Assembly: GCA_003154115.1 (NCBI GenBank)
Contig: PMCF01000171.1
Location: 10,903-63,675 of the forward strand
DNA: 52,773 nucleotides
From: Anaerolineae bacterium
GTDB taxonomy: Bacteria; Chloroflexota; Anaerolineae; Fen-1058
Direction: 5' to 3'
Positions 1 to 52,773 of the stretch are shown in pieces. Numbering within the stretch: position 1 is the first letter of the stretch; every line of letters begins with the position of its first letter. The notes beneath the pieces are model-generated. The model did no database searches. It saw nothing but the letters and a program-made list of their open reading frames with translations, and was not told the DNA's origin. Made by a program: the position numbers and the translations under genes.

Positions 1-20
1 GTTCAAGATGTTAGCGAACA

Positions 21-1466
21 CTACACTTTAGAGATTCTTTTTGAAATTATGCCCTTAAGTACAGCAGCGTCTTCCGGCAGGAATCCTTTCATTATCCATA
101 ACGCGGCAAAGTACACAACCACGCCAATAAATATGTTAATTATCAAATGGCTAATGCCGAGAAAAAAAATGGCGACTGCCATTAACATTGTAGACAAAAA
201 CGGGCGAAAAGCGCTTTTCATCCGAAGGGAAGGAAAAATCGTAAGGTGGATATAACCATAATTCAACGAGAAAAAGATTAAAGCCGAGCAAGAACGAGAA
301 ATTGCAGCACCAATCGCGCCGATCTGTGGAATTAATAGGACATTAAGAATTACATTAACAACAGTACTAATCAACAACATTCTTACAAGAGATTTCTGGC
401 GATCTTTTACCAACATCAAACGATTGCAAGGTTCGCCTGCAAAAAAGAACAATAGTGAAATTGACAAAATCTGCAGCACGGGGATAGCGGGAATAAATTT
501 GATTCCAAAAACTAAGGTGACAATTTGAGGAGCGAGGATGATAAGTCCCATGACCATCGGCATAGCGATAACGGTCATGTAATAAATGGATTTTCGAAAA
601 AGTGTCTCTAGCCTTTGAGGTTCATGCTGAGCATGTTGAACCATCAATGGATAAACCGCAAACCGATAAGCTTGCGCTAATACGAGGAGGCTGAATGTGA
701 CCGTTGTCGCTGCACTGTACCATCCGACTTCCACTTCACCCCGAAAAACGCTCAGCAGGATCGTATCAACCTGGCTATCCAAAGCCGTTAAGGTCGTGAT
801 TGCGCAAAAGGTCATTGCCGCCCATCGGTGCGTCTGCAGTGGGGCAAAATTTAGCCAATGAGCGCGCCGTACTCCTCCCACTTGTCGAAATGCAGGAATC
901 AAAAGCGCCACCATTCCTAAGCTACTACCAATCACCCATAACCAGGCAATAGCCATGAGACTACCGCCACGCAACAATACAATTGCGCCGACGATAATCT
1001 TAAACAGATTAACTAAGCCTAAAATCACAGCGGGCGAGCCAAAGCGCCGTCGCCCCAACAAGATTGACTGCGCAACAAAGCCTAGGCTATCAGGGATCAC
1101 ACTCAGTGTCAGGATTACAATGGCTGCTGCGGTAGGTGGAGCATAATTGGGGCCGTACTGCAAAAATACTAGCAGGACGACATACAGCCCTGCTGATAAA
1201 GCGAGGCGTAACACCAAGAAATTACCGAAATAATCAGCGATTTTCTCAGGTTCACGCCCTATCTGGCGGATTAACAAGTCATCCAGACCACGCATGATCG
1301 TAGTGATGATCAGCAGATATGTGGTTGCCAGCGAAAAAACACCGGCCTGATCGGGGCCAGCTAATCGGCCAATGAAGATAAAAATCAGCACATTGGCGAA
1401 CCGCGGCGCCACATGAAAGACCATGGCCAGCGCCGAGTGGCGTACTAGTTCAACAAAGGTTTTCAT
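21..1466 (-). CDS. wzx: Wzx/MOP-family polysaccharide flippase
   Basis: 481 aa, roughly 12-14 hydrophobic segments; motifs 'QVDTILLS..GEVEVGWYSAA' and 'LNVLLIPQIGAIGAAIS' typical of Polysacc_synt flippases; located in a glycan cluster. Confidence 0.85.
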   Translation of the reverse strand: MKTFVELVRHSALAMVFHVAPRFANVLIFIFIGRLAGPDQAGVFSLATTYLLIITTIMRGLDDLLIRQIGREPEKIADYFGNFLVLRLALSAGLYVVLLVFLQYGPNYAPPTAAAIVILTLSVIPDSLGFVAQSILLGRRRFGSPAVILGLVNLFKIIVGAIVLLRGGSLMAIAWLWVIGSSLGMVALLIPAFRQVGGVRRAHWLNFAPLQTHRWAAMTFCAITTLTALDSQVDTILLSVFRGEVEVGWYSAATTVTFSLLVLAQAYRFAVYPLMVQHAQHEPQRLETLFRKSIYYMTVIAMPMVMGLIILAPQIVTLVFGIKFIPAIPVLQILSISLLFFFAGEPCNRLMLVKDRQKSLVRMLLISTVVNVILNVLLIPQIGAIGAAISRSCSALIFFSLNYGYIHLTIFPSLRMKSAFRPFLSTMLMAVAIFFLGISHLIINIFIGVVVYFAALWIMKGFLPEDAAVLKGIISKRISKV

Positions 1467-1485
1467 CGTGCCCCAACTCTATCTC

Positions 1486-2445
1486 TCATCGTGACGGCTG
1501 GCCGATGTATTGCGCAAAGACCGAAATGACCGGCCCGGTTTTGCGCCAATTCACAAATGAAAACCACGGCTCAAATAGCAATCGCACGCCCGGGAACGTC
1601 AACACGCGCATAATGGGCTTTACCCAACGCGGATGTTCAGCGGCCAGCTTGCGCTGTACACTCAAGATCCACGTGAAAAAGCCAGGCATAAAACATTCCC
1701 ACGCCAATACACGAAATCCAGCTTGCAACAGCATCGTCGTCAACGTCTCGCGTGAAAAGATATACAAATGGCGCGGGGTATCGAAGCCTTGCCAGTAAGG
1801 ACCATACGGACGGCGATCGAAGCTGTCCCAGTTGGGAACATTGATTGCAACCAAGCCACCCGGTTTAAGCAAATGTGCTGCCCGCTTCAGTTCGTTAGTC
1901 GGCGAAAAAGTATGCTCTAACACATCCCAAAACGTGATCACGTCAAACGCTTGTGCTGCAAACGGATCTTCGCCCAACAAACCCTGGAACACTTCCAACC
2001 CGAACCGTTGTCGGGCAAAATTCGCAGCCGATTGGACCGGCTCAACCCCCGCAGCCGACCAGCCGGCCAGCTGCATTTCGTGCAGGAAAAGGCCAGTCGC
2101 ACATCCCACATCCAACACACGCCCGCTGTTATGCCCACCGTATTTCTCGATCAACTGCCGTCGCTTGATTAACTTACGTCGTCGCATGTAACGCATGATG
2201 CCCAAGCGTTCATCTTCGATAGGAGGACGATAGGGCATATAATCTGGCGGATAATAATCGCTCAACGAAGCAGCTGTGGGACGCGGGCTCAGATATATCA
2301 GCCCGCACTGCAGGCAACGCCGCAGGGTAAACTTGCCTGGCAGGTGATGCAGGGTATCCGTCAAAACATACAAGTCGGTGTTCTCGCGCGAATGACACAG
2401 GTCACACGCGACTTCTTTCAGTTGAGGGGCTGTTGTCACTGACAT
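1486..2445 (-). CDS. Class I SAM-dependent methyltransferase with N-terminal Cys-rich (CDLC...CLQC) region
   Basis: Motif I 'VLDVGCATG', 'FDVITFWDVLEH'; start placed at ATG 2445 (MSVTTAP), which overlaps the upstream stop, rather than the track start at 2502. Confidence 0.85.
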   Translation of the reverse strand: MSVTTAPQLKEVACDLCHSRENTDLYVLTDTLHHLPGKFTLRRCLQCGLIYLSPRPTAASLSDYYPPDYMPYRPPIEDERLGIMRYMRRRKLIKRRQLIEKYGGHNSGRVLDVGCATGLFLHEMQLAGWSAAGVEPVQSAANFARQRFGLEVFQGLLGEDPFAAQAFDVITFWDVLEHTFSPTNELKRAAHLLKPGGLVAINVPNWDSFDRRPYGPYWQGFDTPRHLYIFSRETLTTMLLQAGFRVLAWECFMPGFFTWILSVQRKLAAEHPRWVKPIMRVLTFPGVRLLFEPWFSFVNWRKTGPVISVFAQYIGQPSR

Positions 2446-3614
2446 GCTTGATTCAACACATCCTCGTAAAATCTCTCCAACCGATTGGCGATCTGCTCCC
2501 ACCGAAATTCACGCTCGGCAAAGTCACGACCACGTTGCCCCATGGCAGTAAGGTCGCGAGAATCACGCCAGAGTGCGAACGTCTTTTCCGCCAGATCGTC
2601 GGGAGTATCCTGGCACAATACACCAAACTCGCCCTGCTGCACCCATTTGACCACATCGCCTACAGCAGTCGCTACGACCGGTTTACCCACGGCCATGTAA
2701 TCGCTAAGTTTCATGGGGAACCGGCCGCGATTTGCGCCGCTGTCGCACAATGGCAACCAGCAGACATCGCAAGCCGCCAGATAAACATTGATCTGTTCGT
2801 AACTGAGCGGCCCCGTGCGGATGACGGCTTCAGGAACACGCACGAGATTCTCCAGCGCAATATTGCAGTACCCGGCGACCAACAACCGTGCGCGTGGCTC
2901 TTGCTGCCGCACTCGATCAAAGGCTTGCGTCAACAATTGGGCATCACGTTGAAAGATCGCACCCAGATAACCAATCACCCGATCATCGGGCGACCAGCCG
3001 AGTTGCTGACGCGACTCTTGTTGCGATAAGGGATGCAGCACATCCACATCACTGCCATTGGGTAGATCAAAGATTTGAGAAGCGGGAATTCCTAATCGAG
3101 TGGCCCGCTCGCGCAGGGTCGAGTTGATCACCGTGGTGCCGTCAGCCCTGGATCGAAAATGATCCTCAAAGTATGTTTCAACTGGTCGCAGCACAGTTCG
3201 AGTGAGGGGATTGGGGCGTTCTTCTACCGATCCCCCTTTGCCAAACCAATCACACCAGTCGAGGATCAGCTTTGCCCCGCGCCGCTGCCAGGCGAGCGCA
3301 GGATAAATCACAGTAGGCCGCGACTCAAAAGCATGTACCAGATCGAACTTCTGCTCGCGTCGCCAGCGCAAGCGCATCCATGTGTTGAAAGGATCCCAAC
3401 CAGAGCGTAAAGCTCCGCGCATCCAATCGGATGACTCCACCAACGTCACGCCAATTTGCTTATCAGCCGAAGTAACGAAGTGCCGCCGTTCCTTTGGCGC
3501 AGTAGACATCACCGTCAGCGTGTGGCCGTGACGCGCCAATCCGCGCGCCAATTTCAAAGCTCGCCAATAGGTGCCCTTGCCTGTGACCCCAAAACAGATC
3601 ATCAGGATATTCAC
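2436..3614 (-). CDS. GT4 family glycosyltransferase
   Basis: GT-B pattern 'LARGLARHGHTLTV' and C-terminal 'FPMKLSDYMAVGKPVVATAVGD'. Confidence 0.9.
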   Translation of the reverse strand: MNILMICFGVTGKGTYWRALKLARGLARHGHTLTVMSTAPKERRHFVTSADKQIGVTLVESSDWMRGALRSGWDPFNTWMRLRWRREQKFDLVHAFESRPTVIYPALAWQRRGAKLILDWCDWFGKGGSVEERPNPLTRTVLRPVETYFEDHFRSRADGTTVINSTLRERATRLGIPASQIFDLPNGSDVDVLHPLSQQESRQQLGWSPDDRVIGYLGAIFQRDAQLLTQAFDRVRQQEPRARLLVAGYCNIALENLVRVPEAVIRTGPLSYEQINVYLAACDVCWLPLCDSGANRGRFPMKLSDYMAVGKPVVATAVGDVVKWVQQGEFGVLCQDTPDDLAEKTFALWRDSRDLTAMGQRGRDFAEREFRWEQIANRLERFYEDVLNQACQ

Positions 3615-4552
3615 AACCGCTCACCTGTTGTTACGATGGACATCCGCCACCCATCACGCAGACCACGCCAATAAGCACCGACCGAAGATGCGCGTCCCCG
3701 TTTGATCAGGCGGAACGTCGTCTTCACGGCACTACCTAGTCGATACGGGATCACAATCAGCCACTTCCAGCCCCGCACGTATTTGCGAAAATATCGCACG
3801 CTATGCCGCGCCATAAGATACCGTTCACGCGGCGAACCAGAACCGCCGCCGCTGGCCGAAACCTTGTGCCACATCTTCGCGCTTGGCACCAATAACAGCC
3901 GCAGCCCGGCGCGCCGGGCCCGTACACACACATCCGTATCTTCATAGTAAATGGGATGGAAGCCAGTGTCGAACATCCCTACTTCTTCCAACATCCGGCG
4001 CGTAATCAGCATGGCACAGCCCACCAGGAAGTCGCGCTCGATAACATCTTCCCACTGTCCTATATCGATCTGGTTGTCGCCCTTGTGCGTTATCTCAAGC
4101 GTAATCGGATGACAGTCGCCGCCCACCGACCAGATCCGGTTCGGCTCGGCGAAATAGTAAATCTTAGGAGACAGCATTCCCACATTTGGCAGTCCCGCAT
4201 ACGCCATCAGTTCGTTGAGCATATCGGGCTGCACGATGGTATCGTTGTTCATCACCAACACGAACTCGGCACCGTGCTGATAGGCATAGCGGATACCCGC
4301 ATTAAATCCGCCTTGGAAGCCCAGGTTTTGCGCATTGACCAACAGTTCCACCGCCGGATATTGAATCGTGATCGCGTCCACCGTCCCATCGGTTGAGCCA
4401 TTGTCAACCACTAATATCCGGAAGTTCGGATAAGTGAGCTCGTGCAATGAGGCCAGGCAATCCAGCGTATCCCGGCATTGATTCCAGGTCAATGTAATCA
4501 CATAGACCAGCGGCGATACCGCCCAATGCATTCGTTCGATCTTAGCCATCAC
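3611..4552 (-). CDS. GT2 family glycosyltransferase (rhamnosyltransferase-like)
   Basis: 'VVDNGSTDG', 'NLGFQGGFN', 'MNNDT', 'YYEDTD' motifs. Confidence 0.9.
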   Translation of the reverse strand: MMAKIERMHWAVSPLVYVITLTWNQCRDTLDCLASLHELTYPNFRILVVDNGSTDGTVDAITIQYPAVELLVNAQNLGFQGGFNAGIRYAYQHGAEFVLVMNNDTIVQPDMLNELMAYAGLPNVGMLSPKIYYFAEPNRIWSVGGDCHPITLEITHKGDNQIDIGQWEDVIERDFLVGCAMLITRRMLEEVGMFDTGFHPIYYEDTDVCVRARRAGLRLLLVPSAKMWHKVSASGGGSGSPRERYLMARHSVRYFRKYVRGWKWLIVIPYRLGSAVKTTFRLIKRGRASSVGAYWRGLRDGWRMSIVTTGERL

Positions 4553-4575
4553 ACACCAATCGCACTGCTCTACCT

Positions 4576-6267
4576 TTACAAGTAACCCAAGTCCTTTAAG
4601 TGCTGCGTAATAAGCGCTTCTTCTTCCGGCGTATAGTCATGCTCCGTGGCGGCTTGCTTCAGTTTAAGCGGAGTTTCAAACGTAGCCTGCTCGGGGCTGT
4701 TTGCCACGACAGCCAACGCGCGGCCATCCATGATCTCGGGCACGGGCAAATTCAATAGCTTGAGAATGGTAGGAGCCAGATCGAGCAGGCGTGCACCCGT
4801 AATCCGCTCCCCCGATCGGATCGCGGCGCCCCACAGGATCAAAATTCCCTCGGGGCGATGTGTGCCACTCAACGGTTGATCGCTGAAATCGAATTGGCGC
4901 TGCGCCTCAAAGACCGGTGTCTGATTCCCGTACAGGCCGCGTCCCCAGCAGGCATGATCGCGCCAGCGTACAATCAAGTCGGGCGCGTACTCCAATTCCT
5001 CGCCGTGATAAATCTCTTCGCGGCGATGAACACACGCGACGATCGGCGCGCCCGTTTCCGGATCACTCAGTTGTTGCAACTGTGCGATCAGTTCCGTTCG
5101 CACCTGTTCATATTCTGCGCCCGGCTGTATCACGCCCTGCGGTTCGCGTCCCGCCAGGTTCACAAAGATATTGCCGCCCGCGCCTAGTGAATAAGCCCGC
5201 GTTTGGGTCCAATCCACCACGGCCGTCACCAGCGCCGATTCAAACTCGCCCTTCAAGCGATGAAAGCGCTGCGCACCTAAACGGACGCGAATCGCTTCGC
5301 GCCACGAGGACGGCAGCATGCGCTTGTAAGCGTGCATCAACCGCTGCATACTCCTGGCACGCGCGTTCTTCAAGGCGCCAGTTTTTTCCGTCTGGAATTT
5401 CAGATAGCCGGCCTCGGCCAACCATTGATTCAAATTGATCATCCAGCGCAGGTCGCCCGCACCGTGATCGGACAAGATCATGACCGTGGTTGGGCGGCCC
5501 GTACCGTCGTTGGCGGCAAGCTCGATCAGGTGGCCGATCATCCGATCGATGCGTTGATAGACCTCACGGATCACATCGCGATAAGGCGCCAGCGGATCAT
5601 CATCCGCCACCGTCAGGCATTGCCAGAACGTATGCTGCACTTCATCCGTCGCCATGGTCACTACCGCGCAGACATCCCAGAGTTGTGTCTGCATCAAATG
5701 CGCGGCCACGTTTTCGCGCAGTTCCACTTCGTGCAGCAAAGCCTGGGCATATGCCGCGCGCGGATCGGTCGCGCGTGGATTGTATTCGGTCAAGATAAAA
5801 TAGTCGGGCGCAAGCGCCTTGATCGTTTCAAATAGCTCGGGGGGATAGACCACCTCGCGCGTGAAGGCCGGCGCGAACGGTCCGCCGACCATGACACCAT
5901 TCACGGCGCGTGGCGGAAAAGTGTACGGCATGTTTACGCTGATCACGCGCTGCCCATACTGGCTGGCAATCTCAAAAAACGTCGGCGCCTTAACATGGGT
6001 GGAGTTGGTCACTTCGACGTTGTAACTACCGGCGCGGCGGCGCACAAAATCATACAGGCCATGCTGACCTTGATTCACGCCGGTCATGAAGGTTGTCCAG
6101 GCTGGCGCTGTAGTGGGTTGCAAAGTGGAAGCCAGCGGGCCATGCGCTCCTTCTGCCATCAAGCGTGCCAGCTGGGGCAGATAACCTTGCGCCGCCCAGG
6201 GCTCAATCAGATCGAATGTGGCACTATCCAAACCGATAATCAAAACGCGTGGGGCTAACTCAGTCAA
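4576..6267 (-). CDS. Alkaline phosphatase superfamily protein (type I phosphodiesterase / nucleotide pyrophosphatase-like)
   Basis: 'IIGLDSA', 'TAPAWTTFMTG..HGLYDF', 'LSDHG', 'SGTHRPEG', C-terminal 'LKDLGYL'. Confidence 0.85.
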   Translation of the reverse strand: MTELAPRVLIIGLDSATFDLIEPWAAQGYLPQLARLMAEGAHGPLASTLQPTTAPAWTTFMTGVNQGQHGLYDFVRRRAGSYNVEVTNSTHVKAPTFFEIASQYGQRVISVNMPYTFPPRAVNGVMVGGPFAPAFTREVVYPPELFETIKALAPDYFILTEYNPRATDPRAAYAQALLHEVELRENVAAHLMQTQLWDVCAVVTMATDEVQHTFWQCLTVADDDPLAPYRDVIREVYQRIDRMIGHLIELAANDGTGRPTTVMILSDHGAGDLRWMINLNQWLAEAGYLKFQTEKTGALKNARARSMQRLMHAYKRMLPSSWREAIRVRLGAQRFHRLKGEFESALVTAVVDWTQTRAYSLGAGGNIFVNLAGREPQGVIQPGAEYEQVRTELIAQLQQLSDPETGAPIVACVHRREEIYHGEELEYAPDLIVRWRDHACWGRGLYGNQTPVFEAQRQFDFSDQPLSGTHRPEGILILWGAAIRSGERITGARLLDLAPTILKLLNLPVPEIMDGRALAVVANSPEQATFETPLKLKQAATEHDYTPEEEALITQHLKDLGYL

Positions 6268-6294
6268 ACGACTTCTCCTACCTTCATGATCAAC

Positions 6295-7293
6295 TTAGCT
6301 GCGCTGGGCGACAGCGATGTGGCTGGGCGCGATGCGAGCCGTCAAGACGCGCAGCGGCTTCATCCGATTGACCTTCTCGGCCACAGCGCCTGCAGCACCG
6401 GTCGCGCCGTATGCTGCGGCTTCCGGCAACGTAATGCAATAGCGAGTTCCAAACGTCGCGCGCAGCGCACGTGACAGATCGCCATAAGATAATAGATACG
6501 TATGCGTTGCGGCGTAATCCACGCCGATGCGCCAGCGCACATAGGTCTCCATCCAACGACGCGGCAGCATCCCCACCCAACGCAAGCCGACATGCGGCTC
6601 TTTGAAAAAAAGATCAAAACGATTGCGTGAATCTCCCGTGAAAACACCCTGCGGCTTGAGCGTCCGCCGTACTTCGCCCAACATCTGCGCGGGCGTAAAT
6701 ACATGCTCCAGCACGTTGATGGCCATCGCAAAATCAAACATCTCCGCGGCAAAGGGCAGCTGATGCGCCGAGGCATGCACCAATTGAACGTTAGTCAAGC
6801 CCGCCTGTTCCACGACTTTGCGCGCAATCAACAGTGAAGACAGACTGATATCCAAGCCCACCACGCGTTCATAGTCTTGCGCCAACGCCAGCAAACCGCC
6901 GCCGATGCCACACCCAATATCCAATGCGACGCAACGCTCTGCCGTTGACCAGCCTTGTTGCCGCACACGCTCTTGAAACATGCGATAAAACGCCGGGCCG
7001 CGCTCGCGCAACGTGCGATGATACTGATTGTAAACGGTTCGACGATCTTCATTCGTCGCGCCGATCGCCAATCGTGCCGCCGACATTTCCTCAATGGTCG
7101 CCGTCGGATACATCGCAACCAGACGCGCGATCAGCTCACGCTCCTGCGGCTCGGGTTCGATCTCGCTTCCCCCCAGACTGGGAATGCCTAGCGTGACGGC
7201 AAAGGCCCGTCCGCACACCGGGCACGCGTCTGGTTCATTCAGGACTGGCATTGCGGCCCGACAAGCGGGACAGGCATACAGAATCACACTCAT
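6295..7293 (-). CDS. SAM-dependent methyltransferase with N-terminal Trm112-like Zn-ribbon
   Basis: N-terminal CPAC...CPVC; 'LDIGCGIGG'; 'LPFAAEMFD..INVLEHV'. Confidence 0.85.
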   Translation of the reverse strand: MSVILYACPACRAAMPVLNEPDACPVCGRAFAVTLGIPSLGGSEIEPEPQERELIARLVAMYPTATIEEMSAARLAIGATNEDRRTVYNQYHRTLRERGPAFYRMFQERVRQQGWSTAERCVALDIGCGIGGGLLALAQDYERVVGLDISLSSLLIARKVVEQAGLTNVQLVHASAHQLPFAAEMFDFAMAINVLEHVFTPAQMLGEVRRTLKPQGVFTGDSRNRFDLFFKEPHVGLRWVGMLPRRWMETYVRWRIGVDYAATHTYLLSYGDLSRALRATFGTRYCITLPEAAAYGATGAAGAVAEKVNRMKPLRVLTARIAPSHIAVAQRS

Positions 7294-7308
7294 ACGTAGC
7301 TCGATAAC

Positions 7309-8508
7309 TCAACGTGCGACATCATTCATTCCATCGCTTAACAAGAGCGCCTCGATCAGGTATTGCCAGCCATAGCGATCGGCTTGCCGCACGATCGCGT
7401 TCCGAAAATCCGCGGCACACTCTTCTTGAAAGAAGCGCGTCATGGCGCGACTTAGACCAGTCACGTCGCCCGGTTCAATCAAGAAACCGGTCACTCCCTC
7501 GACCACGGTTTCATCCATCCCGCCGGTGCGCGTGGCTACGACCGGGACGCCCAATCCGAGCGCCAATTTTAACACAGCGCTGCCGGTCGCTTCACGATAA
7601 GGCAGTACGGCTAGATCGGCCGCCGCGAAATAACAGGCCGCTTCGTCATTGGACACATAGCGATCGACAAACTGCACTTTAGTCTGCAAATCCAGTTCTG
7701 CTACACGTAAACGATAGACTGTCGCATCACCCCAAATCTCGCCCACTACTAACAGCGTGGCCTCAACCTCCGCCAGGAAAGCCGGCAGAGCATCAATCAA
7801 ATCGAGCAAGCCCTTATAAGGCCGCACTAGGCCGAAAAACAGAATGACATTCCCCGTTAGGCCTAAGTGTCCCCGGGCGCTTTCGCGTGTCCAGGCGTTA
7901 GTCTGAAACGCCGCGTAAGAAGGCAATGAAACCACGCGCGTTATACAGCCGGGCAGCAATTCCTGTGCCACCGCCTGTTGCGCCGTGCTGTGCACGATCA
8001 ATTGATCAGCGTGACGCAAGGCCAGCCGCGCCAGAAACCGATCGATGCGACTACGCTCGTGCGGCAGGACATTGTGGCAGATCACGCTCGATCGGATGTG
8101 GGTGCGCCGCGCACGCGACAATAACCACGCCGTCATCGGCGCCATGAATGGTATCCACCATTGCACCACCACCCGATCGGGTTGCCACATCTTCCAGTCG
8201 TTTACCACGCGCTGCCAACTGAAGGGCCACCAGGGAATCAGCCAACGCCGGGCCTCGATCGGAGCAAGCGGTTGAGCCGAAGGATCGATCTGGCTGCGCC
8301 CCGGAAAGAGCCAGTTGGGATACTGCTGTCGAAAACTGTAGAGCCGTGTGTCGCAGTGACTGCCGAGCTGAGCAGTGAGCAGCGTGGTGTAATGAGCAAT
8401 TCCACCGCGAAAAGGATAGGTTGGACCAACAACGGCAATTCGCATCATGCTTCGCTCAGGCAATACCTCGAAAGTTGTGGGGCTCCCTTGATCGAGGAAG
8501 AGTGACAT
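7309..8508 (-). CDS. GT4 family glycosyltransferase
   Basis: 'VGPTYPFRGGIAHY', 'FFGLVRPYKG', 'LPYREATGS'; start is either ATG 8508 (TGATG coupling) or about 8448. Confidence 0.9.
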   Translation of the reverse strand: MSLFLDQGSPTTFEVLPERSMMRIAVVGPTYPFRGGIAHYTTLLTAQLGSHCDTRLYSFRQQYPNWLFPGRSQIDPSAQPLAPIEARRWLIPWWPFSWQRVVNDWKMWQPDRVVVQWWIPFMAPMTAWLLSRARRTHIRSSVICHNVLPHERSRIDRFLARLALRHADQLIVHSTAQQAVAQELLPGCITRVVSLPSYAAFQTNAWTRESARGHLGLTGNVILFFGLVRPYKGLLDLIDALPAFLAEVEATLLVVGEIWGDATVYRLRVAELDLQTKVQFVDRYVSNDEAACYFAAADLAVLPYREATGSAVLKLALGLGVPVVATRTGGMDETVVEGVTGFLIEPGDVTGLSRAMTRFFQEECAADFRNAIVRQADRYGWQYLIEALLLSDGMNDVAR

Positions 8509-9077
8509 CAACGCCCGCGGCAGACGACCAGCTGGTTGATGCCCAGTTCAAAGTGCCTAAAGGCGACAATCTCAAAGCCGCACTCCGCCAGGAGCTCACA
8601 CAGGGCGCGTCGATCGTAGATCTGGACATGCTGCACGACGTGTTCCGGGTAGAACAGCTTCACGCGGCTGCCGACGCGGTGCACCCAATCGCCCAGCGGC
8701 GAGGGGGTGGTCAGCAAGAGATAACCGTCCGGAGCCAGATGGGGGCGCACGTCGCGCAGCGTCTCGCGCGGAAAATTCAAATGTTCCAACACGGCCATCA
8801 CCAACACGGTGTTAAACGGCTGGTCGTCCAACGGCATGGGTGCCCGGCCTAGATCGCACTGATAAAACGCGTGCTGCGGATAACGCTCGCGTGAAATCCG
8901 AATCGCTGCGGGCACGACGTCGACGCCCACGTAGCGTTGATCGGGCGAAAGCCGATCAGGTAAACGTGTAAAGCCGCAGCCAATATCGAGTACGCGCCCT
9001 CGCGCGTAAGGTAACACCATGCGCCAGCGCTGCTCCACTGCGTAACCCGATAGTAATGGTTTCATCGTGCCGTTCAT
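8508..9077 (-). CDS. Class I SAM-dependent methyltransferase
   Basis: 'VLDIGCG', 'MAVLEHL', 'LAPDGYLLLTTP'. Confidence 0.85.
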   Translation of the reverse strand: MNGTMKPLLSGYAVEQRWRMVLPYARGRVLDIGCGFTRLPDRLSPDQRYVGVDVVPAAIRISRERYPQHAFYQCDLGRAPMPLDDQPFNTVLVMAVLEHLNFPRETLRDVRPHLAPDGYLLLTTPSPLGDWVHRVGSRVKLFYPEHVVQHVQIYDRRALCELLAECGFEIVAFRHFELGINQLVVCRGR

Positions 9078-9099
9078 CGCCCTTTCTGCGAACGGTCAC

Positions 9100-11022
9100 T
9101 CATGGCGCCGCGTTGATACGCAGAATCGTCACGCCATCTTGTTGATAGACCCGCTCCACCCCTGGCTCTTTACTCAAACGGGTAGGCCTAAGCGCTGGCC
9201 CGCTGAAATTCCCCTGCGGACCAATATACACATAGTCGACGCCGAGCGCGCGCAGATCATCCAAGGCGGCCGCGTCTTCCGTCAGTCGTTCGGCGGCTTT
9301 AGACCACTGATAGACCTCCTCGCGATACTCAGGCGTTCCTTCGCTGAACAACATCGCGCTGGCTGTCGTCTGTCGCCCGGTAAAATAGGGAATCCAGTAT
9401 CCTCCATCGGTGCCGTGCGGCGCGCGTGGCAACCAGAAATAAGTGTTAATGGCAAAGCGCGCATCAGGCGGCGTGTTGGCGCGGATCCAATCCATGGCTG
9501 CCACATCAGCCGCCGTCACAAAAAAGCGATAAGGTTCCAGTTTCATTACTTCGGAGTGACTGCCGACAAAACCGGCCAGGAGCGTTACGGCGACGATCGC
9601 GCTCCTGGCCCAGGCATATCTTCGAGCCGTCAGCCAGTGCGCCAATTCTTCCACAGCTGCGCCAATAATCAGCGCGATGGGCAGATACCACATCACCAAC
9701 ACCGCGCCGAAGTTGGTCACTTCCAACAACTGCTGACCGGTAAGATAGGCCAACCCGATCGCCATCAAGCTGGCGAACCACACCACCACCAATAGCACCA
9801 GGCGATTACGCCGGATCAACGCGAACAAGGCACTCACTAGGGTTAAGCCCATCAACCAGATCGGTGCGGCCAGGGAGGGGATCGAGTCCACAGGAAAAAC
9901 GTAATAGGCCGCGCGCGCTTGAGCGACTTCATCTGGTGTAAGCGTGACCGCCACTGGCGGTGTGCTGCGCCGCTCCACGTAAATGCGCAGCGCATCCCAC
10001 AACGCGGGTGTCACCAACAACAACGACAACAGGCCGACCACGCCAACGCCCATCACAATGGCCCGGCGTTGGTGTGTGCGTCCAGCGCGATAAAACTCCC
10101 AGACAACGATCAGGCCGACCAGAGGCAGATAAAACGCCGCCACCCGATAGTGCAGCAAAAAGACCCCGGCCATTAAGATGCTTGCCAACACCGTGTTCCA
10201 CATCGTCACTGCGCGCTGCGTGCGAAATTGCTTCCAGCCCACAATCGCTTGCCACGTAACAATCAAGGCGATAAGCAAGATGGTCTGAGACGCCACTTGC
10301 GTGAAGCGGCCCCAATTTACGTAGAAGGCCGGCTGAAACGACAACAAGCCGACGATCACCGCGCCCACGATCGCACCGACGCGCCCCACCGTTCGATCGA
10401 GCACCAGAAACACGCCCAGCCCGCATAAGCCGCTCAACACCTGCGAAGTCCACAACAAAGCGGAATAAGCCGGAATCTGTGCCAGCCATTCCGTACTGGC
10501 CGTTAAGGAGTACAAGCCAAGATGATACATCCCTAACGGAATAGGAAAGTAAGGCTGCATGTCAAACGGCAAGCGGCCCTGCTCCGCGGTTAGCTGCGTC
10601 AATATCGAATGATGCAGCGAATCCGACCAGGCGGGATACGGCTGGTCCCGAATGATCCAGAAGCGCGTAAACAGCGTGGCGGCAAAAACTCCCACGGCGA
10701 TCCATTCCAATCGATCAAAAGCGAATTGATCGCGCCACTGTCCCCGCAGTCGCCACACCATCACAATGGCACAGAGGACAAGTATGACGGCCAGCTTAAA
10801 CGGCCCCAACGCAAAACTTGGGAGAACGAACCGCAGCCCATAAAACAACACCGGATACGCCGCCACACTCAACCCGATCGCAACACACCAGCGCTGCAAA
10901 CGCGGCCAGTTCTGCCAGACCGGCACCAGCGACAACAGCGCCCAGCCCGGCACGGTCAGCATGAAACTCATGACAATTAGACTTCTTACTTCAGGAGACA
11001 AATTTAACCTCGCGACAAACAA
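9100..11022 (-). CDS. Polytopic membrane protein, putative GT-C-fold glycosyltransferase
   Basis: 640 aa, more than 12 TM segments; loop 'WSDSLHH', 'YHLG', and a C-terminal soluble domain 'AMDWIRANTP..ARF...LGVDYVYI' of the type seen in GT-C-like proteins; adjacent to a polyprenol-phosphate GT2. Confidence 0.6.
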   Translation of the reverse strand: MFVARLNLSPEVRSLIVMSFMLTVPGWALLSLVPVWQNWPRLQRWCVAIGLSVAAYPVLFYGLRFVLPSFALGPFKLAVILVLCAIVMVWRLRGQWRDQFAFDRLEWIAVGVFAATLFTRFWIIRDQPYPAWSDSLHHSILTQLTAEQGRLPFDMQPYFPIPLGMYHLGLYSLTASTEWLAQIPAYSALLWTSQVLSGLCGLGVFLVLDRTVGRVGAIVGAVIVGLLSFQPAFYVNWGRFTQVASQTILLIALIVTWQAIVGWKQFRTQRAVTMWNTVLASILMAGVFLLHYRVAAFYLPLVGLIVVWEFYRAGRTHQRRAIVMGVGVVGLLSLLLVTPALWDALRIYVERRSTPPVAVTLTPDEVAQARAAYYVFPVDSIPSLAAPIWLMGLTLVSALFALIRRNRLVLLVVVWFASLMAIGLAYLTGQQLLEVTNFGAVLVMWYLPIALIIGAAVEELAHWLTARRYAWARSAIVAVTLLAGFVGSHSEVMKLEPYRFFVTAADVAAMDWIRANTPPDARFAINTYFWLPRAPHGTDGGYWIPYFTGRQTTASAMLFSEGTPEYREEVYQWSKAAERLTEDAAALDDLRALGVDYVYIGPQGNFSGPALRPTRLSKEPGVERVYQQDGVTILRINAAP

Positions 11023-11027
11023 AGAAC

Positions 11028-12011
11028 TCAGGGGAGACGATCGGTCTGCAGTTGCTCGATCTGGGCAGCGGGCTCGCTCAATTCGATCCGCTTCAGGCGA
11101 TAGAGTTCACGCTCATGCAAGCGGCGATTGAACCCGATCAGATCGGCGACCAGACCAATAAGGCAAGTCTGCACACCCACGATCATCAAGATCGCCGCTA
11201 GAATCAACGACTGCACATGCCCTAGTGCCGCACCAAAGATAAAGAAGTAGAGGAACCGCAGCCCCAGCAGCACACCCAGAATCAGAAAGAACAAGCCGAT
11301 GCTCACGAAAGTTCGCAGGGGGCGATACATCGTGTAGGCCCGAATAATGGTAATGCCGGAATTCAGCAGATAATGCGGGATGCTCTTGGCCAGCCGTGAT
11401 TTGCGCGTTTGCGGATTGATCGTGATGGGCACAAATTCGATCGGGATTTTGAACATCCCGGCTTGAATCAGTGTTTCCAGCGTGTAGGAAAAATCACTCA
11501 ACACATTTAAGCGCAGGGCTGCTTCGCGGCTGTAAGCGCGAAAGCCGCTCGCCGCATCGGGGATGGGTATCCCTGCGGCTAACTGCACCACCCGGCTGCC
11601 GATGCGTTGCAGCGCGCGCTTCACCGGCGAAAAGTGCGCAACATGTGCCACGCCCCGATCGCCGACCACAATATCCGCGCGGCCCGTCAGCACCGGCTGA
11701 ATCAAACGCAGAATGTCTTCGCCGCGATACTGATTATCCGCATCGGTATTGACGATGATGTCGGCCCCCAGGCGCAAAGCTTCGTCTAATCCAGCTTGAA
11801 AGGTGCGCGCCAAACCAACATGGGCCCGCATCGGTAAGACGTGCTGAATGCCCAACGCGTTAGCCGCTTCCACGGTGCGGTCTTGACTGCCGTCGTCGAT
11901 CACCAACACTTCAAGCTCGTCGATCCCTGGCAGCGTTTTCGGCAAATCATGCCAGGTCTGTGGCAAGTGATGCTCTTCGTTAAAGCATGGAATCTGGACG
12001 ATCAGTTTCAT
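11028..12011 (-). CDS. GT2 glycosyltransferase with C-terminal TM helices (polyprenol-phosphate glycosyltransferase-like)
   Basis: 'IPCFNEE', 'IDDGSQD', 'NTDADNQY', 'SGFRAYSR' and two C-terminal TM helices; start at ATG 12011 (MKLIVQIP). Confidence 0.85.
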   Translation of the reverse strand: MKLIVQIPCFNEEHHLPQTWHDLPKTLPGIDELEVLVIDDGSQDRTVEAANALGIQHVLPMRAHVGLARTFQAGLDEALRLGADIIVNTDADNQYRGEDILRLIQPVLTGRADIVVGDRGVAHVAHFSPVKRALQRIGSRVVQLAAGIPIPDAASGFRAYSREAALRLNVLSDFSYTLETLIQAGMFKIPIEFVPITINPQTRKSRLAKSIPHYLLNSGITIIRAYTMYRPLRTFVSIGLFFLILGVLLGLRFLYFFIFGAALGHVQSLILAAILMIVGVQTCLIGLVADLIGFNRRLHERELYRLKRIELSEPAAQIEQLQTDRLP

Positions 12012-12022
12012 GGGAAATTCAT

Positions 12023-12991
12023 TCACGCGGCCCGCCAACGCACCAGTTGCACAGCCACCAATCTCTGCCGCCACGCGATTGCCGGCCTGGCCGGGTATTG
12101 GAACTGCGATCGTTTGCGCCATATCTTACCCCATCCCCGCAGTGCCGCCCAACGCCCCTGTAGCGCGGCGACATGGCGTCCGCGGATCGAAGTCACTAGG
12201 GCTGCTCCCAGGTCAAGCAGCAGCATCGCGGGCAAATAGTACCACAAGCTCGCAAACGGATAATTCTTAGCAATGACCCACCATTTATTGCGCCCCAACA
12301 GGCGCGCCTTAAAAGGCGAACCTAACTTGCTGGTGGCCGAATGGACGTGATGCACGACCGCACCCGGTACATATAGGCAGCGCCAGCCGGCCCATTGCGC
12401 ACGCCAGGCTAAATCGACATCTTCGTAGTAAGCGAACAAGTCTTCGTCAAACAGGCCGATCTGATCGAGCAGGGCGCGGCGATATAAGGCGGCGGCCCCG
12501 GACGGGCCAAAGACTTCACAGGGGGTGTTCACCAACCGATCGGTGTAAGGCCGCCCCCAGGCCCGGTTCCAGGCCACCCCCGCTCGATCGACTTCTATCC
12601 CCAACGAATCGATCACACCCGCCGGATCGCGCCGCAAGATTCGACACGCCAACATGCCCGCCCACGTTTCGCGCTCGGCTGTTTCGACCAGGACTTGTAA
12701 CCAGTCTGGTTCGGGCAGCGCATCATTGTTGAGCGCGACAATGAGGGGCGCACGCGCTGCTTGGAAGCCTTGATTGTTGGCAGCCGCAAAACCAAGATTG
12801 ACCTCATTGCGAATGACGATCACCTCCGGCGCATGATCCAGCAACCACTCGAGGGAACCATCGTGTGACCCGTTGTCGACGACGATGATCTCAAAATCGC
12901 GGAACGTCTGCGCCCGCAAAGCCGCCAGGCATTCAGTTAAGAGCTGACGGCCATTCCAATTGGGGATGATCACTGACAGATGTGGAGACAT
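12023..12991 (-). CDS. GT2 family glycosyltransferase
   Basis: 'IIPNWNG', 'VDNGSHDG', 'LNNDA', 'YYEDVDLAWR'. Confidence 0.9.
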   Translation of the reverse strand: MSPHLSVIIPNWNGRQLLTECLAALRAQTFRDFEIIVVDNGSHDGSLEWLLDHAPEVIVIRNEVNLGFAAANNQGFQAARAPLIVALNNDALPEPDWLQVLVETAERETWAGMLACRILRRDPAGVIDSLGIEVDRAGVAWNRAWGRPYTDRLVNTPCEVFGPSGAAALYRRALLDQIGLFDEDLFAYYEDVDLAWRAQWAGWRCLYVPGAVVHHVHSATSKLGSPFKARLLGRNKWWVIAKNYPFASLWYYLPAMLLLDLGAALVTSIRGRHVAALQGRWAALRGWGKIWRKRSQFQYPARPAIAWRQRLVAVQLVRWRAA

Positions 12992-13033
12992 GGGAATCGC
13001 AGCGACACGGCCAACGCGATTGCGTGCGGCAGT

Positions 13034-13062
13034 ATCATAACATGCCGCCTATGAAGCGTCAA
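13034..13062 (-). promoter_or_regulatory. Sigma70-type promoter upstream of GT2 gene
   Basis: Minus strand TTGACG-17 bp-TATGAT with extended -10 TG. Confidence 0.6.
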
Positions 13063-13084
13063 CGAAATAAGGTGAAAATTCGCT

Positions 13085-13945
13085 TCACCGTCGGCTAGCA
13101 ATGACGGCTAAGGCCGGCCCGTTGGGATGAGTCGGCTCATCGAAGTTAAAACGCAGATCCGTAAAGCCAAAATACTGGAGACAGCGCACCAGATCGTCAC
13201 GACTCAACCAATTGCTGAGGGGAGCACTGCCGCCACAAAAGCCGTTCCATTCAAGGGCCTTCTGATATTCTTGTCGATAAAGGGTGTGCTTGAAACCGGC
13301 ATACTCAGCTGGCTGAGAGAAATTAAACCGGGGCGCGTTGATTTTGCTGGCAGAAATAATCGCCTGATCGTAATAGTGCGTCCATAAGAACAAATGCCGG
13401 GTACAGCGTTGCGCCAGCAACGCAATGAGCTCGACCGGATTCTGCATGTGATACAGAACCCCGCTGGCGACACCCACTTCAAAGTTCGGGCCTGCCTGCC
13501 GCAAGTATTCGATGCAATCACCACACAAAAAGCGCGTACGCTGAAGGTTAAGTAGTTCCTTGACGATCAAGCATTTTAGAAAGGCACGCGTATTGGCCTC
13601 TACCGCCGTAATCTCAGCGGTTCCCAGCTGGGCCAACATATACGTATGCCCTCCTTCCAAAGGACCCAGTTCCAAGACCGATTTTCCTGTGACCCCGCCG
13701 ATTTCACTTGCCAGCCACTTGATACGCCCATCGTCAAACAGTTCTATCGTTCCCGCCTGGCACTGCGCCAACGGCTCTGGGAGCCGCGAAGTCCATTCAC
13801 CTTGAAAAATATCCAGCGTCGTCTGTGGGTTGGGCGCCGTCTTGAGATAGCTATCCAAGACAGCTGTCTCGTGACGTTTAGGCAAGCGGCCAATCGTCTT
13901 TTCTTTCAGACGCGTGAACGGTCCTTTGATTTGAGACTCAGGCAT
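13085..13945 (-). CDS. Class I SAM-dependent methyltransferase
   Basis: 'VLELGPLEGG', 'SGVLYHMQNP'; ATG 13945 preceded by GAGAGAGGAA. Confidence 0.8.
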   Translation of the reverse strand: MPESQIKGPFTRLKEKTIGRLPKRHETAVLDSYLKTAPNPQTTLDIFQGEWTSRLPEPLAQCQAGTIELFDDGRIKWLASEIGGVTGKSVLELGPLEGGHTYMLAQLGTAEITAVEANTRAFLKCLIVKELLNLQRTRFLCGDCIEYLRQAGPNFEVGVASGVLYHMQNPVELIALLAQRCTRHLFLWTHYYDQAIISASKINAPRFNFSQPAEYAGFKHTLYRQEYQKALEWNGFCGGSAPLSNWLSRDDLVRCLQYFGFTDLRFNFDEPTHPNGPALAVIASRR

Positions 13946-13978
13946 GATTGTTCCTCTCTCTTCAGGTCTTTGTACAGC

Positions 13979-14023
13979 AAAAAGCATCGCACCCTGTTTT
14001 CACGAATTATACAGGGTGCGATG
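13979..14023 (-). terminator. Intrinsic terminator after the 645-aa exported protein
   Basis: Perfect 13-bp inverted repeat CATCGCACCCTGT/ACAGGGTGCGATG followed on the minus strand by CTTTTT; a TATAAT overlaps the stem/loop junction. Confidence 0.6.
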
Positions 14024-14054
14024 AGATGAGCAAGGAAGGCGCGGTTGGGCCGTG

Positions 14055-15992
14055 TCAATGCGAAACGATCACAGGCGTCTCACTTACGGCTGTAGTCGTG
14101 TTGAAGCCATCAGTGGCCTGCGCGCACACATAGTAGGTGCCCGGCGCAACGGTTGACGTGTTCCATACAAAGTTGTCAGGTCCTCCAGTAGAGGTGCCGC
14201 CGGTCACCAACGGCAAGAAGACCTTATACTGTCCAGTCGGCGGCAGATTACCCCCGCCTCCCTGCCATTGATAAATCGGCGTGCCGCTGCGCAAGCAGGC
14301 AGTTTGATCCTGGCTGGCGTAAAAATTGATGGTCTTGGGTGCAGCGTCCGTAACCTGTGACCAATGCACCGCGAAAGAGGCATTCGCTACATCGTCGCCC
14401 GTCAGCTTGACATCGTCAAGATGAATGGGCCACGGATCGACGCCTTCCAAGAAATCAAACCGAAACGCATATTTGAAGCCGGTCCAAAAACCGCCTGTCT
14501 GGGGTTCCGAGTCCCAGTATCCCCGCTCAACCCCTTTAGACAGATCCATTTGATAGGTGTTCCAGTCATCAAATACAATTATCGCTTTTGTGCTATCTGC
14601 TTGGCTCAAACTGTGCGGCCACTCACTAAAAAAGATCACGCGTGTCAACCAGCCGGCCGGATAAACTTGCCGGGCTGTATCCAGGGATAGCCGATCACCG
14701 CTGTTCGCCCACCAGGGAGAGCGATCGATTTTATAACGGTAGGTCAGGTATTTATATTTAGAAGTATCAATCGGCTTATTGCGATTAACGTGCAAGTAAA
14801 CAAATGGATCGCCCATGCTAGACACGTCATTGCTATCGAATCGTCCCACCGTGCCATACATCTCACCGTTGGCAAAACACGGACACGGCGACTCAACGTC
14901 ATGGGGGAAGCGATATAAATCGTTGCTGGTAAAAATCGAGTTGCTGTCGCTCATGTCCCAGGGAACGCCCAACTCCACCGTGGCATAATCTGGGCCGCTG
15001 GTCATGCTGGGCGCATCGATGTGCAAGAGCGGCGCAGGCTCGATCGTCAACGCCCCGCTGCTCACACCGCTGGCAGTTGTCGTGCCATGCCGCACCACGG
15101 CCCGCACATAGTAGCTGCCGGGCGGCAGGTAGGCCGTGCGCCAGTCATATTGATAGGTACCCGGTGTGTCGACGGGAATGCCCGTCTTGATCGAACCACA
15201 GAAGCTGTCGGCGTCAACTTGTGATGTGGTGTAGCACTCAAGATCCACCAGGTCTCCCGCCTGCGTGCCGGCCACAGAAAACTTGATCGAGTAGACAGGC
15301 GAGGTGGTAGGATCAACTAATCGGATCCAGTCAAATTGATAATTGCCCGTCGTCAAACCAAAGCGAAAGCCAATACCATAGATGGCGGGGTTGTTCGTCC
15401 AGGTAGATTTGGATGCGAGGTTGGCGTTATAGACCTGCCAGCCGGTTAGATTTTGATAGACGCCATTATAATGGTCAACCTCCAACGTGAAACTAATGTT
15501 AGAGTATGAGACTTGCCACCACGGGTTACTTCCAGCACCGGCATCGTTGGGGGCTTTGATCCGAAAACTGATCTGTTTGTATTTGCTGGTTTGAACGGGG
15601 TAGTTCCCGCCCGTCTTGCCAATTTCAGCGACCGTATTTCCGCCAATGCTGTACCCCGGATACAAGGGATAAATCTCTGAATGACCACCTGTCTCAGTAG
15701 TGGTTCCGCTCCAGATGCCATTGGCAAAAGAAATATTGTCGATGCCAAATGACTGCCAGATGAGGTCCGTGTGGCGATCCATGGTGCGTGGTTCGTGCAG
15801 CACTTGTGTGAAGTAATCGTCGCCTTCGCCAATCACGTCGCTCGCTGCGCCACTGGGGGTCAGTACAGTCACCGTCATAGCATCCGGTTCAGCGATAGCG
15901 GTTAAGGCCCGTCCGCCTAACCACACGCTACTTAAGCCAATGGCGATCAACACCAGCCAAGTTTTAGTTTTGTCAGCCAATTGCAGGTTCAT
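14055..15992 (-). CDS. Exported protein of unknown function with two internally repeated modules and an internal 'YKVFLPLV' motif
   Basis: N-terminal signal/TM segment, strong RBS GGAGGAGG, Trp/Tyr-rich beta-type sequence with a visible two-fold repeat. Confidence 0.75.
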   Translation of the reverse strand: MNLQLADKTKTWLVLIAIGLSSVWLGGRALTAIAEPDAMTVTVLTPSGAASDVIGEGDDYFTQVLHEPRTMDRHTDLIWQSFGIDNISFANGIWSGTTTETGGHSEIYPLYPGYSIGGNTVAEIGKTGGNYPVQTSKYKQISFRIKAPNDAGAGSNPWWQVSYSNISFTLEVDHYNGVYQNLTGWQVYNANLASKSTWTNNPAIYGIGFRFGLTTGNYQFDWIRLVDPTTSPVYSIKFSVAGTQAGDLVDLECYTTSQVDADSFCGSIKTGIPVDTPGTYQYDWRTAYLPPGSYYVRAVVRHGTTTASGVSSGALTIEPAPLLHIDAPSMTSGPDYATVELGVPWDMSDSNSIFTSNDLYRFPHDVESPCPCFANGEMYGTVGRFDSNDVSSMGDPFVYLHVNRNKPIDTSKYKYLTYRYKIDRSPWWANSGDRLSLDTARQVYPAGWLTRVIFFSEWPHSLSQADSTKAIIVFDDWNTYQMDLSKGVERGYWDSEPQTGGFWTGFKYAFRFDFLEGVDPWPIHLDDVKLTGDDVANASFAVHWSQVTDAAPKTINFYASQDQTACLRSGTPIYQWQGGGGNLPPTGQYKVFLPLVTGGTSTGGPDNFVWNTSTVAPGTYYVCAQATDGFNTTTAVSETPVIVSH

Positions 15993-16135
15993 CAGTTCCT
16001 CCTCCCGAGCTCATTGCGCTCTCGTTTGCAACGTTATGCGCTATTATCTTAACCCAGGCCAGGGAGGAAGATCAATAGGAGTAGAGGGTTTTTTTGACCG
16101 TAGCAATGAATCGTTAACGATCTTGCAAGCAATTC

Positions 16136-17425
16136 TTAATACTTGTGGGCTTCACCAGCGATCATTTTGTCAACACCGAGCAGTTGCGTAATTTGTTGCT
16201 GGGTCGCTTCATACTGTGGATCGAAGAAACTGAGATCGAAGGGACGGCCAAACAAAGCGAAGATATCTTCATCACGGCGGCGCCGCGCCGCTTGTACTGT
16301 GGCACGTTTCTCCAGCAGGTGTGGCAGTAGATCGACCACATCGTTCGCGGCCACCAGGTGCGCCAGCGCCAGGCGCGAGACCTGCTCATAACCAGGTTCC
16401 ACGCCGGGCAGCGTGTGTCGATCGGGCGGGGGATAAGCCGGATCGGTTTTGCCGAGTTTGCGCCGCACCAGTGAAATCGCGCGGCGATAAAATTCGATCG
16501 GGCCTTCTTCGCGCAGCAGCCTGATCCAGCGCGCACCTTTCACCGGCTTGGGCGGCGCGGCGATCTGCGGCGCAGGATAGCCAATCCGATAAGTGTTCGC
16601 ATCGATGCCGCTCATCAAGTACAAGCGCTTGATGACCAGCATCCACGCGGCCGGCCAGACGCGCGCCAGATTTTCGTCATCATAGTTTTTGATCATGGTC
16701 AGCATGGCGTTGCGTTCCAGCAGCGCACGCCGACTGGCATCGGGCACTTGCTGCTGTGTGCCATGATGCTTGTGAACCACCACGGCCGCGCCCACGTATA
16801 ACACTTTGTACCCCAACACCCACAGGCGCCAACCCAGATCGACATCTTCATAGTTGGCGAAGTAGTCTTCGTCGAAGCCGCCCGAGTCCAAAAAAATGTC
16901 GCGCTGCACGAGCAGCGCGCCGCCGCACGCAAAGATGACCGGGTGTGTCCCTTCATATTGAGACACGTTGCCGCGATCGTAACCTTCTTGATAGCCATAA
17001 CCGTAGAAGTTGATCGACGAACCGCCGAACTCGACGCGCTCCCCGGTGATGTTCATCAGGCGTGAGCCAGCGCAGATCACTTCGGGATCAGACCGGATGG
17101 CTTCGACAAGTTTACTCAGCCAATCGGGATACACGTGCGCATCGTTGTTGAGGAAGGCGATGGTGTCCGTGGAAGCTGCGCGCGCGCCGGCATTGTTGCC
17201 GCCTGCAAAACCCAGATTGTGATCGTTTAACACGAGCGTGACCTGCGGATAATGCTCGCGCATGAAAGCCACCGAATCATCCGTGGAGCCATTATCGACT
17301 AACATCAATGTCAACCGTTCGTGCGGGTAGTCCAGCGCCAATAACGAATCGAAACAATCGGCCAGATGTGTGCGGCCATTCCAATTCAAGACGATGACGG
17401 TAACCGTAGGCAATTGAGTTGTCAT
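16136..17425 (-). CDS. GT2 family glycosyltransferase
   Basis: 'VLNWNG', 'VDNGSTDDS', 'FLNNDA', 'YEDVDLGWR'. Confidence 0.9.
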   Translation of the reverse strand: MTTQLPTVTVIVLNWNGRTHLADCFDSLLALDYPHERLTLMLVDNGSTDDSVAFMREHYPQVTLVLNDHNLGFAGGNNAGARAASTDTIAFLNNDAHVYPDWLSKLVEAIRSDPEVICAGSRLMNITGERVEFGGSSINFYGYGYQEGYDRGNVSQYEGTHPVIFACGGALLVQRDIFLDSGGFDEDYFANYEDVDLGWRLWVLGYKVLYVGAAVVVHKHHGTQQQVPDASRRALLERNAMLTMIKNYDDENLARVWPAAWMLVIKRLYLMSGIDANTYRIGYPAPQIAAPPKPVKGARWIRLLREEGPIEFYRRAISLVRRKLGKTDPAYPPPDRHTLPGVEPGYEQVSRLALAHLVAANDVVDLLPHLLEKRATVQAARRRRDEDIFALFGRPFDLSFFDPQYEATQQQITQLLGVDKMIAGEAHKY

Positions 17426-18159
17426 GCGCGACCTTCAGCGTGAGACACTGGTTTTTCGGCCAGCAGACTTAGCGCGTGATACATGCCGCGTCCGTTGGGC
17501 GCATAATAATGTTCGACGCTGGCGTTGAGTCGAAACAACAGCTTCGCCAGCACGCGCGTCACGAAGCGCCAGCGCGGCTTGGCAATATCCCAGCTGCCGT
17601 CTTCCAGCATTTTTGCCGCGTTGAGATAAGCCCCTTTAGTCCAATCGGTTTCTAAATACACCACGCGAAAACCGGCAGATTCGAACATGCGCTGCAAGGC
17701 GCTGTGCGTGTAGCGAAAATAATCGTCGGGATAGCCATGATATTGCAGCAGAAAGGGCACTTGCACTTGCACACAGCCGCCGGGCCGCAACACGCGATAC
17801 ATCTCGACGATGGTCTCGCGCGGATAAAAAACGTGCTCCAGCACTGATAAACAATTGATGCTGTCCACGCTCTCGGAACGCAGTCCTAATCGATCGACCG
17901 TGGCGACAAGATCGGGTTGATTTTCCGTCAGCATATCCACGCCCACATAGCGTGCTGCCTCGCTGCTCAGCGCCACACTGCGCCGATCGCGCGGGCCGCA
18001 GCCCAGATCGAGCAGCACTGTGCCGCGGCTGCGCGCATTAAACTCGCGGCCGACATCGCGCGTGCCCGCCCCCCACAAGGCGAAGCGTTCGCTTTCGGGC
18101 AGTGCGTAATATTCGGCAGGATTCGCTGCCAAGGAACGGAGATAAGTGAGCCACTTCAT
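17422..18159 (-). CDS. Class I SAM-dependent methyltransferase (type 11)
   Basis: 'LLDLGCG', 'SVLEHV', 'PFLLQYHGYPDDYFRYT'. Confidence 0.85.
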   Translation of the reverse strand: MKWLTYLRSLAANPAEYYALPESERFALWGAGTRDVGREFNARSRGTVLLDLGCGPRDRRSVALSSEAARYVGVDMLTENQPDLVATVDRLGLRSESVDSINCLSVLEHVFYPRETIVEMYRVLRPGGCVQVQVPFLLQYHGYPDDYFRYTHSALQRMFESAGFRVVYLETDWTKGAYLNAAKMLEDGSWDIAKPRWRFVTRVLAKLLFRLNASVEHYYAPNGRGMYHALSLLAEKPVSHAEGRA

Positions 18160-18172
18160 CGACGCTGATCCT

Positions 18173-19942
18173 TCAAGCGTAGTGCTGAGCCAGCACTAGC
18201 TCACCATTCTCCCTATAACGAAACAACGTGACGCCATCGCTGAGCACCGCGTCCGGCGATTCCAGCCACGCATAGAATTCGCGCCCCGCCGAAGTGACGA
18301 TGGGTGGAAAGGCAAAAGTGAAAAATTCGCAATCCTGCAGCGCCAGGGCCGAGGCGCGCGCCGTCGCTACATCCGTCACAGCTTCGGGCGAGTCGCACAC
18401 ATGCACGACCACGTCGCAGGTATTGACGCGCCCGAATGTGCCGATCAACACCTCGAGGCCGTTCAGGTTCGGGGCGTAGGCTTGAAACGTCTGGCCGCGC
18501 CGCTGGCCGGGCAGCAGCACATCCTCCGCTTCGATGGGCCGTTCAAATAAGATATTCGTGTAGCGCTGTTTCAGAATCTGTTTGACGCTGTGCTTCAGCC
18601 GCGCGCTGATCCGCGCCCGGCGCGATCGCCGCACCTGGCGCACCTCGTCTTTGATCTGCCGGTTGAGGTTGAGCGTCGTTGCCAATTCGGTTCGATCGAG
18701 CTGTGTATCAGCCCGATCGAGATCCCGATCGATCGCAGGCTGCGGCGCGCGACAGAACTCCACTAACGGCCTCGCCACTTTCTCCCAGTAAAACGACTCA
18801 GCCACGCGCTGCACATTGGCCGCGCACGTTCGACGCAGATCGACATCTTCCGCCAGCTTCAAGATCGCCTGGGCCAGCGCCGCAGCATCTCCCGGCGGCA
18901 CGGTGAGGCCCAACTGTTCACGTTGAATCAGATCGCTGAAGGCGTCGCCTTCGCTGGAAATCAACGGCAACCCCGCCCACAGATAATCGAGGACGCGCGT
19001 GCGAAACGAGAAACGTGTTTCCAAATGATCGAGATGCGTGGTCACACCGATCGTCGCTTCCAGCAAGTAGTTTACTCGATCTTCATACGGCACCCACTCG
19101 TCGTTGAAGATCACGGTCCGATCGAGCAGGCCGAGTTCGCGGCTGAGTTCGATCGCGCGCGCGGCAATCGAGTGCGTGTCCGCCAGAATGGGATTGCGAC
19201 TGGCGAGGAAAAACAACTTCACATCGGCGCGCGCGGCGCGCACCTGCGCCATGGCGCGAATCAACGTCAACGGATCGAGCCAGTCCAACAGGCTGCCGCC
19301 CCAGATCAACACGATGTCATCCGGCTGAATGGCCGCGTGGACGCCGCGCAAAACCGATCGAGTGTGCTGCGGCCGCTGCGCCTGGAGGCCCATCGGCACG
19401 AGGGCGAGCAGCTGGCGCAGATCGCGATCGGCCACATCATACGATATGGGATTGATGCGCCCGGCGGTAGCCAGCATGCCCAGATAGTAATCGCGCTGGC
19501 GCTCATTGGCGCATAAGAAAAAATCACCCACCGCTAATTGGCCGTGCAAGGCCGACTGCACCTGGCGGTATTCGCGCAGCCGTTGCTCCAGCGCCACCTG
19601 CCGACCATGTTCTAGAATTTCCAGGTTCAACGGATCGTACAGATCGAACACCTTGACGCGATCGCTGAGCAGTAGTTTGGGATAGTTCAACGTGATCGAT
19701 CCCTGCGCGACGAAGGCGTCGTGCGCCTGCACCAGATCGATCAGATCGGCTTCGGTGATGAATGACTCTTGCGCCAGGCCGGGCGTGACGCGATCGATGG
19801 AGCGATACGCGGCGATCGTCACATCGGCCACGCGGCTCACCTGCTGCGCCAACTCCAGACAGCGGATGGCTGGGCCGGTAAGCTGCGCCTGGATCGGCAC
19901 GCTGCTGATGAATAAGATGCGCGCGCGGGAAGAGGATGCCAT
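18173..19942 (-). CDS. GT4-like glycosyltransferase with extra C-terminal beta-rich domain
   Basis: 'GPAIRC', 'DLYDP', 'RTRVLDYLWAGLP'; about 110-aa C-terminal extension; paralog of 24780-26534. Confidence 0.85.
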   Translation of the reverse strand: MASSSRARILFISSVPIQAQLTGPAIRCLELAQQVSRVADVTIAAYRSIDRVTPGLAQESFITEADLIDLVQAHDAFVAQGSITLNYPKLLLSDRVKVFDLYDPLNLEILEHGRQVALEQRLREYRQVQSALHGQLAVGDFFLCANERQRDYYLGMLATAGRINPISYDVADRDLRQLLALVPMGLQAQRPQHTRSVLRGVHAAIQPDDIVLIWGGSLLDWLDPLTLIRAMAQVRAARADVKLFFLASRNPILADTHSIAARAIELSRELGLLDRTVIFNDEWVPYEDRVNYLLEATIGVTTHLDHLETRFSFRTRVLDYLWAGLPLISSEGDAFSDLIQREQLGLTVPPGDAAALAQAILKLAEDVDLRRTCAANVQRVAESFYWEKVARPLVEFCRAPQPAIDRDLDRADTQLDRTELATTLNLNRQIKDEVRQVRRSRRARISARLKHSVKQILKQRYTNILFERPIEAEDVLLPGQRRGQTFQAYAPNLNGLEVLIGTFGRVNTCDVVVHVCDSPEAVTDVATARASALALQDCEFFTFAFPPIVTSAGREFYAWLESPDAVLSDGVTLFRYRENGELVLAQHYA

Positions 19943-20114
19943 CAGTAAAAATCCATACGCGGGGCAAAGTTAATCGCGCCCAGGCATTACGCTTGAATTA
20001 AGCTGCGCTTGGCAAGTTCGCTCCGCGTGTTCCATAATCATCGGGTCGTTGACTCTTGACGCTCTCGGCAAGTTCTTACAAGCCATCTTTAAATTCCACT
20101 CTATGCAGATATTC

Positions 20115-20834
20115 TTAACCGCGCGAAAGCAGGCGGGACAACATTGAGCTGCCTTGCGCCGAAGTCTTCTTCCGCGCCCAGCCAATGCGCCCGCCATGTG
20201 TCAAGTGGAAGTCGCAAAAATCAGGGTGCTGGCGCACCATTAGATCGTAAACCATTTTGATTTGAAACGCGTCCAATTCCCGATCAGAGTAATGGCCATG
20301 CGTTTCCCGCCAGTTCGGAATCATCCGTAAGTTAAAGTTAATGTCGTCTAATGCGATCCACGCACCCGGCTTCAAGAGTTTCGCAATCAATTGAAAAGCT
20401 AGGGCATCCGGTTCCCATTCGTGCGCACCGTCGAGCAGGCAAAAATCGAACAACGGCTTGCACGCGTCGTTGCGTGTCTGCTGTTGAATCAAATCAGCCA
20501 GATACCAGTTGTACCCCAGCTTATCGGCGACCACTTCTACCAGCTGATGGTCCAGGTGTGCATGATCCAACAACACCTTCACATTCACGGGCTGATGCAA
20601 ATACATATCGATCGTGACGACGTGACCGCGCCCCAACTCTTCAACGGCGGCACCCAAGACACAAGTCGTCGCGCCGAAGCCAGTGCCCAATTCAATACAC
20701 GATCGCAGCTGCTGATCGATCACGAATTGATAAATGTCTCGCATCGCGTCTTCCGGCAGCAAGAATAGATTAGCCGGCCAATTTGCCGGCGGCGTGTAGC
20801 TATGCAAAGCCTCAAACACGGTTGCTTGTTTCAT
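20115..20834 (-). CDS. Class I SAM-dependent methyltransferase (Methyltransf_24-like)
   Basis: 'IELGTGFG', 'LLDGAHEW', 'LKPGAWIALDD'. Confidence 0.8.
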   Translation of the reverse strand: MKQATVFEALHSYTPPANWPANLFLLPEDAMRDIYQFVIDQQLRSCIELGTGFGATTCVLGAAVEELGRGHVVTIDMYLHQPVNVKVLLDHAHLDHQLVEVVADKLGYNWYLADLIQQQTRNDACKPLFDFCLLDGAHEWEPDALAFQLIAKLLKPGAWIALDDINFNLRMIPNWRETHGHYSDRELDAFQIKMVYDLMVRQHPDFCDFHLTHGGRIGWARKKTSAQGSSMLSRLLSRG

Positions 20835-20861
20835 ATAATTTCCTTATCATTGGTTAAGCGG

Positions 20862-21926
20862 CTAATTTCTGCAAGTTTTTAACGCGCCCGCCCAGGCCTG
20901 ACCGCATTGTTCCAAGATACGAGCGTGCCACAGGTAGCAGCGGGCTGCCTGTGCCATTGTCGTTCGTGTTTCATCGTCTGTCACAAATTGTTCCACTGCG
21001 TTAGTCCACGCCTCGACCGTGTTCTCGGCCAGCCAGCCGGTTTCGCCATGCCGCACGCTGCTTTCATACACCGGCACGCGGCTGGCGATGGTGGCTGCAC
21101 CTAAACTGCTGTAATCCAGGAATTTCAGGTCAGACTTGCAGCGCGTGAAGGGCGTATCCAGCAGAGGGGCCACGGCAATATCCCAGCGTATCTGCCCCGT
21201 AAACCACAGCATAAACAACGGGTATTCCACTTCTTCCAGGCGCGGATGGATGACGCGCACTGGCACGCCCGCTTGCCGGGCCAGCGCTTGTGCCCGCTCG
21301 GAGATGCCGATCACTTGAAATTCAACGGCCTCGCGATGCCGCTCATACACTTGACGCCAAGCCGGCAGGATCAAGCGCCAATCGGCTTCGTGCGAGTACG
21401 TGCCCATGTACCCGATCACTGTCGGCCGAGGTCCAAAAGGCGTTTCCAAGGAGCGCGGCCGTTCGCCGATCAATAGCCGTTCATCCAACGCATTCGGCAC
21501 GATCACGCAGCGCGGATTGAACGGCAAGACGCGTTGCTGCAGCGGCAGCGTCGTAACCACCACCTGATCGGCTTCCCGCAGCCACAGTTCGACCACGCTG
21601 CGTTTGGCAGCGTTGAAATAGCCGGGCGCGGCTTCTTCGGACAGGGACAAAAAATCATCGTCAATGGCATAGACGAAACGCGCGCCGGCCCGCCGGACAT
21701 CTTGCAGCAACTGCTCCGCCGAGGGCAGGGACACATCGGGCCGCCACAGCCGATCGACGATGACGACATCCGCGAGTTCGCCGCGATAGGTCCAATCGAA
21801 AGTTACCTCAAATTGATCGCGCAGCACCGGATGGCTTAACGGGCGCAGCAAACGGATCTGCGCACTGCCAAAGGGGCGCGGATCGATGCCATGCTCATAG
21901 ATCACATGAACTCGCGGCTGGATCAC
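20862..21926 (-). CDS. GT-B (GT4-like) glycosyltransferase
   Basis: 'IDDD', 'IGYMGTYSH', 'APLLDTPFTRCKSDLKFLDYS'. Confidence 0.8.
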   Translation of the reverse strand: MIQPRVHVIYEHGIDPRPFGSAQIRLLRPLSHPVLRDQFEVTFDWTYRGELADVVIVDRLWRPDVSLPSAEQLLQDVRRAGARFVYAIDDDFLSLSEEAAPGYFNAAKRSVVELWLREADQVVVTTLPLQQRVLPFNPRCVIVPNALDERLLIGERPRSLETPFGPRPTVIGYMGTYSHEADWRLILPAWRQVYERHREAVEFQVIGISERAQALARQAGVPVRVIHPRLEEVEYPLFMLWFTGQIRWDIAVAPLLDTPFTRCKSDLKFLDYSSLGAATIASRVPVYESSVRHGETGWLAENTVEAWTNAVEQFVTDDETRTTMAQAARCYLWHARILEQCGQAWAGALKTCRN

Positions 21927-24757
21927 CTAGGTTGTCCTCCGAATAGAACTTCCAATAGCTGGTACGCCGAGCGTTCAGGGAAGAACGCGCACACATCTTG
22001 TAATGCCTGCCACTGCAACCGGCGGCGTAATTCATGATCGTCGACGAGTTGTCGAAGCGCGCGCGCACAGGCGCGACGCGAAGACGTATCGACCACCAGG
22101 CTATTCTCGCCATGCCGCGCAAAACTCGTCGCACCGCCAAGCGCGGGCACAATAACGGCTGCACCGCAGGCCATCGCTTCTAACGCCGTCAGCCCCATGG
22201 CTTGATGGGAGGAAAAATCGACGAACACGTCTACTTCGTTCAATAAGCGCGCCACTTGTTTCTGGCTCAGGACGCCTGCCAAAGTATAAGGAAAATCACG
22301 AGGTAAGCCGTTGGAAGCCAGATCATTTTCCGCCGCCCCAAAGATCACGACTTCCACTTGCGAACCATAGCGGCGCGTCGTCTCCCGCAGCAGTTCCATC
22401 GTCAATTTTGGCGATCGGTAAGGCGACGCCGGGCGAACCATCGCGGCTACGCGGAGAGGCCGCTGGGGCCAGACCGGATCAATGGGCGGGCGGGGGCGCA
22501 ACAGATCAATGTTCAAGCTAACCCCAATTGGCACACAATCGGCGCCCGTGACCTTCAGCACTTCCTGGCGCGTCCACTCGGTCTTGGTAAAGGGCTTGAG
22601 CTGTGGGAATAAAGTGTACGATCGCAGCGCGCGTTGATATTCCGGCGTGCCTGCTTGATACATATACGGCTCAAAATCCTGCACATAGTAACCCAGCGAA
22701 GGATGATTGTCACGCTGGGCCAACGGCAGCAACCATTCAACCGAGGTATTGAAAGTGGCAATCAGGGCATCGAACTTGCGGCTTAGCTCAAAGAGCTGGC
22801 CGGGTGAATCGTAAATCACCGGCAGTTCCAAATCAGGATAGGCCCGCTCGAAGCGCGCCTGATGTTTGGGCAAGTTGAACAGACTGACCTCCACCCCCAT
22901 GCGACGCATGAGCAGGGCTTCATCAATGACGACGTTGCCACCGCCTCCTGGTTCCTGAATAGGCAGCAGGAACAAGAGCCGTTTGCCCCCGTAACCGGCC
23001 TGTCCCTGCCGGATCGCTGCTTCACGTTCCAGCATAACACGGCTACGCGCACGCAGCCCTAGCATAACAGGGTCAGACTGGCAGACTGCCACCCCTTGAT
23101 CGATCACGGCCTGACCATGCTTACCGGCCAGCGTCTGGCCGGCCTGCTCGCTCAGCGCCCGTCGTTTCTCATGAGAATAGCTGCGCGACTGGGCATGATA
23201 GACGTAAACATCGTCGGCAAGCACCGTCTGGAAACCGGCCTGACGGGCACGCAGCGTGAAGTCGTTTTCTTCACCATAGCCCCTGCCAAAGTTGGCCTCA
23301 TCCAGGTAACCAATTCGGTCGATGACGTCGCGTTTGATGCCGTAACAGAAACCGTTGAGAAACGGCAGCGCGGGATACAAGCGCGCCGAATACTGCGCCA
23401 CCCACTGTCCCATCTGCTCGATCGACACGCCCTCCGGCAAGGGATTGGCTGCCCAGTCGCCGTGATCCTCAAGCTCGGGAATCGATTGCCACGAAGCCGT
23501 GTTGGACAACGGCCCTAGCAACCCGATGCCGCTGTCTGATTCTCCGCACGCGACCAGCCGATCAAGCCAGTCGACCGTGACGATGGTATCGCTATTGAGC
23601 AAGATCACGTAGTCGGCAGTCGCCACGCGCAGGCCCTGATTGGCTGCACAACCATAGCCGCGCGCAGCATCGTTGCGAAGCAAAGTAGCGTGCTGCTGTC
23701 CGGCAAACTCGATCAGAAAATCGCGCGTTGCCGCCTCACTCCCATCATCAACCAAGATCAAAGCATCAGGTGGCAGCATGTACTGCACAACAGATTCAAG
23801 GCAGCGGCGCACATCGTCCAGCGCGTTATGCACGCACACGACGATATTAACGGTAGCCGCATGCGCCCGTACCGGCGCACGTTCTCGAATCGGTTCCACT
23901 TGAATCAACCGCGCGGCCGAACCGGGTGCGATGCGGCCTCGTATCACAACTCGCTGGATCATATTCTCCAGCAGTTGATCGCGCATGCTGTGCGGCGGCG
24001 CGAGCCGCGCGCGGAAGTTTTGCAGGCCAAATAATAAACGCCCTCCCAGGCTGGCTTCGAGTCGTCCCCAGCGATCTTCCCAGCGAGCATTCTGCTCTTC
24101 CCAGCGAGCATTCTGCTCTTCCAGCGCGCGCGTGACTTCATCATAGCGATCCGCTTTAACCTGTATCCGCTCGATCAGATCCGCGCGGACGGCCAGTTCA
24201 TGCCCTTGCTCCAAATTGAGTTCGCGCCGCGCCGTCGTCTCTTGCGTCAAGCGCCACAGGCGGCGCTCATACGCGGCGACCACCGGCCCGATCGCTTCCG
24301 CGCGCCCCCGGCGAAAACGCTGCGCCCACGCCGCAATGTACGACGCGTCGTAGTCCACGTCGTGAAAGAAACCCTGCGCCGCAAATTGAGCAGCCCAGTA
24401 ATCGGGCGGCTGCACGTTGCAGTGATCGATCGCTTTGAAATCGAAGGGCGTGGAGGAGAAGAGCATGTCGGCGGTATGTTGGCACAACGCGGCAATGACC
24501 TGCGCCGTCCCGGCCGCCGGGATTTGTTCCAACACATCCAGGCACACGATCAAATCGTAGGAGTCCGCTGCCTCATGCAGTTGGTTCACCCATGAGGCAG
24601 CGTCGGCGGCAGGACTCAGACTTGTCGCGGTTATCCCGCGCGCTTGCAACTTGTCGATCAGCGGCGCAGCACCGCTCACCTCCAACACCGTGCGCGGTCG
24701 AATCTCCGTCGCGATGTGCTCGGCTAACAAATCATAGAACTTGGCATCAAACGGCAT
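21923..24757 (-). CDS. Multidomain glycan polymerase/terminator: methyltransferase-like + coiled coil + GT2 + WsaF-like GT4
   Basis: N-terminal 'YDLIVCLDVLEQI...HCNVQPPDYW'; heptad region; GT2 'VDDGS..LLNSDT..YGEEND'; C-terminal 'YYVQDFEP' and 'GLTALEAMACG'. Confidence 0.8.
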   Translation of the reverse strand: MPFDAKFYDLLAEHIATEIRPRTVLEVSGAAPLIDKLQARGITATSLSPAADAASWVNQLHEAADSYDLIVCLDVLEQIPAAGTAQVIAALCQHTADMLFSSTPFDFKAIDHCNVQPPDYWAAQFAAQGFFHDVDYDASYIAAWAQRFRRGRAEAIGPVVAAYERRLWRLTQETTARRELNLEQGHELAVRADLIERIQVKADRYDEVTRALEEQNARWEEQNARWEDRWGRLEASLGGRLLFGLQNFRARLAPPHSMRDQLLENMIQRVVIRGRIAPGSAARLIQVEPIRERAPVRAHAATVNIVVCVHNALDDVRRCLESVVQYMLPPDALILVDDGSEAATRDFLIEFAGQQHATLLRNDAARGYGCAANQGLRVATADYVILLNSDTIVTVDWLDRLVACGESDSGIGLLGPLSNTASWQSIPELEDHGDWAANPLPEGVSIEQMGQWVAQYSARLYPALPFLNGFCYGIKRDVIDRIGYLDEANFGRGYGEENDFTLRARQAGFQTVLADDVYVYHAQSRSYSHEKRRALSEQAGQTLAGKHGQAVIDQGVAVCQSDPVMLGLRARSRVMLEREAAIRQGQAGYGGKRLLFLLPIQEPGGGGNVVIDEALLMRRMGVEVSLFNLPKHQARFERAYPDLELPVIYDSPGQLFELSRKFDALIATFNTSVEWLLPLAQRDNHPSLGYYVQDFEPYMYQAGTPEYQRALRSYTLFPQLKPFTKTEWTRQEVLKVTGADCVPIGVSLNIDLLRPRPPIDPVWPQRPLRVAAMVRPASPYRSPKLTMELLRETTRRYGSQVEVVIFGAAENDLASNGLPRDFPYTLAGVLSQKQVARLLNEVDVFVDFSSHQAMGLTALEAMACGAAVIVPALGGATSFARHGENSLVVDTSSRRACARALRQLVDDHELRRRLQWQALQDVCAFFPERSAYQLLEVLFGGQPR
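24076..24126. repeat. 21-bp tandem repeat (2 full copies plus a partial) encoding EEQNARW heptads
   Basis: CTTCCCAGCGAGCATTCTGCT at 24076-24096 and 24097-24117, then CTTCCAGCG. Confidence 0.9.
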
Positions 24758-24779
24758 CTCTGAAACTCCATTCAGCTCA

Positions 24780-26534
24780 TCAGGCGCGATAGACCGGCCG
24801 CAGCACCAGCTCGTCGCTATCGAGATAGCGGAACAATGTTACACCATCACTCACGATCGCGTCTGGCGCTTCCAACCAGACGCGGAACTGCCGGCCCGCC
24901 GAATCGGGCAGCGGTGGAAAAGCAAACGCGCACCATTCGCCGTCGTTCATTTGCAAGGCGTTCACGTGCGCCTTCGTCACTTCCGTTGAGGCAGCGCAGA
25001 CGTGCAGCACTACGTCACACGTGTTCGCACGCCCGAAGGTGCCGATCAAAACCTGAAAGCCGGTCAAGTTCGCACGCTCGATCGAAACCAGCTGCTCCCG
25101 GTGCTGATCACGTAGCAATACACCTTCGGCTTCGATCGTGCGATCACCAACAACGCTGATGTAGCGCCGCTTCAGTAAGTGCTTCACCGTCGTCTTGGCC
25201 TGGGCTGTCACGCGCGCTGAAATCGATCGGCGGCGGCGGCGCACCGTGGGCTTAATCCGCGCGATGAGGTCATCCGTCGGATCGATCAGCGCGCGCTGGT
25301 GCTCCAAATTTCGATCGATTGCCGGCTGCGGCGCGCGGCAGAAATCCACTAGCGGCTGCGCGACTTTTTCCCATTCAAATTCTTGGGCGATATCGCGGAC
25401 ATTCTCCGCGCAGGTTTTCCGAAACTCGGCATCACTCGCCAATTTCAAAATAGCTTGCGCCAATGCTTCGACATCGCCCGGCGGAACGGTCAACCCCAAC
25501 TGTCGTTGATCGATCAACTCGCTAAACACATCACCCGCACTGGAGATCAGCGGCAGGCCCGCCCACAAATAATCGAGCACGCGCGTGCGCACCGAGAAGC
25601 GCGTCTCTAGATGATCGCTATGCGTAGTCACGCCGGCGTTCGCTTCCAACAGATAGTTGGCGCGATCATCATACGCGATCCAGTCGCGATTGAAAACCAC
25701 CGCGCGATCGAGCAGGCCGAGTTCCTGGCTCAAAGTCACGGCTCTTTCAGCAATGCCGTGCGGCGCATCCACCACCGGATTCACGCTGGACATGAAGAAC
25801 AACTTCACAGCGGTGCGCTGCTCTTGCACGCGCGCCATGGCGCGAATCAACGTCAACGGATCGAGCCAGTCCAGCAGACTGCCGCCCCAGATGAGCAGGA
25901 AATCGTCTGGAGTGATCGCGGGATGGACGCCGCGCAAAACCGATCGGGAGTGCGTGGGCCGATCGGGGCTGAGGCCCACCGGCACCACGGCCAGCAGCTG
26001 CCGCATATCCCGATCGGCCACATCGTACGATAACGGATTCACCCGTCCCGCACCGGCCAGCATCCCCAGATAAAAATCACGCTGGCGATCGTGCGCGCAC
26101 AAAAAGAAATCGCCGGTAATCAACTGGTTGCGCACGATGGTCTGCACGGTGTGATATTCAGCCAGGCGCTGTGCAGCGGCGGCATGATAGCCATGCTCCA
26201 GCGTTTCCAGATTCAACGGATCGTACAGGTCAAAGACCTTGATGCGATCTGTCAACAACACTTTAGGATATTTGTAAGTGAAGTAACCCTGCGCCACCAC
26301 CACGTCGTGCGCCTGAGCCAGTTCGAATACTTCATCTTCGGTGGCAAACGGCTGCGGCGTCAGGCCGGGGAAATTACGATCGATGGTGTGCAGCGCAGCG
26401 ATCGTCACGTCGGCCACGCGGCTGACCTGCTGCGCCAGCTCTATGCAGCGAATAGCCGGCCCCGTCAGCTGCGCGCGCAGCGGAGCATCGCTGAAAAAAA
26501 TGACGCGTGGTCGCGTTGAAGTTGAGCTAAGCAT
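24780..26534 (-). CDS. GT4-like glycosyltransferase with C-terminal beta-rich domain (paralog of 18173-19942)
   Basis: Long identical peptides with the 589-aa ORF, e.g. 'LIWGGSLLDWLDPLTLIRAMA' and 'RTRVLDYLWAGLPLISS'; start is 26534 or 26594. Confidence 0.85.
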   Translation of the reverse strand: MLSSTSTRPRVIFFSDAPLRAQLTGPAIRCIELAQQVSRVADVTIAALHTIDRNFPGLTPQPFATEDEVFELAQAHDVVVAQGYFTYKYPKVLLTDRIKVFDLYDPLNLETLEHGYHAAAAQRLAEYHTVQTIVRNQLITGDFFLCAHDRQRDFYLGMLAGAGRVNPLSYDVADRDMRQLLAVVPVGLSPDRPTHSRSVLRGVHPAITPDDFLLIWGGSLLDWLDPLTLIRAMARVQEQRTAVKLFFMSSVNPVVDAPHGIAERAVTLSQELGLLDRAVVFNRDWIAYDDRANYLLEANAGVTTHSDHLETRFSVRTRVLDYLWAGLPLISSAGDVFSELIDQRQLGLTVPPGDVEALAQAILKLASDAEFRKTCAENVRDIAQEFEWEKVAQPLVDFCRAPQPAIDRNLEHQRALIDPTDDLIARIKPTVRRRRRSISARVTAQAKTTVKHLLKRRYISVVGDRTIEAEGVLLRDQHREQLVSIERANLTGFQVLIGTFGRANTCDVVLHVCAASTEVTKAHVNALQMNDGEWCAFAFPPLPDSAGRQFRVWLEAPDAIVSDGVTLFRYLDSDELVLRPVYRA

Positions 26535-26606
26535 GCCGGACTTCTCGAAATGATTCGCTGCAAACCGGATATCGTTTTTCCATTCGTCCGCCATCGTCCA
26601 TGCCGG

Positions 26607-28631
26607 TCACGGCTGACAACCGTAGCGGAAGACAAAATCGGCCTGCAACGACTGATTGTTAATCGCTGCCCCACCCGCCGGATAAACATCTTGCGTCGTC
26701 CGCCATAGTCCAAACGCGTTACCGGGTTGCGCGTCTGCTGACACGAGCGACATTCGATAATGTTTGCCCCGTGAGTCCGGCAGCGGATCGAAAGCGATTC
26801 GCAGCCATTGACTATCCGCAATGGTTGATCCCGGGATGGCCCGGTCAAACAATTGCTGATTGGCGTCCATGTCCCTGAAGCGCACATTCAAAGTGCTGGT
26901 GATGCCGCGGCCGTAGGTCGCCGGCAAAATCTCAAAGTAACTCAATCCGGCGCACTCGCTGGTGAAGGTCTGGAAATACTTGTGCCCCGGGGTGATCTCA
27001 CCATCAGGAACTTCTGCGCGGAAATCGACTTGCGGATATGACCTAGCATGAGGGCATTCCCGCGCCAATTCCGGAGAAATGTAAAATCCTTCTTCGACCT
27101 TTTGATAGTTAGCGTCAAGATAAGTTTTGAGCGGGGCCAGGTAGTTGTCGGCCCAATAGAGATTCCACAACGGAAATTGCCAGTCCACATAGACAACGGT
27201 CTTGCCCGATTGCAGCACTTGAATAACTTCCGGCAGCGCCACTTCCGCCACCCAGGGAAAGACATACAGGTATTTTGAGACAGGCGGTAAGCCTGTCAAG
27301 TAATTGAAGATGGGGTCGCCCGGATAGTATGCGAGCGACACATCCGGCTGCCCGCACGCTAGATCACGACGAATATAATCAGCCACAGCCGTGTCGTGAG
27401 CGAAACTACCTTCATAGGAAAGTTGTGGCTGATTCAGGCGGAGGGTATCCGCACTGCGCCACAACAACCAGGCAAAGCCGTATCCGATTACAACGCGTGC
27501 TGCCCAGGGCAGGCCGGTGCGCCCCAACCAGGAAAGAATAGTCTGAAAACGGCCCGCCTTTCCCGTGACCGACTGGGGCACAGCGCCAGCATCAAGGTTC
27601 CCAACAACTAACCAGATCGCTACGAAACTGGCGCTCAGCGCAAACGGCAGGAGGCGAAAGGTGAATTGGTTTATCGCCAGCAGCGCCACTGCGTACAGAT
27701 AAAGGTACCCAGCCAATACGAACCGCCGGCGCAGTAACAAAATAGCAGAGGCAAGCAGCATCGTTACGCGGAAAAGAAACCCGGCAAACAACCAGGATGC
27801 CATCGGCTCACTCCGGTATAGCGGCATAGATGGATCAGTGCGCCAGGCGATTCCTCCTAAATCGAGCGCGCTGCTGGCTAGTTTCAGCAGGTCAGTGATC
27901 CGTAACGGTTGCGTGTAAGCGTATTTGGCATACACCTCGGCGTTAAAGCGGATGGTGTCCAGATAGAATGCTTCTGCCGAACCGGAGGCCAGCAGATAAA
28001 GGCCGTATGCCCCCAGCGCGATGGCGATGACGCCGCCGACCACCAGAGTCCCTTTTAATCGGGCGGGTGATAAGGCCAGAAAAAGAAGCGCGCAGCCGAT
28101 GGGATAAATTGCTAGTGGATCGCTCAATACCGCAATGGTCGCGAAGACTCCCAGCGTTAGCAATTCCTTCCGGCCCGGCGTAATGCGCTTCCCGAGAATG
28201 GACACCATGATAATCAAGATGACGGCCAAGCTGACGCCGCTAAACCCGGTGTACAGCACAAAGTTGCTGTAGAAAAACAACCCGACAATGCTCCAGAGAA
28301 CGCCCAATAAGCCAATCAGCACAGAGTAACGCGTCAAGACCATGGCCCACGCCAACGCGCCGATTTGAAAGAGCAAGACCGAGAGACGGGCCACGGCAAT
28401 GGAAGGTCCGAACAGTCCGGCAACCGCTGACGCCCAATAATAAGCGAACGGAAAGTGATGCGAAAAAATGTCTCGATAGAGAACTGAGCCACGCGACAGC
28501 AGCAGGCCCATCACCAGGTTATCGCTCTCATCACCGAACGTTCCCCAGAACAGGGTAATAACGCCAATGCCAAAAGCAACAAGCAATAGTAGTCCGCCGA
28601 GCCAGTTTGCGCGCAACCAACGTTTTAGCAT
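26607..28631 (-). CDS. GT-C-like (PMT/ArnT-type) membrane glycosyltransferase with C-terminal beta-rich domain
   Basis: First loop 'FGDESDN...VLYRDIFSHHFPFAYY', about 11 TM segments, extracytoplasmic C-terminus. Confidence 0.65.
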   Translation of the reverse strand: MLKRWLRANWLGGLLLLVAFGIGVITLFWGTFGDESDNLVMGLLLSRGSVLYRDIFSHHFPFAYYWASAVAGLFGPSIAVARLSVLLFQIGALAWAMVLTRYSVLIGLLGVLWSIVGLFFYSNFVLYTGFSGVSLAVILIIMVSILGKRITPGRKELLTLGVFATIAVLSDPLAIYPIGCALLFLALSPARLKGTLVVGGVIAIALGAYGLYLLASGSAEAFYLDTIRFNAEVYAKYAYTQPLRITDLLKLASSALDLGGIAWRTDPSMPLYRSEPMASWLFAGFLFRVTMLLASAILLLRRRFVLAGYLYLYAVALLAINQFTFRLLPFALSASFVAIWLVVGNLDAGAVPQSVTGKAGRFQTILSWLGRTGLPWAARVVIGYGFAWLLWRSADTLRLNQPQLSYEGSFAHDTAVADYIRRDLACGQPDVSLAYYPGDPIFNYLTGLPPVSKYLYVFPWVAEVALPEVIQVLQSGKTVVYVDWQFPLWNLYWADNYLAPLKTYLDANYQKVEEGFYISPELARECPHARSYPQVDFRAEVPDGEITPGHKYFQTFTSECAGLSYFEILPATYGRGITSTLNVRFRDMDANQQLFDRAIPGSTIADSQWLRIAFDPLPDSRGKHYRMSLVSADAQPGNAFGLWRTTQDVYPAGGAAINNQSLQADFVFRYGCQP

Positions 28632-28748
28632 AGCTTAGGACGCCTCAGGACATTCACGCTTTTCTTCGTAGCGAGTGCCGGCCGGACTCATTGCCGGTGT
28701 TGCGTGCTCCACTGGGTCATCATTCTGATCGCCGGATCAACCTCACCA

Positions 28749-30371
28749 TCAAGACGCTGGGCGTACAGCGGAACTCAAGGGTAGACCTGAGATGAAATGG
28801 CACGCCCGCCCCAGGTCAGGCGACACGTAGAACCCTCGTCCCGCGTCTAGATAGTTCGCTTCCAGATAAGTCTTGAGCTCGGCCAGGTAATCAGCCGCTT
28901 GGTATCTTTCCCACAGCACGGCGTTCCAATCGACATAGACAATGACTTTGCCGGTAGATAAACTGTGCAAGACGTCGGGCAGCGCGACTTCGGCCACCCA
29001 CGGAAACAGATACAGGTATTTCGATACGGGCGGGAACCCGGTCAAATAATTGAAGGTCGGCTCGCCCGGATAATACGCCAGTGACACATCCGTCCGGCCG
29101 CAGGCCAGATCGTTGCGGAGGTAATCGACCACGCTCAGATGAAAGCCCAGATTACGTGCGTATGATAACTGCCGTTGGTCTTGCATTAGCGTATCGGCGC
29201 TGCGCAGCACCAACCATAGGAAACCGCAGCCGATCACACAGCGCGCCGTCCAGGGCAGAACGGTCAGTACCAACCAGTTCGCGCGCCTGGCGATGCGATC
29301 ACTTCGTGATGATTTCTGAACCGTCGTTTCGCCATCAAGATTGTCAAAGATCAGCCACAACCCTACGAATCCGGCGGTCATGATAAACGCCGTGCTGTAA
29401 AAAGAGCCTTGATTCATCGCCAGCAACGTCACCGCGGACAGATACACAAAGCCGGCCAGAACAAAGCGGCGGTGCAGCGCCAGAATCAAAGCGGCCAGCA
29501 CGATCGTCAAACGGAATAAGAAACCCACAAACAGCCATTCGTCGAGCTGCCCGCGTTTCAAGATCATGGACGGATCGACTTGCCAGGCTGGCCCGCCCAG
29601 GTTGAGGGCGGTGCCGGTCAACTTCACGATGTCGTTTAAGCGCAAGGGTGACAGCGAGGTGTACTTGCTATACACCTCGGCGTTGAAGCGAATGGCATCC
29701 TGATAGAAGGCTTCAAGCGAACCGGAGGCAAGCAGATAAACGGCGTACAGCCCCAGGCCAAGCGTCACGAACGCGCCCACCTTGCAGCTGGTCTTGAAAC
29801 GCGCCGGCGACAAGGCCAGGAAGATCAACACGCACAGGACGGGATAGATCGCCAGCGGATCGCTCAGCATCGCAATGAGGGCGAAGAAGGCCACTGTCAG
29901 CCAGGTCTTGCGATCAACCGGCCGGCGCTTGCTTAAGATCGACACCATGACCACAAAGATCACGGTCAAGGCAACGCCGCTGAACAGCGTGTAAAGCACA
30001 TAGTTGCTGTAAAAGAACAAGCCGACGATGCTCCACAGAATGCCGAGCAGGCCGATCGGGATGAAATAGCGCGTCAGAACCATCGCCCACGCCAACGAGC
30101 CAATTTGAAAGAGCAAGGCCGAAACGCGCGCCGCGGTAATAGACGGACCGAACAATCCGGTGACAACCGCCGCCCAATAATAGGCAAACGGGAAGTGATG
30201 CGAGAAAACGTCCCGATAGAGCACTGAGCCACGCGACAACATTAGCCCGACTGCCAGGTTGTCCCCTTCGTCGGCAAACGTTCCCCAAAACAGCGCGCTG
30301 AGGCCAATGCCCAGCGCAATCAGCAAGGCCAATCCGCCCAACCAGCTATCTTGCGGCCAGCGCTTCAACAT
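28749..30371 (-). CDS. GT-C-like (PMT/ArnT-type) membrane glycosyltransferase, paralog of 26607-28631
   Basis: 'FADEGDN...VLYRDVFSHHFPFAYYW'; same topology but lacks the last domain. Confidence 0.65.
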   Translation of the reverse strand: MLKRWPQDSWLGGLALLIALGIGLSALFWGTFADEGDNLAVGLMLSRGSVLYRDVFSHHFPFAYYWAAVVTGLFGPSITAARVSALLFQIGSLAWAMVLTRYFIPIGLLGILWSIVGLFFYSNYVLYTLFSGVALTVIFVVMVSILSKRRPVDRKTWLTVAFFALIAMLSDPLAIYPVLCVLIFLALSPARFKTSCKVGAFVTLGLGLYAVYLLASGSLEAFYQDAIRFNAEVYSKYTSLSPLRLNDIVKLTGTALNLGGPAWQVDPSMILKRGQLDEWLFVGFLFRLTIVLAALILALHRRFVLAGFVYLSAVTLLAMNQGSFYSTAFIMTAGFVGLWLIFDNLDGETTVQKSSRSDRIARRANWLVLTVLPWTARCVIGCGFLWLVLRSADTLMQDQRQLSYARNLGFHLSVVDYLRNDLACGRTDVSLAYYPGEPTFNYLTGFPPVSKYLYLFPWVAEVALPDVLHSLSTGKVIVYVDWNAVLWERYQAADYLAELKTYLEANYLDAGRGFYVSPDLGRACHFISGLPLSSAVRPAS

Positions 30372-30429
30372 AGGCTACCTACCGCGCGTTAGTCTACTGA
30401 TTGTGTCATTCGGCGTTGATCACTTCACG

Positions 30430-31707
30430 TTAGCCGTGGCGCGTCTGATACAGCTCGCGCCGCCAACGTAGATAACCACGCGCTTCACGCAGCACTGCCT
30501 TCGGCCCTTTGTGCCGCAGCACGCCCCACGCCTTGCCGATCAAATAAGCGCTTTGTGTTTCTGGCAGTGCTGTTGAGGTTTTCACCCGTTCGCGGCGCGA
30601 CGGATTACGACAGATGGCGTCCAACGGCTCGATCGTGCGATCCCACGTCAGGCGCTCGCGCACCAGGCGCTGCGCATTGCGGCTGTATTCCTGCACTCGA
30701 TCGGGCTGCTCGAAAACTTCGCTGACCGCCGCGTGCAGCGCAGCGTGATCATTCGGATCGATCGTCCACCCGGCGCGATATTCGCGGATGTAGCGGCTGA
30801 GTTCGGCGTAGTCGCTGTAAATCACCGGCAGGCCGCACCACAAATATTCCACCGTGCGCGTGGTGAAGGCGAGTTCGCGCTCGGGGTTGCGCGCCATCAG
30901 ATCGATGGCGACATGTGCGTGGCGGTAGGTCTCGATCAGTTCGTCGTGCGCCACCATCGGCTGCACCTGCACCCGTGGATGATGTTCCAACTGCGCACGC
31001 AGTTCTTCAAACAGGCCGGTATCCACCGGATAAACGGGATGCTTGCCGCCGAAAAATTTCAGGCGACCCTGATCGCGCTGCTGCAACTGCGTTAACACTT
31101 CCTGCAAGCCCGCGCGCGGATCCTGCCACGGCAAAAAAACGCCGCCATACACAAAAGTGATCTCGTCAGAAAATTCGTGCGACGGCAGCTCGGGCGACAA
31201 CGAGATGGGAATGGAACACACGCGCCCGTCGTCGAATTGAAAACCGGCCTGCATCAGCCACGGCAAAAAGTAGAGCCGTTGCAAATCGCCCGCGCAGGAA
31301 AAATAATCGGCCTTGCTCAGCGCCAGCCGTTTGGCGCGCGCATTTTCCTCAAAGCCACGAAAGGCCGCTTGATACTGGCGCTCCAACAAATGCGGCCCGT
31401 GCTGATCGAGCACCAGCGGAACGGGGCAGCGATGAATGTTGGCGGCGATGGGCCAGTTGCACGCGACGACCACCTCGGCTTGCGAGTGCGCGATCACATC
31501 AAGCAGCGTGCCTAACGTCCACGCCAAAGCCTGGGTCGCAGCATCAGCCGATCGGTCTTGCAAGGCCGCGGCCGGCATGGAGAAAGACACGTCGTGTCCA
31601 CGCGCCCGCAAGCCTTGTCCGATGCCCCACGCGCGCAGGCCAGCGCCGGTAGTGGGCCAACCGGGCAGCGGCAAAATATCGGAACTAATAATCAGAACGC
31701 GGCTCAT
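30430..31707 (-). CDS. GT4-like glycosyltransferase
   Basis: 'GAGLRAW', 'TRTVEYLWCGLPVI'; same subfamily as the two paralogs above. Confidence 0.8.
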   Translation of the reverse strand: MSRVLIISSDILPLPGWPTTGAGLRAWGIGQGLRARGHDVSFSMPAAALQDRSADAATQALAWTLGTLLDVIAHSQAEVVVACNWPIAANIHRCPVPLVLDQHGPHLLERQYQAAFRGFEENARAKRLALSKADYFSCAGDLQRLYFLPWLMQAGFQFDDGRVCSIPISLSPELPSHEFSDEITFVYGGVFLPWQDPRAGLQEVLTQLQQRDQGRLKFFGGKHPVYPVDTGLFEELRAQLEHHPRVQVQPMVAHDELIETYRHAHVAIDLMARNPERELAFTTRTVEYLWCGLPVIYSDYAELSRYIREYRAGWTIDPNDHAALHAAVSEVFEQPDRVQEYSRNAQRLVRERLTWDRTIEPLDAICRNPSRRERVKTSTALPETQSAYLIGKAWGVLRHKGPKAVLREARGYLRWRRELYQTRHG

Positions 31708-32918
31708 GCTTCAGGATGATGTTGCCAGGTTGAGGGTAGATAGAACGTGCCATACTTCTCATCGATGATCGGATTGGGCTCAACCCAGAACGGATAGAGC
31801 CGGTGCTGATGATCGAAGGGATGACGGCCGTCGTGATCGTACACCGCGGCCGTAAACTCGTACGCGCCCGGCAACAGATTCAACTCGGCCACACAATAAT
31901 CAACCGAACCCGCACCCTCAATCGCCGAGATGGGGAAATTGGCAAGTTGCGTGTTCGGGCCATTGACGTGCGTGTCGTCGTCACGATGGATCGCCACGCC
32001 GAACATCGGATCTTCCACGCGACGTGCCGCCTGATAGTGCAGGCGCGCCGTAAAAGCCTCGCCGGTGCGGAAACGCGGCACGGCGTGCCCGGCCTGATCC
32101 AGAAATTCCACCCGCGTAATCTCGACTTCGCGCGAACCCCAGCGATGCGTATCCTTCTGTTGATCGTTGCGCACGCGAGCATAGGCCATCTGCTCCATGT
32201 AAGCGGTGACCACGTTATCGGCCTCGTCGAAAGCGACCATGCGCCCATCTTCAATCCATAAGGCCTGCCGGCACAAGTGGCGCACCATGTCGGCGTTGTG
32301 TGACACAAAGAGGACTGTCACGCCGTTGTCCTGCAAGATCTGGATGCGTTCAATGCACTTCTGTTGAAAACTCGCATCGCCGACGGCAAACACTTCGTCG
32401 ATCAGCAAGACGTCGGCTTCCGCGTAAATCGCTACCGCAAAGGCCAGACGCAAATACATGCCTGACGAATACGCCTTCACCGGCACATCGATAAAGCGCT
32501 CGATCTCAGAAAAAGCGACGATCTCGTCGAAGCGCTGCTGCATGACCGCGCGGGGAATGCCCACCAGGGAGCCGTACAGAAACACATTCTCACGCCCGGT
32601 GAGATCCGGATGAAACCCGACGCCCAGCTCCAATAGAGCCGACACGCGCCCGTGAGTGCGCACCACGCCCGACGTCGGATCGATCACCCGCGCGCACAGC
32701 TTCAACAGCGAGCTTTTTCCGGCGCCATTCTGGCCCACGACACCCAACGACGATCCCGCGGGCAGGCTGAAGCTCACGTCACGCAGGACCCAGACATCTT
32801 CAACCTGGTGATGACTGCGACGCAGCGTCCGCATAAAGCGCTCTTGCAGGGAGCGGGGACGTTCCGGCTCAATCCGGAAGCATTTTGAAACGTGTTCAAA
32901 TGTAACAGCCGATTTCAC
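31704..32918 (-). CDS. wzt: Polysaccharide ABC exporter ATP-binding subunit with C-terminal Wzt_C domain
   Basis: Walker A GQNGAGKS, signature YSSGM, Walker B LLIDE, 'GFHPDLTGREN', C-terminal Ig-like extension; GTG 32918 follows GGAG. Confidence 0.9.
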   Translation of the reverse strand: MKSAVTFEHVSKCFRIEPERPRSLQERFMRTLRRSHHQVEDVWVLRDVSFSLPAGSSLGVVGQNGAGKSSLLKLCARVIDPTSGVVRTHGRVSALLELGVGFHPDLTGRENVFLYGSLVGIPRAVMQQRFDEIVAFSEIERFIDVPVKAYSSGMYLRLAFAVAIYAEADVLLIDEVFAVGDASFQQKCIERIQILQDNGVTVLFVSHNADMVRHLCRQALWIEDGRMVAFDEADNVVTAYMEQMAYARVRNDQQKDTHRWGSREVEITRVEFLDQAGHAVPRFRTGEAFTARLHYQAARRVEDPMFGVAIHRDDDTHVNGPNTQLANFPISAIEGAGSVDYCVAELNLLPGAYEFTAAVYDHDGRHPFDHQHRLYPFWVEPNPIIDEKYGTFYLPSTWQHHPEA

Positions 32919-32967
32919 ACTCAACTCCAACACCGCACCGCAAACGTGATCAACGCCTAACTGACGA

Positions 32968-33000
32968 GAACAGGTGACCTTGACAGCAGGTCACCCGTTC
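32968..33000 (-). promoter_or_regulatory. 13-bp-stem hairpin in the 5' leader of the wzt operon
   Basis: Minus strand GAACGGGTGACCT-7 nt-AGGTCACCTGTTC (one G-U pair), starting just after the predicted transcription start. Confidence 0.45.
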
Positions 33001-33011
33001 AAGCGGCGCGG

Positions 33012-33040
33012 ATTATAGTGCAAGGCCAACCCTTTGTCCA
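33012..33040 (-). promoter_or_regulatory. Sigma70-type promoter of the wzt-led operon
   Basis: TGGACA-17 bp-TATAAT on the minus strand. Confidence 0.7.
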
Positions 33041-33057
33041 GCAAAGTGCCCTGCTCG

Positions 33058-34578
33058 TTAGCGGAACAGCGCGGGCAGATAAACCTGGTGCGTACTGACC
33101 AGCGCCCAGCCAATCGCAAGGTTGTTGTTTTCATCCGTCTCGATGATGCTATGCGTCGAATCCACTTCGACGTAGAATTCGTGCAAGCCGGGTGATGAGA
33201 CGGTCCACGTCATACTGACTGTCGCAGCGCCTCCGCAACCGCTCAAGCCGCGCGGAATTTGCGCCTGCCCGATCGGCACGCCGGTGCCCGGCGGCCCATC
33301 ATAAAACGTTACCGTGAAGGGCACGCTAACCGAAATGTTGCCTTGATTGCCCACCGTCGCCTTCAGCATAAACGGGACAGGCTGTCCGGCCCACGGTGCA
33401 GCACTGCTGTCCGCCACGACATTCAAATCGACCGCGGGAGGTTGCTGAGTGGTATACGCGGCAAACGCCTGCCCCAACGGATTCAGGGCATGGGTATTGG
33501 TGTAAAACAGAATGCCGCCATAATTTATATCGTCAGAGCTATACCAGGACCAACGCTGCACTAAGCGTCCGCCGTCAGCACGATATCCAATATTGGGATC
33601 GACCAGCGTGCGTAGAATGTCGAACGTGTCGAGCATAAACGTTGCCGTGCGCGCCTCGGTCATCGGCACGCCGTTTTCATCCACATAAGGGTCGCCATCG
33701 ATGTAAGGCGGATAAGGAAACAACGTGCCATATTCGGTGATAAGCAGCGGCACATCGCGATAGCCATTGCGCGCCAGCCACTGGCGAAAATCGATCAGGC
33801 GCTGGCGGAAAATCCCCACATCAAACATTTGCGAGTAAGAGTACAACTTGCCGCGGGTGGCATTGATACCCGGCGGCACATACGCGCCCCATACTTCAAG
33901 CGATCCACCGTTATCGATCGCATCAGGATCATCGGAGGTGATCTCGCGCAGGATGTAGGAATGGGTATTCCACAGATCAGCGGGCAGGGTTTGGCTATAG
34001 TTGGCCCGATAGGCAGCCAACACCCGATCGAGATACTGAAAGCGGAGCGGCGTAGGCTGCACGATACCGCCCGCGCCAATCCTGGCAGTCGGATCGTAAC
34101 TTTTGATCAAACCATAGAGATGATGATAGGCCCGCGCGTACAATTCCGGTACCATGTTATCTTGCATGGGGCTATCCGGCTCATTGCCGATCAGCCAGGT
34201 AGCGCCTGGGTTCGCGAACACGGCGGCCTGCAAAGTGGCCGTGGGGGGCGAGAAGGTGAAGCCGTCGATGGCGGTTTGAACACGCACCACTTGCACATAG
34301 TCCGTCTGGCTAGGATGTGTTGGCGTAATGGTCGTGTGCCAATCCAAATACCAACCTAAGTTCAGAGCAGCCACATTGTAATCGACTGGTCCGCCCGCCC
34401 CCATCCCAAACCGGCAATTGGGATAGGCCGCACTTGCGCCGAGAGCCACCGGCGCGATCGAGCGGGCGTAGGCCGATTGGACGTCCGGGGCCCTCAACAA
34501 GCCGATGGCGACCGTTACGCCCAACGCGCTTAATCCGACAATCAGGCTGATCCGTTTGAGTAAAGTAGGTACCATCAC
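33058..34578 (-). CDS. Exported clan GH-A glycoside hydrolase-like protein with C-terminal CARDB-like domain and 'VYLPALFR' tail
   Basis: Signal peptide; 'WLIGNEPD' and 'LITEYG' putative catalytic glutamates; 'VGNQG...VDSTHSIIETDENNN' CARDB pattern. Confidence 0.7.
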   Translation of the reverse strand: MMVPTLLKRISLIVGLSALGVTVAIGLLRAPDVQSAYARSIAPVALGASAAYPNCRFGMGAGGPVDYNVAALNLGWYLDWHTTITPTHPSQTDYVQVVRVQTAIDGFTFSPPTATLQAAVFANPGATWLIGNEPDSPMQDNMVPELYARAYHHLYGLIKSYDPTARIGAGGIVQPTPLRFQYLDRVLAAYRANYSQTLPADLWNTHSYILREITSDDPDAIDNGGSLEVWGAYVPPGINATRGKLYSYSQMFDVGIFRQRLIDFRQWLARNGYRDVPLLITEYGTLFPYPPYIDGDPYVDENGVPMTEARTATFMLDTFDILRTLVDPNIGYRADGGRLVQRWSWYSSDDINYGGILFYTNTHALNPLGQAFAAYTTQQPPAVDLNVVADSSAAPWAGQPVPFMLKATVGNQGNISVSVPFTVTFYDGPPGTGVPIGQAQIPRGLSGCGGAATVSMTWTVSSPGLHEFYVEVDSTHSIIETDENNNLAIGWALVSTHQVYLPALFR

Positions 34579-36026
34579 GGGTTATAGTGGATATAGATGG
34601 GATTGCGATCGACCATTAATTTGATCTTGCCGTCGATGACGCCGTCACTGGCATCGGTGAGAATCTGCAAGCTGCCCGTTAAATGATCGGTCACACCGAT
34701 CTTGGCGTCGTTCACGGTATAGTGAGCCGAAGAAGTACAATCGGTAGGCAGAGTACCTATGCCAACCACCAGGCTAGGGCAATCGTACCAGATCACGTCG
34801 ACGCGTTCTGGACTGGATGTGCCGACTTTGTCGGTGAAGACGTAGCCTTCCAGATAGGACGAGCGAGTTTCGGCGAAGGTGAGCGGCCGATCATAGCGCG
34901 CTGCGTGCAGCTGCTCATTGAGGCGCACCAGCGCGTAATAGCTTGGGCGCGGCTGATAGGCGTTTTCTGCACCGTCCAACAAGCCGGGCTGATCAGGATC
35001 GACGTCGGTCATGGCATACCAGTTAGTCATCAGCAGGTTGGCCGCGGCGCCGCGTATCATGGTCTTGGGCACATAGCGCGCCTGAACCGCCTCCCCGCCC
35101 CAATCTGTAGGCGGTCGCGGAGAAACGACCCAACTGGTTTCGGTGCTCATCACGGGACGCGAGTAACCGTGCGCGGCCAGCATCTGCCGAAAACCGGCGG
35201 CCTTGCCAATGATGTCGCGCCCGTACTTTTCCCAGTTCGCCCGATAGACAGGATAGTAATGGAAATTGCCGATGTCAAAGCAGGTCCCCGTGCAGGCGGT
35301 GAGCATGTCATTCAAGAAATTGCGATCGAAGCTGCCGCCTTCGTCGGTAAACCAATCCAGCGCAATGCCGCCCATAACCACCTGTGCCTGGGGATTGGCG
35401 CTCTTAATGGCCGAATACGCCGCCTTTAAGTGCGCGGCGTACACTGCCCCCTGCCTGCCAAAGTTGGAGATATTATCCGGCTCGTTGTAGATTTCCCAGT
35501 AATGCACTTGCGGATAGCGGGCCGCCACTGCGCCGACAAACTCCTGAAAATCGGCCAGGTTGTTTACCGGCCCGTGAGGTTGGGCAGACGCCCACGTCGG
35601 ATTGCCTTCCAGGGTCACCACCAGGTTCACGCCGGCCGTGACCGCGTTGCTAATATTTTTATCCAGCGTCTCCCACTGGTAAAACTCCGGCGTGGTGTTA
35701 GTTGGCTCAATGTCAAACCAGGACACGCGCAGCCGCATCCAGCGCACGCCGGCAGCGACCGCATAGTCATAGCCCTTCTCCGCATCCAACCGATCATACA
35801 TCTGTACCGCCCAGGGGCCATACGGGCCGCTGGTATCATGGTTGGCTATTAAGGGCAACCAGGTCGTGTAAGTCAAGGCACTCGTGTTAACCTGAGAGCG
35901 AATCACGGGGCTCTTAACGCTGCTATCTAGCTGAGCCGCCACCGGACGAGTCAGCCAGAAGAAACCCGCGGCCAACAACACCAGGCTGGCAAACATCATC
36001 TTGAACCGATTATTTATCACTGCCAT
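34575..36026 (-). CDS. Exported GH39/GH5-like (clan GH-A) glycoside hydrolase with N-terminal 'TWLPLIA' motif
   Basis: Signal peptide; 'GVRWMR...W..IEP', 'WEIYNEPD', 'FHYY', 'STETSW'. Confidence 0.75.
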   Translation of the reverse strand: MAVINNRFKMMFASLVLLAAGFFWLTRPVAAQLDSSVKSPVIRSQVNTSALTYTTWLPLIANHDTSGPYGPWAVQMYDRLDAEKGYDYAVAAGVRWMRLRVSWFDIEPTNTTPEFYQWETLDKNISNAVTAGVNLVVTLEGNPTWASAQPHGPVNNLADFQEFVGAVAARYPQVHYWEIYNEPDNISNFGRQGAVYAAHLKAAYSAIKSANPQAQVVMGGIALDWFTDEGGSFDRNFLNDMLTACTGTCFDIGNFHYYPVYRANWEKYGRDIIGKAAGFRQMLAAHGYSRPVMSTETSWVVSPRPPTDWGGEAVQARYVPKTMIRGAAANLLMTNWYAMTDVDPDQPGLLDGAENAYQPRPSYYALVRLNEQLHAARYDRPLTFAETRSSYLEGYVFTDKVGTSSPERVDVIWYDCPSLVVGIGTLPTDCTSSAHYTVNDAKIGVTDHLTGSLQILTDASDGVIDGKIKLMVDRNPIYIHYNP

Positions 36027-36069
36027 GAAATATCATCACCTCGTAGAAAGATGTACGTGAACGGATTGT

Positions 36070-37227
36070 TTAGCGAAGAATGACCGGTAAAAAGATATGC
36101 TGTGTTTCATAAGCCGCCAGCCAGACTCCGCCATCGTCTGCCAACGCTATCCCAGTAGGCCGCAGCCCTGTCAACGGCAGCGGGTACGACGTAAACTGAT
36201 GGCTGCCAGGGGGGACGAACACAAACCGCCCCAACTGCCCCAATCTATCTTGTTGAGATACCCACAACGTGTTATTCATCATGCGGGTCAAAAACATCGG
36301 CGCCGCCAGCGGCAAAAACTGCCGTGGAGCTGTGCCTAAGGTTCCTTTGAAAGACAGGCCCAAGGCGCCCCGGCCTGGTTCAGTAAACCACAAATTAGAT
36401 GACGCATCAATAACCATATCGGTGGGGGCATAGCCCGGTGGAATGCCCGAGGAAATCTGCACCTCTTGACTGCCCGGCGTGAGTAACCCGATGCTATTAC
36501 TCATTGGCGCAGCAAACGCGATCTGATAGCTCGTAGGTGGGTTGATCACGATCACATCAATGCCGAAAGGATCAGCTGGTCCTAGCGCGAGTGAACTTGG
36601 CGGGTGAGTTGGATATTCTTGAAACACGTAATCAACCGTCGATGTGATCACGAGCCGATACAAACGCTTGGCATATTGTCCAGCGATCCAGATCGAGCCG
36701 TCTGGCGCGGCGTTGAGATCGGCCAGTCCGGCATTGGCTGGCAGGCCGTGCCCGTCAAACTCGTCGATGTGACCGGTGGCCGCATTCAGGCGCCCAACTC
36801 GATTCGCCCCGCGTTCCGTGAACCAGACATCGGCCCCGTCGGCCGTGATCAAAAATGGGCCGCTGTTTGTCGGCGCAGAGAGGAGATACTCGGCGGCCAG
36901 GGTATAACTTGTAGTACTCGTGAAGACAACATGGGCGATACGGTTAAGACCATACTCGGTCACCCAGACATGTGTGGGATTAGTGCCGCTTACCGCCACG
37001 CCGGTCGGCAGCGCACCGCTCGACAATGGTATCGTGATGAACGTCTGTGTGTCCGGCATGAAAAGATAGAGGTAACTGGCATTGGGTACGGGCGAGTCGA
37101 GAATGTTAAGAGGCTTGACACCCGCATGCGAGACCTCGGTCGTGCCATTCCACACGAGAGCCAGACCGGCCAGTGCCAGGCCAGCCGTCAACAGCGCACG
37201 CTTCCATACTGAAAAGTTGCGAGTCAT
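36070..37227 (-). CDS. Exported Vgb-like beta-propeller protein with C-terminal 'IFLPVILR' tail
   Basis: Signal peptide; repeated 'VWFTE.GANRVGRL', 'PDGSIW', 'LWFTEP', 'DGGVW' blades; RBS AAGGAGG. Confidence 0.75.
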   Translation of the reverse strand: MTRNFSVWKRALLTAGLALAGLALVWNGTTEVSHAGVKPLNILDSPVPNASYLYLFMPDTQTFITIPLSSGALPTGVAVSGTNPTHVWVTEYGLNRIAHVVFTSTTSYTLAAEYLLSAPTNSGPFLITADGADVWFTERGANRVGRLNAATGHIDEFDGHGLPANAGLADLNAAPDGSIWIAGQYAKRLYRLVITSTVDYVFQEYPTHPPSSLALGPADPFGIDVIVINPPTSYQIAFAAPMSNSIGLLTPGSQEVQISSGIPPGYAPTDMVIDASSNLWFTEPGRGALGLSFKGTLGTAPRQFLPLAAPMFLTRMMNNTLWVSQQDRLGQLGRFVFVPPGSHQFTSYPLPLTGLRPTGIALADDGGVWLAAYETQHIFLPVILR

Positions 37228-37407
37228 ACCATGCCTCCTTTAGAATAAGCGTAGAATTTCTACAGAACGGACATCCCTACTAAATGCGCGGAGCGGATCA
37301 AATGCGCTGGCGCTTACACAGCAAAGCGGGCGACCTACTGCCCGTCGTCCGCTGCCCATCTTACCACAGCCTTTTGATCTGCTCCGCCCATCCCGGAAAG
37401 GGGGGCC

Positions 37408-38037
37408 TCACAATTTCGCGCCGCACTCCGGGCAGAACTTGGGACTGCCTTCAATTTTGGTGCCGCATTCCGTGCAGAACTTCTCGCGCGTGATGGGTTG
37501 GCCGCATTCTGCGCAGAACTTCGCGCCGGGCGCGACACTCGCCCCGCAGTTGGGGCAGCCGCCCACCACGGTCTTCTCGAATTTTTCTTTGGTGATGTAG
37601 GTCGCCTCTTGCGCCACCTGACGCGCCTGCTGCACCGCTGCATCCGTCTGCGCCGCCGAGTATTCGGCTTCCAGATCAGGCGCGCACTCTAAACACAGTC
37701 CCCGCTGCGGATTCCAGCAAGTGTCGTCCACCCACTTGGCACAGCGCTTGCACTGCTTAAAGTACGGCTTGACTTCTTCGATCGCCTTCTGAAATTCGGC
37801 GTCGTGCTGCTTTTCCCAGGCGGCCGAATGCATGCGATGACTGGCATCGGCCGCATTGCCAAACAACCCACCAAACAGCCCGCTCGCCACATCCAGTGCG
37901 TCATTCAAAGTGTTCGTGCTGGAACCGCGAAACGTGCTCTGATAGCCGCTGCCACAGCGATCGCAATAGAACTCAAATTGGAAACCGCGATCCGTGCTGT
38001 CATCCCGAAAGTTTCGAGTGAACTTGATCAGCGCCAT
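37408..38037 (-). CDS. Double zinc ribbon domain protein
   Basis: Multiple CxxC pairs; 'KFCAECG', 'KFCTECG', 'KFCPECG'. Confidence 0.85.
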   Translation of the reverse strand: MALIKFTRNFRDDSTDRGFQFEFYCDRCGSGYQSTFRGSSTNTLNDALDVASGLFGGLFGNAADASHRMHSAAWEKQHDAEFQKAIEEVKPYFKQCKRCAKWVDDTCWNPQRGLCLECAPDLEAEYSAAQTDAAVQQARQVAQEATYITKEKFEKTVVGGCPNCGASVAPGAKFCAECGQPITREKFCTECGTKIEGSPKFCPECGAKL

Positions 38038-38077
38038 GCCACTTTCTCCATCCGTATTAAAATGACGATCGCGCGAG

Positions 38078-38106
38078 ATTATAGACGATGCCTATTTTTT
38101 TGTCCA
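38078..38106 (-). promoter_or_regulatory. Sigma70-type promoter of zinc ribbon gene
   Basis: TGGACA-17 bp-TATAAT on the minus strand. Confidence 0.65.
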
Positions 38107-38283
38107 CCGAATAGGGCCGGCAAGCCGCCGCCCGCCGATCGGGGCTTGACGCTCACCCGATCGAATGAGCATCATCCCGTGCGCCGATGACATTCGCCAC
38201 TCCCCGGCCGGCCATCTCATGGTAAACTGGAAGCGTACCTGATAGCGAACAGCCCATCTCTACATTCCATACAGGAGCGATCC

Positions 38284-39195
38284 ATGACAGCCCAACTCAT
38301 CGATGGAAAAGCCATTGCCGCCGCGATTCATGAAGAAGTGCGCGTAGCTGCCGCAGAACTGAAGGCCAAGCACGGCATCACGCCCGGCTTGGCCACGGTG
38401 CTCGTCGGCGATAACCCGGCCTCGCATTCATACGTCAAGGGCAAGCGCCAGGCTTGCGCCGAAGACGGACTCGAATCGTTTCCGAATGAACTGCCCGCCG
38501 ATACGCCCCAGGCCGACGTCATCGCTTTAGTGAAGCGACTTGGCGAAGACCCGAAAGTGCATGGCATTTTGGTGCAGCTGCCCCTGCCGGGTCACATCAA
38601 CGAAGAAGCCGTGCTGAACGCCGTACCCATCACCAAAGACGTGGATGGCTTCCATCCCGTCAACATCGGCAAGCTGGGCATGAAGAACCGCGAACCCTCG
38701 TTCGAGCCATGCACGCCCGCCGGGGTGATCGAACTGCTCGATCGGATCGGCGCCAAGATCGAAGGGGCAAGCGCCGTCGTGTTGGGCCGCAGCAACATCG
38801 TCGGACTGCCCGTGTCGCTCTTGCTGCTGGGCCGCAACGCGACCGTGACCGTGTGCCATTCGCGCACGAAGGACATCGCCGCGGTGGTACGCCAGGCCGA
38901 TATTTTGGTGGCGGCGATCGGGAAAGCGAAGTTCGTCAAAGCCGAATGGGTCAAGCCCGGCGCGGTCGTGATCGACGTGGGCGTGAACAGCCTCCCGGTA
39001 CTGAATCCCGATGGCACTCAAGCCATCAGCGAGAAGACCGGCAAGCCCCGAACCAAGCTCGTGGGCGACTGTGACTTTGAAGCCGTGAAGGAAGTCGCCT
39101 CGGCGATTACGCCGGTGCCCGGTGGGGTGGGCCCCATGACCATCGCGATGTTGATGAAGAACACCCTGCGCGCCGCGCAGCAGTCGGTGAAGTAA
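38284..39195 (+). CDS. folD: Bifunctional methylenetetrahydrofolate dehydrogenase/cyclohydrolase
   Basis: 'HGILVQLPLP', 'KDVDGFHP', 'PCTPAG', 'GRSNIVG', 'TPVPGGVGPMT'. Confidence 0.97.
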   Translation: MTAQLIDGKAIAAAIHEEVRVAAAELKAKHGITPGLATVLVGDNPASHSYVKGKRQACAEDGLESFPNELPADTPQADVIALVKRLGEDPKVHGILVQLPLPGHINEEAVLNAVPITKDVDGFHPVNIGKLGMKNREPSFEPCTPAGVIELLDRIGAKIEGASAVVLGRSNIVGLPVSLLLLGRNATVTVCHSRTKDIAAVVRQADILVAAIGKAKFVKAEWVKPGAVVIDVGVNSLPVLNPDGTQAISEKTGKPRTKLVGDCDFEAVKEVASAITPVPGGVGPMTIAMLMKNTLRAAQQSVK

Positions 39196-39202
39196 AACCG
39201 AG

Positions 39203-39272
39203 TGAGGGACAGAGAGAAGGAGAGAAGGAGAGACTGATAATCTCTCCTTCTCTCCCCTTCAATCTCTCTATC
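39203..39272. repeat. Hairpin element built from 8-mer (GAGAGAAG) tandem units between convergent genes
   Basis: Perfect 15-bp inverted repeat GGAGAGAAGGAGAGA (39219-39233) / TCTCTCCTTCTCTCC (39241-39255), 7-nt loop, degenerate outer units. Confidence 0.8.
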
Positions 39273-39278
39273 ATCTGG

Positions 39279-40340
39279 TCAGGAACTGAACGGCTCCAGG
39301 AACGCCACCACGTTTTTCCCCAACACCTCCGTATTGTAGCCGCCTTCCTGGACGAGCACCGTCGGCAAGTTGAGGGCGCGTAAGCGCTGGGCCACCGCCA
39401 CATAATCGGATGTGATCAGATCGAATTTACTGATCGGATCGTCGCCGTACGTATCGAACCCGACCGCAATCACCAGCGCCCACGGATCGAATAAGCGAAT
39501 GCGATCGAAGACCAAGTCCAGCGTCTTGAGATACCACTCGCCGGTGGCGCCGGGCGGCAGCGGGATGTTGAGGTTGTAACCTTCACCCGCACCCGCGCCC
39601 ACTTCATCGGCAAAGCCCACGAAATACGGATAGTCCATGCGTGGATCACAGTGGATCGAGATCGTCAGCACCCGATCGTCTTCCCAGAAAATATCCTGCG
39701 TACCGTTACCGTGATGATAGTCGATGTCGATCACCGCCACGCGGCCGCGCACGCTCAGAATTTTGGCCGCAATCGCCGTGTTGTTGAAATAACAGTAACC
39801 GCCGCTGAAATCACGTCCGGCATGATGCCCCGGCGGGCGGCACAACGCATAGGCCGATCGGTCGCCGTACAACACGAGGTTGGCGGCCGTCATCGCGCAC
39901 GTGGCCGCCCCCAGCGCCGCTTCATACGTTCCCTCGATCAACGGCGCAGTGAGATCAAACGTGTAATAGCCGTAACCTTCAGCCGCGTTCAAACGCGCCT
40001 CGCCCTTTAACCTGCGGCGCGCGCGTGGCGGCGGAAAGCAAGACGGATAGTAGGTCGGCGGATACCCTTCGGGCAAGAGTGGATTCGTCGCCAGCCACTC
40101 CTTGAATCCGTTGCGAATGAACCACACATAGTCGCCGTCGTGCACCAGCAAGGGCAGGCTCTCGTGGCGGCCTTCTTCCGGCGTCACGATTTTCGCCCAC
40201 GACGTAGCCCGCAGCGCCTCAAGCATGATCTCGGCCCGCTGCGGCGATTCATAGTAAGGCATGATCCGGCCGCCCGACCCAATCTCAAACGTGGGATGAT
40301 GCCGCTGATAAGTTTCGGAATGAACGATGGGAAGCGTCAT
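39279..40340 (-). CDS. Histone deacetylase family protein (acetylpolyamine amidohydrolase-like)
   Basis: 'RPPGHHA', 'GYCYFNN', 'DIDYHHGNGTQ', 'QEGGY'. Confidence 0.92.
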   Translation of the reverse strand: MTLPIVHSETYQRHHPTFEIGSGGRIMPYYESPQRAEIMLEALRATSWAKIVTPEEGRHESLPLLVHDGDYVWFIRNGFKEWLATNPLLPEGYPPTYYPSCFPPPRARRRLKGEARLNAAEGYGYYTFDLTAPLIEGTYEAALGAATCAMTAANLVLYGDRSAYALCRPPGHHAGRDFSGGYCYFNNTAIAAKILSVRGRVAVIDIDYHHGNGTQDIFWEDDRVLTISIHCDPRMDYPYFVGFADEVGAGAGEGYNLNIPLPPGATGEWYLKTLDLVFDRIRLFDPWALVIAVGFDTYGDDPISKFDLITSDYVAVAQRLRALNLPTVLVQEGGYNTEVLGKNVVAFLEPFSS

Positions 40341-40382
40341 GGCTTATCTCTCCCGACTGTGACCAACTACCGCGTAGTCGTC

Positions 40383-40411
40383 TTGCAACCCTTACTGCTT
40401 GTCATTATAAT
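40383..40411 (+). promoter_or_regulatory. Sigma70-type promoter of tilS (very short leader)
   Basis: TTGCAA-17 bp-TATAAT, 10 nt before ATG 40422; no RBS. Confidence 0.65.
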
Positions 40412-40421
40412 CCAATTTAGC

Positions 40422-41900
40422 ATGGATTTCCTGACTGATCTTCACCGCTTCATCACCCGCTACGATCTACTCCCGCGCGGCTCGCCCGTCATCGTCGGCG
40501 TGTCGGGCGGGGCCGATTCGCTGTGCTTGCTGCACACCCTGCACACGCTCGCGCCTGACAATGAGTGGCGCCTGCATGTCGCGCACCTCAACCATCAACT
40601 GCGTGGAGCAGCCGCGCAGGCCGATGCGGACTTCGTGCGCGACATCGCCCGGCAATGGAACCTGCCCAGCACGATCGAATCACGCGACGTAGCGGCTTTT
40701 GCGCGTCGCCACAAACTCTCGCTTGAGGAAGCGGCCCGTCAAGTGCGCTATGGATTCTTGTTGGAGGTAGCCCTCACCCAGCACAGCGACGTCATTGCCG
40801 TCGCGCACAACGCCGACGATCAAACTGAATCTGTCCTCATGCACTTGCTGCGTGGCAGCGGTTTGGCCGGTTTGCGCGGCATGCAATCTAAAATGTTGAT
40901 TGCTGATTTGCGATTGCTGATTGCCCGTTCATCTAATCAGCCATCAGCCATCAGCCATCAACAATCCAAAATCTATCTTGTGCGGCCTCTGCTCGAAACG
41001 CCGCGCTCCGCTATCGAAGAGTATTGCCAGGAGAATAATCTTCACCCGCGCCTCGATGCCACCAATGCCGACACCACCTACTTTCGCAATCGCCTGCGTC
41101 ACGAATTGCTGCCGACACTGGAGACCTACAACCCCAACATTCGATCGATCCTGCGCCGCACGGCGGACGTCATCGCCGCCGAGGTTGAAATCCTGCAAGC
41201 CCACACGAACTACGCCTGGGACATGACCGTCGTGGTAGAATCGACCACGGCGGTCACGTTCAATCTGTTATTGTGGCGCGAACAACCGATCGGGGTGCAG
41301 CGCGCTCTGCTGCGTAAAGCGATTCATCAACTCCGGCCGCCGCTGCGCGATATCGACTTCGGGCACATTGAAGATGCGCTCGAGATTTTGCAGCGCGCCC
41401 ACACCGGCGATCAAGTGACGCTGCCGCAGCATCTCTTGATCGAAGTGAGCTACGACACTTTTACAATTTCACCGCGCGAGGAACTGGCCCAACCCGATTG
41501 GCCGCAGCTGCCCGAAGGATTCACGTCGCTGGCCATCGACGTACCCGGTGTTACGCCTTTGCCGGAATCGATCTGGCGGCTGGAAGCAGAAATCCTCGCA
41601 GGAGAAGTTGAACCGACGGGAGGGTTGACCGCGCTCCTCGACGCCGCTGCACTGCCCGGCCCGCTGATCATGCGCCCGCGCACCAGCCGCGATCGCTTTC
41701 ATCCGCAAGGGATGCCGTCGCCCGTGGGGCTGAAAGACTGGATGATCAACGCCAAAATTCCGCGCGCCATTCGCGATCGCTTGCCGCTCATCACCTCCAA
41801 CGATCAGATCGTGTGGGTGCCGGGCTTCCGTGTGGGGCAGCCGGTCTTGGTGACAGAGAATACACGGCAAATAATCAAGCTGGAATTCAAGAAAGGTTGA
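40422..41900 (+). CDS. tilS: tRNA(Ile)-lysidine synthetase
   Basis: PP-loop 'SGGADS', 'HLNHQLRG', 'AHNADDQTE', 'RPLL', 'RNRLRH', and a TilS C-terminal domain; start ATG 40422. Confidence 0.95.
   Translation: MDFLTDLHRFITRYDLLPRGSPVIVGVSGGADSLCLLHTLHTLAPDNEWRLHVAHLNHQLRGAAAQADADFVRDIARQWNLPSTIESRDVAAFARRHKLSLEEAARQVRYGFLLEVALTQHSDVIAVAHNADDQTESVLMHLLRGSGLAGLRGMQSKMLIADLRLLIARSSNQPSAISHQQSKIYLVRPLLETPRSAIEEYCQENNLHPRLDATNADTTYFRNRLRHELLPTLETYNPNIRSILRRTADVIAAEVEILQAHTNYAWDMTVVVESTTAVTFNLLLWREQPIGVQRALLRKAIHQLRPPLRDIDFGHIEDALEILQRAHTGDQVTLPQHLLIEVSYDTFTISPREELAQPDWPQLPEGFTSLAIDVPGVTPLPESIWRLEAEILAGEVEPTGGLTALLDAAALPGPLIMRPRTSRDRFHPQGMPSPVGLKDWMINAKIPRAIRDRLPLITSNDQIVWVPGFRVGQPVLVTENTRQIIKLEFKKG
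40894..40973. repeat. 7-mer tandem/inverted repeat hairpin inserted in frame in tilS
   Basis: TGTTGAT TGCTGAT TTGCGAT TGCTGAT ... ATCAGCC x3 ATCAACA ATCCAAA. Confidence 0.8.
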
Positions 41901-41910
41901 CCAGATGCAA

Positions 41911-41975
41911 CGTGGTGCGTAGTGCGTGGTGCGTGAAGCATGATCACGAAACACGCACCACGAAACACGCATCAC
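41911..41975. repeat. 7-mer tandem/inverted repeat hairpin between tilS and DMT gene
   Basis: CGTGGTG CGTAGTG CGTGGTG CGTGA - loop - TCACG AAACACG CACCACG AAACACG CATCAC. Confidence 0.8.
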
Positions 41976-41980
41976 ACTCT

Positions 41981-42949
41981 ATGGACTTTCCACTCGACGC
42001 TCAAGCTCAACTGCACGAACGCGCACGGCTCAATCGCGGCTACACCCTCGGCCTGATCGGCATTGCCTTCTGGTCGACGACGGCCATCTTCATCAGCTAT
42101 CTGCTGAAGAACTACCCGCTGCAGCCGTTAACGTTAGCCTTCTGGCGCGATCTCTTTGTCGTCGGCGCTCTCACGATCGGGTTGGCCGTCTTCCGCCGCA
42201 GCGCGCTGCGCGTCGCTCCGAATCAACGCCGCTTTTTGATCGCCTACGGTTTCTCCCTGACGCTGATGAACATCTCGTGGACGCTGTCGGTAGCGTTGAA
42301 CGGCGCGGCGGTGTCCACCGTCATGGTCTACGCGTCACCCGGCATCACGGCCCTCGCCGCGCACTTCTTTTTCAAAGAGCGGATCAGTCCCATTCGCGTG
42401 GGCGCGTTTATCAGCGCGTTGCTCGGCGCGTTCTTCGTCGCCAAAGCCAACGATCCCGCGCAATGGAATATGAATGCGGGCGGCATCATCATCGGCGTGT
42501 TGTCGGCCTTTGGCTTTGCGTTCTACAGCTTGATGGGCAAAGCGGCAGCGCAACGCCGCATCAATTCGTGGACGGCGACGCTGAGCGCGTTTAGTGTCGC
42601 GGCGATCTTTCTGCTCCCCACCACGCTGATCACGTTAGCCATCGGCCAATCCACCGCTCCGATCGGCGCTGCCGCGTCCTACAGTTTGCTCTCGCTGGGT
42701 AAACAGTGGGATGGCTGGCTCATCTTGTTCATTCTCGCCGTCGTCCCCACGCTCGGCGGATTCGGCCTGTACACGGCCAGCCTGGGCTATCTGTCCGCCG
42801 GTACCGCCAACTTGCTCGCCACGTTGGAACCCGTGCTGACCACGATTCTGGCTTATCTATTGCTGCATGAATCACTGTCACCGACGCAGCTCATCGGCGG
42901 CGCGTTGATCGTCCTCAGCGTCATCTCCTTGCGATTGGAAGAAAGGTAA
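41981..42949 (+). CDS. DMT/EamA family transporter
   Basis: About 10 TM segments in two EamA-like halves; 'LEPVLTTILAYLLLHESLS'; start ATG 41981. Confidence 0.9.
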   Translation: MDFPLDAQAQLHERARLNRGYTLGLIGIAFWSTTAIFISYLLKNYPLQPLTLAFWRDLFVVGALTIGLAVFRRSALRVAPNQRRFLIAYGFSLTLMNISWTLSVALNGAAVSTVMVYASPGITALAAHFFFKERISPIRVGAFISALLGAFFVAKANDPAQWNMNAGGIIIGVLSAFGFAFYSLMGKAAAQRRINSWTATLSAFSVAAIFLLPTTLITLAIGQSTAPIGAAASYSLLSLGKQWDGWLILFILAVVPTLGGFGLYTASLGYLSAGTANLLATLEPVLTTILAYLLLHESLSPTQLIGGALIVLSVISLRLEER

Positions 42950-42952
42950 AAC

Positions 42953-43288
42953 ATGGAACCGCGTTTCAACATCTGGATCGAACACAACGGCGTGGTAGTG
43001 CTCAGCGAGTGGCGGGTGAAGCTCTTGGACATGATCGATCAGACCGGCTCCATCAGCCGCGCCGCCGAAAAGATGAATGTCACCTATCATCGCGCCTGGG
43101 AAAAGTTGCATGAGATGGAGGAAGGTCTGGGCTACAAGCTGGTCAACGCGCAAGTCGGCGGCGTGCATGGCGGTGGAGCCGAACTCACGCCGCAAGGCCG
43201 CGATCTCATGAAGAAGTTTCGGGCCTTTGATCAAGGTCTCGGCGACGAGATCGAGCAGCGCTTTGCTAGCGCATTCAGCGCAGAGTGA
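42953..43288 (+). CDS. modE: ModE-type winged-helix regulator (N-terminal HTH only)
   Basis: 'LLDMIDQTGSISRAAEKMNVTYHRAW...GGVHGGGAELTPQG'; upstream of tupABC. Confidence 0.85.
   Translation: MEPRFNIWIEHNGVVVLSEWRVKLLDMIDQTGSISRAAEKMNVTYHRAWEKLHEMEEGLGYKLVNAQVGGVHGGGAELTPQGRDLMKKFRAFDQGLGDEIEQRFASAFSAE
43213..43277 (+). repeat. Direct repeat copy 1 (modE 3' end)
   Basis: 60/65 identical to 44033-44097. Confidence 0.9.
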
Positions 43289-44032
43289 TGTTAGCCGCAG
43301 TAACGGGTTTGTCTTCGGGTATTGTTGAGCCATATGAGGAGGCTAAATTTGAAGATACCATTTTCTCGCTTGGCCCTGGCAGGTGTGATCGTTTGCGCTC
43401 TTTTTATCTGTGGCTGGTTGGCGCTGGAGTTTTTCCAGCCTCTGTCCGCTGTACCCGAACCATACTCTGGTGCAGTTGTCACAACTAACGTGCATGGAGT
43501 CGGTAATTGGGGAAGTATGCGTGAACAAACATATCTGATTAACCGTTCACTAGCAGAAATGGAACAATATTATGAAGAGCAAATGCCACGGTATTGTGGC
43601 ATATCTGTAAAGTTTGCTCCTGCACCAGTACCTAACACATGGGGATGTCTTGAATCTGGAAACTCATGTTATATTGCCTCATGCAAGATACCTACATTAT
43701 GGAATTCCGATCAATTTCATGGGCAATGGTTTGATGTCGAATTATATGTGATTGACGAAAACACCACAAAAGTGATTCAGGTTACTTCTTGGACAGAGTG
43801 AGAGGGCGAAAGCAAACACACGCCCGACGAGTGGCATGAAAACAATACGAGTTCTCGAAAGACGAACGCGGCAAGTTTTATCGTCCGAATGTTTGATGGA
43901 TTTTGCCAATCTATCAAGATGAAGACATCGCGGCGTCTGTCGAGAAATACGCCAGACACAAACAGACGGATACCCGAACGGTAGTGAATCAAATTCTGCG
44001 GCGCAACAAAGAGATGCTGCAAGCATTGCGTT
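43278..44032. mobile_element. Small AT-richer islet bounded by a duplicated modE 3' end
   Basis: 65-bp direct repeats at both ends, visibly lower GC, orphan gene plus antitoxin relic; no integrase. Confidence 0.55.
43322..43801 (+). CDS. Hypothetical membrane-anchored/exported protein
   Basis: 159-aa ORF with an N-terminal hydrophobic helix and four Cys in the soluble part; true start uncertain (TTG 43348 follows GAGGAGG but frame not confirmed; ATG 43334 possible). Confidence 0.55.
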   Translation: MLSHMRRLNLKIPFSRLALAGVIVCALFICGWLALEFFQPLSAVPEPYSGAVVTTNVHGVGNWGSMREQTYLINRSLAEMEQYYEEQMPRYCGISVKFAPAPVPNTWGCLESGNSCYIASCKIPTLWNSDQFHGQWFDVELYVIDENTTKVIQVTSWTE

Positions 44033-44034
44033 GA
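43836..44034 (+). pseudogene. Decayed BrnA/CopG-like antitoxin
   Basis: Conceptual translation MK/QYEFSKDERGKFYRPNV*WILPIYQDEDIAASVEKYARHKQTDTRTVVNQILRRNKEMLQALR*, with one frameshift after the ATG and one internal TGA; resembles the 'EYDFSKGERGKFYRP' antitoxin N-terminus. Confidence 0.6.
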
Positions 44035-44097
44035 AGTGTCGGGCCTTCGATCAAGGTCTCGGCGACGAGATCGAACAGCGCTTTGCTAACGCGTTCA
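44033..44097 (+). repeat. Direct repeat copy 2 (orphaned modE 3' end)
   Basis: Encodes KCRAFDQGLGDEIEQRFANAFN*, versus KFRAFDQGLGDEIEQRFASAFSAE* in modE. Confidence 0.9.
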
Positions 44098-44127
44098 ACT
44101 GATTGGCAGGCTTCGCCATGTTCCAGA

Positions 44128-44166
44128 TCTCCCGCCGACGCGCTATCGACGGGAGACTTTATTTTT
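44128..44166 (+). terminator. Intrinsic terminator after the second modE-end copy
   Basis: TCTCCCGCCGA-7 nt-TCGACGGGAGA followed by CTTTATTTTT. Confidence 0.65.
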
Positions 44167-44168
44167 GA

Positions 44169-44198
44169 TTGACAGCGGTATGTTTGTTTGGTATAACG
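44169..44198 (+). promoter_or_regulatory. tupA promoter overlapped by a putative ModE box
   Basis: TTGACA-17 bp-TATAAC; CGGTATGT-N7-GTATAACG (44176-44198) resembles the ModE palindrome CGTTATAT-Nx-ATATAACG. Confidence 0.65.
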
Positions 44199-44252
44199 AA
44201 TGTGAACCCCGATCGATTCAATATAGCAGTCAAAATTTCAGGAGGCCCTATC

Positions 44253-45242
44253 ATGCAAAACCGTTCGCTGTCCGTGTTCATGTTGTTGCTGTTGATCGCG
44301 TCATTCGTATTGTCGGCCTGTGCGCCCGCTGCTACTCCGTCGCCAACTCAACCGCCGGCGCAGCCCACTCAACTGACAGCCGCTCAACCCACCGCGCCCG
44401 CCGCGGCCACGCTGCCCAGTTTTCCCACAGCAGCGCCTGGTGATCCGGTTCACTTGCGTTTGGCCACCACCACCAGCACCGCCGACTCCGGCCTGCTTGA
44501 TAACATCCTGCCAGATTTTGAAAAAGTGTGTAACTGCAAGGTCGATGTCGTTGCCGTCGGCACCGGGCAAGCGATCGCGATCGGCCAAAAGGGCGACGCC
44601 GATGTTCTGCTGGTGCACGCTCGCAAGTCGGAAGACCAGTTCGTTGCAGATAAGGACGCCAGAGAACGTTTCGATGTGATGTACAACGATTTCATCATCC
44701 TGGGACCGAAGGCCGATCCGGCGAAAGCGGCCAGCGCGGCTTCAGCCAAGGATGCGTTCAAAGCGATTATGGATTCGCAATCGACGTTCGCCAGCCGCGG
44801 TGATAAGTCGGGCACGAATACGAAAGAGCTAAGCATCTGGTCATCGCTGGGCATCACGCCTACCAAAGACATGGCGTGGTATAAGTCGTTGGGGCAGGGC
44901 ATGGGCGAAACGCTCATCTTCGCCAACGAGCAAAATGCCTACACGCTGTCCGATCGCGGCACGTATCTATCGATGAAGGACAAGCTGCCCAACCTGATCA
45001 TCGTTCTAGGCGGCAACACACTGGCGGAGAATAAAGACAAATCACTATTGAACCCCTACGGAGTGCTGGCCGTTAATCCTGATAAGCATCCCGGTGTAAA
45101 ATTCGATCTGGCGATGCAGTTCGTCAAGTGGATCACGTCGGTGGATGAGCAGCAAAAGATCAACGACTACGGCAAAGACAAATTCGGCCAATCGCTGTTC
45201 TATCCCTCCTCGGTGGAATGGAAAGCGGCCCATCCGAATTAG
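44253..45242 (+). CDS. tupA: Tungstate ABC transporter substrate-binding lipoprotein
   Basis: Lipobox LSAC, Pro/Thr/Ala linker, 'LATTTSTADSGLL', 'GTGQA', 'SRGDKSGT', 'YTLSDRGTY'; RBS GGAGG before ATG 44253. Confidence 0.92.
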   Translation: MQNRSLSVFMLLLLIASFVLSACAPAATPSPTQPPAQPTQLTAAQPTAPAAATLPSFPTAAPGDPVHLRLATTTSTADSGLLDNILPDFEKVCNCKVDVVAVGTGQAIAIGQKGDADVLLVHARKSEDQFVADKDARERFDVMYNDFIILGPKADPAKAASAASAKDAFKAIMDSQSTFASRGDKSGTNTKELSIWSSLGITPTKDMAWYKSLGQGMGETLIFANEQNAYTLSDRGTYLSMKDKLPNLIIVLGGNTLAENKDKSLLNPYGVLAVNPDKHPGVKFDLAMQFVKWITSVDEQQKINDYGKDKFGQSLFYPSSVEWKAAHPN

Positions 45243-45243
45243 A

Positions 45244-45320
45244 GAATTGGAAGTTAGAAGTTGGAGGGATCACTCGCTATGGCGGTGATACCCTCCAATT
45301 TCTAATCTCCAATTTCCAGC
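45244..45320. repeat. 7-mer tandem/inverted repeat hairpin between tupA and tupB
   Basis: GAATTGG AAGTTAG AAGTTGG AGGG...CCCTCCAAT TTCTAAT CTCCAAT TTCCAGC with an inner stem ATCAC/GTGAT. Confidence 0.8.
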
Positions 45321-45332
45321 CTCAAGGATCAC

Positions 45333-45998
45333 ATCATCGAAGACTTACTCCACGCACTCACCAGTCCCGATCTGGCGGAGATTGTCGCGCTGACGCTGCG
45401 CGTGACGGGCATCGCGCTGATCATCAGCACGATCATTGGAGCGCCGCTCGGCGCGGTGATCGGGCTGGCCAAATTTCCCGGCAAGGGCGCAGTGCGGGCC
45501 CTGCTTTACACCGGCATGGGGTTGCCGCCGGTCGTCGTGGGTTTAGTCGTGTATTTGCTATTGTCGCGCAGCGGGCCGCTGGGGCCACTCGGGTGGTTGT
45601 TCACACCCAGTGCCATGATCGTCGCCCAGACTTGCATCGCCCTGCCGTTAACGATGGGGCTGACCATGACCTCGGTAGAAAGCGTGAACCCGGAATTGAA
45701 GCGCCAGGTCGTCGCGCTGGGGGCGACGCGCTTTCAATCGGCCTGGACGATCTTGCGGGAAGCGCGCATCGGCGTGACGGCGGCCATCGTCGCGGCCTTT
45801 GGCGGCATTATCTCTGAGGTGGGCGCGGTGATGTTGGTGGGCGGCAACATCGCCGGGCAGACGCGTGTATTGACGACGGCGATTGTGCTCAATACCCGTC
45901 AAGGTGATTTTAGTCTGGCGCTGGCCTTAGGGTTGATCTTATTGACGCTGACGTTTGTGGTGAATGTGGCCTTGATGAAATTACAAGGAAGGACATAG
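45333..45998 (+). CDS. tupB: Tungstate ABC transporter permease
   Basis: 'MGLPPVVVGLVVYLLLSRSGPLG', 'SEVGAVMLVGGNI...TRVLTTAI'; homology-like sequence extends upstream of GTG 45402 to ATC 45333/45336 behind AAGGA. Confidence 0.88.
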   Translation: MIEDLLHALTSPDLAEIVALTLRVTGIALIISTIIGAPLGAVIGLAKFPGKGAVRALLYTGMGLPPVVVGLVVYLLLSRSGPLGPLGWLFTPSAMIVAQTCIALPLTMGLTMTSVESVNPELKRQVVALGATRFQSAWTILREARIGVTAAIVAAFGGIISEVGAVMLVGGNIAGQTRVLTTAIVLNTRQGDFSLALALGLILLTLTFVVNVALMKLQGRT

Positions 45999-46149
45999 AG
46001 CGAATTCCAGTTTCATTTACGACTTTGCTCCTGCTGGATGGTTACATCCAGCAGCCCCAACGGCGGATGTGGCCATCTGCCGAGAGCAGATGTACCGTAA
46101 ATCAACTTGGAAACCGCTCTAGCGGCCAGGGAACGGAAAGATAAAGAGT

Positions 46150-46271
46150 CCGCCGCGAGAATCGTGTATACTTCGGACATGATGCTCGCACTCGCTGGCA
46201 ATTTTGTGAGGTTGGGTTTACCCATAGCAGGCCACTCGATCCTGAAGAAGCGAGGCTTCGGTCGGTCGTGA
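46150..46271 (+). pseudogene. Relic of molybdate-binding protein modA (C-terminal fragments)
   Basis: Frame reads '..ARIVYTSD..' and ends 'GHSILKKRGFGRS*', resembling ModA 'AGIVY.SD' and 'GQ.IL.K.GF'; its TGA overlaps the GTG of the modB relic. Confidence 0.45.
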
Positions 46272-46510
46272 TCGTGTGGCGCATGGGCAAAGCCTTAATC
46301 TATCTCGCCAGTGGCGCGCTGCTGTTGTATCTTAGCCGTGCCACTGATCGTTTTATTGCTGCGCGCGATCGAAGCAGACTTGCTTCAGCAACTGGCGCAG
46401 CCGACCTGACGCAAGCCCTGCGCCTGAGCGTGTTGACTTCGGGCCTCAGCACATTGATCACCATTGGCGGCGGGACGCCGCTGGCCTATGTGTTGGCGCG
46501 GAAGAAAGTG
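46268..46510 (+). pseudogene. Relic of molybdate permease modB (N-terminal part, two frameshifts, truncated)
   Basis: Combining frames gives MGKALIYLASGALLLY/LAVPLIVLLLRAIEADLLQQLAQP/LTQALRLSVLTSGLSTLITIGGGTPLAYVLARKK, a ModB-type N-terminus. Confidence 0.6.
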
Positions 46511-46528
46511 CGCGCCCGACATAGAAAC

Positions 46529-47239
46529 ATGACACTTTATCAACTCCGCGACATCCAACATCGCTACGGCACGCGCACCATCCTCGATCTGCCCGCGCTC
46601 GACATTCAGCGCGGTGAGGTGCTGGGGATCGTCGGACCCAGCGGATCGGGCAAGAGCACGTTATTACGCCTGCTGCAATTTCTGGAACCACCGACCAGCG
46701 GCTCGTTCACTTTCGATGGGACACTGCTCGACGGTTCCGTTCCGCTGGCAGTGCGCCGCCGCATTGTGACTGTATTTCAGCACCCGGCCCTGCTCGATCG
46801 ATCGGTGTTTGACAACGTGGCCTATGGCTTACGCTTACGCCGTCAACGCGACGGGCATGACTTGATCATGCAAGCGCTTGAACGCGTCGGCCTGCACGAC
46901 TATGCCCAGACACGGGCCAAGACTCTATCGGGAGGTGAAGCACAACGCGTCGCACTCGCGCGCGCGCTCGTTTTGAATCCAGCCGCTCTGCTGTTGGATG
47001 AACCGACGGCCAATCTCGATCCTTACAACGTCGGCTTGATCGAAGAGATCATTCGTGGACATGGTGACACCACGGTGGTGCTGGTAACTCACAACACCTT
47101 TCAAGCGAAGCGCCTGGCCGATCGCGTGGGGTTGCTGCTGAACGGAAAATTGATCGAACTCACCACCGCCGATCGGTTCTTCAACCACCCGATTGATCCC
47201 CGCACCCGATCGTTCATCAACGGCGAGATGGTCTATTAA
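46529..47239 (+). CDS. tupC: Tungstate ABC transporter ATP-binding subunit
   Basis: Walker A GPSGSGKS, LSGGE, LLLDEPTANLDP, C-terminal 'FINGEMVY'; start ATG 46529. Confidence 0.88.
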   Translation: MTLYQLRDIQHRYGTRTILDLPALDIQRGEVLGIVGPSGSGKSTLLRLLQFLEPPTSGSFTFDGTLLDGSVPLAVRRRIVTVFQHPALLDRSVFDNVAYGLRLRRQRDGHDLIMQALERVGLHDYAQTRAKTLSGGEAQRVALARALVLNPAALLLDEPTANLDPYNVGLIEEIIRGHGDTTVVLVTHNTFQAKRLADRVGLLLNGKLIELTTADRFFNHPIDPRTRSFINGEMVY

Positions 47240-47279
47240 CCTCACTTTTTCCGGACGTGCTGGAAGAGGCAGGTGGGGC

Positions 47280-47308
47280 TTGCCAATCATCCCTCACGCG
47301 TGTATCAT
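47280..47308 (+). promoter_or_regulatory. Promoter for a probably leaderless metallophosphoesterase mRNA
   Basis: TTGCCA-17 bp-TATCAT, 6 nt before in-frame GTG 47315. Confidence 0.5.
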
Positions 47309-47314
47309 CACCCT

Positions 47315-48550
47315 GTGACTGACCCAACTGTCGAGGCTCCTCCACTGGGCACCGAGTCCGAAATGGCCGGGACGCGTAATCGCATTCCGGGCGTGGCCAG
47401 CGCTCGCTTCCATCTCATCTTGCTGTTCAGCGTCAAGCTCAGCCGGCTGAACGGGATCTGGCTTGCCGTCTACATCGAATTCTTCACGCTGCTCACCTTG
47501 TTCACCTGGGCGACCCGCATGGAATCGTTGGACGTCGGTCTGGCGGTGGGCATTGCTTTCCTGACCTTGGCCGTGCTCGACTGGATCGCTTTAGCGCAGC
47601 TGCCGCGCCGCGGCCGATCGTTCGGGCCGGTCGCACCACCCTTATTCGTGTTGGTTCCGCTGCGCGCCGCCGTGACCATCGTGCCGGTGCTCGTACCGCT
47701 CAGCCCGCTGTGGATTGCGACCCTGGTAGAAGTCGGCAACTTCGCACTGACGGGCTATGTGCTCGACAGTTTGTGGGGGGAACCCTTTCGTCTATCTATC
47801 ACGCGCCTCACCCTGCGATCGTCTAAACTGCGCGGCGCGCCGCCGCTACGCGTGCTGCACGTGAGCGATTTCCACGTCGAACGCCTGACCCGCCGCGAAG
47901 AAAAGATGATCAAGTGGATTAACGAACTGCGGCCCGATCTCATCGTGTACACCGGCGATTTGTTGAATTTTTCTTATATCAACGATGAACGCGCGCGCGC
48001 CGATTGCCTGCGCTTGTTGACGCAGTTGCACGCCCCGCTGGGCGTGTATGGCGTCCCTGGCACGCCCCTCATCGATACGCCCGAAGTGCAGGCAGCACTT
48101 TATCCCCAGACACCGCACATTCATTGGTTGAAGAATGAAACGATCGAGATTGAGGGCTACCCCCAGCTGCAGCTCATCGGGCTGACCTGCACCCATGATC
48201 CGACGTTAGATGCGCCTAGATTCGCGCAGGTACGCGCCACCGTACCGTCCGAAAAATTCACGCTGCTGTTGTATCATTCACCTGACTTGATGCCAGAGGC
48301 TGTCCGCGCCGGAATTGATTTGTATCTGTGCGGCCACACGCATGGCGGGCAAATCCGGCTGCCCCTGTGGGGCGCCATCGTGACCGGGTCGCTGTATGGC
48401 AAGCGCTATGAAATGGGCCGCTATCAAAGCGGCAGCACCACGTTGTATGTCAGTCGCGGCATTGGCCTGGAGGGAAAAGGCGCACCCCGTATGCGCTTTT
48501 TGTGTACGCCGGAAATGGAACTGTTTGAACTACGGGGAAGCGAACCATGA
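47315..48550 (+). CDS. Membrane-anchored metallophosphoesterase (YkuE/YaeI-like)
   Basis: N-terminal TM helices; 'SDFH', 'TGDL', 'HSPD', 'GHTHGGQ', 'VSRGIG'; the usual GNH[DE] motif appears as 'GTPLID'. Confidence 0.85.
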   Translation: MTDPTVEAPPLGTESEMAGTRNRIPGVASARFHLILLFSVKLSRLNGIWLAVYIEFFTLLTLFTWATRMESLDVGLAVGIAFLTLAVLDWIALAQLPRRGRSFGPVAPPLFVLVPLRAAVTIVPVLVPLSPLWIATLVEVGNFALTGYVLDSLWGEPFRLSITRLTLRSSKLRGAPPLRVLHVSDFHVERLTRREEKMIKWINELRPDLIVYTGDLLNFSYINDERARADCLRLLTQLHAPLGVYGVPGTPLIDTPEVQAALYPQTPHIHWLKNETIEIEGYPQLQLIGLTCTHDPTLDAPRFAQVRATVPSEKFTLLLYHSPDLMPEAVRAGIDLYLCGHTHGGQIRLPLWGAIVTGSLYGKRYEMGRYQSGSTTLYVSRGIGLEGKGAPRMRFLCTPEMELFELRGSEP

Positions 48551-48576
48551 AATCTCACTTTTAAGGAGAGTATGCG

Positions 48577-49947
48577 ATGAAATTACGATTTGTGGTTGTG
48601 CTGGGCTTGGTCGTGTTGAGTGTTTTGGCGCTCAGTTTGACGGCGGTGGCTCGGCCCGGCGCGCCGGCCAGCTTGACCACCAATCCGTCCGGGGTGTTGC
48701 GCTCATCAACCGCGTTGACTTACTCCGTTTATATGCCTGTGTTGTTTAGTTGCTACCCGATCTTGGGATATGATCCGTTTTATTCAACCTATCAAGGCGA
48801 CATGGTCGTGATCCATGCTGATGCAGCGTGGCGTGGTTGCCCCCTGGTTACCGGCAGCGGCGTGACCATTGCCATTATCGACACAGGAGTCGATCTCACC
48901 CATCCCGATCTCAAGGCGAACCTCGTTGCCGGTTACGACTTTGTGGATTCAGATGGGACGCCACAAGACGGCAACGGCCATGGCACCAATGTTGCCGGTA
49001 TTGCGGCGGCGGCGCTCAATGGAGTTGGCGTGTCAGGCGTAGCGCCAGCAGCCAAGATTCTGCCCGTACGTGTGCTGGACAACGATGGCAGGGGCTCTAC
49101 CAGTGGTGTGGCGGCCGGCGTCACTTACGCGGCCGATCGCGCGCAGATCTTGAATCTGAGCCTTGGCTCAGTCTATCCCAACACGACACTGCAAAACGCG
49201 ATCAACTACGCCGCGAATACCAAAGGGCGGTTGGTGGTAGCGGCCTCCGGGAATTGTGGTGACTTCTATTATCCTTACAATGGCTGCACGGTTCAGAATC
49301 AGCCGTCGTATCCGGGCGCCTGGCCGAACGTGCTGGCCGTCGCCGCCACCGACAACTATGACGGCCACGCCAGCTTCTCAACCTCAGGCAGCTATGTCGA
49401 TGTGGCGGCGCCCGGCGTCGACATCTACAACACCTACATGGGCAACTCTTACTATACCGAAAGCGGCACCTCGCAGGCGACGCCGCACGTGGCCGGACTG
49501 GCCGCCTTGATCTGGGCGAAGTATCCTTCCTACACAGCGGCGCAAGTATGGAATCGCATCACGTCCACGGCGGTCGATCTGGGTACAGCCGGTCGCGACA
49601 ATGTTTTCGGCGCGGGCCGCATTGACGTGAAGAAAGCGCTGGGGATCACCCTGGCGAGCGTGAACGAAGTCGCGGCGCAACTCAAGCAAGTTGAGCCAGC
49701 CGCCCCGATCGATCAACGCGCGGCTCCCATCGCGGCGGGCCGCGTCATCGTGAAATTCAAGTCGACGGGCGCGGCGGCGCAAACCTTGCAGCAGATGAGC
49801 GGCGTCGTCGTCATTAACTCGATCCACGGCATCGACGCGCAGGTGTTGCAGGTGCCGGCCGGCCAGGAATGGCAAGTGGTCGATCAACTGCGCGCGCAGT
49901 CCGGCGTGGAATATGCCGAACCCGATTACGTGATCAGCATCCAATAG
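48577..49947 (+). CDS. Secreted S8 subtilisin-like serine protease with C-terminal prodomain-like module
   Basis: Signal peptide; triad IIDTG / HGT / SGTSQATPHVAG; oxyanion 'ASGN'; RBS AAGGAG. Confidence 0.92.
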   Translation: MKLRFVVVLGLVVLSVLALSLTAVARPGAPASLTTNPSGVLRSSTALTYSVYMPVLFSCYPILGYDPFYSTYQGDMVVIHADAAWRGCPLVTGSGVTIAIIDTGVDLTHPDLKANLVAGYDFVDSDGTPQDGNGHGTNVAGIAAAALNGVGVSGVAPAAKILPVRVLDNDGRGSTSGVAAGVTYAADRAQILNLSLGSVYPNTTLQNAINYAANTKGRLVVAASGNCGDFYYPYNGCTVQNQPSYPGAWPNVLAVAATDNYDGHASFSTSGSYVDVAAPGVDIYNTYMGNSYYTESGTSQATPHVAGLAALIWAKYPSYTAAQVWNRITSTAVDLGTAGRDNVFGAGRIDVKKALGITLASVNEVAAQLKQVEPAAPIDQRAAPIAAGRVIVKFKSTGAAAQTLQQMSGVVVINSIHGIDAQVLQVPAGQEWQVVDQLRAQSGVEYAEPDYVISIQ

Positions 49948-49986
49948 GCCAGTGGACCAGACAACTTAATATCCAGTTTTCGCTAC

Positions 49987-50026
49987 AAAAAAACGAGGCG
50001 AGCTCTCCACTCGCTTCGCTTTTTTT
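49987..50026. terminator. Bidirectional intrinsic terminator
   Basis: A7-CGAGGCGAG-loop-CTCGCTTCG-C-T-run, between convergent genes. Confidence 0.75.
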
Positions 50027-50066
50027 GTTTAACGCGCTTCGATCAGATCAGGCAGCTGCGCCTGCC

Positions 50067-51167
50067 TCACTGTTTCTCGTACGCTTGCCCATCCGCCGCA
50101 GGTGGAACGGCACGACCAACGACCCCCGTCAACACGATCATGGTCAAGATGTAGGGAAGCATCTGCGGTAGTTGTGAAGGAATGTCAGGCCGGAAGATGC
50201 TTACGGTCGACGTGATGCTGTTGCCCAGACCAAAGATCAAAGCGCCAGCCAGTGCACCAAACGGGGTCCACTTGCCAAAGATCATCGCCGCCAGGCCGAT
50301 GAACCCCAGGCCATTGGTCATACCCGGATTGAACACATCCACTGCTTCCAACGTAAACCAGGCCCCACCCAGGCCGGCGATCAAACCACCCAGCCAGACG
50401 TTGGCATAGCGCATCTTGAAGACGTTAATGCCCAACGTATCGGCCGCACGCGGATGCTCGCCGACAGCCCGGGTGCGCAGGCCCCACGGCGTGTAGAACA
50501 ATACGTAGTGAATGACGAACACCAAGATCAGCATGATGTAGGTCAACGGCTGCTGCTGAAAGAGGATCCGCCCAATGATCGGGATGTCGCTCAAAACCGG
50601 GATTTTCCAGATCGGGAAAGTGCCCGGCCCGGCCGGTAAGTTTTCGGCCAGGTATTGACGATAGAGGAAACCGGTGATGCCGAGGGCCAGAATGTTAATC
50701 ACCGTGCCACTGATGATCTGATCGGCACGAAATTTGATGGACACGACCGCATGGAGAGCCGCCAAAATGAGAGCCGACACCAGGGCCGCGGCCAACGCGA
50801 TCCAACGGCTGACTATTCCAGCCGTCGCCGGATCCATGGTGGTCTTTAAGGATTGAAATACAAACAGATTGACGGCATAGGCGACCATCGCCGCCATAAG
50901 CATTTTACCTTCGATGCCAATGTCGACGACGCCAGACCGCTCGCACATGACGCCACAAAACGCGGCGAGGGCAATCGGCGTCGCGATGCGCAACGTCTGG
51001 GCCAGCGTATCGATAACACACTCGCCCTGGCATTCACCGCCGATGATGAGATTGAGCAGCGCCCAGACGGCAAACAGCCCAACTGCCGTAAAGATCGCTG
51101 TGATCCACCAGGTGCCGCGCCAATGGACGCGTCGTCCACTGTTGAGTGACTTGGTTGTAGTACTCAT
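50067..51167 (-). CDS. Nucleoside/sugar (BMP-dependent) ABC transporter permease
   Basis: 'ERSGVVDIGIEG', 'GLRTRAVGEHPRAADTLG', 'GFIGLAAMIFGKW', 'LPYILT'. Confidence 0.9.
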   Translation of the reverse strand: MSTTTKSLNSGRRVHWRGTWWITAIFTAVGLFAVWALLNLIIGGECQGECVIDTLAQTLRIATPIALAAFCGVMCERSGVVDIGIEGKMLMAAMVAYAVNLFVFQSLKTTMDPATAGIVSRWIALAAALVSALILAALHAVVSIKFRADQIISGTVINILALGITGFLYRQYLAENLPAGPGTFPIWKIPVLSDIPIIGRILFQQQPLTYIMLILVFVIHYVLFYTPWGLRTRAVGEHPRAADTLGINVFKMRYANVWLGGLIAGLGGAWFTLEAVDVFNPGMTNGLGFIGLAAMIFGKWTPFGALAGALIFGLGNSITSTVSIFRPDIPSQLPQMLPYILTMIVLTGVVGRAVPPAADGQAYEKQ

Positions 51168-51170
51168 GTA

Positions 51171-52547
51171 TTAACCTCCCCACCCGCGGGTCAATGGTGC
51201 TTCTTCTTCCGGGCGGCGTTCGCTCTTGATGCGATACATCCAGCGCACCACTCCTGGCGCAGCGACGAACAACAAGACCAGCGCCTGAATCAGCGAGATG
51301 ATATATTTCGATACGCCGGAGTTCAACTCCATTAGATCGGCGCCATTGCGCATCGCGCCGAATAGGAAAGACCCAGCGATAATGCCGAAGGGGTTGTTTT
51401 TCGCCAGCAACGCGATGGCGATACTATCAAAGCCATAACCGCTGGAGAAGAACAAGGGCAAACAGCGGCAGATCGAAACACCCAAAATCTCGATTGTCCC
51501 GGCGATACCCGCCAGAGCCCCGGACATGGCCATCGCCGTGACAATGTTGCGGGTGATGTTCACGCCCGCATAGCGTGCGGCGTTCGGATTCGCGCCGACC
51601 ATCCGCAGCGAAAAGCCGAGGGTCGTCTTAGCGAACAGCCACCACACGGCGACCGCGGCGAATATCGCCAGAATCAAACCCGTATGGAGTCGATCATATT
51701 GATCGGTAAACGGCCACCACGTCCGAGTTAAGACTGGCAGACCCACAAACACAATCATCCCGACGAACGCACTCACGCCCAACAGCACCGCGCGCCGTTG
51801 GCTTTTGCCGGCGATTCGTTTTTGCATGGACGGGCGTCCTACCACCCAGCGCATGATGAGCCAGGTGATGAAGGCCGCGATCAGGGCCACCGCAAATGCG
51901 TTCAACGGATCCTCTAATCGCTTCGGTACTGCCGCGAAAGTCCAGAGTTCTGCCGCAGGTGAGATACGCGGGGTCTGTGGCGCACTGGCCAGTTTGTCGC
52001 GGAGAGGGCCGCTGACGACGTATTCGGCGAAGCGGAAGGCAATGTAGTTCATCATGATGGTGTTGATGACTTCATGAACGCCAAAGCGGGCCTTGAGGTA
52101 ACCGGGAATGGCTGCCCAGATTGCGCCGCCCAGCGCTCCGGCCCCGATGGCGAGTGGCAGGGAGATGATGGCGGGCACGCCTTGAACCGCCTGCCCCACC
52201 CAGGCCGCAGCAACCGCACCAATATAGAATTGCCCTTCCACGCCGATGTTGAACAAACCAGATTTGAAACCCACGGCGACGCCCAAGCTAAGCAGAATAT
52301 AGGGCACCGAGGCAACCAAGGTCTCCGTTAGGCCGCGCTCCTTGACAAAGGCGCCGCGGAACAACCCCGCATAAGCCTGCACCACGGTGTCGAAACTTCC
52401 ACTCGTTATCCAGATGACCAGCCCACCCAACAAGAAGGCCGTAACCAACGCCAGCAACGACATTCCGATCGCATCCCACAGGCGTCGCAGAAATCCGCGC
52501 GCTGCGGGCTTAGACTGAGGCAGTGCCGCCTGTACCGAGCTAGACAT
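51171..52547 (-). CDS. Nucleoside/sugar (BMP-dependent) ABC transporter permease
   Basis: '[10 protein letters not shown]', '[11 protein letters not shown]', '[11 protein letters not shown]', '[12 protein letters not shown]'. Confidence 0.9.
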
Positions 52548-52773
52548 GCAAATCCTCCTTCACACCAGCCATGAGCAACCCCAATTGTTCGCGCGTCGCC
52601 GCCTGGGCCTCAAGCGTTTCAAGAATGTGACCTTTATACATCACGGCAATGCGATCGGACAGGCTCATAATCTCATCGAGTTCGGCACTGATCAAAAGCA
52701 CGGCACAGCCGTTATCGCGCGCTTCGACAATCCGGCGGTGGATGAATTCGATGCTGCCCACATCCAGCCCGCG
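52540..52773 (-). CDS. Nucleoside/sugar ABC transporter ATP-binding subunit (3' part; gene runs off the window)
   Basis: '[12 protein letters not shown]...[23 protein letters not shown]...LGLLMAG'. Confidence 0.88.

What the first reader, a model, noticed from the sequence alone, without database searches (positions are those of the whole stretch)
14055..49947. Short mobile 'xLPL' peptide shared by five unrelated exported proteins: candidate Chloroflexota envelope sorting/docking signal
Seen: five signal-peptide proteins with unrelated folds carry a [YFW]-[LM]-P-x-[LIV] peptide, usually preceded by a short hydroxyl/aromatic-rich stretch. The copies are QYKVFLPLVTG (internal, in a Gly/Pro linker, ~14202-14228), HQVYLPALFR* (C-terminus, 33058-33090), TYTTWLPLIAN (just after the signal peptide, ~35844-35870), QHIFLPVILR* (C-terminus, 36070-36100) and TYSVYMPVLFS (just after the signal peptide of the S8 protease, ~48721-48750). 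It has no TM helix or basic tail, so it is not an LPXTG, PEP-CTERM or GlyGly-CTERM signal. Inference: a position-independent peptide like this behaves as a non-covalent docking strand (e.g. beta-strand addition to an S-layer/sheath scaffold) or a recognition tag for glycosylation/anchoring. Four of the five carriers lie in the glycan locus. I recall such tails being common in Chloroflexota proteins but know of no characterised receptor.
Basis: partly seen in the sequence, partly recalled or inferred. Interest (0 to 1): 0.8.

Follow-up and report, generated by a model that had tools for sequence, protein, structure and literature searches.

The report
YLP-box sorting tag on exported proteins
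Five exported proteins in this Chloroflexota window carry the "YLP-box", a ten-residue address tag that a curated protein-family library already lists as a putative sorting motif, and whose reader and mode of action are still unknown.

Summary
The genome holds about 115 proteins ending in [VIL]-[YF]-L-P-[LVI]-[VI]-x-[RK]-COOH. Codons and stop codons vary, so selection acts on the protein.

This is the YLP-box (NCBIfam NF050076/NF053834, "putative sorting motif"). This scan reported it on other DNA at least ten times. I found no paper on it.

New here:
- Copies after signal peptides and between domains are conserved.
- Relatives fuse the P0004-like and P0003-like genes, with boxes at the junction.
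- 142 of 145 carriers have one box.
- The tag almost excludes lipoprotein signals.
- An AlphaFold model leaves the tail outside the fold.

Sortase is not needed. PorU-like C25 peptidases co-occur strongly with the tag and usually carry it themselves, but some tag-rich genomes lack them. GT-C genes show no link.

Best reading: a position-tolerant post-Sec sorting or retention tag with an unidentified reader.

The parts
14055..15992 (-). P0001, a 645-aa exported protein of no firm family (weak Big_7; beta-sandwich or CBM-like by Atlas lead) that carries an internal YLP-box
14199..14228 (-). Internal YLP-box YKVFLPLVTG in a Gly/Pro linker, followed by a conserved mini-domain of about 48 aa
   Evidence: Matrix score 18.6. 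NF050076 16.2 bits (cut-off 15) and NF053834 14.1 bits (cut-off 10) on a 31-aa excerpt. 15.7 and 13.6 bits in whole-genome scans. Kept in 6 of 7 orthologs.
33058..34578 (-). P0002, an exported glycoside hydrolase (Glyco_hydro_cc catalytic core plus CARDB domain) with a C-terminal YLP-box
33061..33090 (-). C-terminal YLP-box HQVYLPALFR, followed by the stop codon
   Evidence: Matrix score 19.4. 11 of 11 orthologs end in a box-like tail.
34575..36026 (-). P0003, an exported GH5-like hydrolase with an N-proximal YLP-box
35841..35870 (-). Diverged N-proximal YLP-box YTTWLPLIAN between the signal peptide and the GH5 barrel
   Evidence: Matrix score 10.5. 10 of 11 orthologs have a box at this place, most of them closer to consensus.
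36070..37227 (-). P0004, an exported Vgb-lyase-like beta-propeller with a C-terminal YLP-box. In four relatives a P0003-like GH5 domain is fused to an N-terminal domain; in three of them this is a P0004-like propeller.
36073..36102 (-). C-terminal YLP-box QHIFLPVILR, followed by the stop codon
   Evidence: Matrix score 22.1. Kept in 72 of 86 homologs at score 12 or more. Coil with falling pLDDT after the last strand in the AlphaFold model.
48577..49947 (+). P0005, an exported S8 subtilase with an N-proximal YLP-box and a C-terminal fervidolysin-type prodomain-like module
48721..48750 (+). Diverged N-proximal YLP-box YSVYMPVLFS
   Evidence: Matrix score 7.1. 7 of 7 close orthologs have the peptide in the same alignment columns with the Pro invariant, 5 of 7 scoring 14 or more.

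Best explanation
The peptide is the YLP-box: a ten-residue linear tag, consensus (Y)-x-[VIL]-[YF]-L-P-[LVI]-[VI]-x-[RK], on proteins exported by the Sec pathway in part of the phylum Chloroflexota.

Most likely mechanism, inferred. The tag stays exposed and unfolded at a chain end or a domain boundary. After export, a conserved but unidentified envelope component reads it in extended form. That component holds the protein at, or routes it to, the outer layers of the multilayered envelope. Binding is probably non-covalent, as groove binding or strand addition.

Shown:
- The tag is selected at the protein level.
- It is restricted to exported proteins.
- There is one per polypeptide.
- It tolerates different positions.
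- It is conserved across orthologs and across a gene split or fusion.
- It is nearly exclusive with lipoprotein signals.
- It lies outside the fold in one model.

Inferred: that it is read by a receptor, that binding is non-covalent, and that the destination is the outer envelope.
For: 1. Protein-level signal. 93 of 417 loose-pattern hits pile up at the C-terminus, with a strong consensus and free synonymous codon and stop-codon use.

2. Exported proteins only.
- 89 of 120 carriers against 806 of 4538 other proteins have a signal-peptide-like N-terminus.
- Non-terminal hits scoring 16 or more in signal-peptide-like proteins: 4 after the signal peptide (0.2 in shuffles) and 9 in the body (0.6 in shuffles).
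- In other proteins: 3 against 2.8.

3. Any position, but always at a boundary. The census at score 12 or more gives 115 C-terminal, 5 N-proximal and 28 internal copies. Internal copies are followed by N, G, S or P linkers.

4. One tag per chain. 142 of 145 carriers have one box and 2 have a tandem pair.

5. Gene split or fusion.
- Four relatives fuse a P0003-like GH5 domain to an N-terminal domain (a P0004-like propeller in three), and all four carry a box or box remnant at the junction. One has two tandem boxes there.
- Here the genes are separate, and each keeps one box: the P0004 tail and the P0003 N-terminal box.
- A mere inter-domain cleavage site would not need to survive the split on both products.

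6. Alternative to lipid anchoring. 1 of 77 strong carriers has a lipobox against 216 of 932 other signal-peptide-like proteins (Fisher p = 1.4e-7). None of the 77 has a C-terminal membrane-helix anchor.

7. Not part of the fold. In the AlphaFold2 model of P0004 (56-sequence alignment, mean pLDDT 88.3) the last strand is residues 368-374. The tail 375-385 is coil, with block pLDDT falling from 80 to 60.

8. No known sorting enzyme is obligatory.

9. Tag-bearing lineages include filamentous Chloroflexota. Cryo-tomography of such bacteria shows extra envelope layers of unknown make-up (PMC7332563, passages; PMC13319060, sections 2.2-2.3).
Against: - No receptor was found. Neighbour enrichment in this genome gave only cytoplasmic regulators, and gene neighbourhoods in a small closed genome were housekeeping genes.
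- C-terminal placement dominates (115 of 148), and 77 of those 115 tails end exactly two residues after the core, on Arg or Lys in most. That looks more like a terminal recognition or processing signal than a free docking peptide.
- A PorU-like peptidase family tracks the tag closely.
- The export calls rest on a crude hydrophobicity rule and a home-made gene finder. 28 of the 115 C-terminal carriers scored as lacking a signal peptide, many of them fragments.
- Only one structure was modelled.
Confidence: 0.45

Rival explanations
1. The tag is the substrate signal of a dedicated peptidase or transpeptidase: the PorU-like C25 cysteine peptidases of these bacteria. The enzyme would cleave at or next to the box and attach or release the cargo, as PorU does with the C-terminal domain of type IX secretion cargo.
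For: Co-occurrence in a 301-genome phylum sample: C25 (PF01364, E <= 1e-10) is found in 25 of 28 tag-rich genomes against 18 of 273 others. Most of the 18 belong to lineages that have a few tags.

Among 41 relatives, all six genomes with tail counts at control level also lack C25.

In the common form this tail follows the conserved LLGDP end of the domain.

The catalytic-type His and Cys are invariant. The closest solved relative is PorU 6ZA2, E = 6e-41.

The tag ends in Arg or Lys, which is gingipain-type P1 specificity (recalled knowledge).

Earlier scan notes report C25 genes next to YLP-tailed giants.
Against: Tag-rich genomes exist with no C25 match.
- At E <= 0.01: G267 (3 contigs, 97% complete, 13 tails against 1 control), G291 and G024.
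- At E <= 1e-10: G018 (14 against 1), G021 and G040.

The asymmetry (C25 is almost never found without tags, but tags are found without C25) fits C25 being a dependent cargo.

77 of 115 terminal tags end exactly two residues after the core, in most cases at the Arg/Lys, so there is no bond after it to cleave.

N-proximal tags would leave only a short peptide attached.

The association is confounded by shared ancestry, because few clades carry both traits.

The self-docking fold and the complex prediction could not be run.
Confidence: 0.22
2. The tag is an ultrashort export signal for a second step: crossing the shared outer layer or sheath of filamentous Chloroflexota. It would be functionally like the type IX C-terminal domain, with no retention role.
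For: - Cargo are hydrolases, proteases and giant adhesin-like proteins, which must act outside the cell.
- The tag is mostly C-terminal.
- It is nearly absent from lipoprotein-signal proteins.
- Its lineages include bacteria with an enigmatic outer layer.
Against: - Conserved N-proximal and internal copies are unusual for a terminal translocation signal.
- No candidate translocon was found.
- One same-class family (f21, 20 genomes) has tail counts at control level. I could not name this family or check its envelope.
Confidence: 0.15
3. The tag is a cis-acting folding, chaperone or propeptide element: a hydrophobic core with a basic flank that keeps the chain export-competent or guides domain folding. 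It would have no dedicated receptor.
For: - The sequence resembles generic chaperone-binding peptides, a Leu-rich core flanked by a basic residue (recalled knowledge).
- It sits at domain boundaries.
- In the S8 family it replaces the usual N-terminal prodomain position.
Against: - The lineage restriction is sharp while the export machinery is universal.
- One tag per chain whatever the chain length, from 96 to more than 6000 aa.
- Exclusivity with lipoprotein signals.
Confidence: 0.1
4. The tag is a recognition or acceptor site for protein glycosylation by GT-C enzymes.
For: - Four carriers lie in or beside a polysaccharide locus.
- The genome has 70 PMT_2-type GT-C hits.
- 5 of 16 polytopic neighbours of carriers that I annotated are PMT_2 or TMEM260-like.
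Against: - There is no proximity enrichment: 5 of 70 within 5 kb against 8.8 expected.
- The window's polytopic protein is found in 11 of 301 genomes and not in tag-rich families f38 and f23.
- No hydroxyl residue is invariant: Tyr at the core is Phe in 24 of 93 tails, and the upstream Tyr is present in only 24 of 93.
Confidence: 0.04
5. It is chance, a DNA repeat, or an ordinary strand of each fold.
For: Two of the five copies score at background level on their own.
Against: - Massive C-terminal excess.
- Free codon use.
- Ortholog conservation of all five copies.
- Coil in the model.
Confidence: 0.01

Closest known systems
YLP-box putative sorting motif (NCBIfam NF050076 'sort_motif_YLP', 11 positions; NF053834 'ultrashort_CTERM', 10 positions)
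   Same: Same consensus, same kind of carrier, same phylum. The P0001 copy passes both curated cut-offs. The models give 81 and 67 matches in this genome.
   Different: - The other four window copies were not reported by either model. They are diverged or filtered forms, recognised here by a genome-specific matrix and by orthology.
- The library gives only a name. It gives no mechanism or partner, and I found no paper.
- Single hits are not evidence. The models ring in 10-11 of 14 control genomes, and a conserved cytoplasmic protein gives false hits.
Type IX secretion C-terminal domain with PorU (C25 peptidase, PDB 6ZA2) as sortase, Bacteroidota (PMC4560394, search listing and abstract only)
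   Same: - A C-terminal signal on diverse secreted enzymes and giant adhesins.
- A PorU-like C25 peptidase is co-distributed with the signal and itself carries it.
   Different: - The signal is 10 residues, not a folded domain (the type IX domain size is recalled knowledge).
- It also works at N-proximal and internal sites.
- The organisms are not known to have an outer membrane or type IX machinery.
- Some tag-rich genomes lack C25.
LPXTG cell-wall sorting signal / sortase
   Same: An L-P core in a short signal on surface proteins. Sortases are present in this genome.
   Different: - No membrane helix or charged tail follows the motif.
- Sortase is found in 207 of 301 genomes, including all 20 of the tag-poor family f21.
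- Sortase was not found in G109, a one-contig genome with 17 tails.
Tripartite C-terminal signals (PEP-CTERM/exosortase, GlyGly-CTERM/rhombosortase, PGF-CTERM/archaeosortase)
   Same: Lineage-specific C-terminal tags on many unrelated exported proteins.
   Different: There is no transmembrane segment, and no exosortase match in this genome. A separate helix-bearing tail (PTA-[IV]-x-L, then a helix, then an Arg-rich end) exists alongside it in this genome.

Membership tests
YLP-box (NCBIfam NF050076 / NF053834) | Score over the curated cut-off of NF050076 (15 bits) or NF053834 (10 bits) | tested here: inconclusive
   The P0001 copy scores 16.2 and 14.1 bits on a 31-aa excerpt, and 15.7 and 13.6 bits in genome scans. 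On the whole protein it scores 12.0 bits, below the cut-off. The P0002, P0003, P0004 and P0005 copies were not reported at E <= 10. Speed filters on such short models may hide them.
YLP-box (NCBIfam NF050076 / NF053834) | Core [YF]-L-P-[LVI]-[VI]-x-[RK], as derived here from 93 tails of this genome | tested here: met
   P0004 fits fully, and P0002 fits apart from Ala and Leu in the two hydrophobic places after Pro. P0001 lacks the basic end. P0003 has Trp and no basic end. P0005 has Met for Leu. Their orthologs restore the consensus.
YLP-box (NCBIfam NF050076 / NF053834) | Carried by exported proteins of Chloroflexota | tested here: met
   All five carriers have signal-peptide-like N-termini. 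A source labels a P0004 homolog 'Anaerolineae bacterium'. Named tag-bearing genomes are Chloroflexota.
YLP-box (NCBIfam NF050076 / NF053834) | Extreme C-terminal position (the 'ultrashort_CTERM' model) | tested here: inconclusive
   2 of the 5 window copies and 115 of 148 genome copies are C-terminal. The rest are N-proximal or internal but conserved.
LPXTG / sortase | Pentapeptide followed by a hydrophobic helix and a basic tail; dependence on a sortase | tested here: not met
   Tails end 2-6 residues after the core. G109, G052 and G083 have genuine boxes and no sortase match.
PEP-CTERM / exosortase | PEP motif, transmembrane helix, Arg-rich end; an exosortase gene | tested here: not met
   No helix follows the motif. 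PF09721 gives 0 matches in this genome, which is 96% complete.
Type IX secretion CTD / PorU | A folded C-terminal beta-sandwich domain as the signal (domain size is recalled knowledge) | tested here: not met
   The signal is about 10 residues and is modelled as coil.
Type IX secretion CTD / PorU | A C25-family PorU-like peptidase present with the cargo | tested here: inconclusive
   Present in 25 of 28 tag-rich genomes and usually tagged itself. No match in G267, G291 or G024.
Type IX secretion CTD / PorU | Outer-membrane translocon and attachment complex (Sov, PorV, PorZ, PorQ) | not tested
   I made no search for these.

The most novel reading that the evidence does not exclude
The YLP-box is the address label of an undescribed, Chloroflexota-specific surface-display system that acts after Sec export.
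- A still unknown core receptor in the enigmatic outer envelope layers reads the ten-residue tag at either end of a chain or between domains.
- In most lineages, a PorU-like C25 peptidase cassette is itself delivered by the tag and then trims or couples a subset of cargo. In this genome the cassette is two C25 peptidases, a membrane-anchored stalk protein, a PqqD-like protein and an S24/S26-like peptidase.

This would be a monoderm-type functional analogue of the type IX attachment complex, built around the shortest protein-sorting signal known.
Probability: 0.25. Interest if true: 0.8.

Novelty: new member of a known kind. Interest (0 to 1): 0.42.

Why it matters
How filamentous Chloroflexota place enzymes and adhesins in or beyond their unusual multilayered envelope is unknown. 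A ten-residue tag found on about a hundred proteins per genome is the most direct handle on that question, and would also be a very compact tool for surface display.

What this analysis adds:
- The tag is not strictly C-terminal.
- It follows a one-per-chain rule.
- It survives a gene split or fusion.
- It almost excludes lipoprotein signals.
- Sortase is ruled out as its reader, and GT-C enzymes show no link to it.
- The PorU-like peptidase fits a frequent, tag-dependent companion better than the obligatory reader.

The tag occurs on C25 orthologs of cultured Herpetosiphon, Chloroflexus and Oscillochloris species, so the open question is testable at the bench.

Tried and rejected
1. DNA repeat or terminator overlap. 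Rejected, because codons, stop codons and downstream DNA all vary.

2. Sortase as reader. Rejected.

3. Exosortase. No match in this genome.

4. Neighbour enrichment for a partner in this genome.
- The only enriched family is large cytoplasmic adenylate-cyclase/AAA/TPR regulators: 8 of 10 members lie within four genes of a carrier, p = 2e-6.
- There were only 34 polytopic neighbours, no more than a rough expectation.

5. 'Minimal system' genomes with one or two HMM hits. The hits were a conserved cytoplasmic 942-aa protein, so false positives.

6. Comparing two genomes of one genus, G109 and G179, as tag-plus against tag-minus. This failed because both have tails.

7. Gene neighbourhoods of tag clusters in the one-contig genome G109. 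Only housekeeping genes, with no recurrent candidate.

8. GT-C link. Not supported.

9. Link to the published grappling-hook protein of Litorilinea. This genome's 6416-aa carrier is a tandem-95/LamG-type giant, and only one of its 14 relatives lists DUF11, so no link was made.

10. Tools that could not be used.
- Complex prediction (C25 domain with the P0002 CARDB-plus-tail) was not available.
- So the N-terminal copies have no model, and whether the C25 tail docks into its own active site is open.

11. Supplementary proteomics tables of PMC13319060 were closed. They might show whether C-terminal tag peptides survive on mature proteins.

Full report
**What is in the window.** The five peptides exist as described, each in a long ORF with a signal-peptide-like start.
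- P0001: no firm family, perhaps beta-sandwich or CBM-like.
- P0002: a Glyco_hydro_cc catalytic core plus a CARDB domain.
- P0003: GH5-like.
- P0004: a Vgb-lyase-like beta-propeller.
- P0005: an S8 subtilase with a fervidolysin-type prodomain-like module at its C-terminus.

P0002 and P0003 are distant relatives within the TIM-barrel GH-A clan, so there are four fold classes rather than five. P0001 to P0004 lie on the minus strand, in or directly beside a large polysaccharide locus (21-37227). The locus encodes a Wzx-like flippase, GT1/GT2/GT4 transferases, methyltransferases, a Wzt ATPase and three polytopic proteins with no Pfam match.

**Is it more than chance?** I laid the whole genome (7.7 Mb, 460 contigs) and called 6504 genes with a home-made codon-usage finder. 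This set is rough, with 86% coding density.
Of these, 93 sit with at most four residues behind them.
- Aligned, the 93 tails give Y(24)-x-[V47 I18 L16]-[Y67 F24 W2]-L93-P93-[L52 V21 I11]-[V46 I38 L9]-x-[R57 K27]. The stop follows directly in 70 of them.
- All Leu, Pro and Arg codons and all three stop codons are used, and the downstream DNA is unrelated. Selection therefore acts on the peptide, not on a DNA repeat.
- A matrix built from these tails finds 148 copies scoring 12 or more: 115 C-terminal, 5 just after signal peptides and 28 internal.
- Pooled over all proteins, non-terminal hits are not enriched: 32 real against 34 shuffled at 12 or more.
- Within signal-peptide-like proteins they are enriched. 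At 16 or more there are 4 against 0.2 after the signal peptide and 9 against 0.6 in the body. In other proteins the figures are 3 against 2.8.
- Carriers are signal-peptide-like in 89 of 120 cases, against 806 of 4538 for other proteins.
- Of the 28 C-terminal carriers scored as lacking a signal peptide, many are short 3' fragments or are interrupted by N runs.

**The five copies one by one.** Matrix scores are 18.6 (P0001), 19.4 (P0002), 10.5 (P0003), 22.1 (P0004) and 7.1 (P0005). The two N-proximal copies would not stand alone, and orthologs decide.
- P0003: 10 of 11 orthologous ORFs in relatives carry a box directly before the GH5 barrel, mostly nearer consensus. The eleventh has it at the C-terminus.
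- P0005: all 7 close orthologs have the peptide in the same alignment columns, with the Pro invariant. The 4 more distant S8 relatives, which have an ordinary N-terminal prodomain, have none.
- P0001: 6 of 7 orthologs keep the internal box before a conserved mini-domain of about 48 residues. That is 5 of 6 without the unpublished genome G015.
- P0002: 11 of 11 orthologs end in a box-like tail.
- P0004: 72 of 86 homologs down to 33% identity score 12 or more at the end, often with a few extra, unconserved residues after the Arg/Lys.

In the window the loose pattern also hits three non-exported or polytopic proteins, at background scores.

**What it is called.** Earlier notes of this scan pointed to two NCBIfam models, which I checked.
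- NF050076 'sort_motif_YLP' and NF053834 'ultrashort_CTERM' are both described as 'YLP-box putative sorting motif-containing protein'.
- The P0001 copy passes both cut-offs on an excerpt.
- The models give 81 and 67 matches in this genome.
- The other four window copies are not reported, so they are diverged or filtered forms.
- The models are noisy. They ring in 10-11 of 14 control genomes, and a conserved cytoplasmic protein gives a false hit in one family.
- Full-text searches for the model names and for 'YLP-box' found no paper. Two broader searches found nothing relevant.

The scan has therefore met this motif on other DNA at least ten times. The motif as such is not new.

**Anatomy that bears on mechanism.**
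- One tag per chain: 142 of 145 carriers have a single box and two giants have a tandem pair.
- The tag sits at chain ends or at domain boundaries. Internal copies are followed by N, G, S or P.
- In four relatives a P0003-like GH5 domain is fused to an N-terminal domain in one ORF of 776-819 codons. In three of them that domain is a P0004-like propeller. All four carry a box or box remnant at the junction, and one has two boxes in tandem.
- In this genome the genes are separate. The first ends in a box and the second begins, after a new signal peptide, with a box. A site needed only to cut two domains apart should not persist on both products. A label that each exported chain needs would.
- The tag almost excludes lipoprotein signals: 1 of 77 against 216 of 932, p = 1.4e-7. 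It never coincides with a C-terminal helix anchor.
- In an AlphaFold2 model of P0004 (56-sequence alignment, mean pLDDT 88.3) the propeller ends with strand 368-374. The tag is coil with falling confidence. It is therefore not an ordinary core strand.

**Who has it.** A DNA pattern for 'tag plus stop', with the reversed pattern as control, gives 63 against 8 in this genome.
- In an even sample of 301 Chloroflexota genomes, 28 are clearly tag-rich, by the criterion of sum at least 6 and at least three times the control.
- They fall in a few families: f1, f23, f25, f26, f30, f38, f39, f54 and f75.
- Family f21 of the same class (20 genomes) and many other families are at control level.
- In the window's own family all 21 genomes searched have matches, up to 112 against 4.
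- The pattern misses tails with extra residues, so the counts are lower bounds. The HMM counts are capped at 31 per genome.
- Named genomes with tagged proteins include Herpetosiphon, Chloroflexus, Oscillochloris, Ca. Chloroploca, Caldilineaceae, Brevefilum and Ca. Leptofilum.

The 301-genome tallies include four genomes flagged unpublished (G078, G201, G220, G297). None of them is among the tag-rich or C25-positive genomes.

- Sortase: three genes here. It occurs in 207 of 301 genomes, including all of tag-poor f21. It was not found in G109, a one-contig, 99%-complete genome where 7 of 7 HMM hits are genuine C-terminal tags, nor in G052 and G083. Rejected.
- Exosortase: no match.
- GT-C enzymes: no proximity enrichment and no co-distribution.
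- Neighbour enrichment gave only cytoplasmic regulators.
- C25 PorU-like peptidases are the one striking companion.
  - They occur in 25 of 28 tag-rich genomes against 18 of 273 others, and most of those 18 are in lineages with a few tags.
  - Among 41 relatives, the six genomes at control level all lack C25.
  - The peptidase itself ends in a YLP-like tail in 13 of 17 unnamed and 39 of 46 named orthologs.
  - The catalytic-type His and Cys are invariant.
  - PorU (6ZA2) is the closest solved relative.
  - But G267 (3 contigs, 97% complete, 13 tails against 1), G291 and G024 have no C25 match at E <= 0.01. G018, G021 and G040 have none at E <= 1e-10.
  - C25 almost never occurs without tags, while tags do occur without C25. 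This asymmetry fits a tag-dependent cargo or accessory enzyme better than the obligatory reader.
  - Related genomes are not independent, so the 2x2 test overstates the link.

**Mechanism.** I commit to a position-tolerant post-Sec sorting or retention tag that is read in extended form by an unidentified envelope component (0.45). The rivals are a C25 peptidase or transpeptidase signal (0.22), an outer-layer export signal (0.15), a cis-acting folding or chaperone element (0.10), a glycosylation tag (0.04) and chance (0.01). Cryo-tomography papers show that filamentous Chloroflexota have extra, chemically undefined envelope layers shared by the filament. This gives such a tag somewhere to point (PMC7332563, passages; PMC13319060, sections 2.2 and 2.3).

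**Limits.**
- The gene calls and signal-peptide calls are heuristic.
- Only one structure was modelled.
- The complex predictor and the second fold were unavailable.
- Supplementary proteomics tables were closed.

**Verdict.** The feature is a new set of members, two of them diverged, of an already catalogued but mechanistically unexplained kind.

Noticed in passing
window 34575-37227 (-); loci L004, L005, L006, L011: P0004 (propeller) and P0003 (GH5) are adjacent separate genes here. In four relatives a P0003-like GH5 domain is fused to an N-terminal domain in one ORF of 776-819 codons; in three of them that domain is a P0004-like propeller. In another relative a P0003-like and a P0002-like part share one 1053-codon ORF (L009/L102).
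   Followed up: yes
window 49732-49926 (+): The S8 subtilase P0005 carries a fervidolysin-type 'N-terminal' prodomain-like module at its C-terminus, conserved in 7 close orthologs. More distant relatives have it at the N-terminus. This looks like a permuted prodomain arrangement.
   Followed up: partly
window 9100-11022, 26607-28631, 28749-30371 (-): Three polytopic membrane proteins in the polysaccharide locus have no Pfam family. Two are 62%-identical paralogs. Relatives of the 674-aa one were found in only 11 of 301 Chloroflexota genomes, mostly over its C-terminal soluble part.
   Followed up: partly
G000 contigs C360 and C301 (outside the window): The genome has 70 matches to the GT-C family PMT_2, including arrays of 13 on one contig and 8 on another. 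This is an unusually large expansion.
   Followed up: no
G000:C347:600-13500 (locus L174): A cassette in this order: polytopic protein, C25 peptidase (729 aa, no tag), Pro-rich stalk protein with a C-terminal helix, PqqD-like protein (92 aa, no signal peptide), S24/S26-like peptidase, C25 peptidase with propeptide and YLP tail (1155 aa), then a Wzz/tyrosine-kinase gene. Earlier scan notes describe the same module in other genomes.
   Followed up: partly
G000:C62:1-2400 (locus L175): A YLP-tailed C25 peptidase fragment is followed by an Ice_binding-like exported protein with a C-terminal helix and then a sortase.
   Followed up: no
G000, eight contigs (e.g. C184:5778-10163, C334:10812-15185, C437:9420-13733): Large cytoplasmic regulators (double adenylate-cyclase domains, AAA ATPase, TPR) lie within four genes of YLP carriers in 8 of 10 family members, p = 2e-6. 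They may control expression of these exoproteins.
   Followed up: partly
G000, e.g. C117:15918-20099, C260:3614-4951, C419:2331-4112, C298:1614-3497, C169:24876-28763: A second, different C-terminal module recurs on at least eight exported proteins: P-T-A-[IV]-x-L, then a spacer, a membrane helix and an Arg-rich end. Earlier notes of the scan describe similar tails elsewhere.
   Followed up: no
loci L035, L036, L037 (genomes of family f36): A conserved protein of 916-942 aa without a signal peptide contains RR-[TV]-YLPLV-[IL]-R 127 residues before its end, and scores over the NF050076 cut-off. This is a recurrent false positive of the model.
   Followed up: yes
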